Source of the DNA: Psilocybe cubensis
Taxonomy: Eukaryota
NCBI GenBank assembly: GCA_017499595.2
Contig: CM039006.1
Span: forward strand, 372,001 to 436,000
Length of the DNA stretch: 64,000 bases
Direction of reading: 5' to 3'
Positions 1-64,000 of this stretch are shown in pieces (within the stretch, counting starts at the first letter, position 1; every line of letters starts with the position of its first letter). Under the pieces are notes generated by a model. The model made no database searches and had not been told where the DNA came from. It saw only the letters and a list, made by a program, of their open reading frames with translations. Both the position numbers and the translations under genes were made by a program.

Positions 1-1601
1 GACGGTAAGTAACCAATTATGCTCCATTGGCTTCGGAGCTTCTGGCGAGCTTACCTTGCGTCGTGTAGCTCCTAACATTGCCGACCCCCTATGTGACTGC
101 TCGACCCTTGAGCTCATATCACCTGACCTGTGGATAACGTTAGACGGGTAGGAGGAACAGCTACACAGCTTGACCCGCATTTCTGATGTGTTTCGGTTTT
201 GTAGGTATGAGTTTGCAACGAACGAGTACATCAATGACCTAGCATGCGTCAACCTTGAAACGTCAAGCACTGAAAATGGAAGCAAGGATTTCATTGTCGT
301 CGGCACTACAATCGATCGCGGAGAGGATCTTGCTGCCAAAGGCGCCGTAAGCTCGTCATTACGTCGTACCCCAAGAGGCACCGCAACTAAATTCTCTTCT
401 TTCCCCAGACTTACATTTTCGAGATCGTTGAGGTCGTTGCTGATCCCGCTGTCGCGCCTAAGCGATGGTTTAAGCTTCGCCTCCGATGCCGTGACGATGC
501 GAAAGGTCCGGTCAGTGCTGTGTGTGGCTTTTCCGGATACCTTGTTTCATCCATGGGTCAAAAGGTGCAGGCCAAATCGGCGTTTTTTTTTTCTCTCTCT
601 TTCTATCCGTAATTAACATTATTTAGGTCTTTGTGAGGGCATTTGATTCGGACGAACGCCTCGTGGGTGTAGCGTTTATGGATGTGGGCGTCTACGTGAC
701 CTCGCTTCGGACACTGAAAAATCTCCTCCTCATCGGCGATGCTGTGAAAAGCGTCATGTTCGTGGCCTTCCAGGTACGTTGACTTAATCCCACGTTAGAA
801 CACGCGTCTTCATATATGCGCATTGCCCCACAGGAAGATCCGTACAAACTTACACTTCTAGCTAAAGACACGCACCATATATGCGTGACGAGTGCCGACT
901 TCTTCTTCACCGATGGCGAGCTTTCAATAGTCACCAGCGACGAGGAAGGTATTGTGCGTGTGTATGAGTATAACCCACAAGGTATGTGCGCTTTCGTTTC
1001 GAGCGAAACGCGTGGTGCGTCCCTCTGACACGTACACATCGTTTCAGATATTGAATCCAACGATGGGCGATCTCTCATACTGCGCACTGAGTTCCATGGA
1101 CAAAGCGAATACCGAACTACTGCCATCATTGCTCGTCGAACTAAGGACCAACCAGACATTCCACAATCCAAACTATTGATGGGTGAGGGCTACCCCAAGC
1201 TCATTTTTATCGAGACTGTTGACTAATGAGGGGCTAGGCTCTCCGGACGGCTCATTGACTTCACTCACTTCCGTGGATGAGCACGCCTTTAAACGGCTGC
1301 AACTGCTTCAGGGTCAACTTACCCGTAATATTCAGCATACTGCTGGACTTAATCCCAAAGCTTTCCGGTATGATTTCCCGAGAACTTGTCTGTTTTGTTC
1401 AACTCGCTTATGCTTTTTCATTTCAGTATTGTACGCAATGACTACGTCTCTAAGCCATTGTCAAAGGGCATCCTTGACGGAAACCTTTTGGCCCACTACG
1501 AAACTCTTCCAATTACCAGGCAAAACGAAATGACCAGACAAATTGGAACGGAGAGGCTGACCGTTTTGCGGGATTGGATTTCTTTGTCCGGTCCTTGGTG
1601 A
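1..1601 (+). CDS. CFT1: 3' part of cleavage/polyadenylation specificity factor 160-kDa subunit (Cft1/CPSF1), multi-exon, truncated by window start
   Basis: Spliced exons give YEFATNEYIN..FIVVGTTIDRGEDLAAKG, LLLIGDAVKSVMFVAFQEDPYKLTLLAKD, and C-terminal GLNPKAFR..VRNDYVSKPLSKGILDGNLL..QIGTERL, the CPSF_A C-terminal propeller/helical region. Stop TGA at 1599-1601. Confidence 0.9.
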
Positions 1602-1990
1602 GGCTATGTATTTTAACACTTAACATTTGTATCTCTCAGGCCATTCCTGGTGTAATTCCCATTTAATTCATCTTTAATGCTTTCAGTCTGTACTTAGTGG
1701 GGGGAACAGAGCCATGTTTATATATTACTAATCTCCGGGTATGACCGGCTACCATTCCCCCGAAGCTGTTTTCGCCAACTTGAAGACCTTCAATTATGGC
1801 TTCTCGACCGACGACATTCGGATATAAATTCTCACATATGAGAACTCGATGGAGCCTGGCAGCTGAGTAATCCCGCTGGAGCTAGTTTGGGCTGAAAGCC
1901 GCTCATACTGAACCTCACTGCAACCGCCGCTTACACTGATACACCCATCAACATCACAGTTCAATCATCTTAGGCAGACCTACATTAACA

Positions 1991-2909
1991 ATGACAGAAC
2001 AGATCACTCTGTACACTGCAAAGGTACGTCATTCTTCGAATTTCAGTTATGGCTCTCTTACTGAATTATGATATTAGGTTTGCCCATGGGCTCATCGCGT
2101 GAGTCGTTCAAGGATTTGTATAGGATGCTTTTCGAATTGTAAGGAATCAAATAGGTGGAACTTGCTCTCAGTGAATCCAAGCTTCCATACAAGCGATTTG
2201 AGATTGACCTACAAAACAAGCCTGAGTGGTATGCCCCTAAAGTTAACCCTGCAAGCAAGGTGAGAATTACCCACATGCCTCTATACCAATTTACCGAAAG
2301 CTCTAGGTACCTGCGATCTCCTACGGCGGCCCAGACGTGCCCCCCGAAGATCCATCTCCCGACTCGCAGAAAATTGCAGAATCATACGTTCTTCTTCAAT
2401 TTTTTGCAGATATAAGCGAAGTGCCCCTTTTGCCCAAAGATCCAATATTGCGAGCCAAAGCACGTTTCTTTGTCGAGACAGTCACTCCCAAGGCATTCCG
2501 CGGGTACTATACTGTTGTCGCTCAAGGCGAAGATCCCGAGCTTCTTTTGGACTCCATTGAGACTGTTCAGAGTCTCCTTCCTGCTGAAGGTTACGCCGTT
2601 GGAGAGTGGAGCATTGCGGATGCTGCAATCACGCCTTTCTTTGCCCGAGCAGAAGTCGCCTTTAAGAACGACATTGGGAAATTCGCAAATGGGGCGGGGC
2701 AATCAACATGGGCCAAAGTTGAAAATGACGATAAATACGCCAGGTTCCGAAAGTACTTCAACGATATAAAGAGCAGAGATAGTTTCAAGCAAACCTTTGA
2801 CGCAGTATGTATTCGTTCATGTGATTGTTTTCTTTGTGGGTGCTTACAGAATACATGTTTTTAGGACTATATCAAAGAAACATTTATGAAACGCTTTGCA
2901 AAAGCCTAG
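1991..2909 (+). CDS. Glutathione S-transferase, Cys-type (omega-like), copy 1
   Basis: Exons MTEQITLYTAK / VCPWAHR / VELAL..IDLQNKPEWYAPKVNPASK / VPAI..IAESYVLLQF..LLPKDPILRAKARFF..WSIADAA; CPWA catalytic motif; GT-AG introns. Confidence 0.88.
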
Positions 2910-3453
2910 ATAAGTCTTGTAAGACGACAGGAAAGAAAACCAGAAGATAAACCCTTGCATGAAACCACTGAGTTGTTGCATCGCTAGTCGCTCATAGGTT
3001 TACTTTCTATTGATCTCATTTTGTGACATTTCATGGGAGTTTTGGAAAATTGAATCCTAAACCAAATTCAAGCCCCTAAATGCTAAAGCGTTAACACCCT
3101 TCATAAACCAACAAATGATCCCCAAGAACGCCGTACGTCTTCCGGACTTCAAATCACGTCAAGTCTAGACATCTAGTAAAAGGGCAGGTTATCAATTTCA
3201 TTTCCTAAAGTATTACTTTGCTTTGTCAGAGCACAAATCATGATGACGACATCCAAGATAGCGATGTCGCTTACAACTTCTCATAAACTGACAAAGATAT
3301 CAATAGGTTGCATTCGAACGTCAATTGCGCAATTCAGATTCCGGGCATACAGTATAAAGAGGACCATAAAGTTCGCAGGACACTGTTCCCCTGTTCCCTG
3401 TGACCTCACTCGCAATTCAACGTCTAAACACAATCTTCAAGCATCTGCATACA

Positions 3454-4390
3454 ATGCCAGAAACCATTACTCTCTATACCGCAAAGGTGCATGCTTGTCT
3501 TCACTTCTTCATGAACCTTGATACTCACTCGTACTTCATCAGATTTGCCCGTGGGCTCACCGGGTAATTTGGGATTTTCATGATACCTAAACTGCAATTT
3601 TTGTTCATTGGTTGTCCTCTTTCCAGACCGAGCTTGCTTTGAAGGAGTCAAAGTTGCCATACAAACGCTATGAGATTGATTTAAGCAACAAGCCGGAGTG
3701 GTATGCTCCCAAAATCAATCCAGCGAGCAAAGTAGGACTTTTACGAGTTCCTCGAAGCTGTTGTCCTAACCTCGTTGTCTACAGGTACCAGCGATTGCCT
3801 ACGGCGGGCCGGATGTCGCTCCAGAAAACCCATCGCCCGACTCTCAGAAGATCGCAGAGTCCTATGTTCTGCTGGAACTTTTCGCAGACCTTAGCACTGA
3901 AGTTCCCTTGCTGCCAAAGGACCCCATACTGCGAGCAAAAGCCCGATTCTTTGTTGAAACAGTGACGCCCAAGTTCTCTGGCGCATACTATGCTGCTCTC
4001 ACCCGCGGAGAAGATCCTGACCAAATCCTCGGAGCCATCGAGGTTATCCAAAACCTCCTTCCCCCTGAGGGCTTTGCTGTGGGTGAATGGAGTATTGCAG
4101 ATGCTGCCGTGCTCCCTTTCTTTGCTCGAGCAGAAGTGACCATCGGAAACGACATCGGAAAATTTGAGGAAGGGAAAGGAAAGGCTACGTGGGCCAAGAT
4201 TGAAAACGATGAAAAGTATGCTCGGTTCAAGAAGTACTTCAACGACCTTAAAAGCAGGGATAGCTTCAAAGAGACCTTCCATCCCGTGAGTCACTCAAAT
4301 TCGACCACTTTCCTATAATTTCACTTACCGGGAGCACATTTCCAGGAATATGTCAAGGAAACATTCGCTAAGCGCTTTGCACGGGCTTGA
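3454..4390 (+). CDS. Glutathione S-transferase, Cys-type (omega-like), copy 2 (tandem paralogue)
   Basis: Exons MPETITLYTAK / ICPWAHR / TELAL..NKPEWYAPKINPASK / ..LLPKDPILRAKARFFVETV..; same exon layout as copy 1. Confidence 0.88.
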
Positions 4391-4845
4391 AGCAATTTAC
4401 TTAATAACTTCAAATTATGCTTTCACCTTTCAGCTGTATTTCAAGTCGCTGTATGCAATTGTACTATGATCACCAACCAAAATTTACTTTTTCATTTCCT
4501 GAGATCATTTGCGAAGTTTCATGATCACTGGATTGAACAATCTTAACAATGTGTGGGGAGTCATGGACTCTCCAATTTCCAATCAGTTTAACCCCTATTA
4601 CTTGAGGCTATAATGACCGTGGCTGAATCCTGAATTTATTATTTTTCCCAGGCTTGTCGTTCTTCTTTACTGTTACAAACGCTAACGGCCGCTTGCATCG
4701 CCTCCGCTCATGTTTCTTGTAGATCACTGCCTTCCAGAGTCGCGTTCATGCACTCTTGACACACCTCTACGGAAATCCCTGGCTGATGAATTTCCCAAGC
4801 TAACAGCCTAACTTGAAAGCAACTGGAGAGGTTCTTACCCTTTCT

Positions 4846-7452
4846 ATGGCCTCAATCCTTCAAAACTCGAGCAACATTGTCATAACTGGAGGGAACATCA
4901 CAAGTAGCACAAATACCTATGAAGGGTTTCGCGATGGTAGGCTTGCGTTTTGTACTTTTGAAAGTTATAGTTTACATACCATGGGGCCGAATGTTTGAAG
5001 GTCTTGACCAGCTCCGTCAACATACCGCTCTTGGGGCATTGCTGGATTCGACAGAACGTTTTGATCCTCCGAAATGCGCACCTGACACTCGAGTCGCCAT
5101 CATCAACGAGATACTGGAGTGGATGTCTAACGCTGACGAAGAATCATCTGTGATGTGGTTATATGGCCCAGCAGGGGCGGGGAAATCGGCTCTTTCTCAG
5201 ACACTGGCCGAAATGAATCAAGACCAAAAACGTCTTCTGGCTAGTTTTTTCTTCTCTCGTACGGCAGCCAATCGAAGTGATGGTCGACTATTAATTTCTA
5301 CGCTCTCATATCAACTCATGTTGTCGCTGCCAGCAACACGACGGTTCATCAAGGACGCCATAGAGGCTGACCCGGTCATATTCGACAGGTCCATCGAAAC
5401 CCAAATGGAAAAACTGTTCATCGGGCCTATCAACAAATCCGCTCTATCGTGGTCCTATCTTCTCTCTGAATGGGTTAGGAAACACTTTGGATGTTTTGCT
5501 GTTCATCATCCTCGCGTTGTCATAGTAGACGGCCTTGACGAATGCCAGAACCCCCGGGTCCAAGCTGATCTTCTCAGGATTATTGGCGAGTCGACAGAAT
5601 ATCTAAAGCTACCCATAAAGTTTTTAATATCCAGCCGCCCCGAGTCCCATATAGTCCGCGTTTTCAACCACGATTCTATCTTCCAGAAGCTCTCAATTGC
5701 TACTATCAACCTTGCTATGGATAATACTGCACACCATGACATTAAGACTTTCCTACAGAACGAATTCTCTGAAATAAAACGGACCCATCCTCTGAATTCC
5801 TATCTCCATTCATCCTGGCCATCTCCTGATGCCATCCGTCAACTTGTTCGCAAAGCTTCTGGCCAGTTCATCTACGCGTCAACTGTGATAAAGTATATCC
5901 AGTCTCCCAAACACAGGCCAGATGACCGTCTCAATGTCATCCTTGGGTTGTCTGTCGCCCCAACCAACGAATCACCTTTTTCTGAGTTAGACGCATTATA
6001 TACCCACATTTTCTCGTCGGTCGAGAATATTGGGACAGTAATGATGATATTTGGTGTTCTGATCATAACCAGAAACAAAGGAGATGGACTCGGAAATTAT
6101 ACTAATCCAGAAATGTTGGAAAAACTTCTCTTCCTCAGGCCCGGAGACGTTGTACTTCTTCTGGGCGATCTGTTGTCCCTCGTGTCACTAGGTGGACGGA
6201 ATTCACCTATCAAAATCATGCACGCCTCTCTCGCAGACTACCTCCTCAACCCCATCCGATCCCGCAGATTCTGTATAGATCTGGGAATTACACATTCATT
6301 CCTTGCAAGGGGTTACTTGCACAGGGTATCTAAAATTACATGTATGCTATCCTTTTATTATGATCGTATATGTCATCTATTCTAATCTTCTATCATTTAA
6401 AACAGCTACACTTAATTTTAATCCGTCGGATTTGTTGGCTTCCGTCACCCCATTTGTATCTCATTGCTCTAGAGCAGTTCTTACACAAGAGCTCTACGAC
6501 ACTTTACTGAAATTCGATTTTGTCGCTATATTTAAAACACTGTTGACTCGACACAGATCCTGGCTTATTCTTAATCCTTATTATCTCTGGTTTTTTATTG
6601 CATCTATCATTCAGATTTTGGCCAGTGAGGTAGGCTGTTTTATCATCGAAGTCGAAGGCTATTCTAAATTTTTGTCATAGGCGCTCAGAGGTTCTAAGCC
6701 GATACGTGTTCTTTATACAGAACAATTTGATCACCTCAACGATTACTTGGTTCTGCAACTGAAGAGTACCGTCCCTGAGACATACCTTGCGGACGTCATA
6801 TCCAGCATCACCATGAATGACTTCAGGAGAAACGTTAGTTATCACTGTAATTTTTAGTCGCTGGATATATTCTGATCAACAATGTCTAGTTGATACCATT
6901 AATCAAATCGTCGAAGCCAAGTCAATATCTCACTCTACTCTGCCAACTATTTTACTGGGACTACAACACTTCTTTTACTTCCAAGATTACTTTAAGATAC
7001 ACCCTTGCCGTCAAACAGTGCCTGAGATATGTCGAAGGAGATACATCTGAAGAGATGGAGAACAGCCACTTAAAACGCCTCTATCGTCAGTTCCCCGGAG
7101 CGTCCCCAGATAAAAATCATCTCGAGGAGGCCCATTTAGATTGTGCAATTGCACTGCTACCACATGCAGCATACGATTATGAATTTGTCGAGTACGCGGC
7201 CTCGTACAGGTTTTCTGACTACGTCTTGACCTGCTATCATGACAAAGTCGAAATTCTGAAGGAAGTGATGGCAAATTATTTCATGGTGTGTGATCAATTT
7301 TAACGTAGATCAGTCTAAAGGTGGCAGCTAATTATCGCTTGCTCCGAATACTCCAGACTTTTCAACGCCAAATGCACATCAAAATGTTTGTGATGGCGAA
7401 GAGAAGATGGCCTATTACTGCAGGGGCTGATCGCTACATGTATCAAGTATAG
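4846..7452 (+). CDS. NACHT-domain NTPase (fungal NLR-like STAND protein), multi-exon; 3' end inferred
   Basis: ERFDPPKCAPDTRVAI, Walker A WLYGPAGAGKS, LASFFF, Walker B VVIVDGLDEC, ISSRPE, ASGQFIYASTV, HASLADYL in ORF 4919-6385. Downstream exons joined by GT-AG introns. Confidence 0.85.
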
Positions 7453-10004
7453 CTCAACATGCAACTAATCTTCAATCTATAAATGCTCAAAATCAGAGTA
7501 CGTTCAACAGCGGAGTGGACCCCTTGTCCTATTTATGATTATCCAAATGTCGACTCTGATCCATCTCTGGCTTTCTTCCCTCCGAGCGGATAGGAAACGT
7601 GGCATCCCGTTTTCTTCTCGTTGGTGGATCATCCGTTCTATACTTGTCCCCATCAGGTAATCGAAATAGTCTTCGGACATTGCCAATCTTATGTCCAAGC
7701 GAAGAATCCCACTTTGCACTCCTTCGTTTTATCAGCCGCGACCATTTCGTCATAGAAGAACTGAGCAAGATCGACAAAGCAGGACTTCTATGGCTCATGG
7801 GATGTTTCTCTGGCATCTATCTGTCATTAATTCATTATCGTGACTCTTCTTACATCTAGGCCATGTCAAGAGGATATTAAGAAGTAAGCCAAGTCAAGGT
7901 TCTGCAGAGACGGTACTTCTAGGCTATTTTTAGATCGAGCCTTTGTCGCGACCGCACGGTTGATGACCAGTTCAGAGTTCTGAAGGTTTGTGCCCTTGAA
8001 AACGGAATATTACGTTCAGAAGCCTAGAAACTGGTCATCGTGCTTTACCCTGCTTAATGCAGCACATGTTTCCAGCTAATTTCCACGACATTGCTTGGTT
8101 TATGCGTCCCAATCGAAACTACATACCTGTACCCGCCTTCCTTAGTTACTTGAGTGAATTCTCTTTCTACATGAGGGAGAACACGAGTACTTATGTCCAT
8201 GTGCCAAAGAGCACAGCAGCGCCCTGTTTGCCTCTTGATAACATCCTACGCGAGACGTCATGATTGTCATGAACAACTCCAAAACAGGAATGGGTGTTTG
8301 TCGAAATTATGAGGAAACCGTCTTATGGTCGTTTCTATCATGTACACATGGATATATGTTATGGTCAGGACATGGACTCATCTTCTGGCTGCTGTTCTAG
8401 TGAGCAAGCGTCGATGTTGGACAGCGTTTACGAAAATCAGATGACATTGAATTTGAAGTGAGCTCTCGTACATTTCGTAATAGATTACAGATGCAATTGA
8501 ATAACTGCCCTTCAGATTAAATAAAGGGGTTCGGTGTTCCTTGAAAAATACGGACACTGATTACACACTCAAGTGCACTGTAAATGACCTCAAAGGCAGT
8601 AAATGGGATGGTTTTCGGCGATTGTCACATAAATCACTCGCCCCGCCGAGAGCCCCAAAGCCGGACCAGTCGGGTTCACTCGAGGTCGAGCCAAGTTGAT
8701 ACCTGTAGCGCTCACTGTAGAGTCTCGGTTGTGATTCCAACAGGGCATTCTCAATTACTAGAAATATTGGTATGGAAGCACCGGTGGTTCTTAGGAATAA
8801 AAAATCGTTCAGTGCCTCAAACAAAGAAAATTCAGAAAGCCGAAAGTGCTTACCTCGGAAATGGTCTGCATCACATTCGGAAATAATAGGACCCATGGAA
8901 CGACACACATTGTCAAAATACAAGTCATTTAGAGTAGTATTGTATAGATTTCTTGCAGGTGATTGGGTTGCTAGCATGTATACAGGCTGACGACACATGA
9001 GGCATTGCGCCGCCTAGACTGAATGTTAGGCAGATACGTCGTAATGTTGGTGGTACGGGAGGCGTAGTTGGGATGGCGGCGTCAAAGGGACTCAGCCCAA
9101 CGTAAGACTTGCCCAAGAAGGCAACTAACATTCCTCGAAGTCACAGTCAGAACCCAGGCGCGCCCTCTAACCTGCTCCGCGGACATTGTTAGCCCTACTC
9201 GCCTAACATAGCGGAGTACTCTAAGCGGAGCCTCCATCCTCAAAGTATCCACGCTCCGGGTAAGACTAAAAAGAGGTACGCTCTGCAATAGTCGTATTCA
9301 TGTGCCAGACTTTTTTACTTGAATTGAGATGGCCTGGATTTCAAGTGGATACGAGAAAACTAATAGATGGAACAAGAGGAAAAAATCTGGTCAAAAAGCC
9401 ATGAAAGGGAGGGGCAACTGACAAATTATTCGTAATGTCGCCACTGAATAGCTTGATCGTCGAATGATTGTTGTAGTCCAAATTGATTATGCTGTCAGCT
9501 TCTGCCGTTGGCCACGGAAAGAGTGCAAGTACTTCCATTGATATTCGACCACATCAAGATTAGCGAGGGTTGGAGTCAAATGTAACCGAAGTCCTCCAGA
9601 GAATGTTCGTACGAAAATTTACTGCCAGAGCTATTTGTGCCAGTATATTACCTAGACATTACCCTTCTCGGAGATATTTTGATACAAATGATGATCACTT
9701 TCAGCCCATATATAGAGCTTGTTGGGCCAAATCAGATCATATTTTTTCGATCCCAAAAGTTGACTCGAAAACATAATCTTTCGTCCTAACGAAGCTCTAA
9801 CTCTATTTTCGACTTGTCCTTGATTCCGTGACAGAGGGACCCGATGGATTGTCCGTTCCAACCTTGGCACGTCGTGGAGATAATAATGTCTCTATCCCCA
9901 TCTTGAACGGGAGATCGTTGTTTAAATACGACCCCGAGAGTGCAGAATGCCTCTTAGGCCACTCGAGGATTTCCTTTCAGTATCTTCCTAGTCGCTTCCT
10001 CGTC

Positions 10005-12078
10005 ATGTCGGACATCTTCAGAGACTCAACCGTTGGGGCTCTCATCAACTACGCCACCAATGGACGGCTGTTCCCATTCCCTGACCAGCGTCCAGAGTGG
10101 CAACTTCCAGCCAATCTTCGACCCAAATCGCACAGTCGTGACTCTGACGTGAAAAACAGGGACAAAGTTGCTGTCGAATCTGCTGGTTCGAATACTCCGA
10201 CCTCGAGAAATTCTGGGGAGCTTGAGAAGGGGCCTGCTCCAACCGAACCTGTTTCCGACAAGCCTGTTGTTGGATGGTACGATGAAAATGACCAGGAAAA
10301 TCCAATGTACGTTTTCGCTTGTCTAATAGACGGACTCGAATTAACAACAAATGTAGGAACTGGTCATTGTTCAAGCGTTGCGCTGTTGTCGCCATGACTT
10401 GTCTTTTGACTACCAGTATATATCTGGGTTCCGCCATCTAGTGAGCATTCTTTTTCTGTCTTTGCTATACCGGCGCTTATGAATTATCAGCACCGCATCC
10501 ATCCCCGACATCATGGAGGTTTTCAACTGCAGTCAGACAACCGCAACGGCTGGATTGTCATTATACGTCATTGCCTACGGTATTGGGCCCATGTTCCTTA
10601 GTCCCATTTCCGAGATTCCTTCCGTCGGCAGAAGGGAAATTTACATCGTCACCCTGATCATCTACACCGCTCTCCAAGTCCCCACACTCTACGCCAACAA
10701 CATTCACACTTTGCTCGCCATGCGTTTCTTCGCTGGATTCTTCGGCTCCCCCGCACTTGCCAGTGGAGGTGCTACTATCCAGGACATGTATGTGATTTGA
10801 TTCCTGGATATACTTTCTCTTTTAACTTCGATTCAGGTTCCACTTCATCAAACTTCCCAATGCCATGATACTTTGGAGTGTTACTGCGCTTTGCGGACGT
10901 GAGTTTATTCTTCACTGTCTGGATTTAACACCCATACTGATACTTCCAAAGCTCTTGTTGGACCGATCATGGGTGGATACGCTGCTGCTGTAAAGGGATG
11001 GAAGTGGCCACTTTACGAGCTTCTGTGGCTAGTTGGCTTCACTCTCATTCTCCTTATCTTCTGGTACCCTGAGACCAATGCCGAGACCATTCTCCTTCGC
11101 CGTGCCAGGCGCATCAGGGCACGAACTGGAAACCAGGAACTCTACAGCGAGGGTGAAGTCAGGCAGTCCCACCTGAAGAGCTCCCAAGTCCTGTACGAGT
11201 CTCTTCTCAGGCCATTCCAGCTCATGACCGAGCCTGTCGTTCTGTACCTGAACCTCTATATCTCACTCGGATACGCTATCTTCTACTGTGAGTTTTTACT
11301 GCCATTGATATGCGCTACTGTCACTAACAAGGTTACTTAGTGTGGTTCGAGGCCTTCCCGGTTGTCTACATTGACATATACCACTTCAGCCTTGGTGCAT
11401 CTGCTCTTCCTTTCCTCGGGCTTCTCGTCACGGCTATCCTCACTGGTATTTGCTATTTGATCTACAACAAGAAGGTCATCGAAGCTACTTTCCTTCGCAC
11501 TGGTGCAATTATCCCTGAGTCCCGTCTCACAATTGCTCTCTTTGCGGCGCCTTTCGGTCCCGTCGCGCTGTTCATCTTCGGTATGTGTTCACCGACTATG
11601 CAAGGCCTGTCCGTATACTAAACAACTGATATAGGATGGACTGCTCGTGAAAGTATTCACTGGATGGCTCCTACAATCGGTGCCGCCCTCTTCTTGCCTG
11701 GGTATGTGTAAATGCCCGTCGTTCACTGAATAAAACACTGACATAAATTCCAGTCTTCTTCTCATTTTCCAGGGTGCTGTCGTGTACCTCCCTATGTCAT
11801 ATCCTCGATATGCGGCGTCTATCCTGGCAGGCAATGGCTTGTTCAGGGCTGTCCTTGGTGGAGCGTTCCCGTGAGTATTTCTATACAACCTATCGTTCTC
11901 TTTGCATTCTAAATCTTTTATTCTCAGCCTCTTTGGACGGGAACTTTACACCTCACTCGGTGTTGGCGGCGGTTGCTCGCTTCTCGCAGGCATCACCATC
12001 GCATTCTGGCCTGGTCTGTGGTACCTATGGAGGTACGGCGCTGAGATCAGAGCCAAATCGAAATACGCCAACTTCTAG
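10005..12078 (+). CDS. MFS multidrug transporter, DHA1 family (Caf5/Flr1-like), multi-exon
   Basis: MSDIFRDSTVG N-terminus, VGWYDENDQENP-NWS, GIGPMFLSPISEIPSVGRR, RFFAGFFGSPALASGGATI, YPETNAETILLRRA, PESRL. Confidence 0.9.
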
Positions 12079-12697
12079 TTTCGCCATCCCTATACATATA
12101 TATATACCTTGCCCTTGCCGTTTTTACCTCACGCTGTTTTTTCACGATACTATAGAGAGGATCTTCAATGTTCTACATCCATATTAATTAGTACTTTCTC
12201 ATTGTACGAACGATTCACGAAAATATCACTGCATTTTGGATTCGATTCATTCACGCATTGTGCCTTTCATTGAGACCTGCTATGTGCACTCATACCCTGC
12301 CAGGCGTAATGCTTTTGTGTGTTAAACGTTGTGAGCCACAGAGACCGTTTGAGACCTCTAATTGAATTAACTCTGTGTGTCAATTAAAATACGACTCTTT
12401 GTCCAAGCAGCTTATAATCACTACATGATTGTTGTTCTGATTTTTCCGGAGGAGATTGGAAGAGGCCGGTTGGGACATTTGACTCTTAACGTCGATTGCA
12501 AGAACATAGTTTTGCCCAAAAATTACAAAGCCGTCAGGTTGTAGAATAGTAATCATCTGTGCGCGCCCGCACCTCCCTACTGTTTTAAATACAGGGTTAT
12601 CCTCATAAAGGTACTATCTGTATGTAGTAGCGGCTGTGCCAATAAAACTGCATCAAGTAGTCCATCTAAGGATTGTGTTTTCGAATAAGGGGATTTA

Positions 12698-12845
12698 AAA
12701 CACCATTCTTCACCGTCCTAAATGCACAATCCGACTTATAATCTCTTGGCATGGAGTAAGGGGTATTCACAAGACTGTTCTAACTAAACGTAGATTATGT
12801 TTATGTGCAGAATACAGTGCAGTTAGGACGGTGAAGATGGTGTTT
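12698..12845. repeat. Imperfect ~30-bp inverted repeat around ~90-bp spacer (small fold-back/MITE-like remnant)
   Basis: aaacaccattcttcaccgtcctaaatgcac (12698-12727) versus gtgcagttaggacggtgaagatggtgttt (12817-12845). Confidence 0.6.
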
Positions 12846-14521
12846 CTAAGTCACTTTAAACTCAGATGACCAAGCCATTACTCGACTCCGCGATCAGTAA
12901 GGGCGACGGGACCGGAGTAGCTGGTTCTGTGCTACATGCAACGATGCGAGAGGATCAATGGAAAATCGTCTCCAATATCTTTATTCCTGAAGATCTTGAT
13001 TTTTGCAAGTGATTGCTTGCAACGAAGCCCGGTTAATAAATTCATAGCATAAGTAACCCTCAATCTTCAGTTGAAACATCTCTTCCATTTGCAACATTCC
13101 GGCGATGATCATGGCACATCGTTCTTAAGATCTTAAAGATCTTGAGAAAGGAGGCAATTTTGTAGACCTTTTTGCTAGAATTTTGAAAATTTTTTGGACT
13201 GTCACCGTCGTTTTGATCTTGTGGACTGTTAGGCGCCGGCCAGACTTTATTTATAGATTTTTTGAAGAACCCGCCAAATGCACAACCACAAAGAGAACTC
13301 TAGAAGCATGAAGTAACTTTATTTCAAAAGTAAAAGAGAAAGCGATGACGGACATTATGTATTTTACTCAATATGTACAGATATTATTCAAATAAATCGG
13401 TCCATTTCCCATAGGTCGAACACCGAATGCTGTAAAACTTACACTCAACTTGTAGGTCTTTTCCAACTATACATACTTCCATTCAGACCATACAGTCATG
13501 GGTTCCTGTCTATGATACCACAGAATGATATCAAGCGTTGTATACAACTACAGAGATGGATTAATTTCATATGTCAGGTTTATTCAAGGGGCAAGGGGAA
13601 ACGAGAGACTTTTTAAGTTAGTTTCAATCACACCTCCATTTTGTACTTTAAAAAACGTAAAATTGACACAAACTTAGAGCTCTCGCAACCTAAATAAATG
13701 TTGTGTAGAAATATTTCTAGTATACACTCCCTGCGTAAACTCAAGTTAAAAGGCACCTCGGGCAAACCACTGTTCAAATCACCCGAAGTACTGTAAAAAT
13801 AGCCTGATACATTGCGCACTTTGCCAATAGTATTATTAAGCGAGGATAGAAAATTACCCCTCCTTTTCTGTGCCATCCAATCGAAGAAAAAAACAACCGA
13901 ATTGTCACTGTCACCTACAGCTGATCCTCTAGATAGACATTGAAACCCCGATACTTGGTACATAGTAGACACCCTAGTGTAGAAAGGTGAGGAAGGCTCA
14001 CCCGTGCGTCTTAGCACATCGATTGCTTGGTGCACGATAATAAATAGATTACAAAAAAAAAGAATTGTCGCTGTGCCACGCGTCAGTTTTGCCCTTCCCA
14101 CGGTTCATTTAATAACGCGATCATGTGATCCGCACCCCTAAAATGTCAATGTAACCCATCATGTATTCATGACGCGGACGCGTCGATAGTTTATCATTAT
14201 GCATCGATCTTCAAAGGAGAACTACCGCGGTGACAGCTTCCAGGCATCTCTAATAAGCCCCAGTTTCTCTTAACTTATGCTGCTGGTGTTTAAGAGTGAA
14301 ACTCTGATTACTTGTTTTTCGCTACCATCGGACTTAAAGCTTAACCTCTGATCACTCACTGGTGGTCAACGACCAAAAGAAAAGAAACATGGTACATTGA
14401 ATGGTGAAACCGACTATACAAAATAATAACTAGTGATGATAATATGCTTGCTAGGTAAAAATTGAATCCCATCATCCTTCGAGAGGCCCGTCTATTCTAA
14501 AGGCCCAATTATAGGTCCTAG

Positions 14522-16782
14522 TTAGGCATTGACCTTCTTAACGATGAGAGGGAGCTGGGCATGGATGGAGTTGGAACCTTTGACAACGGGTGTCATCAAG
14601 AGGCCAACGTTCCAACCGATCTCTTTGTCCTTGGGTATGCTGAATTCGAGGGATTGGAGCAGAATGGCCAGAACAACTCCTGTTCAATACATCAGTATGT
14701 GTAATTTCTTAGAGCGTTCGGTGATCTTACTCATTTCAAGTTGAGCGAAGTTAAATCCACTGTAGTTTTCGTCAATGATTGTGTGCATCACAGGAATCAC
14801 CTATACTCACATACAAGCACGGTTCCCAGCAATGAAAGTCATTCTGAACAAATAAAGGGTTAAACTTGCGTCATGGATGATACAAAGAAAAACATACTGA
14901 TGGGCGAAAACTCCAGCCAAATCCTTAATCTTGGTTACACTTTCGGGGAGATCGGAAAGCCAACGCTCAGGCTTCCATTCACTGGCGTCTTCGCCCCAAG
15001 TCTTTGGGTTGTGATTTGCACCGATGATGTTGATGAAAATATCAGTGCCCTTCTCGACATGTACTTCGTTCATGACTGTGCCATCAGCACCGGTGATGGG
15101 GTGAAGGAGCGGGACAACCGTATCTTGCATAGTTCTAGTTTTTGCATGAGAATATGATATTATGAAATCGGATGTTCGACTTACTGTCGGAAAATAGTTG
15201 GAATGGGAGGGTGCCTAATTAAAAGTAAGTCTTCAAACGTCCTGAACAATATTCTACCGTAACGTACACTCTTAACGTTTCCTTGATCACAGCATCCAAG
15301 TAAGGAAGCGCAGTGAGATTGCTGAAGTCGATAGCCTCATCTTGGCCGTGATATGCCTCAGTAATCTCTGCCCGCAGCTTGGTTTGCACTTCGGGATGTT
15401 GTGCCAATAAATGAAGAGTGCGGGCAATAGCTCCGGAAGTGGTGTCCATGGCGGTGAAAACGAGAGTCCTTCACATGATGCTAAGCTAATATAAGGGAAC
15501 ATACTTGATGAATAACGTACGATATTTGACCAACGAGTTCATCTTCCGACATACGCTCAGATTCATCACTCGACCGATTTGCCCTTACTAAGTGTTTGAA
15601 TTAGAAAAGAATAGCGAAACGAATCGAACTGTGGCTCACAAAGAATACCCATTATATCTTTTCCGTCCTTGTCGTCAACACCAGCATCGATATCCTTCTC
15701 TTGTTCTTTCAGAATCTTTTGAGCTTCGTTGTCCATAATGTTCACAATGTCCACTAAACGCTGAAGGAGGGACCAGGGAATTAAACGCAGAACAAATCGA
15801 CGAAGCTGACGAGGTCCAAGGTATTTGAAGAAGGGAGTGAAAGGAGCACCTGGTACCATGACGGAAACAGTGGCCCTAGGAAGTGCATGAGAATCAACGC
15901 TTATTTAAGATGAGAAAAGTAGTGCGTACGCAAGTTCCTTTGTCGCGTCTGAGAATTCTGTGGCTTTGGCCATACTGCCAAATGAATGCCCCATCCCGCC
16001 TCTTCCGATGGCCTCGAGGGCAAATCTGTTAAGCCAGGCTGTGACATCAACTTCACGGGCGCTGCCTTTAACGAGAGACGAAATGTGTGTCTCGAGCTGT
16101 AATCACAATAGTAACAAGTTCGATATTCTACTACAAAAATACTGACCTCTCTAGCAATGTTAACAAACATAGGTGTCATTCCTCGGAGATATTTGACGGA
16201 GAAAGCTGGCGTCAGCATTTTACGCTGCTTTTTGTGTTGCGCTCCTGTAGTGGCCACAAGACCTGGTCCAAATAGCAGTCCATTCGTACTTCAAAAGACA
16301 ATATCGGTTAGACAGGAAGGGTTTCTCCATTTAAAAAACGTACGAAGCGAAAGCATCCCACTCCTCGAAAACGTCCTGCTCTTTCACAAGGATATGGTGT
16401 AGCGCCCTAGGATCATTAATCAAAAGAGAGCTGCCCTGTATCATATCGTTAATGAATGATCAATTACCAACGTTCAACGAGAAGCCAACTCACCCCAAAG
16501 AGAGTCCCAAACTTCGCCACTCCACCATAAACATTGTTAACATGGATTTGCCAGTCGCGTCCCGTGGCAGGAGCAATGAGATCCAACAAACTGCCTGTAA
16601 ATTGTAAGCTTGTCGTGGATGGAGTAAAAGTCGTTTCCGTAGAGCTCACCGGTAAAGAAATTGGAAGACGGTGGCCCTGGGACGTTACGCAAAGTCGATA
16701 CGCGTCTGTAGAGCCAGATACCTCCAAGACAGATGCTTGCTAGAAGTAAAGCACCGCCGTTGCCAGATATTGATGATGCCAT
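14522..16782 (-). CDS. Cytochrome P450, multi-exon
   Basis: N-terminal TM helix then VPGPPS; I-helix AMDTTS; ExxR (IKETLR); WKPERW; heme motif FIAGNRAC. Confidence 0.92.
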
Positions 16783-17582
16783 ACTGAAGGTTGACAAGGG
16801 GGTGAGAAAGAGGAGGTGTCCTCAATCGCTAATGTAGTGAGACTAATAGGAAATTCCTGAGAAAAAGACCTGCATACTTTGGGTTTTACTACGTACCTGT
16901 AGCCCAATTCCGCAAGCAACATTAACTCTCGGCCTTCCTATCGCTAACTCTGACTATGTTGATCCTTTGAAGTCGGCGATCTTCGGGGCTCCATAACATT
17001 TGAACAAAGCGTAACCGCCGTTGTCCACGAAAGATTGCGCCCGATTGTCATCGGGAAGATATAGAATAGAAGTAAAACCGAGATGAACCAGATTGCCAGC
17101 TAAAGGAACGTCAATCACTTTTTCCCACGATGTTCCAGAGTTCATTTCATGCTAATATTTGTCATTTTGGTGCTGGCTCCAGGTAACTTACTCTGATTCG
17201 ATCCATTTTCTACCATATGTTTGGGAAACAAAATTACTGTAGACGCTGTTATGTCATCGATTCGATTTTGGCGGCGTCTGGACAACATATGGACTCGAAA
17301 TATTTGTCACTAAAAGCATCAAATATAACCTGCTTTCTTCAATGTGAAGGAGCCGGGTGCCCGCAATGTTTCTTGAACCAATCTCCAATGGAGCGCACTT
17401 CCAATTTGGAAGTTTCCGGAGTGTGTGCAATAGATGCCTCCAACGGTAGATTTGTAAATACCGTTTGGGTCGATATTTCGAGAATGAGTGTGCTGCCTTT
17501 AAGGCTATCGGATATCTAGGCTTTGAAACCCAAAACTTTCCCCAAACGACCTCAAAGATACCTTTCCATCTTATCTGTTACC

Positions 17583-18795
17583 ATGTCTGCTGAAGTCGCA
17601 CGCGTTGCAATCGTTACTGGCGCTGCCCAAGGAATTGGCAAGTCGATCGCCCTCAGGCTAGCAGAGGACGGCCTCGACGTTGTGGTCAACGATATTCCTT
17701 CCAAATCTTCTGAACTTGACTCTGTCAAAGCAGCAGTTGAGGCCAAAGGGAGAAAATCACTTGCTGTAGTCGGCGATATTTCTTCTGAGGCTGATGTTAT
17801 CGCCCTCGTTGAAAAGACCGTCTCCGCACTTGGAGGGCTGGATGTGGTAAGTTCATTCCCCAGTCAATGCTCTACCTAAGTTTATAACATATTTTTAGAT
17901 GGTTGCAAACGCTGGGATTCTTTTCCCCACTCCATTGGTAGATTGTATGTGTCTCGTGCATTTTGAAGGGCGTGGATTTGGCGCTAATGTAGCACAGTAC
18001 CCGTTTCTGAATGGGATAGGATCTTCAACATCAACGCCCGAGGAACCTTCCTGTGCTACCGTCATGCCGCAAAGCAAATGATCAAACAAGGCCGTGGCGG
18101 ACGAATCATCGGTGCTGCATCCTCTGCATCAAAGCAGGGAATCGCGAATCTTGGCCATTACAGCGCATCGAAATTCGCTGTTCGAGGTCTCACTCAGTCT
18201 GCAGGTAAAGAGATTTATGTGAAGATTTTGAGCGACAACCTAAAACTTTATTCAGCACTAGAATGGGGAGCCCACAAAATTACAGTGAACAGCTACGCAC
18301 CAAGTACGTAAACGTTCTGCCTGCAATTACCGTTGCTGATAAGATTGTGGCCAGGCACCGTGGAGACCCCAATGGGTACGTAGATTGGCATTCTCATGCA
18401 ATACTCTCGATCTGATTCAGATTGATTCCAGTCGACAACTTTGTTTCGAGCGTTGGTGCTCCCAGGGACGCCTTCTACGCAGGAGTAAGTGACACCTTAC
18501 CATAAACCTTGAAAGATCTTATTCAACATTGAACTCACTTTAGCAAAGCCAACTTTCTGCCGTTGGATATCACGGTCAACCCGAGTACATCGCAGATCTG
18601 GTCTCATTCCTTGCTTCGAAAGGATCTCATCATATCACCGGTACGCATTATGTTTTGCTTCTATCGGTACTTCGAATTAACGCCTTTTTGTTTTAGGACA
18701 AACTGTAAGCATCCCGGAAACTATTGTTGTATCGCTGACTGACCAGTGCATCTGTTTATTAGATTAACATTGATGGAGGCAAGTTCTTCGACTGA
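17583..18795 (+). CDS. Short-chain dehydrogenase/reductase (acetoin/diacetyl reductase-like), multi-exon
   Basis: TGAAQGIG Rossmann motif, MVANAGI, GRIIGASS-like, catalytic YSASK, ITVNSYAP, ITGQT..IDGG. Confidence 0.9.
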
Positions 18796-19726
18796 GAAGG
18801 TAGCGCTGTTTTGCTTTAGGTGTTCAACGGTCCTAGTTTAAATCGCACTATCATAAACTGTACTTTGTATTAGAAACCGGTTAATTATCAGACACTTTTA
18901 ATCGCTTCATATTGTGGCATAGACAAACCTTCTTGGATGAAGAACTTAGACGCATTGCAAAGGATGGGATGAAGAGGCTGGAATGGGTGTTGTTTCGTTA
19001 CTGAATTCGTGCATGGCCCGAGCGTCAAGTTGATAATCACGTGAATACCTTGACATCTGACGGATCTTGATCAGGGGTAAAGCCGAGACGGGCGCTTGCG
19101 ATAATAGCGCTTAATCTAACCTCACGATTCCATGAACGAAGGTATACATATAACATGTAACGGGAGATGTCAACAATTTGGGATCTGGGAGTATTTTCAG
19201 ACTTCATTTCTATCCTGCTGTAGAATGTATTGTTGACAAGCATCTACCCAATATTTGCCAGAAAATTTGTGACGTCAGGAAGCAAACTTAGGCACCGAGT
19301 TCAGACTCGCTTACCGTGTATTGGATCTTGACAGAATCGCCTTCAATTGCCGACGCGTATTGCTCTGAAAATCTTCAATTCTCTATGGCATGAAAATCAT
19401 GTCCCTGTCTTTGTTATACATCTAAAATCCGTAGACGACAATCCTGCGTTAAGCATCTATATCCGACACATGGCGTAGAAACATATAATTAGCAGTAGGA
19501 TAAGCAACACATATCCTACCGCAGATTCATATCAACATTGATTATTGAATGAACTTTTTGCACCACCTTTGAGTCTTACTCTACGTACTACTACTGAGTG
19601 TAATACCCTGTATGATAAATTCTATGTATTTCCCCCCGTAATATTATAAACAAGTTCTATTGAGAAATTTATATTAGCTCCTGCATGTGTCATAATATTA
19701 TGTTTCAATCAGACATCTCCTCTTTG

Positions 19727-19747
19727 CCTGGACTCTTTAAGTCCAGG
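19727..19747 (-). other. Hairpin CCTGGACT-ctttA-AGTCCAGG, candidate Helitron 3' terminator
   Basis: Perfect 8-bp stem and 5-nt loop, about 50 nt past the RepHel stop and 14 nt before a CTRR (CTGA) followed by T. Confidence 0.4.
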
Positions 19748-19798
19748 TTTAGGGTGGTAGCATTTTTCTATAAAAGGAAATAGGTGGTCTCGTTCGGT

Positions 19799-22700
19799 CT
19801 AGATTGGTCTAGATTGTTCGACGTCGGACTTCGCTATGTTGTCCAGTCTGTTTAACTCGTTGCGCAGTTCTTCAGGTAACCGATTGTATATTTTATTCTC
19901 AGGGAACCATCGTAGAACTAGTAATCCAGATATGGATTTTACTCTGGAGAGCATTACATATGCACCTTGACCTCTTGCCGTTAATAAATCAACAATTACC
20001 CTATCAAGTGTGCGACCTTGTCCTTTATAGTCTGTGTACGCATACGCTGGTATTAGTGGGACTTGTTTCCGTGTAAAGCTGTCAAACAATTTGATATGCT
20101 TTTGGTATTTAACATCTATTGAAGTCGAAGAAGGGAAAATTGGAACAACATCTTTTTCTAGCCCGTCTACTTGTATTCCACAACCTTTGACGTGTACATA
20201 CACAGCTTTGCAGTATCGACGGTATTTCTCGTCCACTTCATATTTTATGTCTGTGACTATACCCTCAGTGCCATTGACTATTTTATCATCGAATGCAATG
20301 TTTTCTGTTATCATTACTTTCATTCCAATGAAAAGAGGTAGTTTTCCAAGGGCGTCGTTTGTTTTTGTTGAAGGTAGTCTCCATAATATCTGTTGGAACT
20401 CACCTGTAATCCTTTTTTTGTGTCTCTCATCTCGTGAATAGTATATATGTGGTGATATATTTGCTTTTGTTGAATGGTACTTGATTAGCTTGGCATTCAG
20501 GATGTCTCGTACGGCCTTGTTGCCTACAATGATAGGTGCATCTCTGAACAATGCTAGTGTTTTTGGATTAGAAGCCTGTTTCTGGATAAGTCTGTTATAT
20601 ATATAATGGTAATCTGACTGTTCATTGTCACTTTTAATATTGTTAATATTACTTCTGCAGAGGCCCAATCTTAGTCTATCAAGAAAAAGGGCATACTTTA
20701 TGTCTCTTGCGTGTCTTTCGTTTTTGACTAGTTGTATCACTGTTTTTACTTGTCTCCATAGAAATGCGCCATTTAGTTGTGATGGTCCTGACACGTTCCG
20801 AGCTTCTGCAAAAGACGGGTTCTTCACCAATTCATTTGCATATAATGGCTTTTGTAGAGGGGGTTTTAGTTGTGCGCAGTCGCCCATAAATATTACATTA
20901 ATTCCTCCGAATGGTTTATTGCTGTTAACGACGTCATCTCCTTTCCCTTGCCTAATTCTGATAGAGATTTCACTGAGGAATTTTGCGCTTATCATTGAGG
21001 TCTCGTCTATTATTAAAGTTTTTATGTATTTCCAAATTTGAATTAGTTTAAGTTTATTGGGTTTTGCTTGTGACTGATTTGCATGAGATACTATCAGTGA
21101 GTGTAGTGTTTGTCCTCCGATCAGCACTGCCGCTATTCCGGTCGGTGCTCCTAATAATAACTCATTCCTGCGATGCAAGCGCTCGAATAACATAATCAGA
21201 CATTTTATCAAATGGGATTTACCTGTACCGCCAACGCCTGCAATATGAATCAGCAACTGTTCCTTGTTGTCGGTTATGATATGGTTACCGATGATTCGGA
21301 ACGCCTTTAGCTGTTCTGGGTTATTTAAAAGTCCCATTTCTTCTGCGATGTTGTTCATGGTGTCAGTGTCTGTTATTGAATTGTAATTATGACTTAAATC
21401 ATACAAATCCTGGAGTATAGCTTGCTTGGCAATAGGTGCATAGTTCCCATTGCGATATCGTTTGGGTGGCGTAGTTATGTCGTCTGTGTCGGGTTCATGT
21501 AGCATTGCACGTTTTCTTTTTGATTTCATGATGGCGCGATGGCTTGCTAACAGATCATCCACTTCATGTGATGTTAGAGTTTGTTGGTTTACTGGAACTG
21601 ATTTTTGATATTCCGTGTCCACAGCAGTTTCCGTTGTATCCAGTGGGAGACACATGTCTAGAAATCTTGAAGTTTCCTCTCCTATGTTATCTATGGAGTC
21701 GTGTAAGTTTGTTGTAAAGTCTTCGTTGGGGTTTTCAATGCATTGGAAGGGATCTGGAGAGTATACATCGTTAGGGTTGAGGGTGTCTGTATTACCTTCC
21801 GTGTCTGTTAATATTATATCCTGTACTTCATCGGACACTACATCCTCGGATGTTTTTCCACGTCTGCGCTGCCTGTGTGCGTCGCGGGCCTCGCTACATT
21901 CTGTCAAAGCTTGCATGTTCTGTATGATGCGCGTGTGTTCTAGTTTCATTGATATCTCGTAGTTATGAAATGCGTCTGTCCATGTTTCTGATGGGGTCTT
22001 TAAATCTGATATATCCCTCCACGGTTTGAAGAGGAGTAACATGTCCCTTGCCCAGTCATCTTTTAGTTGATCAGACTTCAATGGATTCGGAATAGAAGGG
22101 CCTAGTATAATTGGTATACAACTTTTTCTTCTGATTGTCATATAATGGGTGAAATACTCAGGGTGCTCGTCGTTTAAGAATGATCCTGGACGTACTGCTG
22201 TTTCAATGTGTAACATTTCTTTGGTATACCGTTGTTTGATACCCCATGCTACAAAGTCATACAAACACAAATCTATGAATTTGTCGTTCGCTGGTCTTAA
22301 ACAATAGTCCAGTCGTTGGTTGGACGCCGTTATGTCTCTGTCACCCATATTTAACTCAACTGACTCTTCGTTTTCTTGTTCGTTGGTATTGCTTACGTCG
22401 TCTAATGTGCTGTTGTTGGGCGTCTGATTGGATTTAGTGTGATGAGACATGCAAAACCTTCTTATACTGTGCCATTTGAGTATAGCAAATTTGTGAGATG
22501 TGTAGTGGTCGCCTCCGCCTACTAGATAGCTCATTACTTGTGGTTGTGATATTTCCTGTCTGCCCATCATACTATTAACAGCTGTTATGATGGCACCCAC
22601 TGTTTGATTGTCTGATATTTCTGATTGATTTGCGGACATTTTGCTGTACGCTTTACTTACAGCATACGACAACGCGGCCATACCTGCATGAACTGGTAGA

Positions 22701-25660
22701 GATGCCTTTGTTATATAATCAGTAACATAGTACAAGAACGCTTTTGCTGCATCTCCTGACCCTACGAATTTAATGTCCATGTTGCACTGCAATAAGAATG
22801 ATACTATATCAGTGTGTTGCGCTAATCTTGGATGGTGTCTGCGGAGTAGTATCTCTTTTGTTATTTCGTCTAATGTAGTCTTTTCCAAGGTCTGCCCATT
22901 TATACCCATTCTGCAATTATTGTCTGATTTGGATTGACCTCGTTCAAGGTATTTCCAGCACGTTGCTTGGTGCTCGTGCCATGCGTACTGATGTAAGATT
23001 CGCTCCAGGAAGAAGTCGAACTCGAGCCAAAATTGGTTTATATCGGTATAATTTTGTGGGGAAGGTGATTGTATTACACCTGGATGAGGATCACCTGTTT
23101 CAGTAGATAGTATTCGTCGGGGGTAATCGTTAGTCTGTTGTTCGGATCCTACTGAGTTTGGAAATTCACATTGAATTATAGATTCGATCCACATGAACAC
23201 TCTTGTTTGATAATGTATTGATCGGGTCATTTCATCGCGTAGTTTCTGGGGAGATAAGTGCCCGTGCAACCAAATCAGCATGTGGCAATGTAATGTTCCT
23301 TTACCTTGTGCCTCGACAGTACCGTAGTACGCTGTACATTTGCCGTATAAACCATTTTCCTCGCGCCCGTATCGTAATATGACGTTAATGAAGTTGTTTA
23401 TCATTAGGTCAAAAAAACGTGCACATCCTGAAGGGTTCCGTGCTGCAAAGAGTGATCTTCTCCATTTCGTCCAGTCCTCTCCTCGTTCGATACTTTCCAA
23501 TGAAATATCCTCACCCGCTAACAGACGTACGATAGGGTTGTCCACGTCAGACGGGTTGATAGTGATGAATAGTGTTGGTGTTCCTTTATTATTAATCAAT
23601 GCCCTGATTTGGTTACGTAGAGTTAGTTTGTAGCCATCGCTCCCGGGTACGTGTTTTGATACCAGTCTGATCGAAGACAGTAGTCTAAAAGCTTCTTTTT
23701 CTTTTGTTTCTGTTGGTTTGTAATACGGATTTTTCTCACATTCTTTGGTTAAGTGACTTAACATGTCTAAATCGATATTTAACAGTTCGTTAGCTATTTT
23801 CTTGTGTGACGATTGGGATACCGAGAAACGTAGACTCTGGGACACTAGTGCCTTCCGACATATGTTATAGAAAATAAACGCGAATTCTGGGTCTTTCGCA
23901 AACGGGCTGTCGTCTACTAAAAGAAGATGTTTGAGTTGTTCCTCCATGCTTATTTTAATCTTTCGTCCGGGATGGTAAAACCCTCCGATACCCCAAGGGT
24001 CCAGATGGGGGAATAACCATGTCAAGATCGATGGATTTTGAAAGTCAGGTACCATACTAGATCCTGTACCAGAAGCCAGGAATGGTTTCCCAGTGAGACA
24101 TCTCTCCAAAGCAGTTGATTTCATAGTCAGGAATGCCTGTGGTGAGTTGTCTCCAGATGTATATCCTACATTTTCCATCAGTAATTCATTGTATAATTCG
24201 TCCTTTGAATTTTCATCCACATTTCGACATGTATAATCTGCGACGGCTGAGCTGATGGCGTCGTTATCGGTCATAGCGCCTATATGTACGGCGTGTGGTA
24301 TACCCTCGTCTTTGTCGTTGTCAAACAAAAGTCTCATATTCTCTTCGCTGTACTCGGTGCTCGCAGAGTATTCTGGATTTTCGGTTAATAGAAAGTGTAT
24401 TATTGTCTTTACCCTCGATCTTCGGACTAAGGTAGGTTTATATCTGTGAATGGTCTTACGGTTAGGTAGATCTTTACCGATGAATATAGCACACATTGTG
24501 TCCCTTATCGTGTCAGACGCAGGTGGTATAACATTGTTCATGCGTATCACGTCTAGCGGTGATACTAGAACGTTTCCTCTTATACCTTTCCTAGCTCGAC
24601 TCAACGTATTTTCGTTGTCGTCTTTGTCTTCTGTTTGTGTGGTGTGGTTCAATCTGCACGTGATTACACTGGACCGTGCTCGCGAACATAACATCCTGTC
24701 GAAGATAGTTGAATGTTCTATCGCCGTCTTCACGGTTTCTGGTAAACTTTCAATTCCATAATACATCCAGTTACACAAAGCAAATTTAGGCATAGTGAAG
24801 GCCGCTAGTGCTTTGTCACATTTTGGACAGAGACATAGCTTGCCAATACGATCACGGTATTCCATGCCTTTATAATGCAGTATGGCCTTTCTGTAAATCT
24901 TGATATCATAAGTCTTAGGTAAAATTGAATCTGGCAAGTGTGGATTTTGTAGTAGATTCAGCTTGGTATTGTCTGGGTTTACCCATATACAATCGCGCTT
25001 GAAAAACCTCAAAGCGCATGCCGCGCATACTACATTGGACAGTCTGTCCGTAGACATTTCTTGTTTCCATTCCCGTATAATTTTTAATTTTTCATCTTTC
25101 CCGATAGGTTTAAGATGATCTTCGTCGATGGGGACCGCTTTAACTCGATTGGGTTGCTGTGATTCTGTAATCGTATCCGCGCAGTCTATACCAGGATTGT
25201 CTTGTGGTGGGTTGTTCAAATTTTCTTTGGCAACAGTTCGTCTTTCAAAATCGAAATTGCCACACCGTTCTTCGAAAATACTGAATATATGTTGACGTGG
25301 TCTTGCCATGCATTTGAAAACATATATCAAGTTACTGCATTTGCTACTGCATTGGTGTTCAAATATCTTAGCGAATAGTTTGGGTTTAGTTAAACGGGAA
25401 AATTGTATGCCATGGGAATCGGCTATGGCTTTCATGTCATTCATAGTAAAATATCTGAACCAGAACATCAGTACAGAGATACTGACAGTGAATACGAGAT
25501 TTGTAGTGTCATTTATGTGTTTTATAGCGTCATCATGATAAAGCCATATTGTGGTGAACTTGTAATATTCGTTGAAACGTAACACTTTAAGCTTTTCTAC
25601 ATATGGACGGCTATATTCGGGTTTGTACCTGTAGATATCGATATCTGAAATTTCGTCCAA
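19799..25660 (-). CDS. Helitron Rep/helicase transposase (N-terminal Cys-rich DUF6570-like region + HUH Rep + PIF1-family SF1B helicase); true start uncertain
   Basis: 1953-codon stop-free ORF. Rep motif 1 PTLFITINP, HUH motif 2 YYGTVEAQGKGTLHCHMLIW, motif 3 YVTDYITK. Helicase GVGGTGKS, IIDETSMIS, PFGGINVIFMGDCAQLKPP, PAYAYTDYKGQGRTL. Upstream LCPKCDKAL..PKFALCN. Confidence 0.95.
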   Translation of the reverse strand: MDEISDIDIYRYKPEYSRPYVEKLKVLRFNEYYKFTTIWLYHDDAIKHINDTTNLVFTVSISVLMFWFRYFTMNDMKAIADSHGIQFSRLTKPKLFAKIFEHQCSSKCSNLIYVFKCMARPRQHIFSIFEERCGNFDFERRTVAKENLNNPPQDNPGIDCADTITESQQPNRVKAVPIDEDHLKPIGKDEKLKIIREWKQEMSTDRLSNVVCAACALRFFKRDCIWVNPDNTKLNLLQNPHLPDSILPKTYDIKIYRKAILHYKGMEYRDRIGKLCLCPKCDKALAAFTMPKFALCNWMYYGIESLPETVKTAIEHSTIFDRMLCSRARSSVITCRLNHTTQTEDKDDNENTLSRARKGIRGNVLVSPLDVIRMNNVIPPASDTIRDTMCAIFIGKDLPNRKTIHRYKPTLVRRSRVKTIIHFLLTENPEYSASTEYSEENMRLLFDNDKDEGIPHAVHIGAMTDNDAISSAVADYTCRNVDENSKDELYNELLMENVGYTSGDNSPQAFLTMKSTALERCLTGKPFLASGTGSSMVPDFQNPSILTWLFPHLDPWGIGGFYHPGRKIKISMEEQLKHLLLVDDSPFAKDPEFAFIFYNICRKALVSQSLRFSVSQSSHKKIANELLNIDLDMLSHLTKECEKNPYYKPTETKEKEAFRLLSSIRLVSKHVPGSDGYKLTLRNQIRALINNKGTPTLFITINPSDVDNPIVRLLAGEDISLESIERGEDWTKWRRSLFAARNPSGCARFFDLMINNFINVILRYGREENGLYGKCTAYYGTVEAQGKGTLHCHMLIWLHGHLSPQKLRDEMTRSIHYQTRVFMWIESIIQCEFPNSVGSEQQTNDYPRRILSTETGDPHPGVIQSPSPQNYTDINQFWLEFDFFLERILHQYAWHEHQATCWKYLERGQSKSDNNCRMGINGQTLEKTTLDEITKEILLRRHHPRLAQHTDIVSFLLQCNMDIKFVGSGDAAKAFLYYVTDYITKASLPVHAGMAALSYAVSKAYSKMSANQSEISDNQTVGAIITAVNSMMGRQEISQPQVMSYLVGGGDHYTSHKFAILKWHSIRRFCMSHHTKSNQTPNNSTLDDVSNTNEQENEESVELNMGDRDITASNQRLDYCLRPANDKFIDLCLYDFVAWGIKQRYTKEMLHIETAVRPGSFLNDEHPEYFTHYMTIRRKSCIPIILGPSIPNPLKSDQLKDDWARDMLLLFKPWRDISDLKTPSETWTDAFHNYEISMKLEHTRIIQNMQALTECSEARDAHRQRRRGKTSEDVVSDEVQDIILTDTEGNTDTLNPNDVYSPDPFQCIENPNEDFTTNLHDSIDNIGEETSRFLDMCLPLDTTETAVDTEYQKSVPVNQQTLTSHEVDDLLASHRAIMKSKRKRAMLHEPDTDDITTPPKRYRNGNYAPIAKQAILQDLYDLSHNYNSITDTDTMNNIAEEMGLLNNPEQLKAFRIIGNHIITDNKEQLLIHIAGVGGTGKSHLIKCLIMLFERLHRRNELLLGAPTGIAAVLIGGQTLHSLIVSHANQSQAKPNKLKLIQIWKYIKTLIIDETSMISAKFLSEISIRIRQGKGDDVVNSNKPFGGINVIFMGDCAQLKPPLQKPLYANELVKNPSFAEARNVSGPSQLNGAFLWRQVKTVIQLVKNERHARDIKYALFLDRLRLGLCRSNINNIKSDNEQSDYHYIYNRLIQKQASNPKTLALFRDAPIIVGNKAVRDILNAKLIKYHSTKANISPHIYYSRDERHKKRITGEFQQILWRLPSTKTNDALGKLPLFIGMKVMITENIAFDDKIVNGTEGIVTDIKYEVDEKYRRYCKAVYVHVKGCGIQVDGLEKDVVPIFPSSTSIDVKYQKHIKLFDSFTRKQVPLIPAYAYTDYKGQGRTLDRVIVDLLTARGQGAYVMLSRVKSISGLLVLRWFPENKIYNRLPEELRNELNRLDNIAKSDVEQSRPI

Positions 25661-26073
25661 CGCGTGAAATCGGAATTAATCCGTGTCAATTTAAATTCAT
25701 TTAATATCAAGTTTCAAGTTTAACCAGATTTGAATTGGATACAAGGTGACGAATCGAATTTTTCATCAGCGATAATTCCCATAGGTAAAACGATTACTTA
25801 CCGCGTTGCAGAGTCGACGCTTTCAACGACGATACCGTGTTTTGTGTGTTAATATAAGTGGTCTGCGTTGTGTAATTTGACAGATAGTTCTACTATAAGT
25901 TTTTGTAAGCGCTCACCATTCTTCAATATATCTGGAAATGGGTCTGTCGGGGCGTTGGTGTTGATTTTATCTGTTCTGGTCTTTTGTCTTATTTAAATAG
26001 GGTGTACTCGTTTATATAGAGTTTTGTCTGTGTATGGTATCTGGTACTGTTACTGAAATTCGTTCAATGATTC

Positions 26074-26474
26074 TTTAATTGGGTCCAGTCACGAACTGTT
26101 CATGTAACACCAAGTAGGCGACACTTTGTCCGCCGTGTGTTGTTATTTTGTTTGGTTGTCAGATCATATGAGTAATAGCAACTATCACGCTAACTAGTCA
26201 GCACTTTTACCCATCGTGGGAGGAAGTGTACGTGTTTATGTTTACGTGATGACGTATGCAAGTATTACTGTCACTTAGCTTGTGTTTAATTGGGTCCAGT
26301 CACGAACTGCTCACGTAACACCAAGTAAGCAACACTTTGTCCGCCGTGTGTTGTTATTTTGTTTGGTTGTCAGATCATATGAGTAATAGCAACTATCACG
26401 CTAACTAGCCAGCACTTTTACCCATCGTGGGAGGAAGTGTACGTGCTTATGTTTACGTGATGATGTATGCAAGT
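26074..26474. repeat. Tandem direct duplication, period 211 bp (about 190-bp copies 26074-26263 and 26285-26474)
   Basis: Both copies start tttaattgggtccagtcacgaactg and end gtatgcaagt, with a few substitutions. Confidence 0.92.
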
Positions 26475-26624
26475 CTTAGCTCGTGTTGTAAGTGACGGTG
26501 TATTGCATTCTGAGTCTCTTTATGTGTAAACCGCGACGTAGATTTAAGGTCAGGTCGTCAGACAGAGTCAGTGTGCGCAAGTTCACAGCTCCATTGTTAT
26601 GGCGAATCTTGGTGAGCGCCTCAA

Positions 26625-27912
26625 ATGTCGCGGTTTGTTGTGTTTGTAATGTTATGATAGAGATTCATAGGTTCTCTCCCGCTCGAATTCTTATTCTTGA
26701 TGCGCAGGAGCGACTACTCGCTAAGGATTCGCGGCGTTTTGTTCTCTTTCCCATTCGGTACATTAAGGTGTTGTTGTTAATGTAACATTTTTTCCTTCGG
26801 GACTAACTTTGTTTGAATTGCCTTGGAACTGCCCTGTTCAGATTTGGAAAGCATACTTGCATGCTGTGACGACGTTATGGGAAGCACGTTGTGCTGGTTT
26901 ATCACGTGACTCTAAGGATTGGACTGAGTGTCTGTCATTCCAACAACGATGCGGTGGCATCTTCTTTTTCAAACTTTCTATTGCTTCTCATGGGATACAT
27001 AAGCGACTATTGGATATAATCTCCAAAGAAATTACAGTCCCAGAAGCACATTGCTATTTCAGTTTCCAGTCGGTCAAGTGGGTGTGAATTTTTTATACAT
27101 GGATTTATCTCAGGATTCGATTAACAACGTTCTAACAGTGAAAACGTCCACCAGGAGGCGATGGCCAAGATTACGCACGGTCTCACAGGAATTCGAATGG
27201 ACGATTGCGTCGATGAATGGGAACTCTTGCGTCCAAAGGAAAAATTTATGAATATTTGGACGAGATCTTCCGTGTATCCTTTCTCTGAGAGGTTGCTCGT
27301 TTTTATATTCATTCAAGGAATATTTGGTATTTCTCTGTCCCGGCTTCTACAATGGTTTTCTGGCAAAGATTACCTCCCAACTATGGTATCTACTTACACC
27401 CGGATCTTCAATGACAGGGAATGTCATGTAGACTTTGTCTCGCTGCTTTTTTATCATTTGAAAAGGCGTCCGTTAACCAGTTTTGTCAACGAATTCGTCG
27501 GGACCATTGTTAAAATCGAAAAAAAATTCGGCAGTGGTATGATAATGGTTTGTTTTTTAATGGTCCGTGTCTGATTAGCATGCTGAATATTATAGATTTG
27601 CTGGACCTTTCCGAGATAGACATTCCATTAGACGACCTGAATCGGTACGTGGAATGCAAAGCAGACGCCCTTCTGGTGTCTCTTGGGTACAAGCAATTGT
27701 ACGGTACATGTAACAAAGTATGACATTGTTCGTCTGAATTTGGGATTCAGTTGACGAGTTTTTAGGGGATCGATGATCTTATCCCTATCGTCCCTGGGGA
27801 ACTGAAAGCTGGTTTTTTTCTCGAGGAGATGGCGCTGGCGTATATCCCCCCAACTATGGAAGACGCTATTTTAGACGGACAGTTCGGTAATCATCTCCTT
27901 GACCTTTCTTGA
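26625..27912 (+). CDS. Diverged ribonucleotide reductase small subunit (R2/Rnr2 family) paralogue, predicted catalytically inactive; start uncertain (26625 or 26654)
   Basis: Spliced reading ERLLAKDSRRFVLFPIRYIK / IWKAY..DSKDW..ITVPEAHCYFSFQ / ENVHQE..FSERLLVFIFIQGIF..NDRECHVDF..KIEKKF / YVECKADALLVSLGY / KAGFF..stop 27910-27912 aligns by eye along the length of eukaryotic R2; no internal stops with GT-AG introns. Confidence 0.85.
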
Positions 27913-28213
27913 ACATGTTATATGGTTTATTCATACTTTTTGTTGATGTAATATCTATGTACCCGCTACTGAAGGGTAAATCCTAGACACCGTGGAATAA
28001 TACAACTTCCTGTTGAAATTAAACCCTTGTCATAGAGTTCTGGATGGGAAGGTGAATACTGTTTCATTCCAATTATCCGTCTGTGGTGATTTTGCGCTCT
28101 TTAGACTGTATGCCCAGTATCAATCTCGGAAAACTCCAAGCGCGTGGCAATCTATCAGTTCATATTACTGTGACTATCCACCCAACCAATGTCCACTTAT
28201 TATGCTGTGACTA

Positions 28214-28375
28214 ATGTACTCCCACCCCGCGCCCGCGCAGGCGCAGGCGGCACAGCCCAAAGCACCTGAAAACGAGCTCTTCTCGTTCGACTTCCACGCA
28301 CCGTCTCTGGTGCAGAACACGGCTGTGATGGAGCAGCCGAAGAAAGACGTGAAGCAGAATATTTTGTCGTTTACA
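28214..28375 (+). pseudogene. Short fragment resembling the C-terminal region of an Agaricales ArfGAP (Age2-like)
   Basis: ELFSFDFHAP..QPKKDVKQNILS motif, isolated from any GAP domain. Family call from recall only. Confidence 0.45.
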
Positions 28376-28549
28376 TTAATCAGCGTTTGTACGCTGCCTC
28401 TGTTTTCTTGTGATTATGATAGACATTAAAATTTCATGTAGACTGTAGGTTGTACAGACTTTCTCATGCTTGGATTAGGGTATGTACCTCAATGGGTATC
28501 TTGGTATCGCTGTGCTTTTCTATACCGCTTCACTGGCGGACTCGTGTTA

Positions 28550-30370
28550 CTCTAGGAGAAGATGGTATGTATGAAGATGTTCTACGCTTTTGGATGGACA
28601 AAGACAAAGAAGGCAACACACCCGACGCGTTGCAGGAGGTTATCGAGCATCTCATGTACCAAGGAAAGGCCTGTCCTCATCTATACTCGCTTGTTCTGAG
28701 GTTCTTGACCTCGACGCCGGAGCTGCTTAACCGACATCAAACTGGTTTGAAGGACATCCTGGAGCATATCGACGACGTGCAATTGATTCTCCTTGGGAGT
28801 CTTACAAGTTTTGAGTCGAAATGGAGTGGCGAGTGTCGGTTTAATGAAGCAATGGTTGATCAAGACGATCAAGGAAAGTAGGAGTGAAATTCAGAATGTA
28901 AGTTTCCCTTTCTATTTAATCTGTTCGTTGTTTTTCCTTTCGTAGGATCAAGCTCTCACGAAATCGTATCGTCTGGAGATCGTTGACAGGATAAAGCAAT
29001 TTGCTGAATTGACAAACACAGAAGAGTCTCGGGTGTTCTATGACAAGGTGCTCCAGTTACATCGACCAGCTCGATCTTCCCAGCGTGCACTTCATGTGTA
29101 ACCGTTCTTATCATCCATGGTATGTATTGTGTGTATATCTTCTTCTGCGTGTCTTCTGTACGTGTATTCCTCTAATCGCCATTCGCTTGCTCGTAGGTAC
29201 ATCGCGGACGGGCACTGGAAAATGTCAGTGCAATGTCAGTGCGGTCAGTGCATGTCAGTGCATACCACAGCAATGTCAGTGTAAACTGCAGTGATGTCAG
29301 TGCAGTGTCAGTGCATGTTTCAAATCATCTATAAATTGGTCAGGGTGTGTCAGTGCGTCCTGGGTTATGTTAGTGCGTTGGTTAGTTCATCGTGTGGTGG
29401 CAAAGTTTTTACTTGTTAGATTGAAAGTCGTGGGCCGTGAGAAAGTTAACTTAGGGAGGATTAAAACATACAGTCTCGGAATTTATGGGCCAGACATGGC
29501 TAAATAACAAGATATAGAAGTAGACATATATTTTCTACATTTTCAAGTAATGATCCGGTGTACTAAATCAAGCATAGATGTTGGAAAATGAATGAATTAT
29601 GCTGGAATCATTAGATAGACGCCTCAGAGTATCCCTGTGTATAAATGATCCAATATGCTTGTTTGACAATGATTTGGGATCATACTTGGCTGCAGGCGCA
29701 ACAATGCTTTGAAATATTGGCCTTAGCTTGGGTGCGGTTTTTTAGTAGGGAGGACGTCCCTATGACACAGCTAAAAGGGAAAGGGAACTAGAAAGTCCCA
29801 TCGGTGCATCCTAGTTGAGCAGGTCTTTGGGACAGTTGATGGACCAGAGGTAATTCATACCAGTCTACCTACCTACCATTGTGTTCTTCGTTTGAAATAA
29901 AAGATAACATGATTATAAGGTAAAAATAATGTCAGTGCATCGTCAGTGCACCATTACTGAAAGTCAGTTTATGTCAGTGCATGTGAGTGCACCGTCAGTG
30001 CATGTGAGTGCATCGTCAGTGCATGTAAGTGCACCGTCAGTGCATGTCAGTGCACAGTCAGTGCAAATGCTTGGCGGTCAGTGCATGTGTCAGTGCATCA
30101 ACTCTTGGCAGTCAGTGTTAAAATAATTCTAGGAGGATACTAGATTTCCAGACACTTAAAATCCGGTCAAAATCCATCTAAGTAATCCTGCAATAAACAT
30201 AGTTTTATTGTATAGAAGTACAGACTTCAATTTTTTCACAAATCCTAAGTGATGTCAGTGCATGTCAGTGCATAGACATTATATTGTCAGTGAATGTCAG
30301 TGCCGACGTGCACTTACATGCACTGACATGCACTGACATTTCTTGTTGCCCATCGCGGACAACGAAGTCG
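28550..30370 (+). pseudogene. Vps11/Pep5 C-terminal fragment, frameshifted and interrupted by a MITE
   Basis: MYEDVLRFWMD..HLYSLVLRFLTSTPELL..VASVGLMKQWL..; RING start QLDLPSVHFMCNRSYH; last exon R-Y-I-A-D|N-E-V split by the insertion at 29210-30351. Confidence 0.78.
29210..30351. mobile_element. Non-autonomous TIR element (Mutator-like MITE), 1142 bp, 9-bp TSD
   Basis: TSD ATCGCGGAC at 29201-29209 and 30352-30360. TIRs gggcactggaaaatgtcagtgca / tgcactgacatttcttgttgccc. Many GTCAGTGCA subterminal repeats. Confidence 0.88.
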
Positions 30371-30384
30371 GTAATAACATGGAG

Positions 30385-30546
30385 ATTTGTTTGAAGGGCG
30401 GTGGTGTTATACCAACGTCTGTCTGTCCGGAATGCGGTGAAGCTAATAGAGGAGTGTTTCACATGTTGCTTGACACAAATACTGTAGATTCACGTTTCGA
30501 AGGAATCCTCAGGGACATGGGCGTCACTGATCGAGTTTTCTACTGA
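30385..30546 (+). pseudogene. Fragment resembling an RZ-type zinc finger C-terminus (ZNFX1/RNF213-like fungal proteins)
   Basis: GGVIPTSVCPECGEANRGVFHMLLDTNTVDSRFE resembles GGAM..CPECG..IGG..H.LL..N..FE. Confidence 0.4.
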
Positions 30547-31181
30547 CACAGACAGTGTATCTCATGACAAACGTGGTCTTATATTTCTGAACCTGGTGAA
30601 ATGATAGTTTAAATAAATAAATGTCATATGCAATGAAGCTCATGTACTTTGTACTGAATCGCGAACGATCGCAAAGCAACCTCCATCAACTTAAATAATT
30701 CCCGTGATTGAAAGGAAGTGGGTTTTGTGGTTTTTTTTTTAATCGCCAAATTTTGGCGCGTTGGGTCGTGTCTCTGCAACCATTTACATAAACTCATACG
30801 TTTCACGGTCAAATTCGGTCCGCTGATCCTCTTTTTCCTTGTGCAGTTTCCGTGTGGCAATGTTTTGTTTCACGAACTCTTTCGTTGTTGACCCATGTAT
30901 CGTTGCTTATGGTCTGCTTTTATATTGAGATAGCCTCCAGGCCTGTGTCTGTCCCGTTTGACTCTGTAAATACCCATTCTTTACTGTTTCGCTTTCCTTT
31001 AAATTTCTACGCTTGTTCTTCGTTGTATCGCTGCTATTGACCATTTTTAACAGTGACATCACTCCTAACCTATCTCTTACGTCTGCTGTGCGATTTGTCG
31101 TATTGTCGGAGGAGTTAGATGTCGACTCAGTCATTGGCGATAGTTAGTTGCCTGTTTGTGAAGTGTATAAGGTGCGTGTCT

Positions 31182-31232
31182 GTTTTTTTTTTTTTTTTTT
31201 TAGTTGTATTCTAATCCTCAATACCTGATTAT

Positions 31233-31282
<50 letters not shown>
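31182..31282. repeat. Long poly-T tracts
   Basis: Run of about 20 T near 31183-31201 and of nearly 50 T near 31234-31282. Confidence 0.9.
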
Positions 31283-31284
<2 letters not shown>

Positions 31285-34200
31285 CTACAAATTGCTTAAT
31301 TACATGCCTTACAAAATCCAATTTCATACCTACGAATTGCTTAATCCCATGCCTTACAACAATATTCAATAACATGCATTTTACCTCTCTGAAAAGTATG
31401 ATTTGTATACTCTGCCAAACAGTCGTTGGCATTGCCGGTGTCGAACGGTGTCACCGTGAATTATAAAATAGGGGCATGTTTACTACTGACGCTAATTCCA
31501 AACAAACGGACCGCGTCGGATTTGACTGCGGGCCCCAAGCATGATTTTTTTTCCACCATTTTTTCGAGGTCGATTGTCGTTCAGTCTCAGCGACATCGAT
31601 CTCAGTACCACTAATCATCGTTTACGATATTGCACGCCATAGTCACTCCAAAAGCTTCATCATCAACCCTTAGAATCCTCAGAAGGGACTTTACTCGAAC
31701 CGGCAAAAGATGATCGTCACTGTACAGGAAGGCTAGCACTTGTCTACCTAGACCTACCACCTTGCAACATATCATATCATATACACGTACACCGAGGCAA
31801 CATCTTCGCAGGCCATATACTACAACAGCGACCGGGCAGTACCGTCATCTTCCGACACTTCCCCACCCAACACGAATATGAACCAGAACCGGAATCAGAA
31901 ATAAATCCCATAACATTCGCTGACCCTCGTCGGCCCGACCTGTTCTACTATTACACTCCCGTTCCAATGCCATTCTCACCCGTGCTCCCGGCCTTCGCAC
32001 TGTCATATTTTGATACTCTTCCCTGCTAGTGCTGTTGGCGGGGAGGGCTCCGAAGCATTGATTGGGTGGCTTCCTGTACAGACGACTGTCGAAGGAGGAG
32101 TGAAGGGAGGGGCAATACATGGAGAAGGGCAGGGTTCAGCGTTGGATGATTTCATAGGGAACGGTAAGTCTTGTATTCAATTTCCTCTCTGCTTGAGCGC
32201 GTAGAAAGTGCGGCGGGTGCGGTTTATGCTGCCCTGCACCCCACCCTTTCTGTTTATCTGAAAACAAGAAAATTCTTAACTGATACTCTGATATCGATAC
32301 GATGAAGCAACAGACAAATTTCTCTCGTTCCTGCACATCACCATCCAAACTGTACTTGAACAGGGACAAGACGATATTCGGAGAGATGCCGCTATTGCCC
32401 ATGGGAATGGCTGGATGCATATTGGCGGTAGGTCTCTTTGCTTCCATTCCTTAAACCTATTTCAGTTCTTCGAACCGAGACCCCACTTAAATACGGGTCA
32501 AAACTCATGTTTATTTCGCCTATGTATGTGCGGTGAATAGATCAGCGGAATATTCAAGTACTGGGACGCGTCGGTGATCCAGACGAAATCTTAGTGTCTG
32601 TGCTCGTGCAGGATGGAAAGGTGAATGATTCAATGATAATCTCTCTTCACGTCGCTCCCTTTAAAGCCACTTCCAATCATCCCCATATCCATGACCGTAT
32701 GCTGACCCAACAATTTTTCCCTCTCCAAACACCCAGATTGTACCAGGCACATACGATGCCATGCCTTCATATCTGATATGCACCGTCGATGGTGTGTTGC
32801 AGTTCATTCTCGTGCTCGTTGGATGTCTTAGGGAAGTCTTGGTCCAGTCTTGGGCCGCTACTGCTGATGTAGACCAGGCGTATTCAGTGGGATGAGCACC
32901 TTAAACCTGGAGCCAAAAGCTGACGTGATTCGAAAATGTTGGTAACCGGACTTGAATGGCAAAGCGACGAGCGTGCCGCTGCAAATGGAAATGTCCACTT
33001 CACCTTCAACCGTCACCATCACCACCACCCCTCTTCAAGGTTCCAACAAGACACCACCAGTCCCCTTCAAGGCTCTAAAAACATTTACATGGACTCGAAT
33101 CGTACGGTAGTATTGTTTCGACGGACAATATAAACGAGCTCTGCGCGGGTTAGTCTATATGGATGTGGGCTACACAACAGACACCAGCGGTACGTACCTG
33201 GATGTACTACAACCAACCATCGCTAACACATCCTTCAAAACTTCAACGATACACCCGCGTGGACTCGACCCGCGACCGTATACTGGACGATAAACGGGTC
33301 AGTGTGTATAAATGGACACTGCAGACATATCTGGTATGCACCTGCATTACATACCAAACCACTCTCCCTAATACACTCAGAACACCGCCAATCGTCTGTT
33401 CAGCGCCGTCCGGTCATGACTGACGGAGGTGTACCTGTATTATGTTAGTGATACTGGACTCGGTCTCTCAGCATGGCAGGTATACACCTGCATTCCATAC
33501 CCTCAACACCCACTCAGAACCCTACCCGTTGAGTGTCTGTCGCCGTTTTCCACCACTGCTGATGGACTGTTCAGTTAGTCCACTTCACTTACTATACTCG
33601 ATAATGTGTGCTGCGCCGCAGCTTGGAAGTCGCGTCGGGAATGTCAAGGTTCGTGCAGATCAGCTGGTATAATTAATCACTATCTAGTCACCCTACCCGT
33701 ATCTGCTAATCCCACCAAGCACAGCAATTGCAGTGTCCTTCCACCCATCCCTCAACTGGTCAGACTGGGCTTGTTGGTGATGACGGTAATCAGACGGAGA
33801 TCCGTGTATAGGCAGTAACGTGTTTATTGACCTACAGGTGTGGATGCAAAGTCAATCATCATGCGAGGAGACAAAGGACGTATAGGGTACGTATCTTTTC
33901 TACTGGTCATTCGGGTTAACGACGCGTCCCATGTTCAATAACACGCAGTTCGACTGTGAGTCGGGCGCGGTAGGCCACGTCGTATCCCAGTATTGTGCTG
34001 GGTGACATGTAAGAGGCTGAGACTCACCTGACCAGCATGCTAGCGTGGCGCGATCCGTCGTCAAGTGCATTCTCCGTGGGGTGCTCCTTGGACAACAGGT
34101 GTCGTGTCAGAGTCAGCAATAGCAGAAAGACGATGACAAACCGTGACTTACTAATCAGCCGCGGCGCACCACGTCCGGGTGGCACAGAGGACCGAACATT

Positions 34201-35113
34201 ATCAAGGCGCGTCAGTACTGCCTCCGCAACGGGACATCACAGCACAGTACCGCATTGTTAGGAATCGATGATAGACGATGGACGGAATGAGTAGTCAAAT
34301 CGATAATGTCATCGCAGTTGGGAAGCGGATAGATTGGGAGCCGCGTGCACGACAAACAGGAAGGTAGAAAGGTAGTAAAGCGATAGCGGCAACTGGTTTA
34401 TGCTGATTGTTGATGGAAGGGTATCAGCACAGCAGTGATGCTGATCCTTGTCGTCGAAAAGGTATTCCCAGTATGACTCTCACAACATCGACAATGCTAA
34501 ATGGTATAGAGTGTCCAGTTTAACGGTAAAATGATCCATAATGATGTATATCGTCGGGAGTATAATGATATGACTAACTCCTCTCGGTGCCAAGTACGTA
34601 AGGTACAGTACAATAGAATTAGACTGCAATGCGATGTGCTGGGCAAAACCTTTAGCTGTCACGGAAGCTGAGTACCGCGCGCGGTGTGTAGACCTTCTAC
34701 TAGACACGAGACAGAACTGTGACGGCGGTGTGTAGACCTCCTATGGATATCCCATCATGAAAATTTCCTTCAATGTAATGAGATTAGTCCATCATTGCAG
34801 TGAACATTGTACAGGACAGTATCGACACATTACGGAAGTTTACCAACACTTCTCGTCCGAAATGACTGGTCTTCTCGTCTACTCACTGTCACTTGTATAC
34901 GCGTAATAAGCGCGCCTTTACATCCTCCGCGTACCGATAGTCTCTTGTTACATAATGGCCAATGTGCTCGGACTATCCCTTGTCATCCAATTCAATGCTC
35001 GACGTCAACATTTCGGAACTGAAGTCAGACGGTTTCTCACGTCAGACGGTAGTTCATCTTAACTCACACGGCAACCACGCGATCGAATGACAAGGGTCAA
35101 GGCCAAAGGTCTA

Positions 35114-36090
35114 CAGTTGAGGACAATCAAAGACATCAATTTTTTTGCACGAATTATGTAGTCTATGACACACATGTAGGGTGCCTCGAAACTGTTTTAA
35201 TAGGTAATACTACGTCTAATTAAACGATTTGCACGAGCAGATTTTTCAGATTCAACTTTTTTGGAAAAAATTTCCCAAAAAATTTGGCGGTGGTCAAAAA
35301 AATTCGCTAAATTCTCGAAAAATTCATTTTTAGATAGCTTTTGATATTCTGGGTTCGCGCCTGAAATATCAAAAAAAATTATCGAGCCGTTCCGCTTAAA
35401 TAAATTCGGCAAGATGCCACCTAACGGCAGACCACCCAGGCAAATGAGGAACATTTCCGGCCAAAAACAATAACTTCCTCAATCTTCTTTTCTCTAAAGG
35501 CCATGAATGCATTTTGAGCGAAAATTCTGTTGCAAATTGAACCCTGTAGAACTGGCAAGCTATTATACTTTTTAGCTATGGCTATTCATATTCATAAACT
35601 ATGTCTATAGTGCTGTGGATGACTGTGCAATACTGCTATTGTGAAGTTGAAAAGAAGACATTTCAAGAAGCAGCTAGGATATAGAATCTGAGCAAAAAAA
35701 CACATCTTGAAGCACTTCCAAAGGATGTTCCACCAAAAATATTCGTTGTTTCATCAATTGCTCCTGGCGTTTTACGGGTGCTCATCTTGATTTGACGGCG
35801 AGTACATCGGCATGGGCAGTGAGAAAGCAAAAGTAGGCCCGCCGATTTTTCAGCGAGTCATTTGTGGTAAATTTTGGAGTCGCCGAGCTGCCCGGTACCA
35901 AGTAACATGACTATATTTTGAAAAATTTTGGCCAAAAAATTTGGCGGTGGTCAAAACCTCGTGGGAATTTTACGAAAAGTGTGTTTTTAGACGCTATTTG
36001 ACCGTCCGAGTTTGAATCCGTCGTTAGTTTTTGCCAGAAAATTCGCGTTCCTGAGATACAAAATTTGATGTCTTTGATTGTCCTCAACTA
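35114..36090. mobile_element. Non-autonomous Tc1/mariner-like MITE, 977 bp, TA TSD
   Basis: TA|cagttgaggacaatcaaagacatcaa ... ttgatgtctttgattgtcctcaacta|TA (terminal mismatch). Internal direct repeat aaaatttggcggtggtcaaaa near 35279 and 35937. No coding capacity. Confidence 0.85.
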
Positions 36091-39000
36091 TACGTCCCAG
36101 CGGGCTCTAGATGAAGCATCATCACAGAACCATCTAATGAAACGAGTATCATCGATGACGTCATACGCCACCCATTGACCAAATTTGATAAACCCTTCTA
36201 GAATATTACATTGATAGGCGGCGATAGTGAGACGGCAAACCCACGGACCTTTATACGTCAGCATCTGGAAAGGGAATAGTTAAGTAATGAAGAGGCTAGT
36301 GGGAAGGGACGAAGTCATAAGGATATAGACAAAGAGGAATACCCTTTGCCCTCACAATCGGTTCTTCAAGAAGTTAACGCTATACGAGCAAGTTGCCGTC
36401 GGACCATGCAATGGATAGCTTCCGATAGGCAGATACCAGTAACGTCATCATGGTATGAATTACCAATTACCGCAAGGTTTCTGTCAGTCATATCGGTTCA
36501 TGATCAGTATAGAAAATCACCTGAATAAGCCTTGTAATACATCAATGACTTGATAGTAGATAGTATTTACACAAATCCTATTCTCAACTATGATTTCTAT
36601 CTATTTCTGATAGGAAAAGTGGTTGTATAAACAAATATTTTAACTGTAATACAGATATACATAATGACATTTGAATTCAAATTAAATCCACAAAATATAA
36701 ATTCAATAAATTTGTCACCATGCCACTGACATATATCATTATTACTTAAACGCTAATATGAACACACCACATTTATTTAAATAATACACTAGAACCAACA
36801 CACATTCAATATGACTTTCTAAATCTTGCTGTTAAATAGCTTCTAAAGGTCGTGCATGTCTACATATTGTATCAGACATATACAATGACATACTTTACTA
36901 TTTGGTTTAATATCCAATTAAAAGGATACTAACTGCAAATAGTTGCACCAAATCCGTAAAGTACGTACAATGTATATTTCTGGACAATAGATATGCACAA
37001 TATCAACATCATAGAAATGAATAGGATCTTAGCGTCACAATAAAACACCTATTCTTGATAACTATATAAAAAAAAACAAGATCAGATTCTACGTAACTGA
37101 TAAATATCAATTATATAGAATTATACATACAATGTGAAACAGGGTAATGATACTATAATATAGTTACTTTCTGATGACATACAAGTGTGTTTCTAAACTA
37201 AAAATAAAATGTGTTAAACAAATTTGTTATAAAAAGAGAAAAGTAAAAACATAACTATAAACACCTTTTTATTCGACAAGTATAATTATCATAATAGAGA
37301 GTAGAAAAAAATCAAAGGAGGCTGTGAATGTTGGTATAATGTACATTGCATACTGTCTAATATATTTGTTCAAAAGTAAAGATGACGCCATCATGAGGAA
37401 TCATTCTAAAAATACAATGTGTTTCATCATATTACGCCACTATGAGCAAAAGATCCTGAGTAATTTTAATTTGATTCTAGACTATAGAAAAAGACTCTGT
37501 GTCTAATTACGTATAAAACACAATTCAAAAAATGAAGTTATTTGCTATTAAATTAAACTATTTTATGTAAGACTATATTAATATGCAGCCCACCAATGAG
37601 TGTATATCCGAATAGTCATTGCCGGAATCAAGAAGTTTAATAGTAATAAAGTTGAACCCTGTTTCTAATTCAATGAAATTAAATCCTATTTAAATTCGGA
37701 CGTAAATAAAACGTAACAACTATAGAAGTTTCTATTCGAATTCAAAAACAACAGATCTTAGGATTATAATATTTCAGTATAAAACTGGGTTGTAACAACC
37801 TAATAGTCATTGACATTGGTCAAAGCTTTACTACAGCTTTTCTGTCTTTAAACAACATCATGGTCGAAAATACTGAAATAAACAATGCATCTCTTGGCCA
37901 AAACCAGCAACATTCAGACAATATACAATTCCATGTATGTTTAATCCATGCTCAATTCTCTACTTTAACCATTGGTTATACTCATACATTTTCTAGATTG
38001 GAACTAAAGTTTTTTTCTTTAGTCAAGGTGGGAAAGTCATATACGGAACAGTCAAGGACACGACCATTAGAGATGTATGTTGTTTGTCTAATAAAACATG
38101 ACCACTGACAAATATCTTTTTTAAAGGGAACGCTCTATGTAATTATAGAACCAGACAACCTTCATCTCTGCCATAGGCGCATATGTTTACCGTGAGTGTT
38201 CATTCCAATATTTAATATTATTATATATACTTATACAACGACCGTTATAAGAGTATTTGGTGTACTTAAAGTATAACTGGTGTAAAACTCTGTATAGCCA
38301 CGTACAAAGTCTTCCTGTAGTCACCGCTTTCAGATAACGACAGAATAAATCTTGATATTAACATGTGCACAAAAATATAACGTGACAGTACTAAATAGGA
38401 GTACGCGTCGAAAAGTCATTATACTCATGTGATTTGTTTGGTGTGACTAAGAAAGTGTAAACGGTCCCGGTCAGCGCTTCAGCGCTTCAGCAACCAAATC
38501 CACTTCATTGCAGACGTCGATTTTACTCGTGATCTACTGTCCCACATACCCTTCCCCCGTTCGCGACAAGCAGAAGCCTACCACTATGCTCATCCAGTAC
38601 AAGCGACAACTTTCCCGTAGTCTTCCTTCACATCGCCTTCGCTACGAAGTATATTTTATGCTACTTCCGCCAAACTTCCGTGTCGACACGACATCGTGGA
38701 GCTGTTTGCTACCGTCTACTCCCCTTTCCCTGTCAACGAGTCCGCTCTCACACCCTGTTCTCGTTTACTTGACAGCAGACAATATCTGGTCACCTCTGGT
38801 TTGTTACTATCAAAATCCTCATATGTTCGATGATATTCAGTGACACTCCCCCCTCATATCGAAATTCGTACTACTGCTTGTCTACTAACCATATATTCCC
38901 ATTCTCGTTCGCTCGAGTAAAGTAAAGTAGCGGCTTGTTTTTTACTGTTGACATTGTCGCTATATCAGCTACATTTTTGATATAGATAAAAATACTATCG

Positions 39001-39893
39001 TGAACAGAACATTATTCAGCGGATAACTCAGATTGATCTGGGACCTTTACTCTACTATACCAGCTAGGGTAATCATGGGAGAGAGAACCCTCCCTTGGGT
39101 GAAACGGATGCAGATGCAGATGCTAGCAGGATAGTATACGCGAATACGAAAACAGAGGATAAGAAGAGCGAAAAGCGCATTTTGATACTCTTGGGGTTCT
39201 ATTTCAACCGCGTCGGCGTTCCGGTGCCTCCCCGTGCAGGCGGCACCCCGCTACTTGTATGTCGTGGAGGATGGAGGTGCGACGGCGGAGTGTATGTCAC
39301 GGTGGTGGCGGCTGCAGCGACACGCAGGAGCGGAATGGAGGGCGTGTGCGCCATGCGCTCCATGTAGTTGTGGGCGGAAAATAATGGCGTCAGAGGAGGG
39401 GTGGAGGGCACAACACAGAGCGCTCTGTGTGTTGTGGTAGGCAAGGTGGAGCGTGGCGGCAATGCGAAAGCCATAACATACATGGCATTGTCGGAGGTGT
39501 ATCATCAGTCATCGTTCAACCCAACATGTCCTCCCCACTGGCCATCTCACCCGCTTCCCATCGCTTCATCGCTCCTCTGCACATTTTGTACGCCTCAACT
39601 TTACTAGTCATACGTGATACCACAACCATCTCTCCTGTATGCCATCGGTTCAACCCTCATCGGCCTGAGCTTCGCATAGCGAGGTACGCATTCTGCACCA
39701 ACGGATGGCCTGAATACACACCGATGAGAGTACTCAGTGTTCCACGCTGTGCAAATCAAATTACCACCGATACTATGGGGATGGAACTCAACGTGTTGCG
39801 GAGCTTCGTATGGTGCATACAGACTGCATCCAGGTGTATTATCAACTCTCTGTACGTCTTACACGCTCCAGCTCACCGCTCCGTACCCTGACC

Positions 39894-39993
39894 NNNNNNN
39901 NNNNNNNNNNNNNNNNNNNNNNNNNNNNNNNNNNNNNNNNNNNNNNNNNNNNNNNNNNNNNNNNNNNNNNNNNNNNNNNNNNNNNNNNNNNNN
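39894..39993. other. Assembly gap (100 N)
   Basis: Run of exactly 100 N, typical of a gap of unknown size. Confidence 0.99.
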
Positions 39994-51448: not shown

Positions 51449-53990
51449 TTATTTTTGACGTCTTTGCCTCTTGGAAGGGAGCCCATTCAGATGGTTACTA
51501 CTGCCCAATGAAAGACTTTGATCTTCATGAATATTGCTCGAGGCTGGTGGACGAGACATGACGTTTGAGGTACCTTGCAGTGCTGTGTTAGCACTATTAT
51601 CCGTCGTTTGAGCGAGCCGTGTAATACCTTGAAACAACGCCCCCAGCTCATTTGGCGAAGCATTATGGCGAGGTGAATGGTTATTGGGTTGGTTAGTATT
51701 TTGCCAAAGTGCTGCAATGTCATTTGGGGACTGTGCAACGTAGGCACTAGGGCTCTCCGACAGCTCTGAGGCAGGTTTTAAGTCCCTGAAAAGCTCTCCT
51801 AATTCGTCCGGTGATGAAATATAACAGTTTGGATGATACGTGGGTGGTGTATCTTCTGTAAACCCTGAACGTTTATTGGGGGTCTGGGCCTCTGACCTCT
51901 TCAAAGGCTCTGGATTAGGTAGGATGTCCATAAAGAGTTCGCTTAATTCATCCGTCGAAGCAATGTGGCGAGATGGGTAGCATTTAGGCGTCGAATCCTC
52001 GCGCATTGTTGTACACTCTTGCGGAGACTGAGTTCCAGTATACTCGACATTTGAAAATGGACCTGAAGGTGGAAGAATACCCCTGAAAAGATTTCCTAAC
52101 TCATCTGGTGAAGGATTAAGGTGAGGCGCATAGATTTCCGGTGAGGATTGGCGAATTACGTCGACTTGGGGTGTGATTTCCTTGTACAATGTTGCAGGCA
52201 CATTAGAAGGCCGCGTTCCATTAATATCAAGATTGGGGTACAGGCCTGCAGGTGGTAGAATGTCCCTGAAAAGATCTACTAAATCATCTGGTGAAGGATT
52301 AAGGCGAAGTGCGCAGATTTCCGGCGAGGATTGGCGATCTACGTTAATTTGGAGCGTTACATCCTCGTCCCGCGTTGAACGTACATCAGAAGGTCGCGTT
52401 GCAGTAATATCAGGATCGATAGAGAGGCCTGAGGGCGGTAAAATATCATTGAAAAGTTCTCCTAAATCATCTGCCGAAGGGTTCAGGCGAAGTGTTTTGA
52501 TTTCCGGCGAGGATTGGCGATCTATGCCGAATTGGGGTGTTATTTCCTCGTATAATGTCGCGAGCACATTAGGAGACTGTATCCCCAGTATCTCCATATC
52601 AAATGATCGGCCTGGAGTTGAAGGGATGTCCCTGAAAAGATCTCCTAATTCATCTGCCAAAGGAATACGGATGGGTGGGTGGAATTCGGGCGAGTAACTT
52701 TGGATAGGTTCTTGGATATGGGGCTTTATATCCTCGTACAACTCTGCCATTTCATCGCGGGACCGTGCGCTAGCAAAACCTGGTGATAGTGACGCTTGCA
52801 TAGAAAGATCGCCCATTTCTTCTGGCGAACCACACGAGATATCAGGACCAGAATGGGGCGGTACAGTTTCTACAGGCACGGTGCCTTGATCGGTTTGGAT
52901 TGATTCTGAGCGGTACAGCAGTGCAGGGGACGGAAGCGGGGAGAGACTGTAATCATCATCCAATTCTGACGGTTTCCAGTCTTTCGAACGGTGTTTTGAA
53001 TCCCGAACCAAAGGCGGGTCATTGCATGACGTCGCACGTTGAAATGCCGGTGTTGATATCCTATTCTTAGGTGTTTCGGTATCAACGCCGCTGGAACGCT
53101 ATTCCTCTGCAGAAACACGCACCTATCAACATAGTCAACACCTCCAATCTCCGTAATATTGTTACCCATCTCGGTAATGCCCATTTTCCAATGGTCCCTA
53201 TTCATCCCTTCGGCCTTCGAAGCGTCATGCAGATTCCAGTATTCCTCTGCCTTTCTGAAAATGACACTCTGATGGCTCGTTTGAGCTTCAGTCATTACCA
53301 TAATTGTTCGCCGAGCGTTCTGAAGTGGTTCAAAGAGCATTCGCTCTCCTGGTGTCATGGCAAACGAGGATGGAGTGATATCGCTACCAAGAGACTCAAT
53401 AAAACGATGTTTATTTTCTATTCCTATTAGTTTCCTGTGGTGTGATAAACACTCGCCGATTGAACCATCGTCTATGACAGATCGCCAACTTGGCCTGAAT
53501 TCTTCCCACCACGGTCTTTTGTAGCTCGCTACTACTTCCCCACGGTCTTCATCGCGTGTTATGTTAAGCGCTTGCACGAACTCGACGTTGAATTGCATGG
53601 GTAGATCCTCTGGAGCAATTCTCCCTAAAGAAAATGCCAACGAACGCAGCGTAAATGGTACATCAACAACTTGTCCCATTGATGTGATCAAGCCCACGTA
53701 AGTCAAAAAGTAATGCTGTAAAACCATTAGTAAAAGGTATCCCATTAATTGAGTTACTAACCAGTTCTTTTCGTAGGCATTTTTGGAATGGAGCTTGATC
53801 TTCCATCGGTTTTTTTAAAATCTCGTCCACCGCTCGTTTTAATCGTGATTCCCCATAGTAGACGAGCTCTTGTATGTGTTCGCGGTACTGCTTTGCCGAT
53901 TCAGATGCAAAACCATGTAGATCGAAAGGATCGATTGAAGAAAACGTCATGGACGGTCACCGCAGATGTGTTGGACTTTTTCAAGATTCA
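51449..53990 (-). CDS. Hypothetical protein with 61-aa (183-bp) tandem repeats; probably one gene spanning ORFs 53663-53950, 52870-53745 and 51449-53011
   Basis: ccctgaaaag/cattgaaaag recurs at 52081, 52264, 52447 and 52630 (exact 183-bp spacing). Motif SSPEI..LNPSxDELGxLFxDILPP. Intron around 53716-53761. Confidence 0.6.
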
Positions 53991-55250
53991 TGATTCAATT
54001 TTTTTTACGCTGAACCATATCTATTTTTAGATTAACCCCTTTTTATAGCCAGGCTTGGTAATACGAAATAGGTAATCTGTTCGCCTCGCCAAGTCACCCC
54101 ACATGGCTGCTTGGCGATTGGCATAGGCTGCTCGCCCCTTTTGTACCACGTCATTAGCAGAGGCATCACCAGCCATTGCCGCTACTGCACTGTTCATCCA
54201 CTATTTCTCCTTTCGTAGGAAATATCTCATCGTTCAGTCCATTTCGTACCCAAGAAGCATAGCCTCTTCTCGCCATCTGTGGAACTGTGCTCTGGCACGT
54301 AGCCAATGGACCCGTTTGACTTGGTGTGACGTTCCGGTCTGTTTCCCACACCCCGATAATCCTCTTTTTTATCTTATCTTTAATTTTCGTTTCTGTGGAC
54401 TTCACCTTCGCTCCGTCCACCCGATACACGCACCCCGTTAGCTCATTTTCTTCATTCTATGTTCCTAATCCTTCATTCTATTCCCCTTGAAACTGACTTA
54501 TACTCCACCTTCATGTGTTTCCCAATTAACCCTCTTTTATCTTTTTCTTCGTCTACTTCTTTTGGACACCTTATCCTTTACAGTATAAATACAGCTATGT
54601 AGTAGCTACAGAAAAGCATCGAATACAGAGTACTTTAACCTGTCTATTCGACCTCTAAGCTTCCTTTCGAAACCTTTTCCGTGTGCCGCTACGGAACTGC
54701 TATTACTCTCCGAGCCACAGTTGTCACTAGCGTCACACTTGGAACAAGGTAAGTAAAAATATCACTTATATTAAGGGATGGATTACGAACATTCTATCAG
54801 TGTTTCTGGATCTGTATCCTCCAGGTTAAAAGGTCCATTATCAGGATCGCCAATTCTTATTTCGCCGTTCTCCGCCACAATGTTGGGCCCATGCCTAGAA
54901 ACCCTGAAAGACTTCTCCGTATTTGCGGCGAGTAGTGGCATGGAGAACGGACATGTTCTGGCGTGTGAGCCTTTGCCGAATCTCAGCGAAATGAATTGCA
55001 GGTCACCTCAGGTTGGAGAGGGTGATGCAATTCAGGCGAGCATTGCTATGGCAAACGTCGGTCGCGGGACTTGGCGAGGGTGATGCGATGCAGGCGAGCA
55101 TGCCTTTGACGAATGTTAACACCTATGACGACGCAACATGTAAGGAGTGCCTGGATGAGCAGTGTCCTAACGTCATTCTGCGTTTATTTATATCTCCGAG
55201 TCCGATGTATTGCCATGCCTGAAAAAATGCAGACCGTAGGCATTGCGTAC

Positions 55251-57450
55251 TAGGGCGATGGTGGTGTAGTAAAGAGGGAACACAACTCCAACAGACAAGT
55301 ACAAATAACCAGCGCGACCAGATAGGAAGCGGGAGGTCCAGCACCAAACAAGGAAGTAAAGGCAGGATCCCAGGATGTTCCATGGCAGTTCAGCCAGAAT
55401 TTGGGCAATGATGTGGGCGGTCCAGCTGTACATTCCGCTTGGGTGCTTCCTGACCTCGTAGATAGTACGGGTAGCGACGAAGGGAACTTGCAACATGTTC
55501 ACCAACGGTTGACTGTAGAAATATTGGTCAGTTTCGTGAACTCAACAAAGTAATTGAAACCAACTTCAAGACGAGAAGCATGTAAACAGTCTAGTAAAAG
55601 GAGGTTATGAGATCGAAGATCAAATCCTAAAACGAACAAGACTTACACATATACAATTCTGAACGTTTTGTATACTGTCCTGGTTCTTGAGAAAGACAGA
55701 CCAATGAAGAAGCCACCAGCAACATTGAGGATGAGCTTGGCGATGCGGTAATGGTCAGCAGCTCCTTGTTTAAATGACAAGTTCGATGACCTGGTTGCGC
55801 CATGGGGTGGGGTATTCAATCCTGAGATCAGTTTCAACAGCAGGTTGACTTCGTCCAATTGTATGGATCTCCTGGATTTCCTGCTCAGTCCTGACTGCCT
55901 CGGGGAGCGTTTCCAAACTTCGTGCCAGTTGATGCTGCTGAAGGCAGTCGCTCCGGCACCAATAACGTCCAACATATATTCGGCACTAGAAATTAGACGG
56001 AGATAGATCAGGATAAGGCATCAGTGTAACGGTTAAAAATAACGCACGGATTTTCTTCAGGAAGACATGGGCGAGCACCGTTGGAGTCGAAGTAGTGCAG
56101 CAAAGTTTCAGCATTGTGTCCAAGGTCACCGAAGTAGACTGTTTAGCCACCCTTCTCCTCAACAAAAGGAAGCGATCGAAGACCTGGTAAATTTTGGTCA
56201 GTCAAGGTACAATAAAATTGTGTCAAACGACGTACATGGAACAATTCAGCGAAAGGTTTTTTGACAAAAAAAAAAATCATTAAGATGGCAAAGAGGTACA
56301 TCACCGCAGAAGCTCACTTGATGAATCCTAATGAATAAGACAGATCAGTATATAAATAATTGATAATAGCTGCTTACCTACGTGCATAGGATAGCCTGGC
56401 TTTGTTCGGCCAAGCTTCGCAAGAAGGCAACAATGTTCCAGGCACTCTGAGAGTCAAGACCAGATGTGGGCTCGTCAAGGAAAAGCAAATTCTGGGCTAT
56501 CATAGAATAATTAAGATGCATGTCGACACGGGAGCTTCATAAACACGCATAGCGTGTACGAGAACCGCAAGCTCTAAATTTCACATTTGCTGTCAAAACT
56601 CCGGTGCGTGATCACCATCACAGACCCATACTGCCTCGGAGCTATCCATTGGCGTTCCTCCATTGCCTTCTTCAGCGCCGTGAATTAGCAGGACATTGGC
56701 ATATTTTGAGTGTTTTTCTCCTCTACAACAGTTTTGACGGGCCAAAATAACCAAATCTACGCGTATAGGGTCCTACGTAGTCAGGTTAAACCATTTTTTG
56801 ACCAAATTATGTATGGTCCTGATATCATTGACGCAAACGTCTGGAGATCTGAACATGTAGTCAAGTCGACGCTTCACCGAGAGTGAGTAATTCTGTGTTA
56901 AACCAACTGCCGTCAGTGTTAGACAATGTATTGTCTATATACTAGCTTGAATAACATACATTTTTTTGCATCTATATACAATAATGTGAATGAGACTCCA
57001 ACTTAAATTATCCACCGGGGCGGTGTCAAGTCAACTCGTCGAGCTGTAAACGACGAAATTCAGCTTCATAAAACTCTGGCAAGTCAGAAATGCGTCCGTT
57101 TCAACGATTTAGCAATGCAATGGTGCTCTAGGGAGTCTTTATATTCCTAGAAGCTGGGATTTTGCAATTTATTCCACAGATTTCAAAGGTAGAAACGACT
57201 TAACAAGGTCTCCATACTGGGAAACCGATAGCTCGGAGGCAGTATGAATTTGTGATGGTGATTACGCACCTGAGTTCTGACAAGCGAATTCGAGATTTAG
57301 AGCTTGCGGTTCTCGAACACCGTAATAGCACCTTCACCGCGAGTTCGGCACCGATGGTGGTTCGTTTCCTTAGTTCCACGCCAAGGGATCCGACAATAGC
57401 GTTCCTTTCATTCCAAAGGCCATACAAGTGAAGGCATTGATCGACACTTT
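55251..57450 (-). pseudogene. PDR/SNQ2-type ABCG transporter fragment (NBD2 + part of TMD2), disrupted
   Basis: [77 protein letters not shown]. Frameshifts near 56140 and 55890; no N-terminal half. Confidence 0.85.
56552..57322. mobile_element. Non-autonomous TIR element (TA TSD, about 95-bp TIRs), 771 bp, inside an intron of the ABC fragment
   Basis: TA|gcgtgtacgagaaccgcaagctctaaa..gagctatc (56552-56646) is the imperfect reverse complement of gatagctc..ttagagcttgcggttctcgaacaccg|TA (57227-57322). Excision restores a ~60-nt GT-AG intron. Confidence 0.85.
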
Positions 57451-58519
57451 ATAATGCAATTTAACAATTGAAGTGAGTAGAGTAAAAAGGGACTTGACCG
57501 AAAGATAAAGCGTTTAACTCAAATTGAATTATTTCAAAGTTCTAGTCATAACATCCTTAATTAAGAGTGGGTAGCCTTTGCTTTACAGCAAGGCCATAGG
57601 TCCTGGGAACGCATCAAACCGAACATGTCTGCTGATGTAAGTGGGTGATTTTCGAGGCTCCTCGTGACTTGAGTAATTCACGGAATGTCTAGCTATTTTT
57701 CTGTAGTCATGCCATCCTACGACTATAAAATGTAAATCAGTAAACCATTGCTATGGAACGAGGGGACTTTTACATACCATTTGACCCACTTATCAAAACT
57801 TATAGCCGGACATAGATAGCTTCATTTACGAACATATATTATGTATACACGGATTAGTACACTGAACAGTCTCGGAGAACTCTTTGATTGGTGTCATGTT
57901 AGATTAATATTCAACACTTATGCAATATCTATCCACTCTACGACTTTACCCGATTGTTAATGGTATTTCTATGTTCGTCCACAGGATAACCACAGCAACA
58001 TTTAGAACTCTGTAATTAGAAGGAGTCTAATCCTCACAACATATACACATTACATTATTGAGAACTAATTAGTCATATGAAACACGACGCAAATATTCTA
58101 TGCGAATGACAACAGAATCTATTGTAAATGACGGACTAATATAAAACAGAGTACTTTAACGCCAACCAACTTGAAAGCAACACCGCTCGTTTCCACTTGT
58201 GACAGCTAAACAATGTTCACCGCAATCGAAGAAACTTTCGCAAAAGATCAAAGGAACACCAATAACTTGATTACGTTTGAAACGTATCCATTCCCTTCAA
58301 AGCTAATAGAAATTGCTTAGTAAGTTCGAGCTTTACAAATTACGGATTGACTGAAAACTTCGAAATCGTCTAGCCCTCTAGATACAAGAGGCTTTATAGT
58401 ACCGCCTACCTTATTAAAGGCTTACTCTAAGAGCCATGAAAAATTTCTAATGCCTAAATGCTTCCATGGAATGGAAACGAGTATCATCGTCTTTAAAAAG
58501 TCAATGCTGATCGAGTATA

Positions 58520-58646
58520 CCTCCTCAAAAAACTCCTACTACTAGTGTCATCTTAATTTCGCCAGTGCCGAGAGGTTATAGGTTGATTATTGGTCCAGGT
58601 GGTCAAGAGTACTTGGTGCCTTGCCATCTGGTTGAAGACATAAATC

Positions 58647-58686
<40 letters not shown>

Positions 58687-58907
58687 TTTTTTGAATCCTA
58701 TGAACATAAAAAAAGGATGGGTTTAGAAAGAACAATGGCATCGGTACTATATGCTCATCTTGTCCTGTGTCTATTGTACTGACTTTCGCGTTTGAAAAGG
58801 AAGAAAACACATATGGAGACCGCCGCATCCCATAAAGGAGGTACATTTACTTCTCCCACCAAACCTTCTGTAAGCATCCGCTTTTCTATACAATTTTTAA
58901 AATTGGA
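58520..58907 (+). repeat. Copy B of the dispersed inverted duplication (partner 44232-44594)
   Basis: Reverse complement of copy A with an expanded poly-T tract; reads PVPRGYRLIIGPGGQEYLVPCHLVEDIN on +. Confidence 0.88.
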
Positions 58908-59355
58908 TGGCGTAGAATCAGGAGCCATGTATTCCATGGGTAGCAGAACGTGTAACGTATTTGTAAGAGACGCAAGAGAGCTTGCCCTGTTCGGTAGCAA
59001 GTCACTGTCGTGAGTTATCAACTCGCGATTTCCATAAACAGTGAAGATGTACATATTTAGCAATGTGTGTTTATGACTCGAAGGATTCGTTGTCGATCGT
59101 TTTACTTGTAGTGGAAATAATCACAGGGTTACATCTTATCTCGTGAATTATCGGTCGTGCTGACTGTCATATATCTGTCATCGAACCTGTTAAGCATAAT
59201 CATCATGACTAATGACTGATCCTGGATGATCCTTCTTCTCCGGGTAATTGGATGAACAATTTCTGTGTGTCGTTCTTGTCGACCCTATATGATGCTATTT
59301 TCTCGAACCATTTCAGTTATAAAGGTTCGTGGTTCAATTTATCGTTCATCTAATC

Positions 59356-60964
59356 ATGTCAGACCCTGATATGTGTAGAAAAGGTATCCCTGTCGATACC
59401 GATAAAGGATACAGCGCGTCGACCTTTCACCGCATTGGTCAGTTCCAACGTCTTCTGCATCCTGTTATAAATGGAATCAGTTGTAGAGGTGTAGTATTTC
59501 TATTGAATGAACATTTAACATTCTGCTAATTTTTATTTTATTTATGTATCAGCCTCTATGATTCCTTTTTTAAATTCGTTCATATCTTCAAATATATTTG
59601 ATACACTCAACTGTGTTGATTACCAGTGCGGCTTGCGTGATAGACAATCCGTTTGTTCGTATTCAAATGGTATGTATAGTACAACGCTCATCAAAGCGTA
59701 TAATTCGAACTTGTTTGTAGAATCTAAAGCTAGTGGCAAGTCCTTTCTTGCGATAGGCACTTGCCAGGGATCCATCAAGGTCGTTGACGCACGACGGAGG
59801 TGTTTATGGGAACGTGGTGCGTTTAATTCTCTCTGGTCACAGCACTTCTATGTCGGTTTTTATTTTTCGTATTCCTTCCCTCGCGTAGAACCTAGGGGAC
59901 GGCAAGTTATACGTCATCGGTCCTACATAAGCGATTTGAAATGGAAGAGGGATGATACATCGTTATTGGTTGGTACGTCTACTCATTCAAGGTACGTGGG
60001 AGACGATCATCCCGGTGCATTTGTCGTAAACGTCGAAGATCGAGTTATAACGCATTGGTTACACGGACATATCGAGCCGGTTAAATGTGTCATGTGGCAT
60101 CCTATGAGCGAGTCGCTTGTGTACACCGGAGGTAGAGATGGTGCTATATCCCTTTGGGATTTACGGATGAATCCATCAGTTCGTTTATCTTCGGGGTCGA
60201 CTGGTCTTAGGTCTGTCGCTACTATCGTTCATGCCCATCAGGTTGTAGGATCTTCTCCGGAACCCACCATTACGGGGCTCGTGTTGCAAGACACTGCCAC
60301 TTATAATGTAATAAGTAGTTGTTCCGCGAATGGGTGAGTGTTTTATCAGACGATAGAAAAGTGTGTCTCATTGTCTTTTGGTAGTTTTCTTCGATTATGG
60401 GATCTCAGATCGACTAATACCTACCTCTCGTGCTCTAGTTTGGACCCGACCGTCTACAACCATCGCCAGTCTAGGGGTATTGTGTCGCTGGTATCGGGGG
60501 TCAAGGAATCGGACGGTACTATATTCGGACTTGGCACCGATGCAAGGATATATGTGTATTGTGTGTTGGATCTAAACGTCTACAGTAGCCAAAACCCATG
60601 CGACAGTCTCTGGGGGAGTCCATCATTTTATGTGAAATCGTCACTCTCACCGTGTGGTCGATGGTTGGCATACGGAGGAGGGCCTCACAACGGGGATGCT
60701 TTCATTTTCAGTGTTGCACGCGACACTCGATTAGATGTCGGACCCATCCACGCTGTGAGGTTGAGGGGGGGTTCGTCTAGCTCGTGTGGAGTGGACTGGT
60801 CCAGCGATTCATTGGCTGTCTGTGCGGAAGCTGGAAGGGTCCGTATATGGCGGTCCGACCCCGGGAAGCGGAGAGAATGTGAGATACAACCTGATATCAA
60901 CAAAAATAAATGGAGTTGGGCTACGACTATTTCACAAAAACATGGTTATTATAATCGGATATAG
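59356..60964 (+). CDS. WD40 protein, diverged Cdt2/DTL-like (CRL4 substrate receptor), multi-exon
   Basis: ASMIPFLNSFISSN..CSYS, LAIGTCQGSIKVVD, H..ISDLKW, LHGHIEPVKCVMW..TGGRDGAISLWDLR, SSCSANG-LRLWDLR, SFYVKSSLSPCGRWLA, RVRIWR. SFYVK..SP is characteristic of Cdt2/DTL. Confidence 0.72.
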
Positions 60965-62240
60965 GGTATGATATATGTAATTAGATATTAGATTGCGATG
61001 AATATCGGTCAGGTCATGGAATTATTAATAATAAAGTGGTACCATATTTCACGCAGGTCGGTTGGGTCCATTGCGGGTAGTTATCATTGCTGTTGGTAAT
61101 CGAATGAAGGTTTAACCAAGGTTCATATTTCCGACATAAGTCAATACCAGTATAATGCAAAGTGACTGTAGCATGGTTCTGGTACAGAGCATAGGGGTAT
61201 CGGTGCATGAGTAATCGATATACAGGTAAAGTATTGTTTGTTCACTGGTGCTCTACAGTAGAAACATACATGCATTTATATTTTGTGGCTACATCAGTGA
61301 CTTATCAGTATTTAGTAATCTAATCGGACAAAGGAGATCGAATAGCCGACCTTTATCTGACTATGTAATAAACCTGTCACGTGAGCATACTGACTCGCCA
61401 ACGCGTACCCTATTCATCAGATTCGTGTTCTAATATTGTATACTCGTTGATATTTGATTAACATTTTCTTTCATCATGGATACATATGAACCTCTGGTAC
61501 TGGATATATAACGAGTATATACAGACTATACACAAATGACTGCATAGGAACTTTATTTAAACAGAATATTAATTTAACAAAAGATGTTTAAATATAAATA
61601 TATTTTACTTACGGTACAATCCATGTCATGTTCTGTTCTTTTCCATCTGAGTCGAGAGGTTTTATGTGCAGAAGAAGTGTACACTGGAGCCCCAATCAGG
61701 TATAGTAAATGACAAGTAATGTTATAAACTTACGTGCATGGCTTGGTGACATTTAACAATCCCATAGATACATCTGCCTTGACCGTCAATATAAAAAATT
61801 TTTACACCGATCTACAAAAATTGTTAGTATAGATAATTCATAAAATAGATGTTTAACTAACAGGAAAGGATCCAGCGTCCTGATGAGTTTCATTTGCATT
61901 TGGAATGGATGAAGAAGTGTTCATACTGTAGTACGTATTGTATGATAGAAACGAGTAGCAGAAGATATCGGTAATGATTAGGCTGCTAAAAGGGTATATT
62001 TATACAGGATACAGCTGCTATGCCCTATACCCTGATGCCCGTAACCCTCTACCCTAAATCTTAACGATTTCTATTCGAATTTCTATTATTCTCATATGTA
62101 ACTTAGTTTTAACTATTATTAGATCAATATTCTTCAGATCGAACTAGACCTGTCAGCCCACCCCACCCCTGCAGTGAAAGTCCTTGTCGTAAAACAAGCT
62201 CTCAAATTTTGCTTTATCTAATTGAATACATATATATTAC

Positions 62241-62393
62241 TCATTCAATACAGTTCCAGCTTTACGTATATTTATTAATCATTTGATACAGCCCTAGCTT
62301 TACGTGTACTTACTATTCATTCAATACAGCACAGACTTACGTGTCCTTACGTGTATTTCTTACTCATTCAATATAGCACTGGCTTTACGTATA
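62241..62393. repeat. Degenerate tandem repeat, about 38-bp unit, 4 copies
   Basis: tcattcaatacag..ctttacgt(g/a)ta at about 62241, 62279, 62317 and 62364. Confidence 0.75.
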
Positions 62394-62764
62394 AAAATGT
62401 ATAATACTAAATTAGTAAGTTTCTCTTGATATTGGTTATGCACTAACTCAAATGGAATAGAACAAGTATATATATATATATAACTAATGTTAGCAGTCAA
62501 TTCTATTATATGTACGTTCTATTTATATGATTGATTTTTATCAAATCTATCAAATATACGGTCCAACTTCTACGGAATTAGCATGTTTTTGAAACAAGTA
62601 TACAAAAGTTGTTTCATCATCATTTAGAATCTAACTGCATTTAAATTGTTTTTTTGTGGTCTAGCGGCCAACATACCTATCTAGCCGGTGTCTAGCATTT
62701 TAATTTCCGTAACCCTGCATAATGTATACTAATTTGGCAATAGTGTGATGTAACCTAAAGCAAT

Positions 62765-62882
62765 ATATTGTATTAATACAATGACAGTGGCGTTGATAGC
62801 ACATATTGTATTAATACAATGATAGTGGCGTTGATAACACAGTATATTGTATTAATGCAATGGCAGTGGCGTTGATAGTACA
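62765..62882. repeat. Tandem repeat, 38-41-bp unit, 3 copies, each containing the palindrome ATTGTATTAATACAAT (third copy has one mismatch)
   Basis: atattgtattaatacaatga(c/t)agtggcgttgata at 62765, 62803 and 62844. Confidence 0.88.
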
Positions 62883-63256
62883 GGACTATAGTAATGGAAG
62901 CAATTAAAGAAAACTAAAACAGTATTAGTAACATAGCAACAGTGATATTGATGATGATAGATTTGATAATAGTATCAATACTATAGTGATATATTAATAG
63001 AAGTATTCAAATGACATCGGCATATTACTAATTGCACTAATTGTATAGCAACAAATGCATTGAAAATTAGTCATTTTATTAAATGGTGAAAAAATGACAC
63101 CATTTTATTAAACAGTGAGAAAATGGCGCCATTTTGTTATATTATATTAGTAATCTACTCTTGAGCTTGTCCTATTTAAAGCGTAAATTGCAATAACAAA
63201 GTTTTATTGCATCACATTCAAATCGTGTTTGTCGTTTATTAGTCCTTCTTGTCATT

Positions 63257-64000
63257 ATGGACTTTCTCAATTTGAATCAATATTCGGAACTTCTTCCGCC
63301 ATTTGATATAATATCAAGTAAGCAATTATATTATTTATATCTAAACATATTATACTTAAATCTAATTCATTTAGAATCTTTTGGCTATCTATTAAAAGAC
63401 ATCAATGCCGAAATCGAAACTGCCTTCATTATGAAATATGTTCCAATCAACCAACGTTGGACTGAGCTTGACACTTTAGGTGTCTGGAACAACCAGATCA
63501 AATGGAGGCGATATCAGCATAAATGTCTTATTGACCCATGGCATTATACTTTACGCAATTTTAGCGTATGTATTACATGTCATGCTAAAGAAGCAATATT
63601 TTCTGTATTTCCTTATGGATCTGATAGATTTCCTGGATACGGCACAATTGTCCAGGAATTTGTAGAATTTGGTTATAAAGAATATGCTATATATGCTTTA
63701 GTAAGTCATTTTACACTATATACTAATATTTTTATATTTATTTTTGCTATTTTAGGATGCTAATTCAGAGCTGATTGAAGGTTATTGTATTGAACCAATT
63801 ACCAACGACATTTACTGGCCAACAAACGACGTATTTGTTGTTTCTGTTAGCTCTATTAGTTTTGTGGCAGCATATTACTTGCTAGAACCAATTCTAAGCA
63901 GCAAGTATGTGGTATATGTTGCACTTGTATCCCGTTTCATCGACAAAACAGACTGGAAGAAATTTTTGGAGTTTTTCAATATCAAGGATTCCGAGGATAT
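63257..64000 (+). CDS. Hypothetical AT-rich protein, runs off window end
   Basis: 168-codon ORF, then intron (gtaagt about 63701 to tttag about 63755) into an open frame continuing to 64000. No family recognised. Confidence 0.4.

Follow-up and report, generated by a model that had tools for sequence, protein, structure and literature searches.

Gene Content of the Locus

The stretch of DNA analysed here (the window; 64,000 nucleotides) encodes proteins that match those of Psilocybe cubensis (names from NCBI). Its first 18.8 kb carry host-type genes with the Pfam families NACHT/NPHP3_N, MFS_1, p450, and adh_short, the last with E-values of 8.5e-16 and 4.7e-20 (ORFs 17520-17876 and 17988-18308, respectively), which bears out the limit of conserved host genes at 18795 placed by a first-pass annotation of the locus. 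Depth over 17520-18795 gives the single-copy baseline, ~37 in read set X11 and ~42 in X12. The features of the window considered below are as follows.

17520-18795, plus strand: host short-chain dehydrogenase gene, flank, outside the element (adh_short in two ORFs)
19709-19749, minus strand: candidate Helitron 3′ end (7-bp-stem hairpin at 19749-19727, then CTGA at 19712-19709, next nucleotide T)
19799-25468, minus strand: RepHel gene, open frame of 1958 aa (Pfam; first Met codons at 25468, 25444, and 25435)
26074-26478, unstranded: tandem duplication (194 nt at 96% identity, with a period of 211 nt) in the spacer that separates the starts of the divergent RepHel and R2-like genes
26648-27912, plus strand: R2-like gene in four coding blocks, with the small-chain fold of ribonucleotide reductase but degenerate catalytic positions (Pfam, tblastn)
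28214-28881, plus strand: orphan 204-aa gene (P0007; tblastn blocks 28214-28396 and 28438-28878)
29210-30351, unstranded: nested multi-copy MITE-like element with terminal inverted repeats (TIRs), internal 10-21-nt repeats, and a 9-bp target-site duplication on both sides
30680-31463, unstranded: segment of 765-782 nt with a long poly-T, skipped by some reads and by one 10%-diverged X6 contig
39894-39993, unstranded: assembly gap of 100 N (read directly from the sequence)
41656-44173, plus strand: CstF64/Rna15-like gene with RRM, hinge, and putative C-terminal helices (Pfam, tblastn)
44232-44597, unstranded: left copy of an inverted repeat, 95% identical to 58517-58907
55191-55541, minus strand: isolated ABC transporter gene fragment (ABC2_membrane, 2.2e-09)
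58517-58907, unstranded: right copy of the inverted repeat, paired with 44232-44597
59543-60964, plus strand: diverged Cdt2/DTL-like WD40 gene (identity to basidiomycete proteins)

The window was compared with the raw-read depth of X11 and X12 and with the contigs of X6. Copy counts and gene adjacency within P. cubensis come from the public NCBI annotation and reflect accession order, not DNA, while Helitron relatives are 75 metagenome loci containing RepHel relatives (802,533 nt in total). Pfam scans covered 276 ORFs of at least 50 aa between 25.7 and 64 kb, the count of Ribonuc_red_sm matches being drawn from 138 ORFs.

The RepHel Gene and the Ends of the Element

The RepHel gene is intact, as first described: a stop-free ORF of 1958 aa spans 19799-25675 on the minus strand and holds DUF6570 (1e-24), Helitron_like_N (3e-36), and PIF1 (1.2e-22) in one frame. 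A Rep domain (HUH, two-tyrosine) is thus followed by an SF1/PIF1-type helicase in a single ORF, the arrangement by which a Helitron is recognized, and both the two-tyrosine motif and the Walker A motif are invariant in an alignment of 12 sequences.

Downstream of this gene, the hairpin and CTGA make a start of the element at 19709, as proposed earlier, a plausible CTRR-type 3′ end, although the nearest break in independent data lies 17 nt away. Contig 1 of X6 equals window 17572-19725 with 0 differences, departs from it at 19725/19726, and continues for 1910 nt in unlike sequence; X6 contig 2, which carries RepHel, begins at 19784, and raw-read depth rises in the bin starting at 19501. The terminus is plausibly placed at either 19709 or 19726/7. 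The 5′ end, already missing from the first-pass annotation, was again not found: the window holds no above-chance match to the 5′ ends of relatives, no inverted stretch of at least 11 nt matching the 3′ end, and no asymmetric terminal inverted repeat. Because the 5′ end is not located, the element could far exceed 9 kb.

The R2-Like Gene and the Orphan Gene

Head-to-head with RepHel, across a 1.2-kb spacer with a tandem duplication at which the X6 contigs break (26150/26416), lies the R2-like gene. Its presence is upheld by Ribonuc_red_sm matches in 3 of 138 ORFs and by the NCBI model P0002 (340 aa; Ribonuc_red_sm 1.1e-42, 146.7 bits against a cut-off of 33.6), which maps to the window in four tblastn blocks (26657-26770, 26836-27078, 27128-27544, and 27595-27909). 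The protein aligns to yeast Rnr2 (1smq, 2.8e-38) and matches the yeast Rnr4 structure (1jk0 chain B, 2e-34). Where the six iron ligands are expected to be Asp, Glu, His, Glu, Glu, and His, the window's protein reads His, Glu, His, Gln, Arg, and His; the alignment therefore shows the loss of three of the six metal ligands (Asp to His, Glu to Gln, Glu to Arg) together with the radical tyrosine (Tyr to Met). Since three ligands and the radical tyrosine are not kept, the protein has the fold of R2 without being a working R2. By eye, its C-terminal tail is unlike the R1-binding tail.

In the annotation of P. cubensis the orphan gene that follows is always a neighbour of the R2-like gene, its accession coming directly after the R2-like one at three loci and being fused with it in a fourth model. 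It has no Pfam family, no Atlas lead, and no homologue in the 75 related loci.

R2 as a Companion of Related Helitrons

Among the 15 loci of the closer clade (RepHel identity of at least 40%, with no less than 2 kb of DNA available upstream), 11 have an R2 gene upstream of and divergent from RepHel, the four without it being L003, L006, L008, and L023. Because most loci come from few samples of one project, these represent about eight independent lineages rather than eleven. An R2 gene lies upstream in none of the 24 loci of the clade with RepHel identity of 35% or less. All 10 R2 ORFs tested score above the Pfam cut-off. One family (L017, L009, and L016) defines a 7.8-kb element with sharp ends, R2 inside, and unrelated flanks, its homology running from ~0.3 kb beyond the R2 gene to ~25 nt past the RepHel stop.

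In these relatives R2 is under purifying selection, like RepHel: Ka/Ks is 0.128 for R2 (314 codons) versus 0.137 for RepHel, with off-frame values of 1.4-2.2. All seven catalytic positions are kept in L017/L031 and in L027. Ka/Ks for degenerate R2 genes is 0.24 and 0.47, the latter belonging to L038, where the gene is partly decayed with one stop. The earlier proposal of selected cargo instead of passive capture holds for R2, because R2 accompanies this Helitron clade in other organisms too, where it is conserved and under selection; for the Rna15-like gene, the first-pass interpretation is borne out by half.

Copies Within P. cubensis

In the annotated genome, pieces of RepHel are found as KAH9474293, 9477363, 9479910, 9484783, 9476975, and 9475320, the R2-like gene as KAH9474294, 9477364, 9479911, and 9484785, and the orphan gene as KAH9474295, 9477365, 9479912, and 9476973. 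The six RepHel-derived accession groups lie on at least five contigs by annotation order, not DNA. The first-pass annotation had proposed asking whether its genes recur together, and RepHel, R2-like gene, and orphan do so at five loci, in this order, with consecutive accession numbers and near-identical proteins, on four contigs of 3.08, 3.13, 3.52, and 4.33 Mb and on a fifth. Repeated copies are identical or 2-3 residues apart, and five RepHel gene models are 99.6-100% identical over their overlaps; recent transposition may account for them. One gene model continues beyond the final portion of RepHel into a gene that the window does not contain, and that locus therefore has a different flank.

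In X11 and X12, RepHel and the R2-like gene are covered at only ~1.1-1.5 times the depth of the flank, reaching 1.9 times at 19.5-21.5 kb, which counts against the reading preferred below. Were the copy number in these strains that of the annotated genome, a depth of 5-6 times would be expected. Strain differences are the one explanation given for this mismatch.

The Remaining 35 kb

The CstF64/Rna15-like gene reported earlier is indeed present, with RRM_1 (9.9e-14) and CSTF2_hinge (1.4e-19), and the RRM of human CstF-64 (1p1t) is its best solved match (5.9e-21). The C-terminal domain has no Pfam match, and its resemblance is by eye only. The NCBI model P0003 maps in tblastn blocks spanning 41776-44170; placing the first exon at 41656 is our own reading, the model itself starting at 41776. 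Six accessions of this gene exist in P. cubensis, five of them no more than 30 accession numbers away from a copy of RepHel (1, 3, 8, 21, and 30), a proximity that speaks against the reading preferred below insofar as a 9-kb element alone leaves it unexplained. As recurring cargo, the gene is multi-copy and mostly near RepHel, but its spacing varies and it once lies on the opposite side of RepHel.

The Cdt2-like gene likewise exists as a WD40 gene (59543-60922), with 28-31% identity to three basidiomycete proteins over alignments of 461-504 positions. Its link to DTL is indirect, running through these relatives at 28-38% identity, for one of which human DTL/Cdt2 is the best solved match (4.9e-22); the window's own ORFs match only generic WD40 families. 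An in-frame stop at 60335-60337 falls in an apparent intron, and ~100 N-terminal residues of the relatives lack a counterpart in the window gene.

A nested MITE, as described earlier, is real: it lies at 29210-30351, with TIRs, a 9-bp target duplication, and a depth of 150-345 versus ~40 (4-9 times) with many different flanks; its loose ends at 29209/29210 and 30351 collect ~270-400 reads per run with low-agreement flanks. Joints from 30680/30697 to 31463, around a poly-T at 31168-31297, occur in X11, X12, and X6. The inverted repeat pair encloses 14.7 kb of orphan ORFs, with no target-site duplication visible at its outer edges. Of the broken fragments of four genes listed earlier, one was verified (ABC2_membrane, 55191-55541), whereas the other Pfam matches among the 276 ORFs are weak or of low complexity.

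Alternative Explanations

The locus is a Helitron with cargo. The best overall explanation, to which we assign a probability of about 0.65, is an autonomous Helitron spanning at least 19709-28881 with a conserved R2 accessory gene. The window would hold one such copy, with its 3′ end at ~19709-19727 and reaching at least 28881. Its three genes would be the minus-strand RepHel, the R2-like gene arranged head-to-head with RepHel, and the orphan gene after that. The remaining 35 kb would then be transposon-rich DNA with nested elements of its own, another recently amplified gene (CstF64/Rna15-like) with a tendency to lie near Helitron copies, and a diverged Cdt2-like gene.

That the whole 44-kb stretch is a single giant island is unproven, and membership of the CstF64-like and Cdt2-like genes in the same mobile unit as RepHel is not shown. 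One giant Helitron, running from ~19.7 kb through the R2-like, orphan, and CstF64-like genes, for a length of at least 24.5 kb, or even as far as the Cdt2-like gene, for at least 41 kb, with a module of S-phase/dNTP and mRNA 3′-end regulators as cargo, is unlikely. It would be consistent with the order RepHel, R2-like, orphan, CstF64-like in accession runs 77363-66, 76975-76967 (reversed), and 84783-84804, with a depth at 28.9-37.5 kb that shows no step down relative to RepHel, and with an X6 contig 1 that after 19725 matches nothing in the window up to 37499. Nor does the 3′ terminal hairpin sequence recur to the right of RepHel, so that, if the family moves the CstF64-like gene, this gene lies inside the same element. 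Fission yeast Cdt2 drives degradation of the ribonucleotide reductase inhibitor Spd1, a connection that would tie R2 and Cdt2 functionally. Yet annotated genes between orphan and CstF64-like gene number 0, 5, or 18, the latter gene lies 30 numbers off on the other side at one locus and is missing at another, and such variable spacing is difficult to reconcile with 99-100% identity between copies. For parts of 30.4-32.2 kb the reads contain only paralogues of 90-95% identity, which predate the Helitron copies, and linkage is broken by the 100-N assembly gap, itself confirmed at 39894-39993. The claim that 19709-64000 forms one element is not supported, given the missing 5′ end, the absence of both the CstF64/Rna15-like and the Cdt2-like gene from the 75 related loci, and the 7.8-kb length of the related family with mapped ends.

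Segmental or ectopic duplication would instead have copied transposon-rich blocks (for example, near chromosome ends or centromeres) by recombination, carrying along an old Helitron and unrelated neighbour genes without recent Helitron transposition. Near-identical, co-localised copies of RepHel, R2-like, orphan, and CstF64-like genes at variable spacing suit such a process, as does an apparent difference in copy number between the annotated genome and X11 and X12. We nevertheless consider it improbable: one RepHel model passes straight into a gene that the window lacks, which puts the limit of the shared block near the 3′ end of the Helitron; the X6 assembly breaks where the terminus is predicted; related elements are sharply bounded, with flanks that do not match; and RepHel is intact with all motifs present. 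Still less credible, indeed very improbable, is an ordinary gene-poor region in which a solitary Helitron sits beside single-copy host paralogues of R2, Rna15, and Cdt2. The depth of ~1-1.5 times in X11 and X12 and the host-like introns and open frames of all three genes would fit, but four R2-like and six CstF64-like accessions beside RepHel pieces in one annotated genome contradict single-copy status for these two genes, and R2 genes accompany RepHel in other organisms.

Comparison With Known Systems

Rnr4 of yeast is a chromosomal single-copy gene whose product has the R2 fold, lacks part of the iron ligands, and pairs with a catalytic R2. The window's protein shares the fold and the lost ligands, although this degenerate R2 rides on a transposon. 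Large DNA viruses and phages carry catalytic ribonucleotide reductase subunits, presumably to secure dNTPs; here, too, a replicating parasite has such a subunit, but the parasite is a cellular transposon of the cut-and-copy kind, and the window copy cannot be catalytic. Starships are giant cargo elements of Pezizomycotina moved by a tyrosine-recombinase "captain"; a giant Helitron with cargo from its host would resemble these very large fungal elements, though the host here is a basidiomycete. Starships are also cited in PMC13535494. A Starship-type element was rejected, with no captain among the 276 ORFs of at least 50 aa (25.7-64 kb). RPA-like Helitron genes represent a host replication protein that elements acquired and then retained in an accessory role. 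They resemble the R2 case in being accessory host replication genes, with single-stranded DNA binding there versus dNTP synthesis here; no RPA-like gene was present among the 276 ORFs scanned. Such genes are mentioned for plant and animal Helitrons in the FoHeli paper (PMC5148889).

The HELPO1 elements of Pleurotus ostreatus measure 1.5-13.7 kb. They combine a single RepHel ORF with a subterminal hairpin and 3′ ends of the CTRR type, and between one and four "captured" genes, intact and expressed, are found only inside elements; these lie downstream of RepHel, are mostly species-specific, and have no known domains or viral/retroelement ones (Castanera et al., 2014, PMC4289320). The window likewise has an agaricomycete Helitron with a RepHel ORF, a candidate hairpin and CTRR-type end, and gene cargo, but its main companion, the recognisable host enzyme subunit R2, lies upstream on the other strand and is common to diverged Helitron lineages. 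FoHeli of Fusarium oxysporum (Helitron2-type) is 5-6 kb long with non-canonical ends, and one subgroup has an extra Helitron-only ORF without a known domain, upstream of and opposite to the transposase gene (PMC5148889). The likeness lies in the upstream, opposite-strand extra gene and in the TTTT that flanks L017/L009 on the 5′ side, as in Helitron2; unlike FoHeli, the window has no asymmetric terminal inverted repeat, and its 3′ end (hairpin then CTGA) looks more Helitron1-like.

Implications for Helitron Biology

Under the preferred reading of a Helitron with a conserved accessory gene, R2 would be an old companion of one agaricomycete Helitron clade, kept in the same place and orientation and not a passively captured fragment, its catalytic residues intact in some lineages and degenerate in others, including that of the window. 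Where R2 is intact, the element may supply its own ribonucleotide reductase small subunit and thereby dNTPs for rolling-circle replication, as large DNA viruses do; where it is degenerate, the protein may act as an Rnr4-like non-catalytic partner or as a decoy. A bolder proposal, which we regard as quite unlikely, is a Helitron of 25-45 kb, now transposing in P. cubensis and with strain-dependent copy number, that takes in the R2-like, orphan, and CstF64-like genes and perhaps the Cdt2-like gene and carries a co-selected module for dNTP supply, S-phase proteolysis, and mRNA 3′-end formation taken from its host. If true, the module of such a giant element would bend the host cell cycle toward the element's own rolling-circle replication.

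Gene Content of the Window

Ordinary fungal genes, carrying NACHT/NPHP3_N, MFS_1, p450 and adh_short domains, are found across 1-18.8 kb of the window. Two tandem paralogues in this part (2305-2788 and 3783-4269; 72% DNA identity) are glutathione-transferase-like by reading of their translations, and the one ORF of the pair that was submitted to Pfam, 3770-4315, has no match at 0.001. The Helitron Rep-helicase gene (RepHel) encodes DUF6570, Helitron_like_N and PIF1 domains, and its two-tyrosine motif and Walker A motif do not vary in an alignment that includes 11 relatives. The features on which the analysis turns are as follows, P. cubensis gene models having been mapped back onto the window for the orphan gene and, exon by exon, for the R2-like and CstF64-like genes.

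Principal features of the window
19799-25675, minus strand: RepHel open frame, 1958 aa
26657-27909, divergent from RepHel: R2-like gene (ribonucleotide reductase small subunit)
28214-28878, adjoining the R2-like gene: orphan gene, 204-aa "hypothetical protein"
39894-39993: run of 100 N
41776-44170: CstF64-like (Rna15-like) gene
59543-60922: WD40 (Cdt2-like) gene

A Pfam scan of all stop-free ORFs of at least 50 aa between 25.7 and 64 kb (n = 276, in two batches) matched Ribonuc_red_sm (three ORFs), CSTF2_hinge (two), RRM_1 (one), WD40 propeller families and ABC2_membrane (one); the remaining matches were weak or of low complexity. The R2-like and CstF64-like ORFs each matched one protein cluster bearing the NCBI name Psilocybe cubensis. 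The word-based protein search that gave these clusters, and P. cubensis clusters only, returned one of 130 candidates for the former and one of 138 for the latter, and it says little on canonical paralogues, being blind to relatives without common 5-residue words. The WD40 protein shares 28-38% identity with proteins of Lentinula, Fibroporia and Sphaerobolus, and the best solved match of the Fibroporia relative is human DTL/Cdt2. For the orphan protein, no lead came from the ESM Atlas. Exact look-up found no match to 13 Met-to-stop ORFs, which comprised orphan ORFs, the Cdt2-like gene and RepHel read from three starts. The first-pass annotation had read three genes of this region as R2, Rna15 and Cdt2 paralogues, an assignment that holds on the Pfam scan, the mapped models and the WD40 comparison; of the broken fragments of four unrelated genes that it also described, the ABC2_membrane piece was verified, and the other three found no verification among the 276 ORFs. 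The RRM halves of the CstF64-like gene are split by an intron of ∼550 nt (41980-42534); this exceeds the usual length in mushroom genes, and the intron may contain an insertion.

Degeneration of the R2-Like Protein

The R2-like protein aligns with yeast Rnr2 (1smq) at 2.8e-38 and retains one ligand Glu and both His, with the ligand Asp replaced by His, two ligand Glu by Gln and Arg, and the radical Tyr by Met. Judged by these residues, the protein is predicted to be incapable of working as an R2. Searches with canonical R2 signature motifs found nothing because the gene of the window is degenerate, and it was then recovered by Pfam on single ORFs. Organisms with class Ia reductases require a catalytic R2, and we infer that the non-catalytic gene of the window must therefore be an additional copy.

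R2 Genes in the Helitrons of Relatives

A HMMER search with the last 1200 RepHel residues as query yielded 796 representatives at ≤1e-30, and an alignment-based scan of metagenome contigs gave 75 loci with RepHel relatives (802,533 nt). Using the proteins of the window, tblastn identified R2 genes in 8 of the 75 loci, and zero matches to the orphan, CstF64-like and Cdt2-like genes or to seven other window ORFs. With a profile made from the R2 ORFs the count rose to 12 loci, and all 10 of the ORFs tested scored above the Pfam cut-off. Among the 15 closer loci, which combine RepHel identity of ≥40% with no less than 2 kb of sequence ahead of the estimated RepHel start, 11 share the arrangement of the window, with R2 upstream and on the opposite strand (the others being L003, L006, L008 and L023), or 8 of 12 when near-identical pairs are merged, in a sample in which many loci derive from few samples of a single project and may stand for one or two fungal genomes. 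R2 was upstream in none of the 24 loci of the clade with ≤35% RepHel identity. A canonical-looking R2 lies in locus L027 (11311-12221), 2.8 kb downstream and on the same strand as a distant RepHel relative (∼28% identity); it may be a separate capture or an adjoining host gene.

The extent of a related element can be read in one family of loci. L009 and L016 share 82-85% identity with L017 from L017:5770 to ∼25 nt past the RepHel stop and are unrelated to it outside these limits, delimiting an element of 7.8 kb that holds the R2 gene and RepHel. The 5' flank ends in TTTT in both copies, which agrees with the account of Helitron2 in PMC5148889. Homology of 78% between loci L049 (1-6000) and L038 (561-7011) extends at least 6 kb past the R2-like gene and spans two ORFs that are F-box-like by translation reading; either additional 5' cargo in this lineage or orthology of the two loci may account for this.

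All seven catalytic positions are kept in L017/L031 and L027 and are incomplete in L001/L018, L011/L021, L049, L038, L004 and the window. Between L017 and L009, Ka/Ks is 0.128 for R2 (314 codons, Ks 0.59) and 0.137 for RepHel, as against 1.4-2.2 in the two off-frame readings. For degenerate R2 genes, Ka/Ks is 0.24 between L001 and L018 (with only 22 differences) and 0.47 between L049 and L038, where the first third of the L038 gene has decayed and RepHel of the same pair gives 0.116. Taken together, these ratios point to selection on the R2 gene where it is catalytic and to weaker constraint where it is not.

Recurrence in the Annotated P. cubensis Genome

Models of the window genes in the annotated P. 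cubensis genome
RepHel-derived: KAH9474293, 9475320, 9476975, 9477363, 9479910, 9484783
R2-like: KAH9474294, 9477364, 9479911, 9484785 (the last fused with the orphan gene)
Orphan gene: KAH9474295, 9476973, 9477365, 9479912
CstF64-like: KAH9475319, 9475397, 9476967, 9477366, 9479880, 9484804

All of these models belong to one annotation, since RefSeq numbers run parallel to the KAH accessions. The order RepHel, R2-like, orphan gene of the window recurs in strictly consecutive numbers at three loci and within two numbers at two more, on at least five contigs, four of which measure 3.08, 3.13, 3.52 and 4.33 Mb, and the proteins are identical across loci or differ by 2-3 residues. One RepHel model runs on into 417 residues without a match in the window, so that this copy has a different flank. 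The joint recurrence that the first-pass annotation had proposed as a check is thus found for RepHel and the R2-like gene, with accession order rather than DNA as its basis.

The CstF64-like gene is also amplified, with five of its six copies no more than 30 accession numbers from a RepHel copy (1, 3, 8, 21 and 30) and the sixth 77 away. Its order matches that of the window in three cases; in one the gene is found at the other side of RepHel. Co-location of the two genes by chance is unlikely, but copies of a single unit that are 99-100% identical should not vary by 0, 5 and 18 intervening genes.

Read Depth and Helitron Ends

Two raw-read runs (X11, X12) and two contig sets (X6, X7) were mapped on 17500-37499 at 90% likeness, depth being summed over both strands. 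Depth is ∼37 (X11) and ∼42 (X12) in the dehydrogenase flank, and 58-81 at 19.5-21.5 kb. It is 41-58 in the remainder of RepHel and across the R2-like and orphan genes, rises to 150-345 at 28.8-30.8 kb, and falls back to 37-63 in the greater part of 31.5-37.5 kb, reaching ∼80-106 at 34.8-36.2 kb. At sites 21380 and 28384 a second base occurs in 25-33% of otherwise identical reads. From the mapped depth, the X11 and X12 strains therefore have about 1-1.5 copies, far below the annotated genome; strain differences are the only explanation that we offer for this gap, and they would imply recent movement.

In X6, a contig of 4064 nt is identical to the window over 17572-19725, and its following 1910 nt resemble nothing up to 37499; RepHel lies on a separate contig of 6367 nt (19784-26150) at 1.8 times the depth of the first. 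The break resembles an empty site, or a different one, where the 3' end of the Helitron is predicted. X7, in which the species has a small share, held a few contigs of it of 78-200 nt and was uninformative. The end sequences of relatives, an inverted copy of the Helitron 3' end, and repeats around the CstF64-like gene were sought in the window with chance-level matches only.

The sharp depth edge at 29210 was considered as a Helitron end and rejected: a TIR element (MITE) occupies 29210-30351 and is bounded by a 9-bp target duplication of its own, and the DNA on either side was therefore formerly continuous. Reads further reveal paralogues of 90-95% identity at 30.4-32.2 kb. The stretch at 34842-36175, at twice the read depth, contains a direct repeat pair with 41-nt cores at 35259 and 35916; in X7 part of it reaches a contig depth of 450 (joint 35145-35275), which is very high.

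The Remainder of the Island

Inverted copies at 44232-44597 and 58517-58907, 95% identical, enclose 14.7 kb of orphan ORFs and the ABC-transporter fragment. The pair resembles the termini of a 14.7-kb transposon but has no visible target-site duplication. The large ORFs at 44.9-47.3 and 51.4-53.8 kb match no Pfam family. Within this block, an 18-nt tandem array of 13 copies (46833-47170) encodes a Glu/Asn/Gly-rich repeat in a 414-aa orphan ORF, which gave a spurious Collagen match, and five copies of a 183-nt period (51907-52694) occur in a minus-strand orphan ORF of 549 aa, forming a peptide module of ∼61 aa of no known family. The host-gene part (13952-14060) and the orphan-ORF block (47280-47388) share a 109-nt inverted match, 94% identical, which is probably another small dispersed repeat.

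Implications for Helitron Biology

Helitrons take up host DNA, mainly as decaying fragments, and to our knowledge the one host-derived accessory gene widely cited as retained by them is RPA-like. The comparison of loci indicates that an R2 gene is kept across one clade of mushroom Helitrons in a fixed position, is constrained by purifying selection on a par with that on the transposase, and appears to be non-catalytic in several lineages. What the first-pass annotation had observed was largely right, as was its core interpretation of a Helitron with intact, selected dNTP-supply cargo; because R2 is a clade-wide Helitron gene, the evidence for selected cargo is stronger than it had been from the sequence of the window alone. 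The size of 44 kb, with the Cdt2-like gene included, is unsupported.

The HELPO1 Helitrons of Pleurotus measure 1.5-13.7 kb (PMC4289320); their captured genes, one to four in number, lie downstream of RepHel, and known domains in them are absent or viral. PMC5148889 describes a Fusarium Helitron subgroup with an upstream ORF of unknown kind on the opposite strand. A literature search at the level of listings and of passages from one paper found no work that joins Helitrons to an RNR small subunit.

R2 in Helitrons would represent a second replication-supply gene domesticated by a transposon, in parallel with large DNA viruses, and through it a connection of transposon replication to the control of dNTPs becomes open to experiment. 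The near identity of copies at several loci and the low depth seen in other strains suggest that the element is active within the species. P. cubensis is widely cultivated and sequenced, so that transposition could be tracked directly if the element is active.

Follow-up and report, generated by a model that had tools for sequence, protein, structure and literature searches.

A radical-less ribonucleotide reductase small subunit beside a Helitron transposase in Psilocybe cubensis: a putative non-catalytic partner descended from a Helitron passenger gene

A gene resembling the small subunit (R2) of ribonucleotide reductase (RNR) lies next to an unbroken Helitron transposase (RepHel) gene in Psilocybe cubensis, which raises the question of whether this gene belongs to the transposon and, if so, what role a catalytically degenerate R2 may play there. 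The window analyzed in the present study is a stretch of 64,000 nucleotides (contig CM039006.1, positions 372,001 to 436,000 of assembly GCA_017499595.2), to which all coordinates refer (Table 1). A sequence-only reading of the window had regarded the gene as an independently evolved pseudo-enzyme associated with the Helitron.

Table 1. Coordinates of the features at the P. cubensis locus
Feature	Position	Strand	Remarks
Left edge of repeated unit; hairpin	~19725; 19727-19747	-	8-bp stem, 52 bp beyond the RepHel stop codon
Helitron RepHel ORF	19799-25675	-	1958 aa stop to stop, first Met 25468, unbroken
Divergent intergenic region	25676-26598	.	Between RepHel and the R2-like gene
R2-like gene	26599-27912	+	Six exons; product, P0001 (340 aa), an RNR small subunit that is catalytically degenerate
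R2-like gene exons	26599-26611, 26661-26767, 26842-27077, 27139-27536, 27596-27717, 27766-27912	+	Spliced translation is P0001
Second passenger gene (P0002, 204 aa)	28211-28881	+	Just 3' of the R2-like gene, co-amplified
High-copy region, GTCAGTGCATG-type short repeats	29238-30486	.	Repeat family D6; contig breaks

Regarding the gene itself, P0001 (with its stop codon) is the exact product of the six joined exons in the window, and the five introns (49, 74, 61, 59, and 48 nt) all have GT..AG borders, so the single stop-free frame previously described stands and the gene is unbroken; the start given for it, 26625, falls within intron 1, the ATG being located at 26599. Splicing is based on the public annotation, in which P0001 of P. 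cubensis is named an RNR small chain, and on a sequence-derived model. The runs X4 and X5, which were recognized as RNA by spliced contigs of the neighboring gene at 17680-18970, have no contig over 20236-27987, and this is not evidence about expression.

The Pfam profile PF00268 was found on exons 3, 4, and 5 in the correct order and matched the whole of P0001 with 146.7 bits (E 1.1e-42; curated cut-off, 33.6 bits) over profile positions 1-276 of 281. Seventeen R2 sequences in the PDB matched P0001 at E<=1e-3, and the HMMER E value for yeast Rnr2 (1smq_A) was 2.8e-38. An AF2 model had a mean pLDDT of 79.8, with approximately 90 over residues 40-290, and its top Foldseek matches were human RRM2, p53R2, and yeast Rnr2 (target-normalized TM of approximately 0.84); a search in the ESM Atlas returned generic R2 clusters alone. 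Judging from the Pfam match and predicted fold, P0001 is a full-length R2.

The residues that had been read by eye as lost were also found to be changed in two alignments, a HMMER alignment to 1smq_A and a 29-row alignment. In both, the Asp ligand is replaced by His (IASHGI), the radical Tyr by Met in a motif that retains Glu and His (ENVHQEAM), one Glu by Gln (IQGIFG), and another Glu by Arg with the His retained (NDRECH), such that neither the ligand set nor the Tyr is conserved on a proper alignment. From the class Ia R2 set of Asp, Glu, His, Glu, Glu, and His, P0001 retains three of six (Glu120, His123, and His215) and has a new His90 at the Asp position; the radical Tyr position is four residues past the first His ligand. 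All 24 R2 rows outside the dead subfamily described below retain these residues in the 29-row alignment, except for the Asp column of P0096, which was mis-modelled. The altered C-terminus was similarly borne out: P0001 ends in ...FGNHLLDLS and not in -DF, the ending of canonical Agaricomycete R2s being ...DEDF, and the window contains no alternative splice at the 3' end that would yield -DF. Since the extreme C-terminus of R2 has been described as the R1-binding site (PMC4245953), any action of P0001 via R1 is doubtful. On the basis of these alignments, P0001 has lost the hallmark residues of an R2 that generates a radical.

This condition is not peculiar to P0001. When the 132-aa exon of the gene was compared with 1.84 billion representative proteins, 79 matches in total were obtained at E<=1e-3, the closest of which, self-matches aside, were P0005, P0007, and P0008; P0083 was added from a further search, and these four proteins are 30-38% identical to P0001. 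The Glu to Gln and Glu to Arg changes are present in all five members, and Tyr is replaced in the four that cover the site (Met in P0001, Ile in P0007, and Leu in P0008 and P0083). Further motifs are common to members, namely, LLFYH..RRP in P0001 and its relatives and EEM..AY in the tails of P0001 and P0007, and the ORF ends of the matches coincide with introns 3 and 4 of the P0001 gene. In P0083, the Glu retained by P0001 is Gln, and the Asp beside the lost Glu is Asn. Pattern scans for further relatives with alignment A2 gave 173 pattern matches in metagenome contigs and 160 in viral contigs, none of which was confirmed. The radical-less form is, to judge by these matches, an old subfamily with its reading frame kept open, an argument that is biased by protein databases taking in open ORFs only, and the view of a one-off pseudo-enzyme is not consistent with substitutions that are common to proteins of such low identity. 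Its ancestor was apparently a catalytically intact R2 of a Helitron clade. A recent copy of the R2 of the P. cubensis host does not appear to be the source: the identity of P0001 to Agaricomycete R2s is approximately 31%, compared with 77-88% among these R2s themselves. A P. cubensis entry was absent among the at least 120 canonical Agaricomycete R2s listed for an Agaricus R2 query.

Regarding the neighboring transposase, Pfam matches of the RepHel ORF were Helitron_like_N (3e-36), DUF6570, and PIF1; it contains the HUH-type, two-Tyr, and Walker A motifs and is free of stops. None of five candidate start codons gave a RepHel protein identical to an entry of the protein collection. The head-to-head arrangement previously noted is correct: RepHel is encoded on the opposite strand, and 1130 bp separate its first Met from the R2-like ATG. 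We infer that the intergenic region, in which a stretch is repeated in tandem (two copies, 26074-26267 and 26285-26478, 96% alike, repeat family D5), would act as a promoter region shared by both genes.

The assembly contains at least five R2-like gene models (three identical, one partial, and one fused), each paired with P0002. This second protein has no Pfam match below E 0.08 and is represented by at least four accessions on four contigs, the numbers of which directly neighbor those of P0001 and P0004, while P0003 is a fusion of P0002 with the R2-like protein. The spans 19784-26150 and 26416-28717 are matched by DNA contigs from two runs with 0-3 differences; the copies are near-identical, and, thus, they do not allow a within-genome test of selection.

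By contig breaks, the repeated unit extends from 19725 to at least 29238. In X1 and X3, the match of DNA contigs ends at 19725, where contigs from other contexts begin matching, and one RNA contig from another context holds 19725-19813 alone; no CTRR motif is present at this edge. On the other side, contigs break at 29238 and single-copy contigs resume at 30486; the summed contig depth over 28900-30723 is approximately 10-fold that of the flanks and was not taken as an estimate of copy number. The right-hand (5') terminus would fall within the interval between these breaks or at its edge. Between 19690-19860 and 28700-31300, neither an inverted nor a direct match of at least 10 nt was found, and no common hairpin or 3' motif was found downstream of RepHel across nine related loci. 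The R2-like gene is placed inside the element on the grounds of copy number and conserved layout, not of mapped ends. The P. cubensis element looks to have been recently active.

The conserved layout was observed in metagenome loci. In all four that were assessable (L001, L004, L009, and L011), i.e., with 10 kb of sequence upstream of a RepHel that is 43-48% identical to that of the window, an R2 gene lies head-to-head with RepHel, and these loci represent three distinct elements; among more distant RepHel loci with at least 2.1 kb of upstream DNA, R2 was found in none of four. Together with the genomic copies, this finding upholds the association of the gene with the Helitron. Exon sizes correspond between these loci and the window: 239 nt in all four loci versus 236 nt for exon 3 of the window, 413 nt in all four versus 398 nt for exon 4, and 122 nt in three loci, as in exon 5 of the window. 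P0002 had no tblastn match in the related loci.

None of the ligands, the Tyr, or the Trp is lost in the R2s of L001, L009, and L011, and their tails terminate in -DF. L004 carries an R2 that is degenerate in its own way beside a broken RepHel, which indicates that cargo decay does occur in this clade. Between L001 and L011, R2 is 71% identical and RepHel 61%, whereas the order is reversed between the window and these two loci (28-30% for R2 and 47% for RepHel, the RepHel ORFs of both being unbroken). The pN of the L001 and L011 R2s is 0.195 against a saturated pS of 0.91, and no numerical dN/dS is given because dS is saturated for all informative pairs; the sole unsaturated pair, L009 and L011, has only seven differences. 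As far as these comparisons go, the intact R2s of L001, L009, and L011 are under purifying selection, and R2 is a long-standing passenger gene of the Helitron clade.

Two trees were examined for the origin of the gene. In the first, a 98/97 split placed the dead subfamily together with the Agaricomycete side, whereas in the second, to which Helitron R2s were added, the base was unresolved and canonical Agaricomycete R2s joined other eukaryote-type R2s (90/81). Since the trees disagree on the attachment of the Helitron R2s relative to those of Agaricomycetes, we make no claim on the donor. A single clade of all eight Helitron-linked rows was not rejected (delta lnL 0.47, p-AU 0.295); L009 was left out of the second tree and this topology test because of its 99% identity to L011. 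The relatives of P0001 include intact Helitron R2s, which, in trees that contain no Rnr4 sequence, argues for an origin separate from that of Saccharomycete Rnr4.

Considering these results, the best explanation, to which we assign about an even chance, is that the R2-like gene descends from an R2 passenger of a fungal-type Helitron clade, has lost the radical Tyr and an intact metal site, and has been kept as a non-catalytic partner, similar to yeast Rnr4. The ancestral Helitron R2 would have provided an extra small subunit beside the transposase and, thus, boosted the production of dNTPs for rolling-circle replication, similar to the strategy of DNA viruses. Catalysis would then have been lost in the P. 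cubensis lineage and the protein retained, and P0001 may pair with the catalytic R2 of the host via the usual R2 dimer interface, thereby modulating host RNR in a helpful or an interfering manner. A non-catalytic role of the Rnr4 type is our best guess for P0001. The presence of a catalytically dead R2 in the P. cubensis element and of intact versions in related Helitrons suggests that this lineage may interfere with the dNTP supply of the cell; a function as a decoy for RNR inhibitors or in altering dNTP pools, as had been proposed, is speculation.

A dimer model of P0001 (residues 25-325) with the R2 of Gymnopilus (residues 75-385), a stand-in partner from another genus, scored 0.87 versus 0.12 for the best of three controls, a pass that may derive from similar complexes already solved (R2 dimers, 1jk0). 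Of 78 solved complexes, 51 attained the mark for this score, as did 2 of 108 mismatched pairs. Contacts agreed between runs in at least 83% of cases, and the partner had a pLDDT of at least 77. Conservation at the predicted interface (13 of 33 positions identical) did not differ significantly from that in the rest of the core (72 of 233; Fisher p 0.33), and the N-terminal arm that contacts the partner in the model (residues 28-35, RRFVLFPI) is unchanged at seven of eight positions.

Among the alternatives, the one that survives best, although we regard it as unlikely, is that the gene is relic cargo: the clade once used a working R2, and the P. cubensis gene is now functionless and intact only through recent amplification. 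The loss of catalytic residues and the tail is consistent with this view, as are very long terminal branches (1.85-3.07 changes per column), the faster divergence of R2 than of RepHel in the P. cubensis lineage, and the degenerate R2 of L004 adjoining a broken RepHel; furthermore, the near-identity of the copies makes their intactness a single observation. However, a frame of 340 codons has stayed open with intact borders at all five introns, whereas none of 1000 runs of neutral drift to 30% identity from each of the intact R2s of L011 and L001 was stop-free (mean of approximately 12.5 stops), and these simulations make the simple decay of the gene unlikely. Derived residues and the motifs LLFYH..RRP and EEM..AY are, moreover, common to proteins of 30-38% identity, which indicates long constraint after the loss of catalysis, and the predicted fold is retained, with a pLDDT of 77-79 from the single sequence and approximately 90 in the AF2 core.

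Next in order, and also improbable in our estimation, is a new function unrelated to RNR, in which the R2 fold has been re-used, for example, for binding RepHel, P0002, or a host defense or checkpoint factor. Strong surface divergence with a dimer interface that is not specially conserved, the replacement of the R1-binding tail by one with a motif conserved between P0001 and P0007, and the constant presence of P0002 beside the R2-like gene may be explained in this manner, and inactive R1 homologs of betaherpesviruses (UL45/M45), described as re-used in signaling (PMC5469499, PMC11772975), provide a precedent. No partner is known for such a function, however, and P0002 is missing from the related loci; the nearly unchanged dimer-contacting arm and a heterodimer model above its controls, albeit possibly derived from solved complexes, also speak against it.

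We consider it very improbable that P0001 is still an enzyme in which the three remaining ligands and the new His bind one metal for different chemistry, because the substitutions in P0083 indicate that the metal site is not conserved within the subfamily and because Arg occupies the position of the metal-bridging Glu, as in non-catalytic Rnr4. That a host paralog merely lies beside the Helitron by chance, for which the unmapped 5' end of the element leaves room, is hardly credible given the same layout at every assessable related locus, at least five genomic copies each with P0002, and contig breaks that enclose both genes in one repeated unit.

The reading of P0001 as a retained non-catalytic partner may be extended to the Helitron clade as a whole. 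We tentatively propose, as a possibility that we consider less likely than not, that a fungal Helitron clade encodes its own RNR R2, which would be the first transposon with a dNTP-synthesis gene, and that a working R2 is co-expressed with the transposase in some lineages, while in further lineages, among them that of the active P. cubensis element, a radical-less partner re-tunes host RNR for rolling-circle replication. In the literature searched, including papers on Pleurotus and Fusarium Helitrons, the main texts contained no report of a transposon with an RNR gene, and their supplements may list cargo; no title joined "Helitron" and "ribonucleotide reductase", and, among the 12 papers that contain both terms, one abstract, that of an Arabidopsis TEBICHI study, had either of them. 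If the R2 and RepHel pair is conserved, nucleotide supply would limit Helitron replication sufficiently to keep a gene. Within the clade, R2 ranges naturally from intact to two forms that are degenerate in different ways, a series that will be useful for understanding how an essential radical enzyme becomes a pseudo-enzyme in parallel to yeast Rnr4, and the P. cubensis element may be used for experiments given its apparent recent activity.

An R2 fold without the radical Tyr is also found in Chlamydia class Ic R2 and R2-like ligand-binding oxidases. The two-metal site of these proteins is complete, whereas P0001 has lost half of its ligands, and Chlamydia R2 chains were weak matches to P0001 (E of approximately 2e-5; Foldseek ranks 20-33).

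As an extra protein-coding gene carried by a Helitron, the R2-like gene resembles the RPA-like accessory genes of plant Helitrons, which have been described as originating from host replication machinery (PMC5148889), and capA-capF of HELPO1 in the basidiomycete Pleurotus, captured genes without a known function (PMC4289320). The Pleurotus cap genes are described as lying downstream of RepHel, whereas the P. cubensis gene is upstream and head-to-head, and R2 is conserved across elements in which RepHel is only 47% identical. The available text of PMC4289320 contains no mention of "ribonucleot" or "reductase".

RNR genes are commonly carried by large DNA viruses and phages. The present case is similar in that a genetic parasite carries a host-type subunit of a dNTP enzyme, of which some lineages keep a dead copy, as in the betaherpesviruses described above. 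It differs in that the carrier is a fungal rolling-circle transposon, the subunit is R2 instead of R1, and the new function of P0001 is hypothetical.

The closest parallel is yeast Rnr4, the non-catalytic member of the Rnr2-Rnr4 heterodimer, which the sequence-only reading had already invoked, and which has been described as lacking iron ligands and unable to form a tyrosyl radical (PMC9431586). Similar to Rnr4 (1jk0_B, 1sms), P0001 is an R2-fold paralog without some of the metal ligands that is predicted, with the reservations on the model given above, to pair with a catalytic R2 via the usual dimer interface, and in the alignment of exon 4 (RDRGAY in Rnr4, NDRECH in P0001), the Glu ligand of the RDE motif is replaced by Arg in both 1jk0_B and P0001. 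The two proteins do not coincide at other sites: the Glu that is Gln in P0001 is retained in Rnr4, the His retained in P0001 is Tyr in Rnr4, and P0001 is slightly closer to Rnr2 than to Rnr4 (E 2e-34). In contrast to Rnr4, P0001 is multi-copy, carried by a transposon, and part of a separate lineage with still-intact relatives.

The chief value of the present results lies in the conserved pairing of a gene for the small subunit (R2) of ribonucleotide reductase (RNR) with the Rep/helicase gene (RepHel) of a Helitron. The head-to-head layout described in the sequence-only reading was borne out, with 1130 bp separating the first Met of the RepHel ORF, which carries HUH-type, two-Tyr, and Walker A motifs, from the ATG of the R2-like gene on the opposite strand. 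A search of metagenome contigs with the window RepHel yielded 21 loci, which were grouped by RepHel identity and length of upstream DNA and searched for an upstream R2 by tblastn. An R2 gene was present upstream on the opposite strand in 4/4 loci with a 43-48% identical RepHel and 10 kb of upstream DNA (L001, L004, L009, and L011); since L009 and L011 are 99% alike, these represent three distinct elements. No R2 was detected upstream of more distant RepHels at the four loci having at least 2.1 kb of upstream DNA (L007, L012, L014, and L019), and the RepHel ORFs were broken in the three of these that were examined (L007, L012, and L014). In gene models built from coordinates, exons of 239 and 413 nt in all four related loci correspond to 236 and 398 nt in the window, while that of 122 nt, found in three loci, is 122 nt in the window as well. 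The link between R2 and these Helitrons is real and old. In L009, approximately 1.2 kb (locus positions 14353-15579) interrupts RepHel and is missing from the otherwise 99% similar L011; one of the copies has probably received an insertion.

Helitron cargo and R2 pseudo-enzymes are already known as kinds, and the extra genes of Helitrons are described as including RPA-like genes (PMC5148889). A literature search, which did not cover supplementary tables that might list cargo, revealed no report of an RNR gene in connection with Helitrons: both subjects occur in 12 papers, never together in a title, and either one reaches the abstract in just a single unrelated Arabidopsis study. RNR is not mentioned in a Pleurotus Helitron paper (PMC4289320).

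The translation of a 132-aa exon from the window was 100% identical to P0001, a 340-aa public P. cubensis protein that bears the name 'Ribonucleoside-diphosphate reductase small chain'. The unbroken, stop-free frame proposed earlier was confirmed by the six exons, whereas the start placed at 26625 falls inside intron 1, the ATG opening the first exon; the five introns (48-74 nt) are all GT..AG. By its Pfam match (146.7 bits; cut-off 33.6), P0001 is an R2 over its full length, and it is also an R2 by predicted structure (AF2), in which the core pLDDT was approximately 90 and the best Foldseek matches were human RRM2, p53R2, and yeast Rnr2 (target-normalised TM of approximately 0.84).

Features of the window (nt; ~, approximately)
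Feature	Position	Strand	Remarks
R2-like gene (exons)	26599-26611, 26661-26767, 26842-27077, 27139-27536, 27596-27717, 27766-27912	+	Joined translation is exactly P0001
RepHel ORF	19799-25675	-	Stop-free, 1958 aa; Helitron_like_N, DUF6570, PIF1 domains
Tandem repeat	Between RepHel and R2-like gene		Two copies, ~200 bp
P0002 gene	28211-28881		Next gene after R2-like gene; 204 aa, no known family
Short-repeat field	29220-30340	both	Dense GTCAGTGCATG-type repeats; summed contig depth ~10x flanks
Neighbouring gene	17680-18970	-	Spliced RNA contigs from two runs; introns 55-66 nt, no mismatches
Inverted-repeat arms	44232-44586, 58527-58907		Three adjoining pairs, 104-139 nt, 96% complementary, ~14 kb between
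Tandem array	46833-47170		18 bp, ~13 overlapping copies
Tandem repeat	51907-52694		183 bp, 5 copies, 63-100% identity
T runs	31168-31290, 58632-58700		Up to ~60 nt
Low GC	36-38 kb, 62-64 kb		Drops to ~0.32

Regarding the catalytic residues, the substitutions listed in the sequence-only reading were all seen in a HMMER alignment to yeast Rnr2 and in two multiple alignments. In the numbering of the canonical Gymnopilus R2 (P0110), the ligands Asp147, Glu241, and Glu275 are replaced by His, Gln, and Arg and the radical Tyr185 by Met, while the ligands Glu178, His181, and His278 are kept. Ligands and Tyr were retained in 24/24 R2 rows outside the subfamily described below in one alignment, except for one mis-modelled Asp column. 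R2 is described as binding R1 through its extreme C-terminus (PMC4245953), a part that is lost in P0001: canonical Agaricomycete R2s end in ...DEDF and P0001, as previously noted, in ...HLLDLS; within the window, a -DF end is not obtained by any other 3' splice.

The 132-aa exon was searched against 1.84 billion representative proteins, with only 79 matches at E<=1e-3 and a single match below 1e-30, P0001 itself. The nearest non-self proteins (P0005, P0007, P0008, and, from a separate search, P0083) are unnamed Logan-derived ORFs that are only 30-38% identical to P0001, and with the recurrence of its changes in these four proteins, P0001 is not a one-off. Glu>Gln and Glu>Arg are common to all five members, the radical Tyr is Met, Ile, or Leu in the four that cover it, and LLFYH..RRP and a conserved tail stretch are also shared. 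The ends of the relatives' ORFs coincide with the third and fourth introns of P0001, which is what exons of a homologous eukaryotic gene should show, and in two trees the five proteins grouped together with 100/100 support, their branches being very long. A second divergent R2-like clade (P0009, P0012, P0027, and P0006) retains the metal ligands, with Cys at the radical Tyr position in P0009; two members belong to Ephemerocybe angulata, a species in which a canonical R2 (P0127) is present as well.

In the R2s of L001, L009, and L011, no ligand is lost, the radical Tyr and pathway Trp are likewise present, and there is a -DF end after a terminal micro-exon; the adjoining RepHel ORFs are unbroken in L001 (1968 aa) and L011 (1944 aa). 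Between L001 and L011, R2 differs by 0.195 per non-synonymous site with synonymous difference saturated at 0.91, and is more conserved than RepHel (71% vs 61% identical), which amounts to strong purifying selection on this transposon-borne, apparently competent R2. The order is reversed between these relatives and the P. cubensis element (R2 28-30% and RepHel 47% identical). The L004 R2 is degenerate in a different manner (Asp>Glu, Glu>Lys, Tyr>Leu, and Glu>Leu), beside a RepHel split into two pieces. Judged by sequence, these relatives point to the source of the apparently dead gene. A single clade of eight Helitron-linked or subfamily R2 rows was not rejected by the AU test (delta lnL 0.47, p 0.295), such that a single capture by Helitrons is permitted, not proven; we make no claim on the donor lineage because two trees disagree.

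P. cubensis records comprise three accessions for the identical P0001 sequence, together with P0004, a partial model, and P0003, a fused one. At each locus, the accession numbers of P0002 neighbour those of the R2-like protein, suggesting that the genes are also adjacent. DNA contigs from two runs covered 19784-26150 and 26416-28717 with 0-3 differences, and contigs of other contexts start matching at 19725, beside an 8-bp-stem hairpin (19727-19747). The right end would lie within or at the edge of the high-copy short-repeat DNA that spans 29238-30486, and neither CTRR nor asymmetric inverted repeats were found at candidate ends. The match of a 2181-nt RNA contig from run X5 is limited to 19725-19813 (89 bp: the hairpin and last RepHel codons), surrounded by unrelated sequence, which suggests a short derivative or solo element end within a transcribed region elsewhere. 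The short-repeat field may represent either an independent high-copy element or a 5' region common to non-autonomous relatives, and the inverted-repeat arms may delimit a large element with terminal inverted repeats. The spliced, mismatch-free contigs of the neighbouring gene indicate that those two runs are RNA of this species.

Our preferred reading is that P0001 would act as an Rnr4-like partner of host R2. In a model with the Gymnopilus canonical R2 as a stand-in partner, the score was 0.87, whereas the best of three controls reached 0.12; with solved structures available for R2 dimers and the Rnr2-Rnr4 dimer, this result may reflect likeness only. The mark was reached by 51/78 solved complexes and 2/108 mismatched pairs. 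At least 83% of contacts were common to the runs, with a partner pLDDT of at least 77. The N-terminal arm has hardly changed (RRFVLFPI), but conservation across the whole interface does not exceed that in the remainder of the core (13/33 vs 72/233 identical, p 0.33). A function unrelated to RNR is a serious rival.

Recent loss of function in the P. cubensis gene is also a serious rival, against which 0/1000 neutral-drift runs from either intact Helitron R2 (L011 or L001) to 30% protein identity, under a simple substitution model without indels, were free of stops (mean of approximately 12.5), in contrast to the window gene, in which all 340 codons are open and the five introns are sound. Derived residues common to proteins 30-38% identical also call for a long period of constraint following the loss of catalysis, and the dead copy was probably not junk, at least for most of its history. 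Two caveats apply: protein databases take in open ORFs only, and the P. cubensis copies, being near-identical, amount to a single observation on intactness. Rnr4, the non-catalytic partner of yeast Rnr2, and P0001 are alike in carrying an identical Glu>Arg at the same ligand position.
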